From Auanema rhodensis (Eukaryota; Animalia; Nematoda), in contig OZ059894.1 of assembly GCA_964057225.1 (NCBI GenBank), positions 6,510,001 to 6,574,000 of the forward strand: a DNA stretch of 64,000 bases, given 5' to 3'. Under the pieces are notes generated by a model, which made no database searches, was not told the DNA's origin, and saw only the letters and a list, made by a program, of their open reading frames with translations. Positions within the stretch are counted from its first letter, which is position 1. The number at the start of each line of letters is the position of its first letter. Made by a program: the position numbers and the translations under genes. This document shows positions 1 through 64,000 of the stretch, one piece after another.

Positions 1-1997
1 GAATATGATTATAGGTATTCTCGTTTATATTCAAAGCGCGGTAAACGGTGGCGGAAATAAGTAAATGATTCCATTTATTGACGATTCATTTGGCATGAAT
101 GATCGTGTTCAATCCCAAAGCCAAAAAACCGTTTATTTCTCTCATTTGCTCATATTATATTCCTTTGATTCTATTCTCTTCCTATCTATATCCTTCCAAA
201 GTTTTTAATCTTTCCTTCTATTCCTTATGCGATATCCACTCTTCAAAGGCTATGATCTGTATTCAATACCGTATCTAGAGCGAAGAGATGATGTGGAGAA
301 CCTGACCACTTGACCAGGTTAAACACGGATTGACACCCTACTGCCTCACCTGATGACTGATTTTAGAGAACATAAGAGGTAGCCAAGTATATGAGAAGTG
401 ATTCGGTTTCAATGAAGCCGCTCGCCATCGGAAACCCTATAGACTTTTTTGGGTTTGTCTCATACACGTACGTATGTATATCATATGTGTATATATGATT
501 CATTGAAATCTTTATGAATTTATCAGTGTCATGTAGGGTTAAACAACTGACTATTTCAAAGAAAATCATTAGAAAGAGCATATTAGTATAGCTTCATAAA
601 GAAAACATCATAAAGCACTGAAGAGATGGAGAAAAAGGGGGGGGGGAAGAGAAGCAGTAGTACTACTAGTAAGAGATGGTGAAAGATCATTATGTACATT
701 TTGGTCCCTGCTCCTCCTTCTTTTCATTTTCAAGCTTAAGAATTCCTCTTATGCCATTTACATGGTTAATTTTCAAAACGATGAATTGTGTCCCTAACTC
801 TTTTGATTCTCTATCTTTTATTTGTCCGTCAAACTGTATGTTTGATCGATTTCAATATTCATTTTCTCGTTTTGCGTCTCGTCTGCCCTGTTTCCTCTCT
901 CACGTTCACTCTGTCAATTTTATCTTTTTCCTCTCCATCTTCTCAATATCTTTCATATTTTCGTTTGTTCATTCTCTGTTATGCTCTATCATTTTCCCCG
1001 ATTCCTCCAATGTCTATCATTTACTAACGACGAAATTTTCTGCCCCCCCGACCGAAAATACAACAGCAAGGGATTACTGTAGTCGAGTCTGACTATCCCC
1101 CCCCCTCCCCATCAACCAACAATAATACGAAATTTCGTTGCAATAAAGTCTAGATGATGTATCAACAACTTGTTAACCAATCAATATTCTGAAATAAAAA
1201 ATAGAAACTGAAGTTGATTGACTTGTTCATAAAGTTTTTTTTTTGCTTTGCAACATAAAAACTTGACGCTTGTACTGTTGGAACATACAGTACTTCAACA
1301 ACAAAACAACTTTTCGTTTTATAAACTATTTTCCTCAATAACTATGAATATAGGAATTGAAAAGGAAACTAAAAACTATTGAAGGTGAAAATATTACATA
1401 TTTTCAGTCATAAGAAAAATTCTTATTTTCATTTACCTCTTAACAATAATGTGAGAAACTATTCAAGGCCTTGGTTTTATTGCGCAATTTTGGATAGGCA
1501 TAGTTAACATATAGTTTGATTGACATGAAAGATTAAGTGAGACCACAGATGGAACCGGAAAAAGCAACTAGTTGTCTCCGGATTTAGAATTTCCGGCTTT
1601 TAGTTGTCCTAATACACTAATCATACCATTCGGTTCTGAAACCATGAGATTCTACCCTTCCTTAGGTATCTCCTGTTAGATATCCATATGTATGAAATGG
1701 TAGAAAACTAGGTAGTGAATCATGAAATAGATTTTAGATGACAACACAAAACCCTTTTCTGTCTCAATGATCATTGTTTTAGTATAGATAGTGAATTTTG
1801 GTTCTACACATACATGATAATGGAGAAAATAATTATAATTACAGTAACCTGCCCCCCCCCCCCCCCCTACTCTATCAAGTGCATAACTGATCCGTCCAGT
1901 TGTGTAACGAATGCTTAGTTGAGCTGAAAATAGGACTCGAACTGTAGTATCTATACGTATTTCTCTCTTTATTTTTCAACTTTCTCTCATCCTCTCT

Positions 1998-2002
<5 letters not shown>

Positions 2003-2053
<51 letters not shown>
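2003..2053. repeat. (TC)n microsatellite
   Basis: Uninterrupted TC dinucleotide run. Confidence 0.95.
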
Positions 2054-2056
<3 letters not shown>

Positions 2057-4787
2057 TTCATGTATGCCTTTGACCCTTTGTAAGATGAATACACCTGTTA
2101 AATTGAAAAATTCATAATTATTAACTGAATGATTATAAGTAGATTGAGACAATTACTTAATTTCAGTTCTATTATATAATATAATAATCCAGATGATTAC
2201 TGTCCTTATTCTCGTGCAAGATGAACTTTCACGGATACAGGAGACGAGAGTAAAGATGAGACTTTCAGCTGTATTTGCTATGTTGAGAAGATATTAATGT
2301 ATCTACCAAACTGACATTTAACCTTCTAAATCTCAGCATCATATAGCTATTTCTGTCTTACAGAAACATATGAGTTGATGAATACATTGTTCAACTATAT
2401 TATTAGCTATTAGTATCTTTTCCAAATGAATTTGATTATATGAAGAATAGATACAAAAGTGAGAGATAGATTGGATGAGTTAAAGAAAGAAACAGAGAAA
2501 AGCTAAAGAAGCTCAATAGGAAATAGGGGAGGAGAAATAGGAAGAGAGATGAACGAAAACATATTTGGTATAAAGTAACTAGCAAAAGCCAAATGTGTCT
2601 GTTGAGAATCTTTTGTTGACTTTAGAAAAACAGCGTATCCGTGCTGAATGATTCGCACCATTGAAGAGGGTCATTAAACTAATTGAATAGATAAATAACT
2701 GCTGCTCACTATTTCTATGAATTAAGACATCAATTGACTATTGTATATTATGAGAATTCATATGAGAATAGTAAGCTATAGTGCCAGCTGATTCATCATG
2801 TAACTGAGAAACTGATTGAACAGACTCTTGTATAATGAACACATGCTGTATGAGAAGATGATCCATATGTGTATGTACGTAAGAAATCTGACATGAAAAC
2901 ATAATCAAAAATAAAAATACGAATAAGTAAAAGGTAACTTTATATAAATTTTTTGAATATTTGGAAAATATGAAATATATGAAATAAACGTTTTTCCAAG
3001 TTTATTGGAAGATCAATAGTATTGAGCAATTGTTTGGTACGAATGAAACCAATGTAGGCAAGTATGGATGAAGAATAGGAGTGAAATAAGTAGTAGTGTA
3101 CACATAAAGCTAGTCAGAAAAGCTAACCTAGTTGGAGAATTTGTGTTCAACTAGAAAAATATAACTAAGCGACATAGCTTGATTCATTTCATAGTAATGA
3201 TGATGAAGAAAATAGAGGAAGATGGAAGTGATAAACAGATGGAGAAGAGAAGAAGTACTATCCTGTTAAGAAAATTAACATTTAATGTGATTAAATAATC
3301 ATTGGTTGTTGGATGGTTGTATCAAATACCATCCTCAGCTCGTTTTTTGGAAAATTTTCGAATTTGTTGAAACGTGAATTTGGTTCAAACTCAGCTATTT
3401 TTTATTGGATTGAGTTGATGTTTCGCCTTCAGTGGTTAGTGCAGAACAAGTGTCCGTTCGTTATCAGAGGTAGGTGTTGTAGACCGACGCTAAGATGATA
3501 CGACTGAATACCAACAAGAAATGTATGTAGCTAGAAGTTGTGATGTAGAAGCGTTTCTAGACGAATATAGCTGATATCCGGAGTGCTACTTCTACTTTAG
3601 CTGATGCAACTGAGTCCGTCTGGACTGAAGATAGGATGAGATGTACGAGGATCAGCCGGGTTTAGCCTCTCAAAAAGCTTTCTGCAATGTCTGAAAGCCG
3701 CAAGAAGGATAATGATGAAGTTCTTGAAAAACGTTAGATCAGATTCTTACCTATTCCAAGGTTTTCATGCTTCCTTGTGTACGCAACGATAATTTTGCAG
3801 TCAACACAAATATATAACAAAGTAGCTCCATTCGTATTTCGTTGTAAGTTTAGATTAGTTCAGAAGAGCTTGAAAAACCAATGAATTGTTTGTATTTACA
3901 TGTTTAAGAATTGTTCTGAAACAAGCTTGAAACATAGTTTTTGATCTCTGAAGCCTGAACCCCCTAAGCTTTGCGGTATCTATTAATATATTAACTGCAT
4001 AGATATATCTTACCTTCTTCAGAATGGTGTCATCATACCATGTTAGATCTACAGACTGATAGAAAGACTCTATTGAGCATAGAACGAGAGTGTTTCAAAG
4101 ATACAGAGAATAAAGAAGAGAAAACATAAAAGAAGAGAAGACGACAGAGAGAAAAGCGCGAAAGCCAAAGAGCAAGCCGCTAATCTGGTCCGATGTCGAA
4201 GCTATTGTCTTTTCTGTCCACTTCGCTCCTCTTCTTTGAGTTGACCCGAGAATGATAGACTGTCCTATCACTATTTATTTGAATGAAATTTTGTGTTTAT
4301 TGGCCCAACATACCGTCCCAAAAAGGAAATTCCCGCATATTAAACATGTTAATACCTATACACACAAAGCGTTTAATCGGTCGGATTCTTTCGCACCAGC
4401 CGTTCTAGAACTCAAGATACTTTTTTTAATAATTGGTGTTTATTATTTAAATATAATAATTTTGAACAGATCTTTGAAAAAAGTTGATTTATTATCAATT
4501 AATATCTGTTTGTATCAACTGAAACACTAGCTGTGAAATATCATGTGATAATAGTTGAGGGTTTCCTAATAACTTTAGTAATCATTATAAACCTTTGAAT
4601 CTTTCCAGCCTCAAGCGTGAAAAGTTTTTTGAACTTCAGTAAGATTTTCCAATGCCTAATAACCACTCTCGTTGTTTTTAATCGTCTGCGCGAACGAATA
4701 CCTTTAGAATTGGAGGACTTATTTCGTATCTTGTCCTTTAGAATCCGCAAAAACCAGCGCCGTCCCAACGACAACTATCGACCACAT

Positions 4788-4823
4788 TGATGATGATGAT
4801 GATGATGATGATGATGACGATGA
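4788..4823. repeat. (TGA)n microsatellite
   Basis: About 12 TGA units with one variant unit. Confidence 0.9.
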
Positions 4824-7800
4824 TTTGGAAATATGGGTTGGGATTAGCATACTGTATCAGAATGATGATGGTAGAACACAACCCACGAACCTTGTTCATC
4901 GTCGAAACTTCAACCAGCTAGGCCATTCAACAATCCAACAACCAGAGCAGGCACAACTATCTCATGTATAGTTTAAGCGCTTAACGAATAGAAACTAGTT
5001 TTGATTTCTATATAGTCACTCGTGGTTCATATCTACGTAGAAAAAACACAATTCTTAGTTTTACGACTCCAAAGGTGAATGTAATTGAAAACTTATAAAC
5101 AGTTTTATTCAAAATTTTATTCTGCAATAACAAGCTTGTCTCGTCATTTCCTTTTTCATTTCACTAATACAAAAATATGCATCTTGTATATGCTCTATAA
5201 CATAGATACGTAAACAAAATGTTTAAGCTGAATCGGAACTGAAACTGAAATCACTAACTACTATCTCTATGAATATCGGAAGAAGATGAAGAAGTGAATG
5301 AGAGACATAGCAAAAACCCTTCGAAGTGTTATACATAGTTCTTCCTGTTTGGATATGATGAACCAGAAATCGACCTCCAGGTTGACCCCTAACGAAAAGG
5401 ATTATGAGCTGTAGGTCCGTGTGCCTAATCGGCCGCAGCTGTCTGTTGGACCAGCACAGTCTCGTCCGAAAAGGTTACCTTTTGGAGAACAAACTGAAGA
5501 ATCATCCCTAGATCTTTATCCAAGATATACACAGGAGCTCAAGTTGAGAAAGAATTCAAACCACCTGGTTACTCATCTAATAATAATTGCAAACGTATTT
5601 TCCTAACTATGTATATACTCGGAGCAGTTCAGAATATCTTCAAACTTAGGAAATACCGCTGGCCCTCTCAAGTTTATGAGTTTAATTGCAAAAACAGCTA
5701 CCCTGGCATGAAAATTCAGCAAAATGTGAGATACATCATCACAGATGGCAGAAATATATACGCCTATATGGTACTGATGTTCCGTTCTACACACCCGTAC
5801 CTCTTGTGTCCATTCAATCCCCTCTCATCCACTCGGCGCTTTCTTCTCCATTAACAACATCCCCATGAACTCTCTGAACATGATGATGATTATTGTAGAG
5901 AACATTTATGAAGTTAGCCTTATCAGAGACTCTCAGCTAAAACTTGGAGACAAAACTTGATTAGGTTTTGGTCACATTAACTGTTTACATTCCGCCTACA
6001 CATGTACATACACATATACACGCTATACAACACAGTACGTTCTCAGACCAAGCATTTTTGAATTTTCCCTTTCTCTGTTTCTTTCTCTCTCTCTAATTTT
6101 TCACAATCTTTGCATTTTCTCTTCTTTCTATACTCTCATGATCGTCTTTTCTATCTTTTCATTTCACTCTTTCTATGCCTCTATCTCTTCATTCACTGCC
6201 TCTTACCATCCTCTCTGTCTATTTTCACATATGCTTACCTTATCAGCAGCAAAAGAAATGAAGGATTATTGTCACTTAGGGAGGGGCAAATTGTCTTTTC
6301 ACTCTCAATAAATCATCACATCCTATTACTATTGATTTAATAGTTTACTTTTTCAACATTATACAAACTTTTTTACGACTTTTTTAAATAACCGTCTTTG
6401 TTTCGGAAATTGTGATGATAATTTATTACAAATTTTTATTGAACTGATTAACAATATCAGTAATAAGCTCACATGCTTCTTATCTATCTTATCTGAAGCT
6501 CAAAAACATTCTAAGCTGGCAAAAGTCTTTTGTCATTCTAGGAGGTGCTACTAGTCTATTATAATATTTTTTCTCAAAATAAACATTATTTATACAAAAC
6601 AAAAACAATAAAAAAACAAATTGTTTTTATGTGATTCCAGGATTCAACGCAGAGAATTTACTAACACAGATTCATAGTTTCTTGTGCTCCTTCTAAGTAC
6701 GCTGTAGAATTGAAGCTTTTGTCATTTCTCGTAAAAGCTTGCGTTAGCATTACTCACTTTCGTCAAAGATACGAGTGATTGAAGCAATTATTCTCTCTAG
6801 CTTCATCATTTCATAATTTGTTTTTTCGAGCTCCATATCATGTTTTCAGAATAATCAATTATATTCATGAAATATTGTACTTAATTTTCTTGATTGTTCT
6901 CCAGTATATTATAAATTAGTAATTGAAAATGATCTGTACGGATTATTTGTAAGTATAGCCCCTGGGAACTTAGTTTCCTTCCTTTTCGAAACATCAGATC
7001 AAATGAAACTATTATTCTCGTTTTTCTCTCAATGTCATCTGATTCTTATTTTAAATATATATTGCAGTTATCGATACTTTTTAAACTTATGTTTTCATGA
7101 ATCGCAATCTACTATGCATTCAGACAAACGTGAGGTTCCAAAACATCATATCAGACAAGTATATGAAATGATAACTACATTAGTGAAGAAAGAAAATAAG
7201 AATGTGATAGATAGCATGACAACGAAAGATAGGTATAGAAAGTTGATAGAGAAGCAACCGATCATCACATCAGCAATCCGAAAAATGTACAACCTACCGG
7301 AGTTTGAATATTATAAGATGTTAATTGACTAACATATGCGTAACAAAGAAGGAACGGCAAACAAATTAGAAAATGGTTCCGATTTTGAAAGATTGATCAG
7401 ACTGATATGTCTATTGAGGATATATTTTCCATTAGACAAATTATCTTTTTTTGTCCACAACATTGATTTATTGCAGATGTACATATGCTTACCTTGAGCT
7501 TCATCGTTTATATTCACACTGATTTGCCTATTTCATTTTAATTTCATTTTTTGTTGTATACTCTCTCATCGTCTTCCTCTCCTATACCTCCTCATTCATT
7601 TTTCTTTTATCATTAATGATATATTTCAATCTTTTTAATGAATTTAAATGAAACTATTTTTCTTTTTTTTAAATTCTCTTTATCTTTTATTATCGCAAAA
7701 TGTTTTATTTGTACTATTTCTGGTAGATATATGGATATCTGTACGAAGACTTGTCTCTATTTCGCCATCAAACAATTTTTTTGTTCAAGTTTTTGTCTAC

Positions 7801-8232
7801 TTTACTATATGCTTATCTTGAAAATACTCGATTATCTCTTTAAGTATATCACTTTAAATTTATTTTCTTCTTTTTTTCATTCACAGATCAAACTATATTA
7901 TTCAGGATACTTCAAGTTATGCTCATATTCAAGCTGTACTTGAAATAGCATATGGCGTCAATTACATAGTACTTTTTACTTTTGTCACTTCATAAATTCA
8001 TAGAGAGCACACAAAAAAAGATTCTTCTTCCGTTTTCAATTCAGAGCTTCTCCTTCTTCGGTTAAAAGAGAAAATTTGTTTGTAAGCTATGTTTGACGTA
8101 CTGACGACGTCAGTAGCTAGGTAAGGCTATGCTTCACCAAGCGTAGCTGTTTTGTGGGCTCTACGTGCACATCTCTTCATTTGTGTCTTCTCTCTCAACC
8201 GTAGCTTTCATGTATATTAGTTTTTCCCAAGT

Positions 8233-8239
8233 CTCTCCC

Positions 8240-8287
<48 letters not shown>

Positions 8288-8335
8288 CATACCTATCTAT
8301 CTATCTATCTATCTATCTATCATTCTCTCTCTCTA
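8233..8335. repeat. Compound (CT)n/(CTAT)n microsatellite
   Basis: CT run grading into imperfect CTAT tetranucleotide units. Confidence 0.9.
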
Positions 8336-8959
8336 AAAAGCTCTTATATGCTTGTTCACTTTCCAATTTCTTAATCTACTATCTCCCAATACAGTTTTCC
8401 GTTCTCTTCTTTTCCACCACCCGATGATGATGATCCGAAGCAATAGTCCCAGTACCCCCCGAATTTACCGTAATCGCCACGTCGTCCATTATAACCATCA
8501 TCATCCTCATTTTCAACGAAGCAATTATGTCGTTGATGTTACATAAACACCAGACAGAGCAGATTTTAGCTGGTCCATCAATTTTAGGGTACATAGAACA
8601 ACATTTTCATTTTTATCCTAAGCCACAAACCTTTTTGTAAAACACATTTCGTCATTGTAATTCAAATTTGAATCAAAGTGTAGATGATAATGTGATAACC
8701 TGATATTTGATCTGAAAAATATATAGTTCTCATAAGAACATTCAAAAACTAATGACAAATTAAGTGCGTTGTTATTGTTTGGTCGTTGGTTTCCTGTTCT
8801 TCTCTTCTTTTCTTATTCTTCTCATTTCTTTTATTTCTCGGCTACCTAATCATGAACCAGCTCCAAATTTTTGGATGGCATTAACTTTTTAAACATATAT
8901 ATCCTTAATGCTTCCTGGCAACTTTAATACTTAAAGAGGCTCTCCAAACGGTTAACAAG

Positions 8960-9350
8960 AGCAATGGGCGTGGCATAGGAGGCTGCCAGTCGCACTGCTA
9001 TTGGCTGGCGCCTGTGGGCGGGGCCAACAAGCAAGATACTGTGCGCATCAATAGAGAATCTAGGCAACAGAATGAGATCAGAGAGTACTGTTCGCGAAGA
9101 GAGGAGGGTAAGAAAGTTGGGCGTGGTCCTGGATTGTTCAAAATCGCATTGAGGCAGCTGAGCCGAGGCTCGCGCACCGTAGCCGACCGTCTAATTCCAG
9201 TAGGGTTTATCGTAATCCTAAAGGATGATGTGATAGGCTTATCGCGTCGAGACCCAGCTCATCCTCGCTTGGCACCGGAAGAACCCTTTAAGAGGTTTTC
9301 TCCTCTCCACGGCGCAGTACAGCTAACCCATCAGCACAATCGTCGCCGTT
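8960..9350 (+). promoter_or_regulatory. GC-rich promoter-like island upstream of ttx-1
   Basis: Sharp GC rise against an AT-rich background. GC/GT boxes GGGCGTGGC (~8966), GGGCGGGGCC (~9016) and GGGCGTGGTC (~9119), ATTGG (~9000) and TAATCC (~9213). A donor-like GAG|GTGAGC follows at 9494/9495. Confidence 0.5.
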
Positions 9351-11960
9351 CAGAAGGTTATGAACTCACAGGAGACGCTTGAAAGTTTGGAAGCATTGCT
9401 GAACAATGCATCCAAACTGCCACTGTTTAATAGCTGCTCTGTTGTGGAGGATCTGGTGCCAAGTTGAAGAATGAAATTCGGGTAGCGATGTGAGGTGAGC
9501 CTCTTTCGTTTATTTTTTTTGTTCTCCATCTCCTTATACATTTTGCTGTCGAACTTCTTTGTTATATTGTAAAACTTGGACTGTTTTCTTTTGAAACGTT
9601 ATTCTCTGATTTGTTCCTTATTCTCTTATTCGTTTTCTCAATACCTATTGTATTCAGTTAGTGTGAGCAAACTAACGAAACATTTTGCGAATAGAGCACT
9701 GTTCCTTGTGTCACAAAATTTACAAAAAAAGTTCCTAATTAGTCTGAATACGCTAAATTCGATAATAAAGCAATATTCTCCCTATCTATTTAACACTAAT
9801 ATAAAACAATTCCTAGTTATTTTCAATATAGCTGACGATTATCAGAACAAGCCGGTTCTTCACAAGCAGTCGCAGCGCTTCATGAAAACTCATATGAGAT
9901 ACAAAGAATGAAGAACTGCTGACCCTCAGAAGAAGGATTGTCGTTCCTATTCTGATATCCTTCTCTCATCCCTTTTTCGTTTTGATTTGAAGAAACAATT
10001 TTGTTGAAACATTTGTGTTTTATCTTGTTATTGTCATATGATAGTAAGCTATATTTATCTCGATTTCTCTGCAAATGTTGCATTATAAGAACCATTTTTG
10101 TTCTTTACAGTATAGTTAAAAATTCATTTTATCTCAAATTTCTAATTTAATCACAGAGCTGATTACTGAAAAAGGTTGCTTTGGCTTGTAATTCAGTTTT
10201 TGTGAATACATCCATAAATAGTTTTTTCGCATGAACTCCCAGGCACTTGTTCGCTTTTTCCACTGTTTTTCTGTTTTTCTAGCTCTGGAGTTTTTTCTTA
10301 AATTTCCACCTCAAATTTGCTTCCTCGGATACGCTCATCGCGTCTTCGTGTTGTTTTTCACTTTTGAACGTACTCACTGTTCTAAGCACAATATTTTGTT
10401 GTCCAAATGGTTTTATTTGCCATTCAAAGCTACAGTAGGATAGTTTTGTCTAATAACTATAGATATAGTACCGTAAATCGGAAGAAGAGAAAATGAGATA
10501 GAGAAATAGAGAGAAAAAGAGAAAGAGAAAGGAAACATGCCTAATTGGGTTCTTTCAAGTTTGAGTTTTCCTTCTATGAAAACTCGTACATTCCATTACT
10601 TCTCAGCTCGAATTGTTGGATTTCTATCATTCTCGAAACTTCATCTTTTACTTCCAAAATATTATTTCTTAGATTTTATTCTAGAATCTCTTCTATATTT
10701 CTTGAAATATCAAAGAAATATTTCAATTATTTATATGCTATTTCATTTTCCAAAAAAATGTTTAGTGAATCCTTAAAGAGAAAAAAATTCCTTGTAACCC
10801 TATTGATCGTTGACTGTAATCGAGGCCTGTGCTCTATCACCTTCAACACACATACAGATACACACGACGGACGAACGAAGGCTCATTCCTCGACTAAGAG
10901 CCAGTCAAGGCATGCTAGAGAGGGAAGAAAGAGAGAAAAATGATGAGAGAGTAAAGAAAGTAAAGAGAGAGAAAAACATAGTTGAGAGAAAAAAAGAAAG
11001 AGAAATATACACAGAACCGTCGGGTCTACCTCAATTTTCCTTTGTTAGTTCATCGCCACTTACAATTCTTTACTTCAATTTTCATGCTACTCCAGTTCCT
11101 CAATCTTGCAAAACTCTCTTCTGAAGTCATCTGTGTATACTGCGATAAGATGTCAAAACCATTTTTGTATTAATAAAAAAAAATACAAAATCAATTCATC
11201 ATATTACTAATCAGTCGGATCATTACTATTGGATATTTCTATTGAAAATATATATTTGGAAATAGTATGATAAAGTCCAATAATAGATGGAACAACAAAC
11301 CATCGTTTCGATGGATTAGATATTACAGTGGGAGAGATCAGTTATCATTTTCAAAAGATATATATTTCCATTAGCTTATTAGAAAAATGTTTTTCCATAT
11401 TTCAGCTTTAATTTCTCCGTTTCTTAATCCAACACCGTTTCTATTATACTGAGAGGTAGCACAAGGCATGATAGATAGAACGATTTTTAGAGAATATAGA
11501 GATAAAGAGAAAAATATATTTAAGAAAATGAAATAATGTAAAAGTAGAACAAAAATCTAATAAGTGAGAGCGATATAGAGTTAGAAAGCTTGAGAGATAG
11601 AAGAGATAAATGAAAAAAACTGAGAGACTTGAGATAAATTTTGCAAAAGATGGAAAGAGGAAATAGAATGTAATTGAAAAAACTCTTCGTGATTGTCTAC
11701 ATTGAATCCATAATCCATTTCATTTAATATAATATTTTCCAATTGTTTTAATATAGATATTTTCTGAATTAATTTGATATTATATAATGCTTTCGTCGAC
11801 TCCTCCCATCATTCTTCGAGCTTTGTCATTTGACTACAGTTCCAACGAGAATACTCTGCAAAAAAACTTTTTACTCTTCCTACTAATATCTTTTGATCAT
11901 ACTTCTCACTTCCATAACTTCTTTCTCAGTTACTCTTTCTATTTTATATTATTTCAGCCA

Positions 11961-14056
11961 ATGAACTATATACCTTCTGTCTCAACTGCAGCTGCTGCTA
12001 ATATGTCTTCAATGGCCAATATGACTGCCGCTTATTTTGGAAAAGGAGCCTATGCTACTCCTCATCTTGGATTTTCTGCTCCACCATCTCACAACATTTT
12101 ACCAGCTGGAATGGGATATTTCGGTGGTAGCTTAACCGACTGTCAGCCAGGACTCGGATGGAATGCTTCAACTCAACCAAAGTTCGTTGTTTTCCATGTC
12201 TTTTTCTTTGAAAAGAAAAACAATCATTTGAAAAAATAGAAAGATTTATAAACTTAAAAACAAAAAGTAAATGATGTATGTGGGTAAGGTTCTTAATATA
12301 CCATACATACTTCGCATGCTTGTATATGACGACTTACTACAAGTATATTTTAAAATATATATAGGAAATTGTTAATTTATCTGAAATAGTTTCACTTTCA
12401 TTTACAGACACGAAACTGCTAATATTATTAATAATATTTAAATTTATATAAGTTATTATAAAGCTGACTAGTTCTATAGTTGTTAAAAAGTTAATATTCT
12501 TTGATGGAGATTAAAGGTCTTATCACAGCTTTTTGAATAGTAGATGAGAGAATGATAAGAATTGCTGTTAAGAATATTAGAAGCAGGTACAAGCTCTTCT
12601 AATAATCTTAATGCAATTTCTTGTTGCATATAGTTAGTTTAGATAGCACATATATAGATTGATTAGGTCATTTCAAACCGAGATAGTATACTATACTACA
12701 TACAAACATAGTATTTTCCTTACGGGAGTACATTCTTCTTATTACAGCTTCAGGAAGCAACGCCGTGAACGAACCACATTTACAAGATCTCAATTAGAAA
12801 TTTTGGAAGGATTCTTTGCTAAAACACGTTACCCAGACATTTTCATGCGAGAAGAAATGGCAAATAAAATTCAGCTTCCGGAAAGTCGGGTTCAGGTAAA
12901 TTCTACATCTTTATTTCAATTATCAGAAGAAAAATGTGATCTTTGGCATAGATTTTCGCTCTAAGACCAAAATTCTTTTGTTCTCGAGGTCTCTCGTTTT
13001 CTTTTTTTTTCACCAGTTCGTACGAAAACTTGGCTTTCTTTCCGTACTACAGCCGCGCGAGGACGACCCTTCTTCGCTCACCCGTTGCGGCCACATACCG
13101 TAATCCTGAAAGCAAATAGACTTGAATTGATCGACTTTGCCTTCCTCCCCGAAGGCCCATTACGTACAAAAGATGGCTAGGGACCGAATAAATAGCCAGC
13201 AGTTTTATTTTTTTTTGATGGCATCCCTGATTTTGAAGTTATAACGGAGTTTTTAATATAATATAAATAGTGATACGTATATTATTCTTTAAACATAATA
13301 TGAACTTATTTTTACTTCAGTATAAAATGTTTTTAATTAAGGTTTGGTTCAAAAACCGTCGTGCTAAAGCTCGTCAGCAGAAAAAGGCTCAAAACAATGG
13401 CGGTTCATCTAGCGGCTCATCATCCACAGAAGGAAACACAAGCACAACTGAATCAGAGCAAGTTGTGGTAAGCATTCTTATTTAATCATATAATCAAAAT
13501 TATGTTTAATACAAACTGATAATTTAGGTAAAATCAGAAGAGCCCAGTGAAAGTAATATGTCTGATAACACACAGTCTCCAGCTACAATGACAAATGTAG
13601 AGAGTATTGACACGAAGCCAGTTGTTCCCCCATATCTGCCTACTGTATCACCGTCAGTATATGGCCGGCCTCAAGCACAATATACAACATACGGTTAGTA
13701 TAGATCACAATTTCACTTTTTTTTCTGAAGAGAAAAAACTTTTTATTTGGAATGAAAAATTGAAAAGATGATCACTCATAATATACCAATAGTTTGCTTA
13801 ACCACTCCTCTCATGACTCAGTGACTTCTCACTAGTTCTATCCTGTTTAGCTTCTCTCATTTCTATTTTTTAACAAAACATGAATGCAAATATCTTTTTT
13901 CTGACACATTATTAGCAGAAATATCTCAAAATATTATCCATTTCAGGAGGTTATCCATCTATGGAAGCATACTTCCCGTACACGCAGCCCATGTCAACTG
14001 CCACAAGCCAGTACTCAATGGATCAGTACAATAATAAATTTCAAACCATTCCATAG
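11961..14056 (+). CDS. ttx-1: Otx/otd-class K50 homeodomain transcription factor; exons 11961-12181, 12754-12895, 13342-13467, 13528-13693, 13947-14056 (an upstream exon is possible)
   Basis: Spliced homeodomain [47 protein letters not shown]|[13 protein letters not shown] with K50. All introns are GT-AG with consistent phases. The C-terminus NNKFQTIP* resembles the Otx tail. Confidence 0.93.
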
Positions 14057-15591
14057 ATTCCTGCCCAATTCTACAGCAACCATTCTTATTTTTCTCGTTT
14101 GAACCTTCATTTCAGAATGATTAGTGTTATTTCTTACTAAATATCTTATGTATTTACAGTGTTTATAGTCTATTTAGATACTCTCTATATTTTATAAATT
14201 TTGTCACTCTTTTTATCTCTAGCCCTCTCCCTCTGTACCCTTTCTCTCTCTCATCATATTTCTTTTTCTATCTTTCTCTCTTTTTGTGTTCATCTTCTCT
14301 CTCTTCTTCCCTCTATTTCCCTCTATTTCCCTCTCAGTAATATTTAAAAGTTTTTTTCTCGGCCATTTTTATATTCAATTCTTTATTTTCAAATTCTCTA
14401 CACAGTCTTCATCAACTTTTTTTTCAAGAAATTTTTCTTTAATTGATTAATTTCGAAATAATGTAATATTTCTATGATTTTGATGAAGATGATGATGAGA
14501 GAACTTTCATTTATCTCATCTTTTATCTGTTTTCTAGCAGAGCATTTATTTCTATCTCTATCTATCCATCTATCTATCTCTTTCTATATATATATATATA
14601 TATTATTATTTTATTTTTTGGAGATTTATTGTAATTCAAATAGTAATTTCAATGCTATATGATAAGCTTACATTTCATAGCAAATGAAAAACCAATTTTT
14701 CTTTACATCAAATCTTCAAAAATATTTTAGAGTGAACCCGTGATTGTTTTCTACGCAAATGTGATTTATCCATTTTATATTTAACTCTCTTCGTCTCTCT
14801 CTCTATTTCTTTTCTCTCTCTTTCTATTTCTCTCTCTTTTTCTCTCTCTCTCCCTCTCTCCTGTTTTCTTGCTCTCTTCGATTTTTCTTGATTTTCCACC
14901 TCCCTCTCTTTTTCTTTCTATCCTGCTCTCTCCCTAATTATCTCAGTTTTACCTTATCTGAGCATTTGAAAATTCTGCCAGCTTATGAAATTTGTTTCTA
15001 AGACTATGAAAACCTCTGAAACTGAATTCTCTAGCTCATTACATTACTTTCGCCCGCATTAAAGAGATTTCAGGCACAGCAAAGAGATACCTTAATTAAG
15101 TTTATTTACTAATATTAATTTGACAATGTCCAGCTTAATATTTAAATTCTTTGTTCATCTTAAAGCCTAAAATGACTTTTTAAAGCTTTATATGACCTTA
15201 AATGTATATTTTTTCACCACAATATAAACATTCTATTTTAACAATGTCTGATTTCACCTGCTGTTCTCTTGTCTGAAACAGCAAATTTACCATTAATTTC
15301 AGTTTTTTATAATAATAATATAACCAAGTGTGACCGTTGAATCATTATATTATAATTCTCTGTTTACCTCTGTTATTCTCTTATAAAAATGATTATAACA
15401 GCATTTGTGTTATATACGCCTAAAAAAACTTTAAGCAAACTGCCTTCATTAAATACCGTAATATTAATTTTTTTTAACTGATTTGCCTACATTATTTCAT
15501 AAAAATCAAATGAATTCACGTCTCAATTTGAGATAATGCTGTTGATGAAAAGTTTATTTATTTAATAACATGTATAAGGCATATACTAACA

Positions 15592-17090
15592 TCAACGAGC
15601 TCCGTAAAATTGTCTGTAAGAAGTTTCTTCAAAACTTTCTTCAGGTTCAGTTTCTTGTTTATAATTCTCGGCATCAGACTGAAACAAAAATTTATCATTT
15701 TTAGAAGAGATTAAACGTTTCATTTGTTGTATTATAAATTTAAATTTGTTAATAATTATTGAGAAACCTGTTTTAGTTATCTTTTGAACTTTCATGTTTA
15801 TACTTTGTTTGATTGGGTATTAGAGATATCGACTTTTTCATGCTATATTTAAGAATTTAAAGCTCATACCTCAATCGCTGATGGTGCACTGAAATCTGTT
15901 AGAATAGTGTTAACTCCACAGTCTGACGGACAGTAAGTAGATGGTGTTCCAGGTTCTCCCGGAGGTCCAGCTAGTCCTCTATCTCCATGTGGGCCATACT
16001 TAAAAAAATATAAGTTAACTATCTATCTCTAGTTTAACCAACTTTTCCTGTTGCACCAATAGCTCCCTGTCTTCCTGCTTTTCCGGGAGGACCACTGAAG
16101 CCGAAGAATAATATAATTTCATTATAATTTATTGTTATACCGAAGATTTGATGGTCGTCCATTTACTCCTGGTGGGCCTTTTGGTCCTGATGTACCTTGT
16201 GGTCCTGGAGGACCTTTAATTCCTTCACCAGCTGTCCAAATAAAAACTTAGTTTCAAGACTCTCGAACGATTTAAATACCTATAACAGTATCTCCTGAAA
16301 CTCCACGATGTCCTTTTGGTCCATCTGGTCCCTTGGGCCCATGGTTACCGACTGGCCCAACAGGACCATCATGCCCAGGGTTTCCAGCAAATCCTTAAGA
16401 CACAATTTATGCAAAACAAATTATACCATTATTGAACCATAAATTCCTCGAGATCCCGGTTTTCCACTGAGTCCACGCTCTCCTTGTTGTCCACGAGGGC
16501 CGGGGGGGCCAGCAGCGCAAATCGTGCATGGTAAATCGGGCTGTTATTCATTAACTACTTTTGAAATTGTATGAAATTTACCTGTGCATCAAGTTCAATA
16601 TCTTCTCCATCAAAGCCTGGGGATCCTGGTTTTCCGGGAATTCCAGGTTCTCCATCAGCACCTGGAGGCCCTTCCAGTCCCATAGGTCCAATTGGACACA
16701 AAAGTCTTGTACATTCTAAAAATCACAATAAAGAAATATATATTGCACATAAATTATGCTACTCACGAGAGCATTTATGTAAATGTCCTTTAGCAGCAGT
16801 AGCTTCAATCGGATTGACTGAACCGTAATCTCTGGGAATACGCATTGTTCTTCCCATTTCTATGAGTTCAGCCCAGATGACTTGAGTTTTACTCTGAAAA
16901 CTAAAGATGAGCCTTCAAAGAAGTAATTTAAACTAACCTTAAACTCTTGACTTCTAGCCAATCCTTCTTCTTTGTAACTAGAAGCTCTATTTGCTAATCC
17001 AACAACGGTTACTAGAAGTATTGTAGTTGAAAACAAAGATACAACACAGACAGCTAAGCCTGTACGATAATAATGAATATCCGGCTTCAT
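15592..17090 (-). CDS. Nematode cuticle collagen, Cys pattern like the dpy-7/dpy-3/dpy-8 group; multi-exon
   Basis: N-terminal TM/Col_cuticle_N segment (exon 1 17090-16938), RIPR furin-type site, KCSQCTRLLCPIGP, Gly-X-Y blocks interrupted by EDIELDAQPDLPCTICAAGPPG, C-terminal YCPSDCGV and an acidic tail ending YGAR*. Confidence 0.93.
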
Positions 17091-17210
17091 TTCCTATAAA
17101 GTAAAAAAATGTTAACTCAAAGATATATCATTAGATGAATGATTTTTAGAAAAATACGGAAAGAGAAATATCTACAAATGTATAATAACAACTTCTTATA
17201 AGTGATATGC

Positions 17211-17275
17211 AAATAGGTCACACGGACCTTATTTTCAGAATCTCATATCTCATCAATCCAACTTAAAGACCTTGA
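17211..17275. promoter_or_regulatory. Candidate nuclear-receptor sites upstream of the collagen
   Basis: AAATAGGTCA (17211-17220, ROR/NHR-23-type half-site) and TCAAGGTCT on the minus strand (17267-17275, Ftz-F1/NHR-25-like), 120-185 bp from the collagen ATG. Confidence 0.35.
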
Positions 17276-18210
17276 CCGGGCCAAAGATGATGTTCATATC
17301 TAAACAACATTGGTGAGATATTGAACATATCAAATATTTATATATATTTTTAATAACCAAAAAGTTATAGATAGACTTGCAAGGAGTAACTAAGTGTAAA
17401 CTCTCAATTCATAGTACTAAAACCGTGGCTGATTGTGTATATCAATTACAAATTTGAGTATGCTTCTTTGTGCGTGATTTACTTGTACATCTTTAATATT
17501 AATAGTGTTATTAGATCTTAGAGCTTTTCTACTGAGTAGGTGCATGAAACAGAAGATCATGCCTGGGATTTTTAATTGTTTTTTTGGTTTTCATTCTTCA
17601 GTTTGATCAACATAATATACATTTATATGATTGAAATTCTCAGAAAAATATAATGTATCAAATTTCAACCAAAATGGAGCATGTAATCTATAAATAACTT
17701 CAAAATATTTATTGTTATGAATCACCTTTACATTTTCATCTGCAACTTTGTTTTATTTTTGTATAGAATACTTATGTCTTAATACTTCAACATCAATATA
17801 TCAAATTAGAAATTATGAATAAATTAATAAACCGTAAGATTAGATTTTTGACTTTTTTTTGATTTTTTTTAAAACATAGAAAAGTAATTTGAATTTTATA
17901 ATAATTAATAAATACTATTTTAAATTTAGTCAGTTAAACGTAACGGTTTTCATTCAGTATTTTTATTTCTCTTTTTTATAAATGAAAAATACTCTGATTT
18001 CATATATATTTAATTTTTACTAATTGTAAATAAAATTTCCATTTATAAAATATTGTGAACTAGGCAGTGCCATTTGAACCGTGCCAATGAAAAGTTACAT
18101 AGGGAACTCAGAGAATTATTGCGTACTTTGTTTGCATAGTAGTATTTTTTATTATAATTAGTTGATATGATAATTAGTCTAAATTTCATTTTAAGAATGA
18201 TAAAATTACA

Positions 18211-21152
18211 ATGAATTTGAGTTGGTCCAGCGTTACTACGCCTTCTCATAATTGTGAGCAGTGCTTTCTTCCTGTAGCGCATCGAAAAAATAATTATGTA
18301 GATTTGTTTGAGTTTTCACAAGTAAGATTATTGAAATACAGCTTTTATAATAATATTTTTAGTTTAATGGAATTCCTTGGTTACTACCTCCCGGTGTGGC
18401 GCCACCAAGAAGGTGGTTTGCTGATATCAGATATACCTTATCTACTTCGCTACCTCATAGGTACCCTTCTGTTAGAAAAGAAGTGTTAGAGTCGGAAAGG
18501 TTTGCTGTACATTTATTAAAATTCTTACTTTCTATATTTTAGAGTAGCAAATGCGGTGTCGTTGTTGCATAAAGAGAATTCATCTCTTACTTTTTATTCT
18601 TTGAATAAGATGGTTTGCTCTTACTTCACTGAAATCAGAGGGACATTGTCTCGTTTCGTTTGCAAAATATGTGCATATCTATTATACAAGGTTGCCCTAA
18701 GATGATAATGAAATTGGATTTCATTTTTTCAGACTTTCAGACGATTAATGACTCATCTATATGTCAGTCCTGAACAAATAAAAAGTGTCAAAGAAGCGCA
18801 CGACGTAAATGTTGCTTATTTTACAAAAGTTATTTTGTTGTTTAGACTGGGATACCTTTAGTTTATCTTCCTCTTCATAGAAGTCATTTGGATTATCTCT
18901 TAATTACTTGGAACGCGTGGCATTTCGGCCTACCTTTACCCCATATTGCGTCTGGTGATAATTTGAATCTTTCTGGTTTTGGGTAAAATAGTTAATTTTT
19001 CAAGTATCTAATCAAGTTTTTAGATGGCTTTTAAGATCAACAGGAGCTTTTTTCATTCGTAGGCCTAAGGGTCCAACAGATGAAGGGGGCAAAGATGTGA
19101 TTTATAGGTGTGCTTTTTATTAATAATATTATTATTTGTTGTATTTAAGGGCTGTATTACATTCTTACTTGGAACAACTTTTAAAAAAGGGATTACCAAT
19201 CGAATTCTTCTCTGAAGGAACCAGGTTATAAACAATCAAGTCATTATTTTGTAATAATGTTATTTCTAGAAGTAGGTTTGGAAAGTCTCTTTTACCAAAA
19301 CATGGTTTAATTTCTAATGTTGTTGCTTCCGTTCAAGAAGGTAATACCTACTGTTGTAGTTAACTAATAAGTTATTCAGGAACAATCAAGGATTGTTATT
19401 TGGTTCCTGTTTCTTATACCTATGATCAAGTTGCTGAAGGAGTATTTTTGAATGAATTGATGGGAGTTCCTAAAGTATTGCTTTTGTTAGAATTGAATTT
19501 ATCATTGTGTCTTATAGGTGCGTGAAAGTGTTGTTGCTGTATTCCGTGGCATTTTGAAAGCTTTTGGATTAAGTAAAAGATGCGGGGCCGTTCGTATGCA
19601 CTATGGGCAACCTGTGCTTCTTTCAGTTTGCTTTAAACTTTTATTCTCGCTCAGAAAAATATTTTTAAGCATTATTTAAAAGCGTTGCCTAATGCCTTCT
19701 CGAATACGGAACCATCATGTTCTTTAACCCGTTTAAGGCATTCGTACTCCTACAGGTATTTTTTGGATATTTATCTTATGATCCCATTTTATTCAGAGAA
19801 CTGATACCCTGGCATAATAAACACGAAGAAAAAGTTGATAATCGAAGTCTCATTCGAGCAATTGGATATCATGTTGTTTATGGTAATATTTTCGTTTTTG
19901 TTATAAAATATGCACTCAATTGTTTTAGAATCTCAGATGATGAACTCAATTTCCCCAGTTTCAATTCTTAGTGCTTTAATACTTTGTAAATACCGAGAGG
20001 TTAGTTATATTGTGTGAATAAAAACATCAAACAGTAATCTGGCTTTTCTGTTTTCAGGGAACTTCTTATGAGAATTTAGCAACTGATATCGAATGGCTTT
20101 GCTCTCTAATATTACAAGAAGGTATTGATATAATGGGCTATAAGCCTGGAATCACAACTGGAAATGACATTATTCAGGTTATTAAATAATAATCCATATT
20201 AAAACGTTTCTTTTGAACTAACAAAATATTTTGTTCAGTATGCGCATTCCTATCTTCGAGAGTCAATTGAAATTGATGAACACAAAATTAAGCCAATCTT
20301 GACTCACCGACAAACTATTCATTTAGCTTATTCTAAAAATGCTCTTGTACCAGTGTTTGCTTTGAAAAGTGCTATAGGTAATTGTGTATTTGTTTTTCAA
20401 TGTTCTGAATGTCGTTTTTTACAGCCATTATGATAGTATCGAATCCTGAATTACGGATAACGGAAGATTCACTAATCACAAATGTGTTTGAAATATGCCA
20501 ATGGATGCAATTTGAAGCAATATTCTGCAGAGTGAGATAATTTCTAAATATGAGATTATATTCAATTTAGCCTTGCCAAAATCTGGAAACAGTGATCAAA
20601 CAGAAGATACAGGAGATGACTTATGATGCTAAGCTTCTAAGAAAAGTTGAAAATTCTCAGTATATCAGCTACGAGGTGAATACTCGTTAATTTTAAATTC
20701 ATTGTATTTCTTAATGATTTTACAGATTACCGATGAGAATTCAAAATTTATTTTGAAATTTTTGTCCGGATTTCTCAGACCTTTCTTACAAACTTTCTAT
20801 CTCGTTTGTAAAAAATTATTGCGAGAACCGAAACACAATAGGGGTTCGTTCTATTGCGCTTATTTCCATAAGTCTTTAATTATTGTAGAACAAGAATTTA
20901 CCAGAAATTTCTGTAGAGAATCACTTCAGGATTTACTACAGCAAGATATTTTACCTTTAGGTTTGTATCCACATACTTATCTTTACAAATATTCCTTTAG
21001 CTGAGGCAATCAATAGTGATTCTATAAAAAATACCCTAAATGCTTTGAGGGAGTTCGAAATAATCAAGAAAGGTTTACCAATTTATGTAGCAGATTCGGA
21101 TAGATTACAGAATCTTGTTGATGCTTCATACGAGATATTAAAGGTTTATTAA
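18211..21152 (+). CDS. acl-6: Glycerol-3-phosphate acyltransferase (mitochondrial GPAT type, PlsC domain); many short introns
   Basis: Spliced motifs LPLHRSHLDYLL (HxxxxD), IASGDNLNL, GAFFIRR, IEFFSEGTR|SRFGK, DCYLVPVSYTYD and ELMGVPK|VRESV, matching what I recall of C. elegans ACL-6. Stop TAA at 21150-21152. Confidence 0.88.
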
Positions 21153-21797
21153 AGAGAGTATATTAAATGATATTATTCACAATGTTTAGATTTAATCATA
21201 TTATTTTCAAAGATATTTATATAAACAATAAATACTATACTTCATGACAAGCGAAGCATAATGAATAAAAACAATATTTTCCTAACGATAAATAATCGTA
21301 TCGTAAAGTTTTGTTAATTAGAAATTTAAAAATCGTATTATATCTCAGCACAATACATGTTCCATCAGAAGGTGAAATAATTCTGACATATGTATACAGA
21401 AAATAAATGAAGTCTATAAAATCTAAAATCAGTTAATATTCTTTGGACTTGTACTTAAATTTCAGTTTTCTAAAATTAAAATCTGGTTCGAACCAATGCA
21501 GAGCATTAATATTTAGGTCTCCTTTGTGTACAAATCATAATTTGAACATATATTAAGCAAAAAACAGTCAGTTTTAGATATGTTATCGGCCCCATCACCG
21601 TGTTTAAATAAAGAAAACAGATCAAAACATGATTTTTATTTGTGAAATAAGTAGTGGACAGTTTAAACAACCTGATCATGCAGTATATATAATTATGACA
21701 TTCTTGATAATTTCTGCCTCTGAAATAGAGAAACCACACATACCGACATATTTATATATTAAAAGTTTACTTCATAACTTAAAAAAGAAATTTTGTG

Positions 21798-21897
21798 TTC
21801 CTATCTTCGAGACTCAATTGAAACTGATGAACCCAAAATTAAGCCAATCTTCACTCACCGACAAACTATTCATTTAGCTTATTCTAAAAATGCTCTT
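21798..21897 (+). repeat. 100-bp duplicated fragment of an acl-6 coding exon (source 20247-20346)
   Basis: Ungapped alignment with 4 mismatches in 100 bp. Confidence 0.95.
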
Positions 21898-22016
21898 CGA
21901 TTTTATTTATTGTGATGCATTAATAATTTACAAAAACTTGCAATTTTGAATAATAGATGTTAAACTAAAAGTATTAGAGATTAATTAATTTTTTTAGACT
22001 GAAGCTACCTACCAAA

Positions 22017-22571
22017 ATGTCTACTCTTCGTTTAGTAGGGTTAAACTTAAATAAAAAATTTTTTTTTAATTTAAGATCTTCACTTTTGTTTTACTAGCTG
22101 TGACTATTCAAGCTGCTGTATACTATCCAGGAGACCAACACATTGATCAACGTAAGTTTTATTTTTATTTTTTTATTTTTGTTTCATTTCATATAAGCTC
22201 AGGCTTTTTTTAGATTGCGGTATCAATGAAAGCCGAAACTGCGAAGCTGAGTGCGACATTAAGTGCGCATATCCCGACGGCGTATGATATTATAATCAAA
22301 ATTATATTTTATAGAATTTTATTTTCAGTTGAAATGTTCCTCGCCATGCTCTCCTGGAACTTGTCAATGTATCAGAGGATATGCTAGAGCCCCAAGCGGA
22401 ATCTGTGTTCCTTTTGACGAATGCAAATACCGTAAGCTCAATTTCGTTGTTTCCTGAAATCCATATTATATAGCGTGTTTTAGTAACGAAATATCATAAA
22501 ATTAAAGTTTATAAGTTCAATTCGTTTTAAATATTAACTATAAGCTCCCTATTTTAGAATTCCGCAAATAA
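22017..22571 (+). CDS. Small secreted TIL-domain (trypsin inhibitor-like, 10 Cys) protein; last exon uncertain (stop at ~22499 or 22571)
   Basis: Spliced MSTLRL|IFTFVLLAVTIQA (signal peptide) followed by CGINESRNCEAECDIKCAYPDG|LKCSSPCSPGTCQCIRGYARAPSGICVPFDEC. GT-AG introns. Confidence 0.8.
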
Positions 22572-22966
22572 TCATGGGACACATAAGGATGGAATACGAC
22601 CACACTTCCGATATTAGCACTTGAATTTTTGATCTTTATAATTTTACACAATTTCCAAAAATATCGAAATGTATATTGGATTAAGTAATTTTTTATAATC
22701 TTTTATGAACTATATCGAATGTAACGTATTAATTTGAACTACTTTTGTTGGAATATTGTATCGAAATATATGAAAACAAAATGAAATACCTTTTCAAATT
22801 GTGTTCAATTATATTAAAATCACAAAATACAGTAAATCTATGAAAACAACATCTGTTATTTCCACTCATCTTACCACGATTTGTATCACAATAAATCCAA
22901 GAACTGAACATATCATTCTATCCACATCGTTTCACTCTGTTAACAAAACATTCAGACATTTAACAA

Positions 22967-23521
22967 ATGCACTTATTCCCAGTATTAATCCCTTTTCACT
23001 TTTTCATTTTATATTTGGTTTTGATATCTAATTGAAACCTCTTATCAGGGCCAAGTAACTTAACAAGTGATAATTGTCCTGCCAATCAAACTTTCACTCA
23101 ATGTTCGTTAATGTGCCCCAAGAAGTGTTCAGAAAATGCGATCTTATCGAAAGGGAAAAAGAAAAAATAACATTTTTTAGTCAAATATAGGCATATGCAG
23201 CAATGTGTGGACCTCCAGCTTGCCAATGTAACATTGGATATGGTCTTAATGCTCAAAGTAAATGTATTTTGCAGAGTAATTGTCCACGAAATATTGAATT
23301 GCGTAAAATGTTTTACAGAATATTATATAATTTTAATACACAACATTTAAGCGAAAGTACTACCTGTTTCAAATAAATGTGCTCTTGTGGACTGTCGATT
23401 CGGTATGGTTTGTCGCTTGAATACTCAAGGTCTTGCTGAATGTGTTGATCCTCCTTCTGCAATTAGTTGTGCAAGCTTCCTTTGTGTACAAGGAATAACC
23501 TGTCGTACGAACGGCACTTGA
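22967..23521 (+). pseudogene. TIL domain plus FOLN-like Cys-repeat gene, probably decayed or truncated
   Basis: CPANQTFTQCSLMCPKKC...CSNVCGPPACQCNIGYGLNAQSKCILQSNC, then CALVDCRFGMVCRLNTQGLAECV and an incomplete CASFLCVQGITC repeat. An in-frame TAA (23056-58) precedes the TIL domain, one intron needs a GC donor (~23138), and the frame stops beside a transposon fragment. Confidence 0.65.
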
Positions 23522-23524
23522 GTC

Positions 23525-23679
23525 TTTTGAGAACTTTTACTACCGAATTGATAACGATACAGCAAGTTTTCAAATTTATATTCTAAACAGGGGTACACAC
23601 CGTGCTTAGAAGGCCCAATGAGAGCGGTGTAGAAGATAGGACTTGTAAATTGCGAAGAAAAAGAACAAGTAGGAGAGGG
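23525..23679 (-). mobile_element. Internal fragment of a MULE transposase gene related to the element at 52388-55050
   Basis: The reverse complement aligns to ~53282-53436 at roughly 85% identity, including an exact match to ACCCCTGTTTAGAATATAAATTTGAAAACTTGCTGTATCG. Confidence 0.92.
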
Positions 23680-23700
23680 TATGATTCAGTTATGGAACTT

Positions 23701-23748
23701 CAGAAGTAGCTTAATCTTTTAAAAACTTGAAGAAAAACGTAAAACGTA
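23701..23748 (-). terminator. Pol III oligo-T terminators downstream of the tRNA (repeated in each unit)
   Basis: The minus strand after the tRNA reads TACGTTTTACGTTTTTCTTCAAGTTTTT (T4, T5, T5). Confidence 0.8.
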
Positions 23749-23820
23749 TTCCGTTGCGGGGAATCGAACCCCGGCCTTATGGGTGAGAGCCATAAATCCT
23801 AACCACTAGACCACAACGGA
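23749..23820 (-). tRNA. tRNA-Glu(CTC), first copy, representative of block 1
   Basis: TCCGTTGTGGTCTAGTGGTTAGGATTTATGGCTCTCACCCATAAGGCCGGGGTTCGATTCCCCGCAACGGAA. Acceptor stem TCCGTTG/CAACGGA, anticodon arm TATGG-CT-CTC-AC-CCATA, A box TGGTCTAGTGG, B box GGTTCGATTCC. Confidence 0.98.
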
Positions 23821-26800
23821 TGTGATAGCTAAGCATCTTGAACCTTCAATAATCAGTCATTGCGTTTGCATTATGGCCAATGAAATTCAATTCGTGGATC
23901 ATTCGCAATGTTCTTGAAAACGTTGAGCATTGTTGTTGCCTAAGAATCAAGGTATGATTCAGTTATGGAACTTCAGAAGTAGCTTAATCTTTTAAAAACT
24001 TGAAGAAAAACGTAAAACGTATTCCGTTGCGGGGAATCGAACCCCGGCCTTATGGGTGAGAGCCATAAATCCTAACCACTAGACCACAACGGATGTGATA
24101 GCTAAGCATCTTGAACCTTCAATAATCAGTCATTGCGTTTGCATTATGGCCAATGAAATTCAATTCGTGGATCATTCGCAATGTTCTTGAAAACGTTGAG
24201 CATTGTTGTTGCCTAAGAATCAAGGTATGATTCAGTGCAGCTTAATCTTTTAAAAACTTGAAGAAAAACGTAAAACGTATTCCGTTGCGGGGAATCGAAC
24301 CCCGGCCTTATGGGTGAGAGCCATAAATCCTAACCACTAGACCACAACGGATGTGATAGCTAAGCATCTTGAACCTTCAATAATCAGTCATTGCGTTTGC
24401 ATTATGGCCAATGAAATTCAATTCGTGGATCATTCGCAATGTTCTTGAAAACGTTGAGCATTGTTGTTGCCTAAGAATCAAGGTATGATTCAGTTATGGA
24501 ACTTCAGAAGTAGCTTAATCTTTTAAAAACTTGAAGAAAAACGTAAAACGTATTCCGTTGCGGGGAATCGAACCCCGGCCTTATGGGTGAGAGCCATAAA
24601 TCCTAACCACTAGACCACAACGGATGTGATAGCTAAGCATCTTGAACCTTCAATAATCAGTCATTGCGTTTGCATTATGGCCAATGAAATTCAATTCGTG
24701 GATCATTCGCAATGTTCTTGAAAACGTTGAGCATTGTTGTTGCCTAAGAATCAAGGTATGATTCAGTGCAGCTTAATCTTTTAAAAACTTGAAGAAAAAC
24801 GTAAAACGTATTCCGTTGCGGGGAATCGAACCCCGGCCTTATGGGTGAGAGCCATAAATCCTAACCACTAGACCACAACGGATGTGATAGCTAAGCATCT
24901 TGAACCTTCAATAATCAGTCATTGCGTTTGCATTATGGCCAATGAAATTCAATTCGTGGATCATTCGCAATGTTCTTGAAAACGTTGAGCATTGTTGTTG
25001 CCTAAGAATCAAGGTATGATTCAGTTATGGAACTTCAGAAGTAGCTTAATCTTTTAAAAACTTGAAGAAAAACGTAAAACGTATTCCGTTGCGGGGAATC
25101 GAACCCCGGCCTTATGGGTGAGAGCCATAAATCCTAACCACTAGACCACAACGGATGTGATAGCTAAGCATCTTGAACCTTCAATAATCAGTCATTGCGT
25201 TTGCATTATGGCCAATGAAATTCAATTCGTGGATCATTCGCAATGTTCTTGAAAACGTTGAGCATTGTTGTTGCCTAAGAATCAAGGTATGATTCAGTGC
25301 AGCTTAATCTTTTAAAAACTTGAAGAAAAACGTAAAACGTATTCCGTTGCGGGGAATCGAACCCCGGCCTTATGGGTGAGAGCCATAAATCCTAACCACT
25401 AGACCACAACGGATGTGATAGCTAAGCATCTTGAACCTTCAATAATCAGTCATTGCGTTTGCATTATGGCCAATGAAATTCAATTCGTGGATCATTCGCA
25501 ATGTTCTTGAAAACGTTGAGCATTGTTGTTGCCTAAGAATCAAGGTATGATTCAGTGCAGCTTAATCTTTTAAAAACTTGAAGAAAAACGTAAAACGTAT
25601 TCCGTTGCGGGGAATCGAACCCCGGCCTTATGGGTGAGAGTCATAAATCCTAACCACTAGACCACAACGGATGTGATAGCTAAGCATCTTGAACCTTCAA
25701 TAATCAGTCATTGCGTTTGCATTATGGCCAATGAAATTCAATTCGTGGATCATTCGCAATGTTCTTGAAAACGTTGAGCATTGTTGTTGCCTAAGAATCA
25801 AGGTATGATTCAGTGCAGCTTAATCTTTTAAAAACTTGAAGAAAAACGTAAAACATATTCCGTTGCGGGGAATCGAACCCCGGCCTTATGGGTGAGAGCC
25901 ATAAATCCTAACCACTAGACCACAACGGATGTGATAGCTAAGCATCTTGAACCTTCAATAATCAGTCATTGCGTTTGCATTATGGCCAATGAAATTCAAT
26001 TCGTAGATCATTCGCAATGTTCTTGAAAACGTTGAGCATTGTTGTTGCCTAAGAATCAAGGTATGATTCAGTGCAGCTTAATCTTTTAAAAACTTGAAGA
26101 AAAACGTAAAACGTATTCCGTTGCGGGGAATCGAACCCCGGCCTTATGGGTGAGAGCCATAAATCCTAACCACTAGACCACAACGGATGTGATAGCTAAG
26201 CATCTTGAACCTTCAATAATCAGTCATTGCGTTTGCATTATGGCCAATGAAATTCAATTCGTGGATCATTCGCAATGTTCTTGAAAACGTTGAGCATTGT
26301 TGTTGCCTAAGAATCAAGGTATGATTCAGTTATGGAACTTCAGAAGTAGCTTAATCTTTTAAAAACTTGAAGAAAAACGTAAAACGTATTCCGTTGCGGG
26401 GAATCGAACCCCGGCCTTATGGGTGAGAGCCATAAATCCTAACCACTAGACCACAACGGATGTGATAGCTAAGCATCTTGAACCTTCAATAATCAGTCAT
26501 TGCGTTTGCATTATGGCCAATGAAATTCAATTCGTGGATCATTCGCAATGTTCTTGAAAACGTTGAGCATTGTTGTTGCCTAAGAATCAAGGTATGATTC
26601 AGTTATGGAACTTCAGAAGTAGCTTAATCTTTTAAAAACTTGAAGAAAAACGTAAAACGTATTCCGTTGCGGGGAATCGAACCCCGGCCTTATGGGTGAG
26701 AGCCATAAATCCTAACCACTAGACCACAACGGATGTGATAGCTAAGCATCTTGAACCTTCAATAATCAGTCATTGCGTTTGCATTATGGCCAATGAAATT

Positions 26801-29800
26801 CAATTCGTAGATCATTCGCAATGTTCTTGAAAACGTTGAGCATTGTTGTTGCCTAAGAATCAAGGTATGATTCAGTTATGGAACTTCAGAAGTAGCTTAA
26901 TCTTTTAAAAACTTGAAGAAAAACGTAAAACGTATTCCGTTGCGGGGAATCGAACCCCGGCCTTATGGGTGAGAGCCATAAATCCTAACCACTAGACCAC
27001 AACGGATGTGATAGCTAAGCATCTTGAACCTTCAATAATCAGTCATTGCGTTTGCATTATGGCCAATGAAATTCAATTCGTGGATCATTCGCAATGTTCT
27101 TGAAAACGTTGAGCATTGTTGTTGCCTAAGAATCAAGGTATGATTCAGTGCAGCTTAATCTTTTAAAAACTTGAAGAAAAACGTAAAACGTATTCCGTTG
27201 CGGGGAATCGAACCCCGGCCTTATGGGTGAGAGCCATAAATCCTAACCACTAGACCACAACGGATGTGATAGCTAAGCATCTTGAACCTTCAATAATCAG
27301 TCATTGCGTTTGCATTATGGCCAATGAAATTCAATTCGTGGATCATTCGCAATGTTCTTGAAAACGTTGAGCATTGTTGTTGCCTAAGAATCAAGGTATG
27401 ATTCAGTGCAGCTTAATCTTTTAAAAACTTGAAGAAAAACGTAAAACGTATTCCGTTGCGGGGAATCGAACCCCGGCCTTATGGGTGAGAGCCATAAATC
27501 CTAACCACTAGACCACAACGGATGTGATAGCTAAGCATCTTGAACCTTCAATAATCAGTCATTGCGTTTGCATTATGGCCAATGAAATTCAATTCGTGGA
27601 TCATTCGCAATGTTCTTGAAAACGTTGAGCATTGTTGTTGCCTAAGAATCAAGGTATGATTCAGTGCAGCTTAATCTTTTAAAAACTTGAAGAAAAACGT
27701 AAAACGTATTCCGTTGCGGGGAATCGAACCCCGGCCTTATGGGTGAGAGCCATAAATCCTAACCACTAGACCACAACGGATGTGATAGCTAAGCATCTTG
27801 AACCTTCAATAATCAGTCATTGCGTTTGCATTATGGCCAATGAAATTCAATTCGTGGATCATTCGCAATGTTCTTGAAAACGTTGAGCATTGTTGTTGCC
27901 TAAGAATCAAGGTATGATTCAGTGCAGCTTAATCTTTTAAAAACTTGAAGAAAAACGTAAAACGTATTCCGTTGCGGGGAATCGAACCCCGGCCTTATGG
28001 GTGAGAGCCATAAATCCTAACCACTAGACCACAACGGATGTGATAGCTAAGCATCTTGAACCTTCAATAATCAGTCATTGCGTTTGCATTATGGCCAATG
28101 AAATTCAATTCGTGGATCATTCGCAATGTTCTTGAAAACGTTGAGCATTGTTGTTGCCTAAGAATCAAGGTATGATTCAGTGCAGCTTAATCTTTTAAAA
28201 ACTTGAAGAAAAACGTAAAACGTATTCCGTTGCGGGGAATCGAACCCCGGCCTTATGGGTGAGAGCCATAAATCCTAACCACTAGACCACAACGGATGTG
28301 ATAGCTAAGCATCTTGAACCTTCAATAATCAGTCATTGCGTTTGCATTATGGCCAATGAAATTCAATTCGTGGATCATTCGCAATGTTCTTGAAAACGTT
28401 GAGCATTGTTGTTGCCTAAGAATCAAGGTATGATTCAGTGCAGCTTAATCTTTTAAAAACTTGAAGAAAAACGTAAAACGTATTCCGTTGCGGGGAATCG
28501 AACCCCGGCCTTATGGGTGAGAGCCATAAATCCTAACCACTAGACCACAACGGATGTGATAGCTAAGCATCTTGAACCTTCAATAATCAGTCATTGCGTT
28601 TGCATTATGGCCAATGAAATTCAATTCGTGGATCATTCGCAATGTTCTTGAAAACGTTGAGCATTGTTGTTGCCTAAGAATCAAGGTATGATTCAGTGCA
28701 GCTTAATCTTTTAAAAACTTGAAGAAAAACGTAAAACGTATTCCGTTGCGGGGAATCGAACCCCGGCCTTATGGGTGAGAGCCATAAATCCTAACCACTA
28801 GACCACAACGGATGTGATAGCTAAGCATCTTGAACCTTCAATAATCAGTCATTGCGTTTGCATTATGGCCAATGAAATTCAATTCGTGGATCATTCGCAA
28901 TGTTCTTGAAAACGTTGAGCATTGTTGTTGCCTAAGAATCAAGGTATGATTCAGTTATGGAACTTCAGAAGTAGCTTAATCTTTTAAAAACTTGAAGAAA
29001 AACGTAAAACGTATTCCGTTGCGGGGAATCGAACCCCGGCCTTATGGGTGAGAGCCATAAATCCTAACCACTAGACCACAACGGATGTGATAGCTAAGCA
29101 TCTTGAACCTTCAATAATCAGTCATTGCGTTTGCATTATGGCCAATGAAATTCAATTCGTGGATCATTCGCAATGTTCTTGAAAACGTTGAGCATTGTTG
29201 TTGCCTAAGAATCAAGGTATGATTCAGTTATGGAACTTCAGAAGTAGCTTAATCTTTTAAAAACTTGAAGAAAAACGTAAAACGTATTCCGTTGCGGGGA
29301 ATCGAACCCCGGCCTTATGGGTGAGAGCCATAAATCCTAACCACTAGACCACAACGGATGTGATAGCTAAGCATCTTGAACCTTCAATAATCAGTCATTG
29401 CGTTTGCATTATGGCCAATGAAATTCAATTCGTAGATCATTCGCAATGTTCTTGAAAACGTTGAGCATTGTTGTTGCCTAAGAATCAAGGTATGATTCAG
29501 TTATGGAACTTCAGAAGTAGCTTAATCTTTTAAAAACTTGAAGAAAAACGTAAAACGTATTCCGTTGCGGGGAATCGAACCCCGGCCTTATGGGTGAGAG
29601 CCATAAATCCTAACCACTAGACCACAACGGATGTGATAGCTAAGCATCTTGAACCTTCAATAATCAGTCATTGCGTTTGCATTATGGCCAATGAAATTCA
29701 ATTCGTGGATCATTCGCAATGTTCTTGAAAACGTTGAGCATTGTTGTTGCCTAAGAATCAAGGTATGATTCAGTGCAGCTTAATCTTTTAAAAACTTGAA

Positions 29801-32800
29801 GAAAAACGTAAAACGTATTCCGTTGCGGGGAATCGAACCCCGGCCTTATGGGTGAGAGCCATAAATCCTAACCACTAGACCACAACGGATGTGATAGCTA
29901 AGCATCTTGAACCTTCAATAATCAGTCATTGCGTTTGCATTATGGCCAATGAAATTCAATTCGTGGATCATTCGCAATGTTCTTGAAAACGTTGAGCATT
30001 GTTGTTGCCTAAGAATCAAGGTATGATTCAGTTATGGAACTTCAGAAGTAGCTTAATCTTTTAAAAACTTGAAGAAAAACGTAAAACGTATTCCGTTGCG
30101 GGGAATCGAACCCCGGCCTTATGGGTGAGAGCCATAAATCCTAACCACTAGACCACAACGGATGTGATAGCTAAGCATCTTGAACCTTCAATAATCAGTC
30201 ATTGCGTTTGCATTATGGCCAATGAAATTCAATTCGTGGATCATTCGCAATGTTCTTGAAAACGTTGAGCATTGTTGTTGCCTAAGAATCAAGGTATGAT
30301 TCAGTGCAGCTTAATCTTTTAAAAACTTGAAGAAAAACGTAAAACGTATTCCGTTGCGGGGAATCGAACCCCGGCCTTATGGGTGAGAGCCATAAATCCT
30401 AACCACTAGACCACAACGGATGTGATAGCTAAGCATCTTGAACCTTCAATAATCAGTCATTGCGTTTGCATTATGGCCAATGAAATTCAATTCGTGGATC
30501 ATTCGCAATGTTCTTGAAAACGTTGAGCATTGTTGTTGCCTAAGAATCAAGGTATGATTCAGTTATGGAACTTCAGAAGTAGCTTAATCTTTTAAAAACT
30601 TGAAGAAAAACGTAAAACGTATTCCGTTGCGGGGAATCGAACCCCGGCCTTATGGGTGAGAGCCATAAATCCTAACCACTAGACCACAACGGATGTGATA
30701 GCTAAGCATCTTGAACCTTCAATAATCAGTCATTGCGTTTGCATTATGGCCAATGAAATTCAATTCGTGGATCATTCGCGATGTTCTTGAAAACGTTGAG
30801 CATTGTTGTTGCCTAAGAATCAAGGTATGATTCAGTGCAGCTTAATCTTTTAAAAACTTGAAGAAAAACGTAAAACATATTCCGTTGCGGGGAATCGAAC
30901 CCCGGCCTTATGGGTGAGAGCCATAAATCCTAACCACTAGACCACAACGGATGTGATAGCTAAGCATCTTGAACCTTCAATAATCAGTCATTGCGTTTGC
31001 ATTATGGCCAATGAAATTCAATTCGTAGATCATTCGCAATGTTCTTGAAAACGTTGAGCATTGTTGTTGCCTAAGAATCAAGGTATGATTCAGTTATGGA
31101 ACTTCAGAAGTAGCTTAATCTTTTAAAAACTTGAAGAAAAACGTAAAACGTATTCCGTTGCGGGGAATCGAACCCCGGCCTTATGGGTGAGAGCCATAAA
31201 TCCTAACCACTAGACCACAACGGATGTGATAGCTAAGCATCTTGAACCTTCAATAATCAGTCATTGCGTTTGCATTATGGCCAATGAAATTCAATTCGTG
31301 GATCATTCGCAATGTTCTTGAAAACGTTGAGCATTGTTGTTGCCTAAGAATCAAGGTATGATTCAGTTATGGAACTTCAGAAGTAGCTTAATCTTTTAAA
31401 AACTTGAAGAAAAACGTAAAACGTATTCCGTTGCGGGGAATCGAACCCCGGCCTTATGGGTGAGAGCCATAAATCCTAACCACTAGACCACAACGGATGT
31501 GATAGCTAAGCATCTTGAACCTTCAATAATCAGTCATTGCGTTTGCATTATGGCCAATGAAATTCAATTCGTGGATCATTCGCAATGTTCTTGAAAACGT
31601 TGAGCATTGTTGTTGCCTAAGAATCAAGGTATGATTCAGTGCAGCTTAATCTTTTAAAAACTTGAAGAAAAACGTAAAACGTATTCCGTTGCGGGGAATC
31701 GAACCCCGGCCTTATGGGTGAGAGCCATAAATCCTAACCACTAGACCACAACGGATGTGATAGCTAAGCATCTTGAACCTTCAATAATCAGTCATTGCGT
31801 TTGCATTATGGCCAATGAAATTCAATTCGTAGATCATTCGCAATGTTCTTGAAAACGTTGAGCATTGTTGTTGCCTAAGAATCAAGGTATGATTCAGTTA
31901 TGGAACTTCAGAAGTAGCTTAATCTTTTAAAAACTTGAAGAAAAACGTAAAACGTATTCCGTTGCGGGGAATCGAACCCCGGCCTTATGGGTGAGAGCCA
32001 TAAATCCTAACCACTAGACCACAACGGATGTGATAGCTAAGCATCTTGAACCTTCAATAATCAGTCATTGCGTTTGCATTATGGCCAATGAAATTCAATT
32101 CGTGGATCATTCGCAATGTTCTTGAAAACGTTGAGCATTGTTGTTGCCTAAGAATCAAGGTATGATTCAGTTATGGAACTTCAGAAGTAGCTTAATCTTT
32201 TAAAAACTTGAAGAAAAACGTAAAACGTATTCCGTTGCGGGGAATCGAACCCCGGCCTTATGGGTGAGAGCCATAAATCCTAACCACTAGACCACAACGG
32301 ATGTGATAGCTAAGCATCTTGAACCTTCAATAATCAGTCATTGCGTTTGCATTATGGCCAATGAAATTCAATTCGTGGATCATTCGCAATGTTCTTGAAA
32401 ACGTTGAGCATTGTTGTTGCCTAAGAATCAAGGTATGATTCAGTGCAGCTTAATCTTTTAAAAACTTGAAGAAAAACGTAAAACGTATTCCGTTGCGGGG
32501 AATCGAACCCCGGCCTTATGGGTGAGAGCCATAAATCCTAACCACTAGACCACAACGGATGTGATAGCTAAGCATCTTGAACCTTCAATAATCAGTCATT
32601 GCGTTTGCATTATGGCCAATGAAATTCAATTCGTGGATCATTCGCAATGTTCTTGAAAACGTTGAGCATTGTTGTTGCCTAAGAATCAAGGTATGATTCA
32701 GTTATGGAACTTCAGAAGTAGCTTAATCTTTTAAAAACTTGAAGAAAAACGTAAAACGTATTCCGTTGCGGGGAATCGAACCCCGGCCTTATGGGTGAGA

Positions 32801-35800
32801 GCCATAAATCCTAACCACTAGACCACAACGGATGTGATAGCTAAGCATCTTGAACCTTCAATAATCAGTCATTGCGTTTGCATTATGGCCAATGAAATTC
32901 AATTCGTGGATCATTCGCAATGTTCTTGAAAACGTTGAGCATTGTTGTTGCCTAAGAATCAAGGTATGATTCAGTGCAGCTTAATCTTTTAAAAACTTGA
33001 AGAAAAACGTAAAACGTATTCCGTTGCGGGGAATCGAACCCCGGCCTTATGGGTGAGAGCCATAAATCCTAACCACTAGACCACAACGGATGTGATAGCT
33101 AAGCATCTTGAACCTTCAATAATCAGTCATTGCGTTTGCATTATGGCCAATGAAATTCAATTCGTGGATCATTCGCAATGTTCTTGAAAACGTTGAGCAT
33201 TGTTGTTGCCTAAGAATCAAGGTATGATTCAGTGCAGCTTAATCTTTTAAAAACTTGAAGAAAAACGTAAAACGTATTCCGTTGCGGGGAATCGAACCCC
33301 GGCCTTATGGGTGAGAGCCATAAATCCTAACCACTAGACCACAACGGATGTGATAGCTAAGCATCTTGAACCTTCAATAATCAGTCATTGCGTTTGCATT
33401 ATGGCCAATGAAATTCAATTCGTGGATCATTCGCAATGTTCTTGAAAACGTTGAGCATTGTTGTTGCCTAAGAATCAAGGTATGATTCAGTTATGGAACT
33501 TCAGAAGTAGCTTAATCTTTTAAAAACTTGAAGAAAAACGTAAAACGTATTCCGTTGCGGGGAATCGAACCCCGGCCTTATGGGTGAGAGCCATAAATCC
33601 TAACCACTAGACCACAACGGATGTGATAGCTAAGCATCTTGAACCTTCAATAATCAGTCATTGCGTTTGCATTATGGCCAATGAAATTCAATTCGTGGAT
33701 CATTCGCAATGTTCTTGAAAACGTTGAGCATTGTTGTTGCCTAAGAATCAAGGTATGATTCAGTGCAGCTTAATCTTTTAAAAACTTGAAGAAAAACGTA
33801 AAACGTATTCCGTTGCGGGGAATCGAACCCCGGCCTTATGGGTGAGAGCCATAAATCCTAACCACTAGACCACAACGGATGTGATAGCTAAGCATCTTGA
33901 ACCTTCAATAATCAGTCATTGCGTTTGCATTATGGCCAATGAAATTCAATTCGTGGATCATTCGCAATGTTCTTGAAAACGTTGAGCATTGTTGTTGCCT
34001 AAGAATCAAGGTATGATTCAGTTATGGAACTTCAGAAGTAGCTTAATCTTTTAAAAACTTGAAGAAAAACGTAAAACGTATTCCGTTGCGGGGAATCGAA
34101 CCCCGGCCTTATGGGTGAGAGCCATAAATCCTAACCACTAGACCACAACGGATGTGATAGCTAAGCATCTTGAACCTTCAATAATCAGTCATTGCGTTTG
34201 CATTATGGCCAATGAAATTCAATTCGTGGATCATTCGCAATGTTCTTGAAAACGTTGAGCATTGTTGTTGCCTAAGAATCAAGGTATGATTCAGTGCAGC
34301 TTAATCTTTTAAAAACTTGAAGAAAAACGTAAAACGTATTCCGTTGCGGGGAATCGAACCCCGGCCTTATGGGTGAGAGTCATAAATCCTAACCACTAGA
34401 CCACAACGGATGTGATAGCTAAGCATCTTGAACCTTCAATAATCAGTCATTGCGTTTGCATTATGGCCAATGAAATTCAATTCGTGGATCATTCGCAATG
34501 TTCTTGAAAACGTTGAGCATTGTTGTTGCCTAAGAATCAAGGTATGATTCAGTGCAGCTTAATCTTTTAAAAACTTGAAGAAAAACGTAAAACGTATTCC
34601 GTTGCGGGGAATCGAACCCCGGCCTTATGGGTGAGAGCCATAAATCCTAACCACTAGACCACAACGGATGTGATAGCTAAGCATCTTGAACCTTCAATAA
34701 TCAGTCATTGCGTTTGCATTATGGCCAATGAAATTCAATTCGTGGATCATTCGCAATGTTCTTGAAAACGTTGAGCATTGTTGTTGCCTAAGAATCAAGG
34801 TATGATTCAGTTATGGAACTTCAGAAGTAGCTTAATCTTTTAAAAACTTGAAGAAAAACGTAAAACGTATTCCGTTGCGGGGAATCGAACCCCGGCCTTA
34901 TGGGTGAGAGCCATAAATCCTAACCACTAGACCACAACGGATGTGATAGCTAAGCATCTTGAACCTTCAATAATCAGTCATTGCGTTTGCATTATGGCCA
35001 ATGAAATTCAATTCGTGGATCATTCGCAATGTTCTTGAAAACGTTGAGCATTGTTGTTGCCTAAGAATCAAGGTATGATTCAGTTATGGAACTTCAGAAG
35101 TAGCTTAATCTTTTAAAAACTTGAAGAAAAACGTAAAACGTATTCCGTTGCGGGGAATCGAACCCCGGCCTTATGGGTGAGAGCCATAAATCCTAACCAC
35201 TAGACCACAACGGAAGTGATAGCTAAGCATCTTGAACCTTCAATAATCAGTCATTGCGTTTGCATTATGGCCAATGAAATTCAATTCGTGGATCATTCGC
35301 AATGTTCTTGAAAACGTTGAGCATTGTTGTTGCCTAAGAATCAAGGTATGATTCAGTGCAGCTTAATCTTTTAAAAACTTGAAGAAAAACGTAAAACGTA
35401 TTCCGTTGCGGGGAATCGAACCCCGGCCTTATGGGTGAGAGCCATAAATCCTAACCACTAGACCACAACGGATGTGATAGCTAAGCATCTTGAACCTTCA
35501 ATAATCAGTCATTGCGTTTGCATTATGGCCAATGAAATTCAATTCGTGGATCATTCGCAATGTTCTTGAAAACGTTGAGCATTGTTGTTGCCTAAGAATC
35601 AAGGTATGATTCAGTGCAGCTTAATCTTTTAAAAACTTGAAGAAAAACGTAAAACGTATTCCGTTGCGGGGAATCGAACCCCGGCCTTATGGGTGAGAGT
35701 CATAAATCCTAACCACTAGACCACAACGGATGTGATAGCTAAGCATCTTGAACCTTCAATAATCAGTCATTGCGTTTGCATTATGGCCAATGAAATTCAA

Positions 35801-38800
35801 TTCGTGGATCATTCGCAATGTTCTTGAAAACGTTGAGCATTGTTGTTGCCTAAGAATCAAGGTATGATTCAGTGCAGCTTAATCTTTTAAAAACTTGAAG
35901 AAAAACGTAAAACGTATTCCGTTGCGGGGAATCGAACCCCGGCCTTATGGGTGAGAGCCATAAATCCTAACCACTAGACCACAACGGATGTGATAGCTAA
36001 GCATCTTGAACCTTCAATAATCAGTCATTGCGTTTGCATTATGGCCAATGAAATTCAATTCGTGGATCATTCGCAATGTTCTTGAAAACGTTGAGCATTG
36101 TTGTTGCCTAAGAATCAAGGTATGATTCAGTTATGGAACTTCAGAAGTAGCTTAATCTTTTAAAAACTTGAAGAAAAACGTAAAACGTATTCCGTTGCGG
36201 GGAATCGAACCCCGGCCTTATGGGTGAGAGCCATAAATCCTAACCACTAGACCACAACGGAAGTGATAGCTAAGCATCTTGAACCTTCAATAATCAGTCA
36301 TTGCGTTTGCATTATGGCCAATGAAATTCAATTCGTGGATCATTCGCAATGTTCTTGAAAACGTTGAGCATTGTTGTTGCCTAAGAATCAAGGTATGATT
36401 CAGTGCAGCTTAATCTTTTAAAAACTTGAAGAAAAACGTAAAACGTATTCCGTTGCGGGGAATCGAACCCCGGCCTTATGGGTGAGAGCCATAAATCCTA
36501 ACCACTAGACCACAACGGATGTGATAGCTAAGCATCTTGAACCTTCAATAATCAGTCATTGCGTTTGCATTATGGCCAATGAAATTCAATTCGTGGATCA
36601 TTCGCAATGTTCTTGAAAACGTTGAGCATTGTTGTTGCCTAAGAATCAAGGTATGATTCAATGCAGCTTAATCTTTTAAAAACTTGAAGAAAAACGTAAA
36701 ACGTATTCCGTTGCGGGGAATCGAACCCCGGCCTTATGGGTGAGAGCCATAAATCCTAACCACTAGACCACAACGGATGTGATAGCTAAGCATCTTGAAC
36801 CTTCAATAATCAGTCATTGCGTTTGCATTATGGCCAATGAAATTCAATTCGTAGATCATTCGCAATGTTCTTGAAAACGTTGAGTATTGTTGTAGCCTAA
36901 GAATCAAGGTATGATTCAGTTATGGAACTTCAGAAGTAGCTTAATCTTTTAAAAACTTGAAGAAAAACGTAAAACGTATTCCGTTGCGGGGAATCGAACC
37001 CCGGCCTTATGGGTGAGAGCCATAAATCCTAACCACTAGACCACAACGGATGTGATAGCTAAGAATCTTGAACCTTCAATAAGCAGTCATTGCGTTTGCA
37101 TTATGGCCAATGAAATTCAATTCGTAGATCATTCGCAATGTTCTTGAAAACGTTGAGTATTGTTGTAGCCTAAGAATCAAGGTATGATTCAGTTATGGAA
37201 CTTCAGAAGTAGCTTAATTTTCTAAAAACTTGAAGAAAAACGTAAAACGTATTCCGTTGCGGGGAATCGAACCCCGGCCTTATGGGTGAGAGCCATAAAT
37301 CCTAACCACTAGACCACAACGGATGTGATAGCTAAGAATCTTGAACCTTCAATAAGCAGTCATTGCGTTTGCATTATGGCCAATGAAATTCAATTCGTAG
37401 ATCATTCGCAATGTTCTTGAAAACGTTGAGTATTGTTGTAGCCTAAGAATCAAGGTATGATTCAGTTATGGAACTTCAGAAGTAGCTTAATTTTCTAAAA
37501 ACTTGAAGAAAAACGTAAAACGTATTCCGTTGCGGGGAATCAAACCCCGGCCTTATGGGTGAGAGCCATAAATCCTAACCACTAGACCACAACGGATGTG
37601 ATAGCTAAGAATCTTGAACCTTCAATAAGCAGTCATTGCGTTTGCATTATGGCCAATGAAATTCACTTCGTTGATCATTCGCAATGTTCTTGAAAACGTT
37701 GAGCATTGTTGTTGTCCAAGAATCAAGGTATGATTAAGTTATGGAACTTCAGAAGTAGCTTGAGCATTTAAAAACTTGAAGAAAGCGTAAAACGAATTCC
37801 GTTGCGGGGAACCGAACCCCGGCCTTATGGGTGAGAGCCATAAATCCTAACCACTAGACCACAACGGATGTGATAGCTAAGCATCTTGAACCTTCAATAA
37901 TCAGTCATTGCGTTTGCATTATGGCCAATGAAATTCAATTCGTGGATCATTCGCAATGTTCTTGAAAACGTTGAGCATTGTTGTTGCCTAAGAATCAAGG
38001 TATGATTCAGTGCAGCTTAATCTTTTAAAAACTTGAAGAAAAACGTAAAACGTATTCCGTTGCGGGGAATCGAACCCCGGCCTTATGGGTGAGAGCCATA
38101 AATCCTAACCACTAGACCACAACGGATGTGATAGCTAAGCATCTTGAACCTTCAATAATCAGTCATTGCGTTTGCATTATGGCCAATGAAATTCAATTCG
38201 TGGATCATTCGCAATGTTCTTGAAAACGTTGAGCATTGTTGTTGCCTAAGAATCAAGGTATGATTCAGTTATGGAACTTCAGAAGTAGCTTAATCTTTTA
38301 AAAACTTGAAGAAAAACGTAAAACGTATTCCGTTGCGGGGAATCGAACCCCGGCCTTATGGGTGAGAGCCATAAATCCTAACCACTAGACCACAACGGAT
38401 GTGATAGCTAAGCATCTTGAACCTTCAATAATCAGTCATTGCGTTTGCATTATGGCCAATGAAATTCAATTCGTGGATCATTCGCAATGTTCTTGAAAAC
38501 GTTGAGCATTGTTGTTGCCTAAGAATCAAGGTATGATTCAGTGCAGCTTAATCTTTTAAAAACTTGAAGAAAAACGTAAAACGTATTCCGTTGCGGGGAA
38601 TCGAACCCCGGCCTTATGGGTGAGAGCCATAAATCCTAACCACTAGACCACAACGGATGTGATAGCTAAGCATCTTGAACCTTCAATAATCAGTCATTGC
38701 GTTTGCATTATGGCCAATGAAATTCAATTCGTGGATCATTCGCAATGTTCTTGAAAACGTTGAGCATTGTTGTTGCCTAAGAATCAAGGTATGATTCAAT

Positions 38801-41800
38801 GCAGCTTAATCTTTTAAAAACTTGAAGAAAAACGTAAAACGTATTCCGTTGCGGGGAATCGAACCCCGGCCTTATGGGTGAGAGCCATAAATCCTAACCA
38901 CTAGACCACAACGGATGTGATAGCTAAGCATCTTGAACCTTCAATAATCAGTCATTGCGTTTGCATTATGGCCAATGAAATTCAATTCGTAGATCATTCG
39001 CAATGTTCTTGAAAACGTTGAGCATTGTTGTTGCCTAAGAATCAAGGTATGATTCAGTTATGGAACTTCAGAAGTAGCTTAATCTTTTAAAAACTTGAAG
39101 AAAAACGTAAAACGTATTCCGTTGCGGGGAATCGAACCCCGGCCTTATGGGTGAGAGCCATAAATCCTAACCACTAGACCACAACGGATGTGATAGCTAA
39201 GCATCTTGAACCTTCAATAAGCAGTCATTGCGTTTGCATTATGGCCAATGAAATTCAATTCGTAGATCATTCGCAATGTTCTTGAAAACGTTGAGCATTG
39301 TTGTTGCCTAAGAATCAAGGTATGATTCAGTTATGGAACTTCAGAAGTAGCTTAATCTTTTAAAAACTTGAAGAAAAACGTAAAACGTATTCCGTTGCGG
39401 GGAATCGAACCCCGGCCTTATGGGTGAGAGCCATAAATCCTAACCACTAGACCACAACGGATGTGATAGCTAAGCATCTTGAACCTTCAATAAGCAGTCA
39501 TTGCGTTTGCATTATGGCCAATGAAATTCAATTCGTAGATCATTCGCAATGTTCTTGAAAACGTTGAGCATTGTTGTTGCCTAAGAATCAAGGTATGATT
39601 CAGTTATGGAACTTCAGAAGTAGCTTAATCTTTTAAAAACTTGAAGAAAAACGTAAAACGTATTCCGTTGCGGGGAATCGAACCCCGGCCTTATGGGTGA
39701 GAGCCATAAATCCTAACCACTAGACCACAACGGATGTGATAGCTAAGAATCTTGAACCTTCAATAAGCAGTCATTGCGTTTGCATTATGGCCAATGAAAT
39801 TCACTTCGTTGATCATTCGCAATGTTCTTGAAAACGTTGAGCATTGTTGTTGTCCAAGAATCAAGGTATGATTAAGTAATGGAACTTCAGAAGTAGCTTG
39901 AGCATTTAAAAACTTGAAGAAAGCGTAAAACGAATTCCGTTGCGGGGAACCGAACCCCGGCCTTATGGGTGAGAGCCATAAATCCTAACCACTAGACCAC
40001 AACGGATGTGATAGCTAAGCATCTTGAACCTTCAATAATCAGTCATTGCGTTTGCATTATGGCCAATGAAATTCACTTCGTGGATCATTCGCAATGTTCT
40101 TGAAAACGTTGAGTATTGTTGTAGCCTAAGAATCAAGGTATGATTCAGTTATGGAACTTCAGAAGTAGCTTAATTTTCTAAAAACTTGAAGAAAAACGTA
40201 AAACGTATTCCGTTGCGGGGAATCGAACCCCGGCCTTATGGGTGAGAGCCATAAATCCTAACCACTAGACCACAACGGATGTGATAGCTAAGAATCTTGA
40301 ACCTTCAATAAGCAGTCATTGCGTTTGCATTATGGCCAATGAAATTCACTTCGTTGATCATTCGCAATGTTCTTGAAAACGTTGAGCATTGTTGTTGTCC
40401 AAGAATCAAGGTATGATTAAGTAATGGAACTTCAGAAGTAGCTTGAGCATTTAAAAACTTGAAGAAAGCGTAAAACGAATTCCGTTGCGGGGAATCGAAC
40501 CCCGGCCTTATGGGTGAGAGCCATAAATCCTAACCACTAGACCACAACGGATGTGATAGCTAAGCATCTTGAACCTTCAATAATCAGTCATTGCGTTTGC
40601 ATTATGGCCAATGAAATTCACTTCGTGGATCATTCGCAATGTTCTTGAAAACGTTGAGTATTGTTGTTGCCTAAGAATCAAGGTATGATTCCGTTATGGA
40701 ACTTCAGAAGTAGCTTAATCTTTTAAAAACTTGAAGAAAAACGTAAAACGTATTCCGTTGCGGGGAATCGAACCCCGGCCTTATGGGTGAGAGCCATAAA
40801 TCCTAACCACTAGACCACAACGGATGTGATAGCTAAGCATCTTGAACCTTCAATAATCAGTCATTGCGTTTGCATTTTGGCCAATGAAATTCAATTCGTA
40901 GATCATTCGCAATGTTCTTGAAAACGTTGAGCATTGTTGTTGCCTAAGAATCAAGGTATGATTCAGTTATGGAACTTCAGAAGTAGCTTAATCTTTTAAA
41001 AACTTGAAGAAAAACGTAAAACGTATTCCGTTGCGGGGAATCGAACCCCGGCCTTATGGGTGAGAGCCATAAATCCTAACCACTAGACCACAACGGATGT
41101 GATAGCTAAGCATCTTGAACCTTCAATAATCAGTCATTGCGTTTGCATTATGGCCAATGAAATTCACTTCGTGGATCATTCGCAATGTTCTTGAAAACGT
41201 TGAGTATTGTTGTTGCCTAAGAATCAAGGTATGATTCAGTTATGGAACTTCAGAAGTAGCTTAATCTTTTAAAAACTTGAAGAAAAACGTAAAACGTATT
41301 CCGTTGCGGGGAATCGAACCCCGGCCTTATGGGTGAGAGCCATAAATCCTAACCACTAGACCACAACGGATGTGATAGCTAAGCATCTTGAACCTTCAAT
41401 AATCAGTCATTGCGTTTGCATTATGGCCAATGAAATTCAATTCGTGGATCATTCGCAATGTTCTTGAAAACGTTGAGTATTGTTGTTGCCTAAGAATCAA
41501 GGTATGATTCCGTTATGGAACTTCAGAAGTAGCTTAATCTTTTAAAAACTTGAAGAAAAACGTAAAACGTATTCCGTTGCGGGGAATCGAACCCCGGCCT
41601 TATGGGTGAGAGCCATAAATCCTAACCACTAGACCACAACGGATGTGATAGCTAAGCATCTTGAACCTTCAATAATCAGTCATTGCGTTTGCATTATGGC
41701 CAATGAAATTCAATTCGTGGATCATTCGCAATGTTCTTGAAAACGTTGAGCATTGTTGTTGCCTAAGAATCAAGGTATGATTCAGTGCAGCTTAATCTTT

Positions 41801-44800
41801 TAAAAACTTGAAGAAAAACGTAAAACGTATTCCGTTGCGGGGAATCGAACCCCGGCCTTATGGGTGAGAGCCATAAATCCTAACCACTAGACCACAACGG
41901 ATGTGATAGCTAAGCATCTTGAACCTTCAATAATCAGTCATTGCGTTTGCATTATGGCCAATGAAATTCACTTCGTGGATCATTCGCAATGTTCTTGAAA
42001 ACGTTGAGTATTGTTGTTGCCTAAGAATCAAGGTATGATTCCGTTATGGAACTTCAGAAGTAGCTTAATCTTTTAAAAACTTGAAGAAAAACGTAAAACG
42101 TATTCCGTTGCGGGGAATCGAACCCCGGCCTTATGGGTGAGAGCCATAAATCCTAACCACTAGACAACAACGGATGTGATAGCTAAGCATCTTGAACCTT
42201 CAATAATCAGTCATTGCGTTTGCATTTTGGCCAATGAAATTCAATTCGTAGATCATTCGCAATGTTCTTGAAAACGTTGAGTATTGTTGTTGCCTAAGAA
42301 TCAAGGTATGATTCAGTTATGGAACTTCAGAAGTAGCTTAATCTTTTAAAAACTTGAAGAAAAACGTAAAACGTATTCCGTTGCGGGGAATCGAACCCCG
42401 GCCTTATGGGTGAGAGCCATAAATCCTAACCACTAGACCACAACGGATGTGATAGCTAAGCATCTTGAACCTTCAATAATCAGTCATTGCGTTTGCATTA
42501 TGGCCAATGAAATTTAATTCGTAGATCATTCGCAATGTTCTTGAAAACGTTGAGTATTGTTGTTGCCTAAGAATCAAGGTATGATTCAGTTATGGAACTT
42601 CAGAAGTAGCTTAATCTTTTAAAAACTTGAAGAAAAACGTAAAACGTATTCCGTTGCGGGGAATCGAACCCCGGCCTTATGGGTGAGAGCCATAAATCCT
42701 AACCACTAGACCACAACGGATGTGATAGCTAAGCATCTTGAACCTTCAATAATCAGTCATTGCGTTTGCATTATGGCCAATGAAATTCACTTCGTGGATC
42801 ATTCGCAATGTTCTTGAAAACGTTGAGTATTGTTGTTGCCTAAGAATCAAGGTATGATTCAGTTATGGAACTTCAGAAGTAGCTTAATCTTTTAAAAACT
42901 TGAAGAAAAACGTAAAACGTATTCCGTTGCGGGGAATCGAACCCCGGCCTTATGGGTGAGAGCCATAAATCCTAACCACTAGACCACAACGGATGTGATA
43001 GCTAAGCATCTTGAACCTTCAATAATCAGTCATTGCGTTTGCATTATGGCCAATGAAATTTAATTCGTAGATCATTCGCAATGTTCTTGAAAACGTTGAG
43101 TATTGTTGTTGCCTAAGAATCAAGGTATGATTCAGTTATGGAACTTCAGAAGTAGCTTAATCTTTTAAAAACTTGAAGAAAAACGTAAAACGTATTCCGT
43201 TGCGGGGAATCGAACCCCGGCCTTATGGGTGAGAGCCATAAATCCTAACCACTAGACCACAACGGATGTGATAGCTAAGCATCTTGAACCTTCAATAATC
43301 AGTCATTGCGTTTGCATTATGGCCAATGAAATTCAATTCGTAGATCATTCGCAATGTTCTTGAAAACGTGGAGCATTGTTGTTGCTAAGAATCAAGGTAT
43401 GATTCAGTTATGGAACTTCAGAAGTAGCTTAATCTTTTAAAAACTTGAAGAAAAACGTAAAACGTATTCCGTTGCGGGGAATCGAACCCCGGCCTTATGG
43501 GTGAGAGCCATAAATCCTAACCACTAGACCACAACGGATGTGATAGCTAAGCATCTTGAACCTTCAATAATCAGTCATTGCGTTTGCATTATGGCCAATG
43601 AAATTTAATTCGTAGATCATTCGCAATGTTCTTGAAAACGTTGAGTATTGTTGTTGCCTAAGAATCAAGGTATAATTCAGTTATGGAACTTCAGAAGTAG
43701 CTTAATCTTTTAAAAACTTGAAGAAAAACGTAAAACGTATTCCGTTGCGGGGAATCGAACCCCGGCCTTATGGGTGAGAGCCATAAATCCTAACCACTAG
43801 ACCACAACGGATGTGATAGCTAAGCATCTTGAACCTTCAATAATCAGTCATTGCGTTTGCATTATGGCCAATGAAATTCACTTCGTGGATCATTCGCAAT
43901 GTTCTTGAAAACGTTGAGTATTGTTGTTGCCTAAGAATCAAGGTATGATTCAGTGCAGCTTAATCTTTTAAAAACTTGAAGAAAAACGTAAAACGTATTC
44001 CGTTGCGGGGAATCGAACCCCGGCCTTATGGGTGAGAGCCATAAATCCTAACCACTAGACCACAACGGATGTGATAGCTAAGCATCTTGAACCTTCAATA
44101 ATCAGTCATTGCGTTTGCATTATGGCCAATGAAATTCAATTCGTAGATCATTCGCAATGTTCTTGAAAACGTTGAGCATTGTTGTTGCCTAAGAATCAAG
44201 GTATGATTAAGTTATGGAACTTCAGAAGTAGCTTAATCTTTTAAAAACTTGAAGAAAAACGTAAAACGTATTCCGTTGCGGGGAATCGAACCCCGGCCTT
44301 ATGGGTGAGAGCCATAAATCCTAACCACTAGACCACAACGGATGTGATAGCTAAGCATCTTGAACCTTCAATAAGCAGTCATTGCGTTTGCATTATGGCC
44401 AATGAAATTCAATTCGTAGATCATTCGCAATGTTCTTGAAAACGTTGAGTATTGTTGTAGCCTAAGAATCAAGGTATGATTCAGTTATGGAACTTCAGAA
44501 GTAGCTTAATTTTTTAAAAACTTGAAGAAAAACGTAAAACGTATTCCGTTGCGGGGAATCGAACCCCGGCCTTATGGGTGAGAGCCATAAATCCTAACCA
44601 CTAGACCACAACGGATGTGATAGCTAAGCATCTTGAACCTTCAATAAGCAGTCATTGCGTTTGCATTATGGCCAATGAAATTCAATTCGTAGATCATTCG
44701 CAATGTTCTTGAAAACGTTGAGTATTGTTGTTGCCTAAGAATCAAGGTATGATTCAGTTATGGAACTTCAGAAGTAGCTTAATCTTTTAAAAACTTGAAG

Positions 44801-46928
44801 AAAAACGTAAAACGTATTCCGTTGCGGGGAATCGAACCCCGGCCTTATGGGTGAGAGCCATAAATCCTAACCACTAGACCACAACGGATGTGATAGCTAA
44901 GCATCTTGAACCTTCAATAAGCAGTCATTGCGTTTGCATTATGGCCAATGAAATTTAATTCGTAGATCATTCGCAATGTTCTTGAAAACGTTGAGCATTG
45001 TTGTTGCCTAAGAATCAAGGTATGATTCAGTTATGGAACTTCAGAAGTAGCTTAATCTTTTAAAAACTTGAAGAAAAACGTAAAACGTATTCCGTTGCGG
45101 GGAATCGAACCCCGGCCTTATGGGTGAGAGCCATAAATCCTAACCACTAGACCACAACGGATGTGATAGCTAAGCATCTTGAACCTTCAATAAGCAGTCA
45201 TTGCGTTTGCATTATGGCCAATGAAATTTAATTCGTAGATCATTCGCAATGTTCTTGAAAACGTTGAGCATTGTTGTTGCCTAAGAATCAAGGTATGATT
45301 CAGTTATGGAACTTCAGAAGTAGCTTAATCTTTTAAAAACTTGAAGAAAAACGTAAAACGTATTCCGTTGCGGGGAATCGAACCCCGGCCTTATGGGTGA
45401 GAGCCATAAATCCTAACCACTAGACCACAACGGATGTGATAGCTAAGCATCTTGAACCTTCAATAAGCAGTCATTGCGTTTGCATTATGACCAATGAAAT
45501 TCACTTCGTAGATCATTCGCAATGTTCTTGAAAACGTTGAGCATTGTTGTTGCCTAAGAATCAAGGTATGATTCAGTTATGGAACTTCAGAAGTAGCTTA
45601 ATCTTTTAAAAACTTGAAGAAAAACGTAAAACGTATTCCGTTGCGGGGAATCGAACCCCGGCCTTATGGGTGAGAGCCTTAAATCCTAACCACTAGACCA
45701 CAACGGATGTGATAGCTAAGCATCTTGAACCTTCAATAAGCAGTCATTGCGTTTGCATTATGACCAATGAAATTCACTTCGTAGATCATTCGCAATGTTC
45801 TTGAAAACGTTGAGCATTGTTGTTGCCTAAGAATCAAGGTATGATTCAGTTATGGAACTTCAGAAGTAGCTTAATCTTTTAAAAACTTGAAGAAAAACGT
45901 AAAACGTATTCCGTTGCGGGGAATCGAACCCCGGCCTTATGGGTGAGAGCCATAAATCCTAACCACTAGACCACAACGGATGTGATAGCTAAACATCTTG
46001 AACCTTCAATAATCAGTCATTGCGTTTGCATTATGGCCAATGAAATTCAATTCGTAGATCATTCGCAATGTTCTTGAAAACGTTGAGCATTGTTGTTGCC
46101 TAAGAATCAAGGTATGATTCAGTGCAGCTTAATCTTTTAAAAACTTGAAGAAAAACGTAAAACGTATTCCGTTGCGGGGAATCGAACCCCGGCCTTATGG
46201 GTGAGAGCCATAAATCCTAACCACTAGACCACAACGGATGTGATAGCTAAGCATCTTGAACCTTCAATAATCAGTCATTGCGTTTGCATTATGGCCAATG
46301 AAATTCAATTCGTAGATCATTCGCAATGTTCTTGAAAACGTTGAGCATTGTTGTTGCCTAAGAATCAAGGTATGATTCAGTTATGGAACTTCAGAAGTAG
46401 CTTAATCTTTTAAAAACTTGAAGAAAAACGTAAAACGTATTCCGTTGCGGGGAATCGAACCCCGGCCTTATGGGTGAGAGCCATAAATCCTAACCACTAG
46501 ACCACAACGGATGTGATAGCTAAGCATCTTGAACCTTCAATAAGCAGTCATTGCGTTTGCATTATGGCCAATGAAATTCACTTCGTGGATCATTCGCAAT
46601 GTTCTTGAAAACGTTGAGTATTGTTGTTGCCTAAGAATCAAGGTATGATTCAGTTATGGAACTTCAGAAGTAGCTTAATTTTTTAAAAACTTGAAGAAAA
46701 ACGTAAAACGTATTCCGTTGCGGGGAATCGAACCCCGGCCTTATGGGTGAGAGCCATAAATCCTAACCACTAGACCACAACGGATGTGATAGCTAAGCAT
46801 CTTGAACCTTCAATAATAAGTCATTGCGTTTGCATTATGGCCAATGAAATTCACTTCGTGGATCATTCGCAATGTTTTTGAAAACGTTGAGTATTGTTGT
46901 TGCCTAAGAAATAAAGGTATGATTCAGT

Positions 46929-49079
46929 TGGCTCTCACCCATAAGGCCGGGGTTCGATTCCCCGCAACGGAATACGTTTTACGCTTTCTTCAAGTTTTTA
47001 AATGCTCAAGCTACTTCTGAAGTTCCATAACTTAATCATACCTTGATTCTTAGGCAACAACAATGCTCAACGTTTTCAAGAACATTGCGAATGATCTACG
47101 AATTGAATTTCATTGGCCATAATGCAAACGCAATGACTGATTATTGAAGGTTCAAGATGCTTAGCTATCACATCCGTTGTGGTCTAGTGGTTAGGATTTA
47201 TGGCTCTCACCCATAAGGCCGGGGTTCGATTCCCCGCAACGGAATACGTTTTACGTTTTTCTTCAAGTTTTTAAAAGATTAAGCTACTTCTGAAGTTCCA
47301 TAACTGAATCATACCTTGATTCTTAGGCAACAACAATGCTCAACGTTTTCAAGAACATTGCGAATGATCTACGAATTGAATTTCATTGGCCATAATGCAA
47401 ACGCAATGACTGCTTATTGAAGGTTCAAGATGCTTAGCTATCACATCCGTTGTGGTCTAGTGGTTAGGATTTATGGCTCTCACCCATAAGGCCGGGGTTC
47501 GATTCCCCGCAACGGAATACGTTTTACGTTTTTCTTCAAGTTTTTAAAAGATTAAGCTACTTCTGAAGTTCCATAACTGAATCATACCTTGATTCTTAGG
47601 CAACAACAATGCTCAACGTTTTCAAGAACATTGCGAATGATCCACGAATTGAATTTCATTGGCCATAATGCAAACGCAATGACTGATTATTGAAGGTTCA
47701 AGATGCTTAGCTATCACATCCGTTGTGGTCTAGTGGTTAGGATTTATGGCTCTCACCCATAAGGCCGGGGTTCGATTCCCCGCAACGGAATACGTTTTAC
47801 GTTTTTCTTCAAGTTTTTAAAAGATTAAGCTACTTCTGAAGTTCCATAACTGAATCATACCTTGATTCTTAGGCTACAACAATACTCAACGTTTTCAAGA
47901 ACATTGCGAATGATCTACGAATTGAATTTCATTGGCCATAATGCAAACGCAATGACTGCTTATTGAAGGTTCAAGATGCTTAGCTATCACATCCGTTGTG
48001 GTCTAGTGGTTAGGATTTATGGCTCTCACCCATAAGGCCGGGGTTCGATTCCCCGCAACGGAATACGTTTTACGTTTTTCTTCCAGTTTTTAAAAGATTA
48101 AGCTACTTCTGAAGTTCCATAACTGAATCATACCTTGATTCTTAGGCAACAACAATGCTCAACGTTTTCAAGAACATTGCGAATGATCTACGAATTGAAT
48201 TTCATAGGCCATAATGCAAACGCAATGACTGATTATTGAAGGTTCAAGATGCTTAGCTATCACATCCGTTGTGGTCTAGTGGTTAGGATTTATGGCTCTC
48301 ACCCATAAGGCCGGGGTTCGATTCCCCGCAACGGAATACGTTTTACGTTTTTCTTCAAGTTTTTAAAAGATTAAGCTACTTCTGAAGTTCCATAACTGAA
48401 TCATACCTTGATTCTTAGGCAACAACAATGCTCAACGTTTTCAAGAACATTGCGAATGATCTACGAATTGAATTTCATTGGCCATAATGCAAACGCAATG
48501 ACTGATTATTGAAGGTTCAAGATGCTCAGCTATCACATCCGTTGTGGTCTAGTGGTTAGGATTTATGGCTCTCACCCATAAGGCCGGGGTTCGATTCCCC
48601 GCAACGGAATACGTTTTACGTTTTTCTTCAAGTTTTTAAAAGATTAAGCTACTTCTGAAGTTCCATAACTGAATCATACCTTGATTCTTAGGCTACAACA
48701 ATACTCAACGTTTTCAAGAAAATTGCGAATGATCCACGAAGTGAATTTCATTGGCCATAATGCAAACGCAATGACTGATTATTGAAGGTTCAAGATGCTT
48801 AGCTATCACATCCGTTGTGGTCTAGTGGTTAGGATTTATGGCTCTCACCCATAAGGCCGGGGTTCGATTCCCCGCAACGGAATACTTTTTACGTTTTTCT
48901 TCAAGTTTTTAAAAGATTAAGCTACTGCTGAAGTTCCATAACTGAATCATACCTTGATTCTTAGGCTACAACAATGCTCAACGTTTTCAAGAACATTGCG
49001 AATGATCTACGAATTGAATTTCATTGGCCATAATGCAAACGCAATGACTGCTTATTGAAGGTTCAAGATGCTTAGCTAT
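46929..49079 (+). repeat. tRNA-Glu(CTC) array, block 2 (subfamily A, inverted): one 3' half-tRNA plus 7 full copies
   Basis: Full copies start at 47173, 47446, 47719, 47992, 48265, 48538 and 48811 (273-bp period). Confidence 0.97.
47173..47244 (+). tRNA. tRNA-Glu(CTC), representative of block 2
   Basis: Same 72-nt sequence on the + strand. Confidence 0.98.
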
Positions 49080-49480
49080 TGTTATACTTTATAATTCTTT
49101 ACTTTATTCTTTCTATAATTTTTATGTATTTCTTTATTCTGTGTTTTATATTTTATATTTTATAATTCTAGTTTCTTGTCTTAGTGTATTATGTTATCAG
49201 TTATATTTTGCAGCCTCAGCATTTTCTGAGATAGTTATAATTGTCATTGACAACTTATAACCTTTCGTGGAAAATGCTGATAACATTCGCTATATAAGCT
49301 TGCCATTCAACTGAATCTTCAGTTGGCGGATTTATCTTTATCTTTATTTGTTTATTGTTTAAATGTTTTTTATTTATAATAAATCTTTCTCTCTTCCTCA
49401 AATCTTATTGTTTCTTTTACAACACATCAATCTAAGGGTCAATAACATGGAACATTAATATCCAAATCAAGGATATTACA
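49080..49480 (+). mobile_element. 5' LTR of an LTR retrotransposon (401 bp)
   Basis: Starts TGTTATA exactly where the array stops and ends TATTACA. Contains TATATAA (49291) and AATAAA (49378), and is immediately followed by a PBS. Confidence 0.8.
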
Positions 49481-49493
49481 TGGAGGTTCCACC
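49481..49493 (+). other. Primer-binding site complementary to the tRNA-Gln 3' end
   Basis: TGGAGGTTCCACC is the reverse complement of GGTGGAACCT-CCA, the metazoan tRNA-Gln 3' terminus. Confidence 0.8.
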
Positions 49494-49724
49494 TTAGAAT
49501 CTTTTTACGATTTTCGAACTCGATTAAATTATGAATTATCATTCAGTTAAAGAGAATTTATTTTTTTTGAGCTATTTCCCTGGGCTACCACCTCTCTTTC
49601 CAATTCAGTACGAAGGGTCTCACTCTTTTTTTTAATAAACAGGGTTGATATTTTGCGCAGGGTGAGATACTGAATTGGCCAACTTTTCGATATTTTTGTT
49701 TCTGCGCAGTTGTATTTTTGATTT

Positions 49725-50919
49725 TACAATTGCAGCACATCAAGGAATCATTAAAACAAAAGAAGCAATTCTAAGAAGATTCTATTGGACAAATATGCAG
49801 AACGACATTACTATATTCATCAAGAACTGCATTAAATGTGCTCAAAGAAAAAAAGATCCACATTCCATGACGGTACAACCAATAGGTCATTTTGAGATAC
49901 CAAGCAAGCCATTTGAACGAGTCCACATGGACGTAATGGGACCATTTCCCCCTTCAAAAAGAAACTGTACCTACGTCATTACCATGCAAGACGCATTTAC
50001 AAAATGGTCAACAACAATTGCTGTACCACAAATAACAACGGAAATCACAATTGACCGATTTCTACGACTTTTCGTTTACATTTTTGGACCACCTCATCGC
50101 TTGATCACCGATAGAGGTTCGAACTTTGTATCCAAAAAGTTCGAAGAAATGTGTACTAAACTTGGAATCAAACATGAACCAACACTACCACACCAAAAGA
50201 ACTCAAATGGACAAGTGGAAAGACTTCACAGAACCCTCGAAGAAGGATTAACCCACTACTTAAAAGAGGACCTTAGTGACTGGGATACTGTATTACCAAA
50301 AATCACTTTTGCTATAAACAATATTCAGCACGCGACTACAGGGATTGCGCCATACATTGCATTATTTGGTAAAGAATGCAGAATGTCAATGGACGCTGAA
50401 TTACCAGAAACGATCACCAAAATTCAAGAAATTTCTGAAGAATTACTCCAAAGAAGACCAGATATGGACAAGAGAGACGAAATAATAAAGAACCGCATAG
50501 CTAAAAATCAAGAAAATGCGAAAAAGAAGAAGGATAGAACGCAAAGAGCACACCATAGAGACATTCAACCGGGCGACATGGTGATGACGACCATAAAATC
50601 ACACCAAATCGGCCAAAAGCTTCGGAAAAGCTATGATGGACCATACGAAGTCATCAACGTAGAAGGATCAAAAGTTCAAATCAGAAATTCATCAGGAAAA
50701 CTACAAGATATCCACAAAGATAACTTGAAAATCTTCTCTCCTGCTTCACAAAACATCTCTTACAACACTCGCGCAAGATTTCGAGAAAGTCAAGCAGAAG
50801 AAGATAGCGACATCGAAATAATAGAAGTGATCAACAGGAACAACAAAGATAGCATAGATACAGAGCCAGAAGATGAAAATGAAGACGAAATATGGCTTCC
50901 GAGGAATGAAAAAGAATAA
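49725..50919 (+). mobile_element. Ty3/gypsy-type integrase, 5'-truncated pol remnant (no gag, PR, RT or RH)
   Basis: Partial zinc finger HQG...FYW...CIKC, catalytic HMD...TDRG-x35-E (GQVER), GPY/F module (YDGPYEV) and acidic tail. No stops. The TTG start given in the ORF track lies in non-coding leader sequence. Confidence 0.93.
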
Positions 50920-51058
50920 CAACAAGATAATGCTACGTTATTCAAATTATTGTAACAAAATAACGATGAATTAGAAAAAAAAAATTTTATGCTAAATAAC
51001 ATTCAAAATAAAAATAGCATTTAATAGAGATTGAAAAAGGAAAAATAAGGCAAATTCT

Positions 51059-51332
51059 AAACGAGGAGATGTTATGACTAATGGTTCCAAGTTACCGTAA
51101 TCCTATGCGGACTAGAGGACATTTTGACAACCATCAGAGCTCCATGTGCCTCCTCAAATAAGATGAGATAAACACTGGTAGGCGTATAAACCACAATTTC
51201 ATCTTAAGTGGTAGTCTCCATTAGTAATCAAGGATTCACTCTGGGAGACATATGGAGACACATTATTAAATCATAATCTCGGTTCAATTTAGAAATGAGT
51301 ACTTCTTGAGACCATTAGTCAAAATAATAACA
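51059..51332 (+). mobile_element. Polypurine tract plus putative 3' LTR (51070-~51332) not matching the 5' LTR
   Basis: AAACGAGGAGA abuts TGTTATGACTAATGGT, with a complementary end ACCATTAGTC(AAAATA)ATAACA and TATAAA at ~51185. The right boundary is uncertain. Confidence 0.6.
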
Positions 51333-51984
51333 TATTCCCATTCATTACTAGACCCTTATTCTACAATCTCTATTAGGAAATGCTTCAATATTAAGAGAAT
51401 TAATTTATGAAATTAATAATATTCTAATTCATCGTTACTTTATATTATATCGAACCCTTCTTATAAATTATTGTAATTTTGTTTTTATACTAATTAAAAC
51501 TCTATCATACTATAGTTATTGTGAAGCTAAAACAATTGAACTCTAAAACTCAGTTACATATAAGCCCAAATTTTTGTTTAAAATATCGCGAGGTCGCGAC
51601 AATCTTTGAAAAAGGGCACGTTCCATTCGGAGACTCTATATATGTAACTGCAGGGTTAGAGCCAGACCGACTAGAGGAATGTGGAATGGCACCGCCTTCC
51701 CTCATGCCCCTATTCGGGAGTTCACCCCTTTGCAAGCCCATGGACGGTTTGTATCTAACTTAGTTAATCTTATATATTAGTCTTTGTCTTGTAAATGTAG
51801 TTTACTTTATCCTTGTGTTATTGTATTGTAATGATATTGTATTGTGTATAATAAACCTATATATTTCCTTATCTTATGTAATCCTTATGCTCTGTTTCCA
51901 TACCGCTACACTTATGGAATACTATACGCGTAGTTGAGCAGACTACAATGGTCTGTTCAATATACGTAGGAGCATAATGGAACG

Positions 51985-52387
51985 GTTGTTGCCTAAGAAT
52001 CAAGGTATGATTCAGTTATGGAACTTCAGAAGTAGCTTAATCTTTTAAAAACTTGAAGAAAAACGTAAAACGTATTCCGTTGCGGGGAATCGAACCCCGG
52101 CCTTATGGGTGAGAGCCATAAATCCTAACCACTAGACCACAACGGATGTGATAGCTAAGCATCTTGAACCTTCAATAATCAGTCATTGCGTTTGCATTAT
52201 GGCCAATGAAATTCAATTCGTAGATCATTCGCAATGTTCTTGATTCGCAATGTTCTTGAAAACGTTGAGCATTGTTGTAGCCTAAGAATCAAGGTATGAA
52301 TCAGTTATGGAACTTCAGAAGTAGCTTAATCTTTTAAAAACTTGAAGAAAAACGTAAAACGTATTCCGTAGCGGGGAATCGAACCCC
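51985..52387 (-). repeat. tRNA-Glu(CTC) array, block 3 (subfamily A): one full copy (52075-52146) and a 3' fragment cut by the MULE
   Basis: About 1.5 units in minus orientation, with a 16-bp local tandem duplication at ~52228-52259. Confidence 0.95.
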
Positions 52388-52735
52388 GGGTGGCGGACGT
52401 TTCGTCGTCTCTAGTTTGTGAACTAGTTCAGGCTGATCATTAGAGGGCAAACTTTATGATAATGTGCTGACAACTGTCAGTGTTCATGTAACTCGGGGTG
52501 CTATTAAAGCTATAAATCTATAGAAGTCAGATATAAGTGGCTACATACCTTGAAGTGCCATCAAAATATAAATTGAAAAAAGCAGAAATTAAAATAAACA
52601 TACAGTTCTATCAACCAGGCTATCATCAAACAGTTTCAAGTCAACAGTTACGTGAGTTCATAGTAATAGTTGTTAGTTCATCTTTTCTTTCGATAAGTTT
52701 GCTTATTCACACTTTCTCATCTTTTCTCGTTCATC

Positions 52736-54802
52736 ATGATTTTTCCTTCTACTTTCTGTCCATTTTCTCTGATGATTAACGCTCAGGGTAAATTTGTTCT
52801 TGTTTCTCAGCCTTTTGATAATGTTCCTTCGGAGAACATAACTATCTTTTTTAATAATTCTTCAGTAAATACTCAGAATCTTGAAGTTTATTCAAATGAT
52901 GTAACTTCACTCTCATTTTTGAATTTCACTCTTCCATCTTTTAATATCCCTCCATTGAGGCAGCAAAATGTTAATTTTGCTTCTGCTCTTTCTCTAGCAA
53001 ATTCATCTGCGGCATCTTCTTCAGTTGAATCTGTTGCTACAGTTACTGTTCCTACTGTCAACAGCGTTCCACTGTTCTCTTCTTCTACTTCACATCTTTC
53101 TATTCAGCCTTCTTCTTCTTCTTCTGCCGTTCATTCTTCACCGTCATCTTCTCTTTCTTCTTCTCCTCCTTCTGTTTCCTCTCCTTCTTTACCTGTTCTC
53201 TCTCCTTCTTCTTCTGTTCCCTCTCCTTCTTCTTCTGTTCCCTCTCCTTCTTCTTCTGTTCCCTCTCCTTCTTCTTCTGTTCCCTCTCCTTCTTCTTCAT
53301 TTTCTTTGCAATCTGCAAATCCTAACTCATACGCCGCTCTCATTGCGCCTTCTAAGCAGGATGTACACCCCTGTTTAGAATATAAATTTGAAAACTTGCT
53401 GTATCGCTACCAATTCAGTAGTAAAAGTTCTCAAAAAGCTTATTCTATTTATCGTTGCACAGGTTGTAAACATTTGGGTAAATACACTTCTATCAAAGTA
53501 GAAAATAATGTATTTCTCGAAAATCCTGTTGCTCAAAACCATCATTGTGATCCATTTTTGTTTTCTATTAACAAATGCAAAAATATCACATACTCTCTAA
53601 CTCAGAATATTAAAAGTTCAGACTCATGTTTTGAGATGAAAGCATATTCCTTATTTGTCAATGAAATAAAAAAAATATTTCATGAATCTGAGTTAGAAGA
53701 GCATGAAAAGCAAGAAGTTTCCTCTGCTTGGTTTCATGGTGGCTATGACAGTAGACGTAGAGCTATTACAAGGGCTTTAAGTTCTCGTAAAGACTTAAGA
53801 ACATCCATGACCAATGTTCCTCTGTCTCTGTCTAAAACTATCAATGGTCGTACGTTCTTGCATTTTCATGACAGCGAGTTTCATTTGTATTTCGATACAT
53901 TTTGTTTGGAACTAGCTGTTCAGAATGGTTTAACTCATTTGCTTGGGGACGGTTGTTTCAAATACCAGCCTTTGGATATGGAACAAGCATATACCATCAT
54001 GGGCGGTTGCAGAAATGGAACAACTGTACCTCTTTTCTATTCCATTTTAAAAAATAAGAGTAGGTTCACTTATAGAAGGCTTCTTCAACATATTGCACTA
54101 GCTCTCTCCAACGTTGGTTGCATAGTTGAAAACCTTATTTTTATCTGTGATTTTGAGATCGCTGTAATAAGGGAAGCTGAAACTATTTTTAATTCTGGTC
54201 AAGGATGTGCATTTCATTATGCTCAGAGCTTGAACAGACGGTTTCTTCAACTGGGTTTGACACAAGCAGAGAAGCAATCCATTGAAATCAAACAATGGCA
54301 TGGTCGGCTGCTGGGCTTGCTCTTCCTTCAAACTGATCTTGTCTCACGGTCCGGGTTACTCAATTCTCCTGTTTCTTCTGATCATCCATCATATTCTTCT
54401 TGTCTTCAAATGATCAGTTATGTGAATGAAACATGGATTGAAGGACCTTTGCGACATTATTGGAGCAAATGGGACATAAAACAGTTTCGTACATCTAATA
54501 ATGTTGAATCTTTTCACCGTAAAATGAAGACTATTTTATCTTGCTCTCATCCTCCTCTTTCTGAATTAATTACTTTTTTTCATGGTGAAAATTTGATGGC
54601 TAATCATGTCCTGATCGCTTTGTCATCGAATGTTGAGCCTGCCAGGAAAAAAAGAAAAAACGTAATTGAGAGGCAACAACGGATTGAGGTTCAGTTTGAA
54701 AACTTTAGGAGCATCTCCAATAACCGACTGCCTAATCAGCAAGAAATAATAGCATATGTCGAGGAGATGGCGAAGTTTAACACCAGAAAATCTTATTTTT
54801 GA
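52736..54802 (+). CDS. MULE-type DDE transposase (688 aa) with a Ser/Pro-rich N-terminal extension
   Basis: Zn-finger-like YRCTGC...NHHC, D1 in LGDGCFK, D2 in ICDFEIA, CxxH motif GCAFHY, E in RTSNNVESFH, and NLS-like RKKRK. The ORF is uninterrupted. Confidence 0.93.
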   Translation: MIFPSTFCPFSLMINAQGKFVLVSQPFDNVPSENITIFFNNSSVNTQNLEVYSNDVTSLSFLNFTLPSFNIPPLRQQNVNFASALSLANSSAASSSVESVATVTVPTVNSVPLFSSSTSHLSIQPSSSSSAVHSSPSSSLSSSPPSVSSPSLPVLSPSSSVPSPSSSVPSPSSSVPSPSSSVPSPSSSFSLQSANPNSYAALIAPSKQDVHPCLEYKFENLLYRYQFSSKSSQKAYSIYRCTGCKHLGKYTSIKVENNVFLENPVAQNHHCDPFLFSINKCKNITYSLTQNIKSSDSCFEMKAYSLFVNEIKKIFHESELEEHEKQEVSSAWFHGGYDSRRRAITRALSSRKDLRTSMTNVPLSLSKTINGRTFLHFHDSEFHLYFDTFCLELAVQNGLTHLLGDGCFKYQPLDMEQAYTIMGGCRNGTTVPLFYSILKNKSRFTYRRLLQHIALALSNVGCIVENLIFICDFEIAVIREAETIFNSGQGCAFHYAQSLNRRFLQLGLTQAEKQSIEIKQWHGRLLGLLFLQTDLVSRSGLLNSPVSSDHPSYSSCLQMISYVNETWIEGPLRHYWSKWDIKQFRTSNNVESFHRKMKTILSCSHPPLSELITFFHGENLMANHVLIALSSNVEPARKKRKNVIERQQRIEVQFENFRSISNNRLPNQQEIIAYVEEMAKFNTRKSYF
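53200..53297 (+). repeat. 21-bp in-frame minisatellite (SPSSSVP) in the transposase
   Basis: CTCTCCTTCTTCTTCTGTTCC, four copies plus a partial copy. Confidence 0.95.
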
Positions 54803-55050
54803 ATCATTTAACTTGAAAAACTAAACTCTAATAAATTTTTTGAATCATATCTTTTTTTTCTAACACAAAAACCTCCTTGCCGTTTAGATTGAAAACCTTG
54901 ATTTTTTATGAACTGTTTAAGTTTTTGGGTAATTTTTAGAAGTCTAAACGACCAAAAACTGAGAGTACAACACGTGTGGTATAATTTACGATCGTTAGGC
55001 TTGCTGGGGAGAGGTTGTAAAAATAGGAGACGACGAAACGTCTCAGACCC

Positions 55051-58000
55051 TTCGATTCCCCGCAACGGAATACGTTTTACGCTGTCTTCAAGTTTTTAAA
55101 TGATCAAGCTACTTCTGAAGTTCCATAACTTAATCATAGATTGATTCTTAGCAACAACAATACTCCACGTTTTCAAGCGCATTTTGAATGATCCACGAAT
55201 TGAATTTCATTGGTCATCATGTAAACGCAATGACTGATTATTAAAGGTTCAAGATATGTCGATATCATATCCGTTGTGGTCTAGTGGTTAGGATTTATGG
55301 CTCTCACCCATAAGGCCGGGGTTCGATTCCCCGCAACGGAATACGTTTTACGCTGTCTTCAAGTTTTTAAATGATCAAGCTACTTCTGAAGTTCCATAAC
55401 TTAATCATAGATTGATTCTTAGCAACAACAATACTCCACGTTTTCAAGCGCATTTTGAATGATCCACGAATTGAATTTCATTGGTCATCATGTAAACGCA
55501 ATGACTGATTATTAAAGGTTCAAGATATGTCGATATCATATCCGTTGTGGTCTAGTGGTTAGGATTTATGGCTCTCACCCATAAGGCCGGGGTTCGATTC
55601 CCCGCAACGGAATACGTTTTACGCTGTCTTCAAGTTTTTAAATGATCAAGCTACTTCTGAAGTTCCATAACTTAATCATAGATTGATTCTTAGCAACAAC
55701 AATACTCCACGTTTTCAAGCGCATTTTGAATGATCCACGAATTGAATTTCATTGGTCATCATGTAAACGCAATGACTGATTATTAAAGGTTCAAGATATG
55801 TCGATATCATATCCGTTGTGGTCTAGTGGTTAGGATTTATGGCTCTCACCCATAAGGCCGGGGTTCGATTCCCCGCAACGGAATACGTTTTACGCTGTCT
55901 TCAAGTTTTTAAATGATCAAGCTACTTCTGAAGTTCCATAACTTAATCATAGATTGATTCTTAGCAACAACAATACTCCACGTTTTCAAGCGCATTTTGA
56001 ATGATCCACGAATTGAATTTCATTGGTCATCATGTAAACGCAATGACTGATTATTAAAGGTTCAAGATATGTCGATATCATATCCGTTGTGGTCTAGTGG
56101 TTAGGATTTATGGCTCTCACCCATAAGGCCGGGGTTCGATTCCCCGCAACGGAATACGTTTTACGCTTTCTTCAAGTTTTTAAATGCTCAAGCTACTTCT
56201 GAAGTTCCATAACTTAATCATAGATTGATTCTTAGCAACAACAATACTCCACGTTTTCAAGCGCATTTTGAATAATCCACGAATTGAATTTCATTGGTCA
56301 TCATGTAAACGCAATAACTGATTATTAAAGGTTCAAGATATGTCGATATCATATCCGTTGTGGTCTAGTGGTTAGGATTTATGGCTCTCACCCATAAGGC
56401 CGGGGTTCGATTCCCCGCAACGGAATACGTTTTACGCTGTCTTCAAGTTTTTAAATGATCAAGCTACTTCTGAAGTTCCATACCTTAATCATAGATTGAT
56501 TCTTAGCAACAACAATACTCCACGTTTTCAAGCGCATTTTGAATAATCCACGAATTGAATTGCATTGGTCATCATGTAAATGCAATGACTGATTATTAAA
56601 GGTTTAAGTTATGTCGATATCATATCCGTTGTGGTCTAGTGGTTAGGATTTATGGCTCTCACCCATAAGGCCTGGGTTCGATTCCCCGCAACGGAATACG
56701 TTTTACGATTTCTTCAAGTTTTTAAATGCTCAAGCTACTTCTGAAGTTCCATAACTTAATCATACCTTGATTCCTAGGCAACAACAATACTCCACGTTTT
56801 CAAGCGCATTTTGAATGATCCACGAATTGAATTTCATTGGTCATCATGTAAACGCAATGACTGATTATTAAAGGTTTAAGTTATGTCGATATCATATCCG
56901 TTGTGGTCTAGTGATTAGGATTTATGGCTCTCACCCATAAGGCCTGGGTTCGATTCCCCGCAACGGAATACGTTTTACGATTTCTTCAAGTTTTTAAATG
57001 CTCAAGCTACTTCTGAAGTTCCATAACTTAATCATACCTTGATTCTTAGGCAACAACAATACTCCACGTTTTCAAGCGCATTTTGAATAATCCACGAATT
57101 GAATTTCATTGGTCATCATGTAAATGCAATGACTGATTATTAAAGGTTTAAGTTATGTCGATATCATATCCGTTGTGGTCTAGTGGTTAGGATTTATGGC
57201 TCTCACCCATAAGGCCGGGGTTCGATTCCCCGCAACGGAATACGTTTTACGATTTCTTCAAGTTTTTAAATGCTCAAGCTACTTCTGAAGTTCCATAACT
57301 TAATCATACCTTGATTCTTAGGCAACAACAATACTCCACGTTTTCAAGCGCATTTTGAATGATCCACGAATTGAATTTCATTGGTCATCATGTAAACGCA
57401 ATGACTGATTATTAAAGGTTCAAGATATGTCGATATCATATCCGTTGTGGTCTAGTGGTTAGGATTTATGGCTCTCACCCATAAGGCCGGGGTTCGATTC
57501 CCCGCAACGGAAAACGTTTTACGCTTTCTTCAAGTTTTTAAATGCTCAAGCTACTTCTGAAGTTCCATAACTTAATCATAGATTGATTCTTAGCAACAAC
57601 AATACTCCACGTTTTCAAGCGCATTTTGAATGATCCACGAATTGAATTTCATTGGTCATCATGTAAAAGCAATGACTGATTATTAAAGGTTCAAGATATG
57701 TCGATATTATATCCGTTGTGGTCTACTGATTAGGATTTATGGCTCTCACCCATAAGGCCGGGGTTCGATTCCCCGCAACGGAATACGTTTTACGCTGTCT
57801 TCAAGTTTTTAAATGATCAAGCTACTTCTGAAGTTCCATAACTTAATCATACCTTGATTCTTAGCAACAACAATACTCCACGTTTTCAAGCGCATTTTGA
57901 ATGATCCACGAATTGAATTTCATTGGTCATCATGTAAACGCAATGACTGATTATTAAAGGTTCAAGATATGTCGATATTATATCCGTTGTGGTCTAGTGG

Positions 58001-61000
58001 TTAGGATTTATGGCTCTCACCCATAAGGCCGGGGTTCGATTCCCCGCAACGGAATACGTTTTACGCTGTCTTCAAGTTTTTAAATGATCAAGCTACTTCT
58101 GAAGTTCCATAACTTAATCATACCTTGATTCTTAGCAACAACAATACTCCACGTTTTCAAGCGCATTTTGAATGATCCACGAATTGAATTTCATTGGTCA
58201 TCATGTAAATGCAATGACTGATTATTAAAGGTTCAAGATATGTCGATATTATATCCGTTGTGGTCTAGTGGTTAGGATTTATGGCTCTCACCCATAAGGC
58301 CGGGGTTCGATTCCCCGCAACGGAAAACGTTTTACGCTTTCTTCAAGTTTTTAAATGCTCAAGCTACTTCTGAAGTTCCATAACTTAATCATAGATTGAT
58401 TCTTAGCAACAACAATACTCCACGTTTTCAAGCGCATTTTGAATGATCCACGAATTGAATTTCATTGGTCATCATGTAAATGCAATGACTGATTATTAAA
58501 GGTTCAAGATATGTCGATATCATATCCGTTGTGGTCTAGTGGTTAGGATTTATGGCTCTCACCCATAAGGCCGGGGTTCGATTCCCCGCAACGGAAAACG
58601 TTTTACGCTTTCTTCAAGTTTTTAAATGCTCAAGCTACTTCTGAAGTTCCATAACTTAATCATAGATTGATTCTTAGCAACAACAATACTCCACGTTTTC
58701 AAGCGCATTTTGAATGATCCACGAATTGAATTTCATTGGTCATCATGTAAATGCAATGACTGATTATTAAAGGTTCAAGATATGTCGATATTATATCCGT
58801 TGTGGTCTAGTGGTTAGGATTTATGGCTCTCACCCATAAGGCCGGGGTTCGATTCCCCGCAACGGAATACGTTTTACGCTGTCTTCAAGTTTTTAAATGA
58901 TCAAGCTACTTCTGAAGTTCCATAACTTAATCATAGATTGATTCTTAGCAACAACAATACTCCACGTTTTCAAGCGCATTTTGAATGATCCACGAATTGA
59001 ATTTCATTGGTCATCATGTAAACGCAATGACTGATTATTAAAGGTTCAAGATATGTCGATATCATATCCGTTGTGGTCTAGTGGTTAGGATTTATGGCTC
59101 TCACCCATAAGGCCGGGGTTCGATTCCCCGCAACGGAATACGTTTTACGCTTTCTTCAAGTTTTTAAATGCTCAAGCTACTTCTGAAGTTCCATAACTTA
59201 ATCATAGATTGATTCTTAGGCAACAACAATACTCCACGTTTTCAAGCGCATTTTGAATGATCCACGAATTGAATTTCATTGGTCATCATGTAAACGCAAT
59301 GACTGATTATTAAAGGTTCAAGTTATGACGATATCATATCCGTTGTGGTCTAGTGGTTAGGATTTATGGCTCTCACCCATAAGGCCGGGGTTCGATTCCC
59401 CGCAACGGAATACGTTTTACGCTTTCTTCAAGTTTTTAAATGCTCAAGCTACTTCTGAAGTTCCATAACTTAATCATAGATTGATTCTTAGCAACAACAA
59501 TACTCCACGTTTTCAAGCGCATTTTGAATGATCCACGAATTGAATTTCATTGGTCATCATGTAAACGCAATGACTGATTATTAAAGGTTCAAGATATGTC
59601 GATATCATATCCGTTGTGGTCTAGTGGTTAGGATTTATGGCTCTCACCCATAAGGCCGGGGTTCGATTCCCCGCAACGGAATACGTTTTACGCTTTCTTC
59701 AAGTTTTTAAATGCTCAAGCTACTTCTGAAGTTCCATAACTTAATCATAGATTGATTCTTAGCAACAACAATACTCCACGTTTTCAAGCGCATTTTGAAT
59801 GATCCACGAATTGAATTTCATTGGTCATCATGTAAACGCAATGACTGATTATTAAAGGTTCAAGTTATGACGATATCATATCCGTTGTGGTCTAGTGGTT
59901 AGGACTTATGGCTCTCACCCATAAGGCCGGGGTTCGATTCCCCGCAACGGAATACGTTTTACGCTTTCTTCAAGTTTTTAAATGCTCAAGCTACTTCTGA
60001 AGTTCCATAACTTAATCATAGATTGATTCTTAGGCAACAACAATACTCCACGTTTTCAAGCGCATTTTGAATGATCCACGAATTGAATTTCATTGGTCAT
60101 CATGTAAACGCAATGACTGATTATTAAAGGTTCAAGATATGTCGATATCATATCCGTTGTGGTCTAGTGGTTAGGATTTATGGCTCTCACCCATAAGGCC
60201 GGGGTTCGATTCCCCGCAACGGAATACGTTTTACGCTTTCTTCAAGTTTTTAAATGCTCAAGCTACTTCTGAAGTTCCATAACTTAATCATAGATTGATT
60301 CTTAGCAACAACAATACTCCACGTTTTCAAGCGCATTTTGAATGATCCACGAATTGAATTTCATTGGTCATCATGTAAACGCAATGACTGATTATTAAAG
60401 GTTCAAGATATGTCGATATCATATCCGTTGTGGTCTAGTGGTTAGGATTTATGGCTCTCACCCATAAGGCCGGGGTTCGATTCCCCGCAACGGAATACGT
60501 TTTACGCTTTCTTCAAGTTTTTAAATGCTCAAGCTACTTCTGAAGTTCCATAACTTAATCATAGATTGATTCTTAGCAACAACAATACTCCACGTTTTCA
60601 AGCGCATTTTGAATGATCCACGAATTGAATTTCATTGGTCATCATGTAAACGCAATGACTGATTATTAAAGGTTCAAGTTATGTCGATATCATATCCGTT
60701 GTGGTCTAGTGGTTAGGATTTATGGCTCTCACCCATAAGGCCGGGGTTCGATTCCCCGCAACGGAATACGTTTTACGCTTTCTTCAAGTTTTTAAATGCT
60801 CAAGCTACTTCTGAAGTTCCATAACTTAATCATAGATTGATTCTTAGCAACAACAATACTCCACGTTTTCAAGCGCATTTTGAATGATCCACGAATTGAA
60901 TTTCATTGGTCATCATGTAAACGCAATGACTGATTATTAAAGGTTCAAGATATGTCGATATCATATCCGTTGTGGTCTAGTGGTTAGGATTTATGGCTCT

Positions 61001-64000
61001 CACCCATAAGGCCGGGGTTCGATTCCCCGCAACGGAATACGTTTTACGCTTTCTTCAAGTTTTTAAATGCTCAAGCTACTTCTGAAGTTCCATAACTTAA
61101 TCATAGATTGATTCTTAGCAACAACAATACTCCACGTTTTCAAGCGCATTTTGAATGATCCACGAATTGAATTTCATTGGTCATCATGTAAACGCAATGA
61201 CTGATTATTAAAGGTTCAAGATATGTCGATATCATATCCGTTGTGGTCTAGTGGTTAGGATTTATGGCTCTCACCCATAAGGCCGGGGTTCGATTCCCCG
61301 CAACGGAATACGTTTTACGCTTTCTTCAAGTTTTTAAATGCTCAAGCTACTTCTGAAGTTCCATAACTTAATCATAGATTGATTCTTAGCAACAACAATA
61401 CTCCACGTTTTCAAGCGCATTTTGAATGATCCACGAATTGAATTTCATTGGTCATCATGTAAACGCAATGACTGATTATTAAAGGTTCAAGTTATGACGA
61501 TATCATATCCGTTGTGGTCTAGTGGTTAGGATTTATGGCTCTCACCCATAAGGCCGGGGTTCGATTCCCCGCAACGGAAAACGTTTTACGCTTTCTTCAA
61601 GTTTTTAAATGCTCAAGCTACTTCTGAAGTTCCATAACTTAATCATACCTTGATTCTTAGCAACAACAATACTCCACGTTTTCAAGCGCATTTTGAATGA
61701 TCCACGAATTGAATTTCTTTGGTCATCATGTAAACGCAATGACTGATTATTAAAGGTTCAAGTTATGACGATATCATATCCGTTGTGGTCTAGTGGTTAG
61801 GATTTATGGCTCTCACCCATAAGGCCGGGGTTCGATTCCCCGCAACGGAATACGTTTTACGCTTTCTTCAAGTTTTTAAATGATCAAGCTACTTCTGAAG
61901 TTCCATAACTTAATCATACCTTGATTCTTAGCAACAACAATACTCCACGTTTTCAAGCGCATTTTGAATGATCCACGAATTGAATTTCATTGGTCATCAT
62001 GTAAATGCAATGACTGATTATTAAAGGTTCAAGATATGTCGATATCATATCCGTTGTGGTCTAGTGGTTAGGATTTATGGCTCTCACCCATAAGGCCGGG
62101 GTTCGATTCCCCGCAACGGAATATGTTTTACGCTTTCTTCATGTTTTTAAATGCTCAAGCTACTTCTGAAGTTCCATAACTTAATCATACCTTGATTCTT
62201 AGGCAACAACAATACTCCACGTTTTCAAGCGCATTTTGAATGATCCACGAATTGAATTTCATTGGTCATCATGTAAACGCAATGACTGATTAATAAAGGT
62301 TCAAGTTATGTCGATATCATATCCGTTGTGGTCTAGTGGTTAGGATTTATGGCTCTCACCCATAAGGCCGGGGTTCGATTCCCCGCAACGGAATATGTTT
62401 TACGCTTTCTTCAAGTTTTTAAATGCTCAAGCTACTTCTGAAGTTCCATAACTTAATCATAGATTGATTCTTAGCAACAACAATACTCCACGTTTTCAAG
62501 CGCATTTTGAATGATCCACGATTTGAACTTCATTGGTCATCATGTAAACGCAATGACTGATTATTAAAGGTTCAAGTTATGTCGATATCATATCCGTTGT
62601 GGTCTAGTGGTTAGGATTTATGGCTCTCACCCATAAGGCCGGGGTTCGATTCCCCGCAACGGAATACGTTTTACGCTTTCTTCAAGTTTTTAAATGCTCA
62701 AGCTACTTCTAAAGTTCCATAACTTAATCATAGATTGATTCTTAGCAACAACAATACTCCACGTTTTCAAGCGCATTTTGAATGATCCACGAATTGAATT
62801 TCATTGGTCATCATGTAAACGCAATGACTGATTATTAAAGGTTCAAGATATGTCGATATCATATCCGTTGTGGTCTAGTGGTTAGGATTTATGGCTCTCA
62901 CCCATAAGGCCGGGGTTCGATTCCCCGCAACGGAATACGTTTTACGCTGTCTTCAAGTTTTTAAATGCTCAAGCTACTTCTGAAGTTCCATAACTTAATC
63001 ATAGATTGATTCTTAGGCAACAACAATACTCCACGTTTTCAAGCGCATTTTGAATAATCCACGAATTGAATTTCATTGGTCATCATGTAAACGCAATAAC
63101 TGATTATTAAAGGTTCAAGATATGTCGATATCATATCCGTTGTGGTCTAGTGGTTAGGATTTATGGCTCTCACCCATAAGGCCGGGGTTCGATTCCCCGC
63201 AACGGAATACGTTTTACGCTGTCTTCAAGTTTTTAAATGCTCAAGCTACTTCTGAAGTTCCATAACTTAATCATAGATTGATTCTTAGCAACAACAATAC
63301 TCCACGTTTTCAAGCGCATTTTGAATGATCCACGATTTGAACTTCATTGGTCATCATGTAAACGCAATGACTGATTATGAAAGGTTCAAGTTATGTCGAT
63401 ATCATATCCGTTGTGGTCTAGTGGTTAGGATTTATGGCTCTCACCCATAAGGCCGGGGTTCGATTCCCCGCAACGGAATACGTTTTACGCTGTCTTCAAG
63501 TTTTTAAATGCTCAAGCTACTTCTGAAGTTCCATAACTTAATCATAGATTGATTCTTAGCAACAACAATACTCCACGTTTTCAAGCGCATTTTGAATGAT
63601 CCACGATTTGAACTTCATTGGTCATCATGTAAACGCAATAACTGATTATTAAAGGTTCAAGATATGTCGATATCATATCCGTTGTGGTCTAGTGGTTAGG
63701 ATTTATGGCTCTCACCCATAAGGCCGGGGTTCGATTCCCCGCAACGGAATACGTTTTACGCTGTCTTCAAGTTTTTAAATGCTCAAGCTACTTCTGAAGT
63801 TCCATAACTTAATCATAGATTGATTCTTAGCAACAACAATACTCCACGTTTTCAAGCGCATTTTGAATGATCCACGATTTGAACTTCATTGGTCATCATG
63901 TAAACGCAATGACTGATTATGAAAGGTTCAAGTTATGTCGATATCATATCCGTTGTGGTCTAGTGGTTAGGATTTATGGCTCTCACCCATAAGGCCGGGG
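55051..64000 (+). repeat. tRNA-Glu(CTC) array, block 4 (spacer subfamily B): 3' fragment, 32 full copies and one copy cut by the window end; 271/272-bp units
   Basis: Copies start at 55270, 55541 ... 63678, 63949. Diagnostic 5' flank GATATGTCGATATCATA. Confidence 0.98.
55270..55341 (+). tRNA. tRNA-Glu(CTC), representative of block 4
   Basis: 72-nt sequence identical to the block 1 consensus. Confidence 0.98.

Follow-up and report, generated by a model that had tools for sequence, protein, structure and literature searches.

Organization of the tRNA-Glu(CTC) array

The window, that is, the whole 64-kb stretch of Auanema rhodense DNA that was analysed, contains 127 tRNA-Glu(CTC) genes detected by ARAGORN and distributed in blocks of 87 (minus strand, 23749-46784), 7 (plus strand, 47173-48882), 1 (minus strand, 52075-52146) and 32 genes (plus strand, 55270-63749). 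A first-pass annotation had counted 127 copies as 87+7+1+32, identical to these numbers, and had described a repeat every 258-273 bp that runs off the window, in agreement with both Tandem Repeats Finder and the start-to-start spacing of the genes (258, 272, 273 and 271 bp). Tandem Repeats Finder delimited three arrays, located at 23678-46929 (period 273, 87.1 copies, 96% matches), 46929-49079 (7.9 copies) and 55051-64000 (period 271, 33 copies, up to the window end).

Block A1 (23678-46929, minus strand) consists of 87 head-to-tail genes in units of 273 bp (rarely 272 bp) and 258 bp, the shorter form missing 15 bp of spacer. Block A2 (46929-49079, plus strand) is inverted with respect to A1, with the inversion junction at 46928/46929, and begins with a truncated tRNA, the 3' half of the gene (46929-46972), followed by seven full genes. 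A mirror-image duplication at this inversion was rejected, as the variant patterns on either side are not mirrored. About 1.5 A-type units make up a short minus-strand stretch (51985-52389), in which the solo tRNA gene (52075-52146) is accompanied by a duplication of 16 bp of spacer and by the final 26 nt of another tRNA (52364-52389), truncated by a transposon. Block B (55051-64000, plus strand) comprises a 20-nt piece of tRNA 3' end, 32 full genes and a further copy that starts at 63949 and is incomplete at the window end, showing that the array continues past the window. Two subfamilies are defined by these units, A with 258/273 bp (272 bp now and then) and B with 271/272 bp.

The left array border is occupied by an inverted fragment (23525-23679, minus strand) of the interior of a Mutator-like transposon, 88% identical to positions 53282-53436 of a member of the same family located inside the array. 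The GC content of the array flank is 0.33, compared with the published 32.2% for Auanema rhodense.

Copy number was also examined in public short-read contig sets from three DNA runs belonging to three separate studies (X1, X3 and X8). Depth summed over contigs, which is only a rough proxy for copy number, was ~650-3,100 times that of the unique flank for the unit in X1 and X3, and in X8 reached ~400-800 times the unique flank in spacer bins and ~3,700 times in the tRNA-rich bin. At the left array border, the contigs of X3 and X8 end at 23523 and the depth of X1 climbs about tenfold. With fixed-period head-to-tail units across tens of kb and a high copy number in reads, the locus has the properties of a satellite-like tandem repeat.

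The repeated unit looks like an intact Pol III gene

In a representative gene (47173-47244, plus strand), the 72-nt tRNA bears the anticodon CTC, with an A box at 47180-47190, a B box at 47223-47233 and a first T4 terminator at 47249-47252. Over a 10-kb stretch searched with the Rfam tRNA model (gathering score 29), each of the 14 copies present scored 65.3 bits. Cloverleaf and anticodon, internal A and B boxes and a near oligo-T terminator are all present, as in type 2 Pol III tRNA genes.

Sequence conservation among copies is high: 115 of the 127 are identical and the remaining 12 have one or two substitutions. The CTC anticodon region is kept in all 127 copies, as is a run of at least four T (T4-5) beginning 4-5 nt past the tRNA 3' end, which is followed by a second T5 run. 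The A-box and B-box consensus motifs are well established; here, the A-box-like 11-mer corresponds to tRNA positions 8-18 and the B-box 11-mer to positions 51-61. Both are unaltered in 121 of 127 copies, three copies having changes in the A box and three in the B box. Ten tRNA positions are variable, five of them inside one of the boxes, which is not more than expected by chance (p = 0.16). The variants private to the array include G31A, found in three copies, and A57G, found in two. The description as a satellite built from genes of one isoacceptor, with their Pol III signals intact, is borne out, all 127 genes being Glu(CTC) with terminators and nearly all having both boxes unaltered.

The spacer, ~200 bp per unit, appears unstructured. 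It matched no Rfam family and folded no better than shuffled sequences (z = 0.48), and the idea of a hidden RNA or structure was dropped; no short internal repeats were found in it. A tRNA-derived SINE was also rejected, given that the copies are strictly head-to-tail and contain a full-length tRNA, with neither a tail nor target-site duplications.

Constraint on the tRNA and concerted evolution

Comparison of the two subfamilies revealed 26 differences over ~201 spacer positions (~13%), whereas their tRNA consensus sequences differ at none of 72. Fixed differences are significantly depleted in the tRNA relative to the spacer (Fisher test, p = 0.0003), and the depletion holds for the 50 tRNA positions that remain once both boxes are left out (p = 0.001). 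Consistently, within subfamily B and the 273-bp units of A, minor alleles are 6-12 times less dense in the tRNA than in the spacer. We conclude that the tRNA body is constrained.

Pairwise divergence within block A1 amounts to 0.40% in its left part (up to ~36.9 kb) and 2.09% in its right part; the left 13 kb of the array, at 0.4% divergence, is too young to reveal selection. Both the mosaic A/B units, identified at 37797, 39935 and 40480, and the long stretches of identical units are indicative of unequal exchange and gene conversion. Subfamilies, local uniformity and mosaic units are the pattern left by concerted evolution.

Transposons within the array

Two mobile elements interrupt the array. 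The first is an LTR retroelement remnant (49080-51984, plus strand) with an integrase ORF (49675-50919) matching the Pfam families rve and Integrase_H2C2. Its right end meets array spacer of opposite orientation, while its left end (49079/49080) meets array spacer 4 nt ahead of the expected tRNA start, a position that fits guidance of an integrase by the Pol III complex. The second is a Mutator-like transposon (52390-55050, plus strand) with a 688-aa ORF (52736-54802), whose Pfam MULE score of 25.4 bits is slightly below the cut-off and whose protein atlas matches are MULE families. An exact look-up of this transposase ORF returned no entry. Inverted tRNA 3' pieces border the transposon at both of its junctions with the array (52389/52390 and 55050/55051), and it divides subfamily A from subfamily B. 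The location of transposon ends at the tRNA start and at T-arm positions gives a hint of integration guided by Pol III in an animal, something that would be of independent interest.

Neighbouring genes and transcription

The array has an expressed neighbour at a distance of 1 kb, a gene (21868-22700, plus strand) that codes for a small secreted cysteine-rich protein. Four introns (41, 62, 47 and 126 nt) interrupt this gene and its spliced product is 92 aa long, the end of the last exon being approximate. In one RNA contig set, depth was ~6 over the array versus ~2,000 over this adjoining gene. Dispersed tRNA-Glu copies with unique flanks exist in addition to the array, and the only tRNA-bearing RNA contig carries the flanks of such a dispersed copy, not those of the array. 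No spacer-containing or array-specific transcript was present in this contig set, which is weak evidence, contigs showing presence rather than absence. RNA libraries of this kind rarely capture tRNA. We infer present or recent transcription of at least part of the array.

Comparison with known tRNA arrays

An August 2026 preprint on Auanema rhodense gives 19,554 annotated tRNA loci, of which only 215 are pseudogenes, and mentions tandem arrays of 5S rRNA, several tRNAs and U2 among the germline-restricted repeats. The contrast drawn in the first-pass annotation with C. elegans, where tRNA genes are mostly dispersed, is therefore inapplicable, tRNA arrays and 19,554 tRNA loci having already been reported for Auanema rhodense itself. 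The present array is real and striking, and the tRNA arrays of this species are already reported in outline. The preprint passages that mention such arrays name them in passing, without anatomy, subfamilies, constraint or transposon content. The arrays listed there are germline-restricted, whereas the present one appears to lie beside ordinary genes with no break motif between. In the literature searched, we found no nematode tRNA arrays apart from those of the Auanema preprint.

Long head-to-tail tRNA arrays are known from Entamoeba histolytica, in 2010 called the only reported case (PMC2888827), and the arrangement of tRNA genes as long head-to-tail tandem repeats is common to both systems. 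Unlike those of Entamoeba, the present units hold one tRNA and a spacer without short repeats, and the same tRNA also occurs as dispersed copies with unique flanks, so that an assignment to the Entamoeba type was discarded. Entamoeba units often combine several different tRNA genes with short tandem repeats, nearly all tRNA genes of this organism are in arrays, and the arrays may serve as chromosome ends.

On chromosome 1 of Arabidopsis thaliana, an array of 81 pre-tRNA genes is formed by 27 units of three genes (PMC2886086). Local tandem amplification shaped by unequal exchange is common to this array and ours, but in Arabidopsis the copies are far fewer and each unit holds three genes. Very-high-copy animal Pol III arrays include the oocyte-type 5S rRNA and tandem tDNA repeats of Xenopus and the tRNA arrays of zebrafish chromosome 4; the Xenopus arrays are linked to oocyte stocking. 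The likeness to these arrays is one of description, and most of their units contain several genes, in contrast to the one tRNA of the present unit.

Origin and possible functions of the array

From the observed array anatomy, copy number, constraint and recombination signatures, we lean towards a real tandem amplification of an ordinary Pol III tRNA-Glu(CTC) gene, as one locus of a genome-wide tRNA expansion, for which we use the term gene satellite. Each 258-273-bp unit would be a self-contained transcription unit made of a 72-nt tRNA, its internal boxes, T-run terminators and ~200 bp of spacer. Unequal exchange, replication slippage and gene conversion among units would shift array size and keep the units uniform, and transposon insertions and inversions have split the array into blocks. 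Mutations do arise in single tRNA copies; none has spread, while the A and B spacers drifted ~13% apart, which implies that selection, or conversion from copies under selection, keeps the tRNA body unchanged. The output of the array would add to the tRNA-Glu pool well past decoding need, and the first-pass annotation was right in placing the copy number above any obvious decoding need. The array would then be a gene satellite and not a dedicated structural element. Against this explanation, the constraint could derive from gene conversion by dispersed functional copies, without the array copies being used. In Arabidopsis, most clustered tRNA genes are reported to be epigenetically silenced, an analogy that counts against use of the array.

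The functions initially listed for the locus (structural platform, germline source of tRNA or tRNA fragments, selfish DNA) all keep some probability, the constraint on the tRNA body arguing against a purely inert satellite. An inert or silenced satellite is nevertheless the most serious alternative, although we find it rather doubtful. In that case, a tRNA gene would by chance have given rise to a tandem repeat whose expansion is neutral or selfish, in a heterochromatic state with little or no tRNA made, and uniformity would reflect recent amplification and conversion, not use. A copy number far over decoding need is consistent with such a state, as are the very low divergence in the left part of block A, the lack of a spacer-containing RNA contig in the one RNA contig set and the location of half of the variable tRNA positions in the A and B boxes, though this last proportion is compatible with chance. 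According to the preprint, its authors regard repeat accumulation in Auanema rhodense as a by-product of weak surveillance. An inert repeat is harder to reconcile with a 13% divergence of the spacer accompanied by no fixed change in the 72 nt of the tRNA, 50 nt of which are outside the boxes, with terminators kept in every copy, or with a retroelement end at the Pol III start region.

A germline-restricted supply array is unlikely. It would lie in the DNA dropped from body cells at the 12-cell stage and be used, or tolerated, only in the germline, for example if oocytes were stocked with tRNA in the manner of the frog oocyte-type 5S genes. In Auanema rhodense, 61% of the germline genome is deleted from body cells; an eliminated repeat would be expected to show an approximately eight-fold lower per-copy read depth than retained DNA and to be separated from retained genes by a break-site palindrome with the core GGC-N3-GCC. 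Read depth over a repeat combines its copy number with the depth per copy. The listing of several tRNA arrays among the germline-restricted tandem repeats favours this possibility, and the array-to-flank depth ratio varies about three- to four-fold among the DNA runs, as a varying germline share would predict, although strain or library differences fit as well. The window contains three GGC-N3-GCC sites, none at an array border, the best having 8-9 of 14 palindromic pairs in a GC-rich or transposon context; this search is approximate, the exact Auanema motif being given in a figure of the preprint. A 29-nt palindrome at 9387-9415 (12 of 14 pairs) was set aside as a break site, as it has no GGC-N3-GCC core and, by our own estimate, chance alone would produce ~0.3 palindromes of this kind in 64 kb. 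No convincing palindrome thus separates the array from the neighbouring genes in the window, and among the genes on that side are one of the Otx homeobox class and, 1 kb away, the highly expressed secreted-protein gene. As no break-site motif lies between the array and these expressed neighbours, we lean towards retention of the array in somatic DNA.

A structural element seems less probable still. Dense B boxes, 127 within 40 kb, might form a TFIIIC/condensin platform, an insulator or heterochromatin boundary, or a meiotic pairing block, regardless of tRNA output, and the preprint speculates that chromosome-specific repeat blocks might help homologue pairing; however, no sequence feature requires such a role, and the constraint spans the whole tRNA, beyond the A and B boxes. 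Finally, although long uniform repeats are generally difficult to assemble, over-expansion of a short cluster by the assembler, which the first-pass annotation had named as a way for its claim to fail, is highly improbable and close to refuted, read-derived depth supporting at least the assembled copy number, with unit depths that exceed the unique flank by factors of hundreds to thousands in the three DNA runs, each from a different study, and the units showing a structured variant pattern, two length classes, mosaics and unique transposon junctions.

Implications for Auanema rhodense

With about twenty thousand tRNA genes, a free-living nematode breaks with the correspondence usually seen between codon demand and the number of tRNA genes. 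Leaders and trailers specific to each subfamily, together with private tRNA variants, are natural tags with which to ask whether Pol III genes, once amplified, are put to use, silenced or discarded. The position of each array relative to the break sites would tell whether translation-gene dosage is regulated by DNA elimination. We raise only tentatively the possibility that the array is either somatic and actively transcribed, with hundreds to thousands of working tRNA-Glu copies in body cells, or, for the bulk of its copies, a germline-only developmental tRNA reservoir discarded at the 12-cell stage. If either reading were true, programmed DNA elimination would be tied to the gene dosage of the translation machinery.

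Gene content and unit structure of the array

Annotation of the whole window with ARAGORN returned 127 tRNA-Glu(CTC) genes and no other tRNA. The genes lie in a block of 87 on the minus strand (23749-46784), a block of seven on the plus strand (47173-48882), a solo gene on the minus strand (52075-52146) and a block of 32 on the plus strand (55270-63749); an extra copy, starting at 63949, is cut by the window's end. The first-pass annotation, made from the sequence alone, had counted 87, 7, 1 and 32 such genes, exactly the ARAGORN tally, and its observation is confirmed in full. Its comparison with C. elegans was misplaced, as the genome concerned is not that of C. elegans. Tandem Repeats Finder delimited three arrays, at 23678-46929 (period 273, 87.1 copies), 46929-49079 (7.9 copies) and 55051-64000 (period 271, 33 copies), the last running up to the window's end. 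Units are spaced by 258, 272, 273 or 271 bp.

Every copy searched with the Rfam tRNA model scored 65.3 bits, for a gathering score of 29. The tRNA sequence is identical in 115 of the 127 genes, and the remaining 12 carry one or two substitutions. Among these variants are the array-private G31A (three copies) and A57G (two copies). All 127 genes retain the anticodon region and an oligo-T stretch of four or more residues that begins 4-5 nt past the 3′ end; the A box is changed in three copies and the B box in three.

Each unit consists of the 72-nt tRNA, a trailer in which four bases precede a T4 run, with a T5 run close behind, and a spacer of about 200 bp. The spacer had no Rfam match, even with a permissive cut-off, and its predicted folding was no better than that of shuffled sequence (z = 0.48). 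Two subfamilies can be distinguished, separated by a Mutator-like transposon. Subfamily A, to its left, comprises the blocks of 87 and seven genes and the solo copy; its units measure 273 bp (now and then 272 bp) or, in a form without 15 bp of spacer, 258 bp, the two forms being intermixed with no regular higher-order pattern. Subfamily B, the right block, has units of 271/272 bp.

Constraint on the tRNA and exchange between units

Comparison of the A and B consensus sequences showed the 72 tRNA positions to be free of differences, against 26 differences among about 201 positions of spacer (Fisher p = 0.0003). If the tRNA changed as fast as the spacer, the probability of finding no change would be 5e-5 over all 72 positions and 0.001 over the 50 that lie outside the A and B boxes. 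In subfamily B, and among the 273-bp units of A, minor alleles are 6-12 times less dense in the tRNA than in the spacer, a measure that is supportive only, since its cells are not independent. Ten tRNA positions are mutated in single copies and none of these mutations has spread. The whole length of the tRNA body is therefore under constraint, which could act either through selection on the array copies or through conversion from selected copies.

A rival explanation is that the array is an inert or silenced satellite. In the RNA contig set, the tRNA is covered to a depth of about 6 by a contig that carries the flanks of a dispersed copy and comes from a library whose type is not on record. 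RNA libraries of such kind seldom capture tRNA.

Downstream of the tRNA, the spacers of three block A units (37797, 39935 and 40480) have B-type variants, and A-type patches occur in some units of block B. Mosaic units in both blocks indicate that the subfamilies exchange sequence. Two of the three mosaic units in block A have a B-box change, A57G, in common. Within block A, the units of the left 13 kb are nearly uniform (0.40% pairwise divergence) and those of the right part more varied (2.09%); similarity between units declines only weakly with distance. Unequal exchange, slippage and conversion, plus a recent burst on the left, would fit all of these patterns.

Transposable elements and array junctions

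At 46928/46929, the minus block joins the plus block via a tRNA cut down to its 3′ half. A fresh palindromic duplication was ruled out at this point, given that the variant patterns on the two sides are not mirrored.

At 49079/49080, the array spacer stops exactly 4 nt short of where the tRNA should begin and is followed by LTR-like sequence starting with TG. The interior of this element contains an integrase ORF matching Pfam rve and Integrase_H2C2, and the position of the junction resembles that of retroelements inserting at Pol III start sites. The right end of the element adjoins array spacer of the opposite orientation, which implies a rearrangement after the insertion. If the pattern seen at this one junction were general, it would point to Pol III complexes on germline tRNA genes.

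The Mutator-like transposon (52390-55050) contains a 688-aa ORF whose protein atlas neighbours are MULE families and whose Pfam MULE match falls just below the cut-off. Its inverted repeats have a common 16-nt core, a few bases inside each end, and a 21-bp tandem repeat within the transposase ORF (53147-53298) encodes a serine/proline-rich stretch. On both sides the transposon is bordered by inverted fragments of the tRNA 3′ end, of 26 nt (52364-52389) and 20 nt (55051-55070). This arrangement stems either from two recombined insertions of a family that targets the T-arm region or from transposon ends that carry tRNA-derived sequence. Immediately before the array, at its left border, lie 155 bp (23525-23679) that match an internal part of the ORF region (53282-53436) in inverted orientation with 88% identity, so the array begins at a transposon fragment. 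That the border belongs to a transposon family also explains why the contigs of two sequencing runs end at 23523.

Flanking genes and read depth

A small secreted cysteine-rich protein of about 92 aa is encoded on the plus strand at 21868-22700, 1 kb from the array. It has a trypsin-inhibitor-like cysteine pattern, and RNA contigs cover its gene to a depth of about 2,000. The four introns of this gene are short, at 41-126 nt. Exons of an Otx-class homeobox gene were located on the plus strand at 11787-12964, with the homeodomain exon inside the ORF 12659-12964. The GC content of the flank is 0.33; the value published for Auanema rhodense is 32.2%. Both this value and the short introns fit Auanema rhodense, the probable source.

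Logan contigs from three public DNA runs of separate studies (coded X1, X3 and X8) and one RNA run were placed on 20950-23950, which covers unique flank and one unit. The runs are dated 2019, 2023 and 2024 and bear three organism labels, with almost identical sequences. At 22743-23106, the run labelled organism B shows 9 differences in 364 letters but is identical in the neighbouring contigs, reflecting either a locally divergent haplotype or a strain difference beside the array.

Unique flank depth was about 235 in X1, 325 in X3 and 13 in X8, and the three array bins ranged over 410,000-731,000, 211,000-353,000 and 5,500-48,000, respectively. Summing the depth of contigs does not yield a copy number, and we allowed for up to about two-fold inflation by overlapping short contigs. 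With the depth halved, the A-type unit still amounts to several hundred to more than 1000 flank equivalents, against 95 A-type units in the window. An assembly artefact is thus practically excluded: the over-expansion that the first-pass annotation had proposed checking for is not found, the depth-based number of A-type copies exceeding the number assembled. The excess means that further A-type units exist elsewhere or that the locus is under-assembled. In the same placement, loose contig ends join the tRNA to several other flanks, so dispersed copies of the same tRNA-Glu gene exist too.

Somatic retention or elimination

Another rival explanation is a germline-only reservoir. According to a preprint (August 2026), 61% of the 180.9-Mb germline genome of Auanema rhodense is eliminated from somatic cells, and the 28 break sites bear a 29-nt palindrome that resembles the one in Oscheius tipulae, with the core GGC-N3-GCC. 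Three GGC-N3-GCC sites occur in the whole window, none at an array border and none with a convincing context; the core used is that of Oscheius tipulae, and the exact Auanema motif may differ. A 29-nt palindrome at 9387-9415 (12 of 14 positions paired) was rejected as a break site, as it is without the core and chance alone would yield about 0.3 such palindromes in a window of this size. The Otx-class gene and the highly expressed cysteine-rich protein gene lie on the same side as the array. The lack of a break motif at the array border and the position of these genes lead us to lean towards retention of the array in the soma.

The array-to-flank depth ratio shows a three- to four-fold spread between DNA runs, in which copy number and per-copy depth are not separable. 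A germline share that differs from run to run could account for the spread, provided that most copies elsewhere are germline-only; differences in strain or library could do so equally well.

Genome-wide setting

The same preprint (August 2026) reports 19,554 annotated tRNA loci, of which just 215 are pseudogenes, and describes "some" germline-restricted tandem repeats as arrays of 5S rRNA, several tRNAs and U2. A 2019 short-read assembly held only about 500 tRNA loci, which indicates that arrays were collapsed there.

From its sequence features, the array is most likely a gene satellite of working-looking Pol III units, with a constrained tRNA body and a uniformity that would be maintained by unequal exchange and conversion. 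A structural role is a further rival to this reading. The array is also most likely one of the loci of a tRNA amplification that extends across the genome and has been reported before. The subfamilies, the constraint, the mosaics, the transposon junctions and the likely gene-rich position appear to be new detail. This anatomical detail makes questions on the array directly testable.

What the first reader, a model, noticed from the sequence alone, without database searches (positions are those of the whole stretch)
52364..55070. Intact MULE with both ends joined to tRNA T-arm/B-box sequence: candidate tRNA-targeting Mutator family
Seen: the left flank is the last 24 nt of a minus-strand tRNA (...GGAATCGAACCCC|GGGT) and the right flank is the last 20 nt of a plus-strand tRNA (ACCC|TTCGATTCCCC...). 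The two junctions are in different, oppositely oriented copies, yet fall only 4 nt apart on a ~272-bp unit. There is no true TSD, but the 10-bp flanks ATCGAACCCC and TTCGATTCCC match at 7/10 because the T-arm is quasi-palindromic. Known: MULEs make 9-11 bp TSDs and are usually not site-specific; small-RNA-gene targeting among DNA transposons is known for Dada. Inference: two independent target choices in the B-box suggest sequence- or TFIIIC-guided targeting, and the intact DDE ORF suggests recent activity.
Basis: partly seen in the sequence, partly recalled or inferred. Interest (0 to 1): 0.9.

Follow-up and report, generated by a model that had tools for sequence, protein, structure and literature searches.

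The report
Mutator transposon landing in Pol III genes
A small, intact Mutator-type jumping gene in a nematode sits with both tips inside the same short stretch of tRNA-Glu genes, and contigs from related genomes show its tips against another tRNA-Glu, an initiator tRNA and a 5S rRNA gene, so the family probably aims at RNA polymerase III genes, which I found no report of for this superfamily.

Summary
A 2,663-bp element (52388-55050) has 24-bp inverted ends (20/24) and an intact 688-aa Mutator-type transposase. Its catalytic D405, D472, E591 and C491xxH494 are all present.

**The two flanks**
- Each tip abuts the T-arm of a truncated tRNA-Glu(CTC) gene, 4 nt apart in gene coordinates.
- The flanks are inverted, not direct, and there is no target-site duplication.
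- They come from two spacer subfamilies: A-type on the left, B-type on the right.
- So they record two separate strand-transfer events, later joined by recombination between copies, or by an assembly join inside the element.

**Other copies**
- Assembled contigs of four public runs end at exactly the same tips with other flanks.
- These flanks are the T-arm of another tRNA-Glu-like gene, the first 23 nt of an initiator-like tRNA, a 5S rRNA gene, and one unrecognised sequence.
- Five of six junctions therefore lie inside Pol III genes (p about 0.006 even if insertion were random within such arrays).
- The sites are not one fixed position, so strict B-box specificity is not upheld.

The mechanism (a Pol III factor tether, or a GC-rich/open-DNA preference) is unresolved. 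The element is a MULE, not a Dada. The scan's unchecked notes on other DNA of this genome report similar MULE-in-tRNA cases. New variant of a known kind.

The parts
52365..52387 (-). Truncated 3' part (gene nt 49-71) of a tRNA-Glu(CTC) gene belonging to an A-type array unit. It abuts the left tip of the element.
   Evidence: The 230-nt flank has 3 mismatches to the A-type consensus and 19 to the B-type.
52388..55050 (+). The complete MULE, 2,663 bp.
   Evidence: The tips are defined by three different flanks on each side (window plus contigs of runs X1 and X4). The TIR core is unique in the window.
52388..52411 (+). Left terminal inverted repeat, 24 nt.
   Evidence: 20/24 against the right end.
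52736..54802 (+). Transposase ORF of 688 aa without introns. The N-terminal roughly 200 aa are rich in Ser and Pro. It has a CCHC finger (C241, C244, H269, C271) and a DDE core (D405, D472, C491xxH494, E591).
53147..53298 (+). 21-bp tandem repeat (7.2 copies) inside the ORF. It encodes the Ser/Pro-rich low-complexity stretch.
55027..55050 (-). Right terminal inverted repeat, 24 nt.
55051..55069 (+). Truncated 3' part (gene nt 53-71) of a tRNA-Glu(CTC) gene belonging to a B-type array unit. It abuts the right tip of the element.
   Evidence: 99.1% to the B-type consensus, 89% to the A-type.
23496..23679 (-). Relic of an older copy of the same MULE lineage. It is an internal piece corresponding to 53282-53436, with 87.7% nucleotide identity and 70% amino-acid identity. 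It forms the left edge of the whole tRNA array.

Best explanation
This is a low-copy, probably autonomous Mutator-like DNA transposon whose family inserts preferentially inside genes transcribed by RNA polymerase III (tRNAs and 5S rRNA), near their internal promoter boxes.

**The window copy**
- Each tip was joined by the transposase to the T-arm of a tRNA-Glu(CTC) gene, at gene nt 49 and gene nt 53.
- The two joins were made in two different array subfamilies and in opposite orientation.
- The present copy is therefore a recombinant of two insertions. Homologous exchange between two inverted copies flipped the array, or an aberrant or alternative transposition did the same. This is why the flanks are inverted and no duplication is visible.

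**Most likely mechanism (inferred, not shown)**
- The transposase complex is drawn to Pol III genes through a bound factor such as TFIIIC.
- The scatter of a few nucleotides and the range of target genes look like tethering rather than sequence reading.
- The lineage-specific Ser/Pro-rich N-terminus is the candidate contact.

**Shown**
- The anatomy of the element, its exact tips and an intact catalytic core.
- The two subfamilies of the flanks.
- Pol III gene sequence at 5 of 6 junctions.

**Inferred**
- The recombination history.
- The tether.
- Current activity.
For: **The element**
- Anatomy and tips.
- MULE homology: Pfam MULE at E = 2e-5. The best relatives, at E = 4e-65 to 1e-40, carry PF10551 above its cut-off.
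- D, D, E and CxxH are invariant in alignment A1.

**The flanks in the window**
- The left flank is A-type and the right flank is B-type.

**Junctions in contigs of other runs, at the same tips**
- Run X4, right tip: followed by GGGTTCGATTCCCGGCATGGGAA. This has an exact B-box consensus plus a Glu-type acceptor.
- Run X1, left tip: preceded by AGCAGCGTGGCGCAGTGGAAGCG. This has the A-box consensus and an initiator-type 5' end.
- Run X4, left tip: preceded by the reverse complement of ATCCCGTCCGATCTGGCAAGTCAAGCAA. This fits the Rfam 5S consensus at about positions 37-58.

**Statistics and context**
- 5 of 6 junctions lie in Pol III gene bodies. The tRNA is only 26% of an array unit, giving a binomial p = 0.0056. 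The p-value is far smaller against a genome-wide share.
- A second, older relic of the lineage bounds the same array.
- Different left flanks in organisms A and B at about 99.6% identity imply recent movement.
- Unchecked notes of this scan report MULEs in tRNA-Arg, tRNA-Ser (two copies) and at a tRNA 5' end elsewhere in this genome.
Against: - Only six junctions are available, taken from the 24 of 238 loose ends that the tool shows.
- One junction (TTTCAGAGTACTTTCGAATAACGC...) is not a recognisable Pol III gene.
- The sites are not at one position: tRNA gene nt 49, 50 and 53, tRNA nt 23, and 5S at about nt 32-37.
- The initiator-tRNA identity rests on my knowledge of tRNA consensus, not on a tool.
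- The window's own two junctions were not seen in the read-derived contigs shown. An assembly join inside the 2.7-kb repeat therefore cannot be excluded. This would not change the two target choices.
- tRNA genes are the only GC-rich 9-mers in the unit, so a plain GC or open-DNA preference could mimic targeting.
- The five nearest relatives (about 30% identity) lie nowhere near tRNA genes.
- No factor interaction has been tested.
Confidence: 0.6

Rival explanations
1. The element has a target preference but no Pol III factor is involved. Like other Mutator elements, the transposase prefers GC-rich, nucleosome-poor or bendable DNA, or a loose motif such as GGAA(T/G)CG. In this AT-rich genome, tRNA and 5S gene bodies are simply the best such sites.
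For: - In the 273-bp unit, all 9-mers with 6 or more G+C lie inside the tRNA, and the T-arm is the richest part.
- The candidate 9-nt targets at five of the six junctions have 4 to 6 G+C out of 9, against a unit mean of 3.6.
- GGAATCG or GGAAGCG lies just outside the tip at four junctions.
- Preference of Mu-type elements for GC-rich, open 5' regions is established knowledge for plants.
Against: - The window's right-hand site, TTCGATTCC, has only average GC (4/9; half of all windows are as rich).
- The sixth junction is AT-rich.
- Three hits within 5 nt of one another in two different Glu tRNAs is tighter than GC content alone predicts.
Confidence: 0.25
2. There is no targeting. Insertion is random, and only copies in redundant tandem arrays survive selection in a compact genome. 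The closeness of the two junctions is chance.
For: - Arrays are neutral landing pads. An LTR element also sits in this array.
- Two sites within 4 nt of each other has a chance probability of about 3%, which is not negligible.
Against: - Selection cannot favour gene bodies over spacers within an array, yet 5 of 6 junctions are in gene bodies (p = 0.0056).
- The targets include four different Pol III genes in different genomes.
Confidence: 0.08
3. A single insertion went into a pre-existing head-to-head junction of the two arrays, and its duplication was later eroded. Alternatively, the inverted arrangement is purely an assembly chimera of two ordinary insertions.
For: - Other orientation switches exist in the array without this element: at 46927 and at 49080-51985.
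- The window's junctions were not visible among the contigs shown.
- The 10-nt flanks match at 7/10.
Against: - A 7/10 match is what T-arm symmetry gives without any duplication.
- A young element with an intact ORF should keep a perfect duplication.
- A pre-existing junction placed exactly in the T-arm on both sides would itself need explaining.
- The chimera version leaves the two independent T-arm target choices intact.
Confidence: 0.12

Closest known systems
Mutator-like elements (MuDR/MULE superfamily; Pfam PF10551 transposases)
   Same: - Transposase homology.
- DDE triad with the CxxH signature.
- An N-terminal zinc finger.
- Terminal inverted repeats that begin with G-rich tips.
   Different: - MULEs are not known, in any paper I could find, to insert into tRNA or 5S genes.
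- This family has short 24-bp ends.
- The nearest relatives found are only about 33% identical and are not near tRNA genes.
Dada DNA transposons (Kojima and Jurka 2013, PMC3706591; PMC8869645)
   Same: - DNA transposons that land inside multicopy small RNA genes, including tRNAs.
- A DDE transposase with a C/DxxH motif.
- The same survival logic of hitting redundant genes.
   Different: - Dada elements are 4.7-11 kb and most contain introns. Their transposases (1,402 aa in Dada-U6_DR) carry CCCC and C-terminal CCHC fingers and have no BLAST similarity to other transposases.
- Dada makes 6-7-bp duplications.
- Each Dada family hits one fixed sequence, for example tRNA nt 8-13.
- This element is 2.66 kb, encodes 688 aa, is clearly MULE-like, and hits several genes at several positions.
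Pol III-gene-targeting retrotransposons (yeast Ty1/Ty3, Dictyostelium TRE5/TRE3 and DGLT-A; review PMC5911963)
   Same: - Targeting of many different Pol III genes rather than one sequence.
- A scatter of a few nucleotides, as expected for tethering to the Pol III machinery.
   Different: - They are retroelements with integrase or endonuclease.
- They insert upstream or downstream of the gene, not inside it.
- They have no sequence relationship to this element.
Pokey (piggyBac element in Daphnia 28S rDNA)
   Same: A cut-and-paste DNA transposon with a preferred site in a multicopy RNA gene.
   Different: - A different superfamily.
- The target is transcribed by Pol I.
- It uses a single TTAA site.

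Membership tests
MULE / Mutator superfamily | Transposase homologous to the MULE domain (PF10551) | tested here: met
   The protein's own Pfam hit has E = 2e-5 and 25.4 bits, just under the 27.6-bit cut-off. Its relatives, at E = 4e-65 to 1e-40, score above the cut-off.
MULE / Mutator superfamily | DDE catalytic triad with a C/DxxH signature after the second D | tested here: met
   D405, D472, C491xxH494 and E591 are all present. All are invariant in alignment A1 except D472, which is conserved in 7 of 8 sequences.
MULE / Mutator superfamily | Terminal inverted repeats at exact element ends | tested here: met
   The ends are 24 nt and match at 20/24. The tips are confirmed by three different flanks on each side.
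MULE / Mutator superfamily | Target-site duplication of 9-11 bp | tested here: inconclusive
   The flanks are inverted and come from two different units, so no duplication can be read. A 9-bp duplication is reported only in an unchecked note.
MULE / Mutator superfamily | N-terminal zinc-finger DNA-binding domain | tested here: met
   The CCHC pattern C241, C244, H269, C271 is conserved in the relatives that cover this region. There is a weak PF23674 hit at E = 0.018.
Dada superfamily | Element of 4.7-11 kb whose transposase (1,402 aa in Dada-U6_DR) has an N-terminal CCCC finger and a C-terminal CCHC finger (PMC3706591) | tested here: not met
   This element is 2,663 bp with a 688-aa protein. 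It has no C-terminal CCHC finger.
Dada superfamily | One fixed target sequence per family, with a 6-7-bp duplication | tested here: not met
   The junctions lie at tRNA gene nt 49, 50 and 53, at tRNA nt 23, and in 5S rRNA. The duplication length is unreadable.
Pol III-gene-targeting mobile elements (functional class, not a lineage) | Insertions concentrated at Pol III genes of several kinds | tested here: met
   5 of 6 junctions lie in tRNA-Glu(CTC), a second tRNA-Glu-like gene, an initiator-like tRNA and 5S rRNA. The sample is small.
Pol III-gene-targeting mobile elements (functional class, not a lineage) | Physical tether of the integration machinery to TFIIIC, TFIIIB or Pol III | not testable with these tools
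   This needs interaction and transposition assays.

The most novel reading that the evidence does not exclude
A lineage of Mutator transposons has evolved a tether to the Pol III transcription apparatus. It inserts inside the A-box and B-box regions of any Pol III gene (tRNAs, 5S). Recombination between its copies then flips, bounds and perhaps seeds the giant tRNA and 5S-derived arrays of this nematode genome. It would be the first DNA transposon with factor-guided rather than sequence-guided Pol III targeting.
Probability: 0.3. Interest if true: 0.85.

Novelty: new variant of a known kind. Interest (0 to 1): 0.65.

Why it matters
Targeting of Pol III genes is a classic example of convergent 'safe-harbour' evolution. 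Until now it has been known for retrotransposons (Ty1, Ty3, Dictyostelium elements), and among DNA transposons only for the sequence-specific Dada superfamily.

- **A third route.** A compact, intronless Mutator transposase with the same habit in an animal would be a third, independent route to this behaviour.
- **A tractable system.** A single 688-aa protein and 24-bp ends would make it possible to ask how a DDE transposase is steered to tRNA genes.
- **Possible use.** It is a possible scaffold for safe-site DNA delivery.
- **Genome evolution.** It would tie transposon activity to the inversions and borders of the unusually large tRNA arrays of this genome.

Tried and rejected
- **Word-indexed protein search** with residues 210-688 found nothing.
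- **Exact-protein look-ups** of the ORF and of P0002 found nothing. No further copies could be fetched as DNA this way.
- **Metagenome scan** with the 16-nt TIR core returned 120 loci. None has any further similarity to the element, so all are chance hits.
- **Search of earlier notes by sequence** was blank.
- **Solved structures:** no relative found.
- **Dada membership** was considered and rejected on size, protein architecture and lack of a fixed target.
- **The X4 left flank** was first read as a tRNA T-loop. This was rejected in favour of 5S rRNA after comparison with the Rfam 5S consensus.
- **A true but eroded duplication** (7/10) was rejected, because the T-arm's own symmetry produces that match.
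- **Synonymous versus non-synonymous counts** among copy variants gave no clear signal.
- **A phylogeny against named MuDR, Phantom and Dada references** was not built. No reference sequences were available from the tools, and I did not type any from memory.
Full report
**Setting**

The window holds a very large tandem array of tRNA-Glu(CTC) genes. There are 127 complete genes on units of 258-273 bp. Notes from other windows describe the genome as a nematode's.

The array changes orientation several times:
- minus strand from 23680 to about 46927;
- plus strand to 49080;
- an LTR-retroelement fragment with an integrase ORF, 49080-51985;
- one and a half minus-strand units to 52387;
- the element under study, 52388-55050;
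- plus strand to the end of the window.

**The element**

The ends are 24-nt inverted repeats that match at 20 of 24. Their 16-nt core occurs nowhere else in the window.

A single uninterrupted ORF, 52736-54802, encodes 688 aa. Its parts are as follows.
- The first 200 or so residues are Ser/Pro-rich low complexity, partly encoded by a 21-bp tandem repeat.
- A CCHC zinc finger follows.
- Then comes a region that hits Pfam MULE at E = 2e-5, just under the curated cut-off.

An exhaustive HMMER search found 2,670 relatives. The best is at E = 4e-65 but only about 33% identity. These relatives carry PF10551 above its cut-off. In the alignment the catalytic D405, D472 and E591 and the C491xxH494 signature are all present. 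It is therefore an intact Mutator-like element. It is not a Dada: Dada elements are 4.7-11 kb, their transposases (1,402 aa in Dada-U6_DR) have other zinc fingers and no BLAST similarity to other transposases, and they make 6-7-bp duplications.

**The junctions in the window**

The left tip abuts 23 nt of a minus-strand tRNA-Glu 3' part. The right tip abuts 19 nt of a plus-strand 3' part. In gene coordinates these flanks start at nt 49 and nt 53.

The flanks are inverted relative to each other, which no single insertion can produce. The 7/10 match of the 10-nt flanks is what the T-arm's own symmetry gives.

The 230 nt on the left belong to the A-type spacer subfamily: 3 mismatches, against 19 to the B-type. 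The 230 nt on the right belong to the B-type: 99.1%, against 89% to the A-type.

So the two tip-to-target joins were made in different units of different subarrays, and both fell in the T-arm. The simplest history is as follows:
- two insertions in opposite orientation;
- then exchange between the two copies, which inverts what lies between them;
- this leaves one copy flanked by two 3' parts and a reciprocal copy flanked by two 5' parts. The reciprocal copy is not in the window.

An aberrant one-ended or alternative transposition gives the same picture. So does an assembly join inside this 2.7-kb repeat. In every version the two T-arm joins are separate transposase events. The neighbouring LTR fragment shows the same signature: different unit positions on its two sides, at an orientation switch. 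TE-mediated inversion therefore seems general in this array.

**Other copies**

Four public runs that hold the element at near identity were laid on it as assembled contigs. Contigs stop matching at exactly 52388 and 55050, which confirms the tips. They continue into other flanks:

| Run | Tip | Flank | Reading |
|---|---|---|---|
| X4 | right | GGGTTCGATTCCCGGCATGGGAA | exact B-box consensus plus a Glu-type acceptor stem, so the T-arm of another tRNA-Glu-like gene, starting 1 nt from the window's left site |
| X1 | left | AGCAGCGTGGCGCAGTGGAAGCG | the first 23 nt of an initiator-type tRNA with a perfect A-box (my reading from tRNA consensus) |
| X4 | left | reverse complement of ATCCCGTCCGATCTGGCAAGTCAAGCAA | matches the Rfam 5S consensus around positions 37-58 |
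| X1 and X4 | right | TTTCAGAGTACTTTCGAATAACGC... | not recognised |

Five of six junctions are thus inside Pol III gene bodies.
- Even if insertion were confined to arrays like this one, where the gene is 26% of the unit, the binomial probability is 0.0056.
- Against any realistic genome-wide share it is far smaller.
- Survival of insertions in redundant arrays cannot explain a bias for gene bodies over spacers.

Depth ratios suggest only a few copies per genome, so the sample cannot be much larger in any one strain. Different left flanks in organisms A and B at about 99.6% identity point to recent movement. The window copy itself differs from the majority sequence at eight fixed sites. Five of these change an amino acid, including G488, where both the majority and the wider family have V. 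It may therefore not be the active master copy.

**What the data do not show**

- The sites are not one position and not only the B-box.
- tRNA genes hold all the GC-rich 9-mers of the unit. A Mutator-like preference for GC-rich, open DNA is therefore a serious rival to a tether to TFIIIC or another Pol III factor. The window's right-hand site has only average GC.
- The five nearest relatives found, in two other animal assemblies, have no tRNA gene or B-box at their flanks. The habit looks specific to this lineage.
- Only 24 of 238 loose ends were shown by the reads tool.
- The window's own junctions were not among the contigs listed.

**Association with the array**

A 184-bp internal relic of an older copy of the same lineage forms the very left edge of the array, joined to spacer sequence by a non-TIR break. 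It is 87.7% identical in nucleotides, 70% in amino acids, and lies on the minus strand. The lineage has thus been in this array more than once.

**Earlier notes of this scan**

Unchecked first-reader notes on other pieces of the same genome report:
- an intact MULE inside a tRNA-Arg gene;
- two copies at one position of the tRNA-Ser B-box;
- one at a tRNA 5' end;
- a MULE-tRNA units-MULE composite with a 9-bp duplication.

I could not read those stretches. They are leads that agree with this report, not support for it. The scan has thus met this phenomenon before on other DNA.

**Literature**

Full-text searches found no report of a tRNA-targeting or Pol III-targeting Mutator element. The 2022 Dada paper lists Pokey, CryptonV and Dada as the target-specific eukaryotic DNA transposons.

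**Verdict**

- It is a new variant of a known kind.
- Interest is 0.65.

Noticed in passing
window 23496-23679: An internal 184-bp relic of an older copy of the same MULE lineage (minus strand, 87.7% nucleotide identity). It is joined directly to array spacer and forms the left border of the whole tRNA array. To its left lies unique sequence that reads like Cys-rich coding exons.
   Followed up: partly
window 49080-51985: An LTR-retroelement fragment with a 414-aa integrase-containing ORF (49675-50919) sits at another orientation switch. Its left end lies 4 bp upstream of a tRNA start position. Its right end lies at a different unit position. This is the same two-site signature as the MULE.
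   Followed up: partly
window 46920-46935: An orientation switch with no transposon. Minus-strand spacer (...ggtatgattcagtt) is joined directly to nt 31 of a plus-strand tRNA (ggctctcaccc...).
   Followed up: no
window 23680-46930 and 55051-64000: There are two spacer subfamilies (A and B) about 9% apart, while the tRNA consensus is identical. Within A, units of 273 and 258 bp differ by a 15-bp duplication (ttcgcaatgttcttg).
   Followed up: partly
run X4 contig at the left tip: The MULE tip abuts 5S rRNA starting at about nt 32-37. Unchecked notes of this scan describe satellites in this genome whose monomer carries exactly 5S nt 1-33, or a split 5S gene. A MULE-made break in 5S could be their origin. 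This is a lead only.
   Followed up: no
window 52391-52396: The left end reads GGGTGGCGGACG where the right end reads GGGTCTGAGACG. The TGGCGG resembles tRNA nt 8-13 (the start of the A box). TGGCGG is also the very hexamer that the Dada paper (PMC8869645) says often replaces Dada-tY target duplications. This may be coincidence.
   Followed up: no
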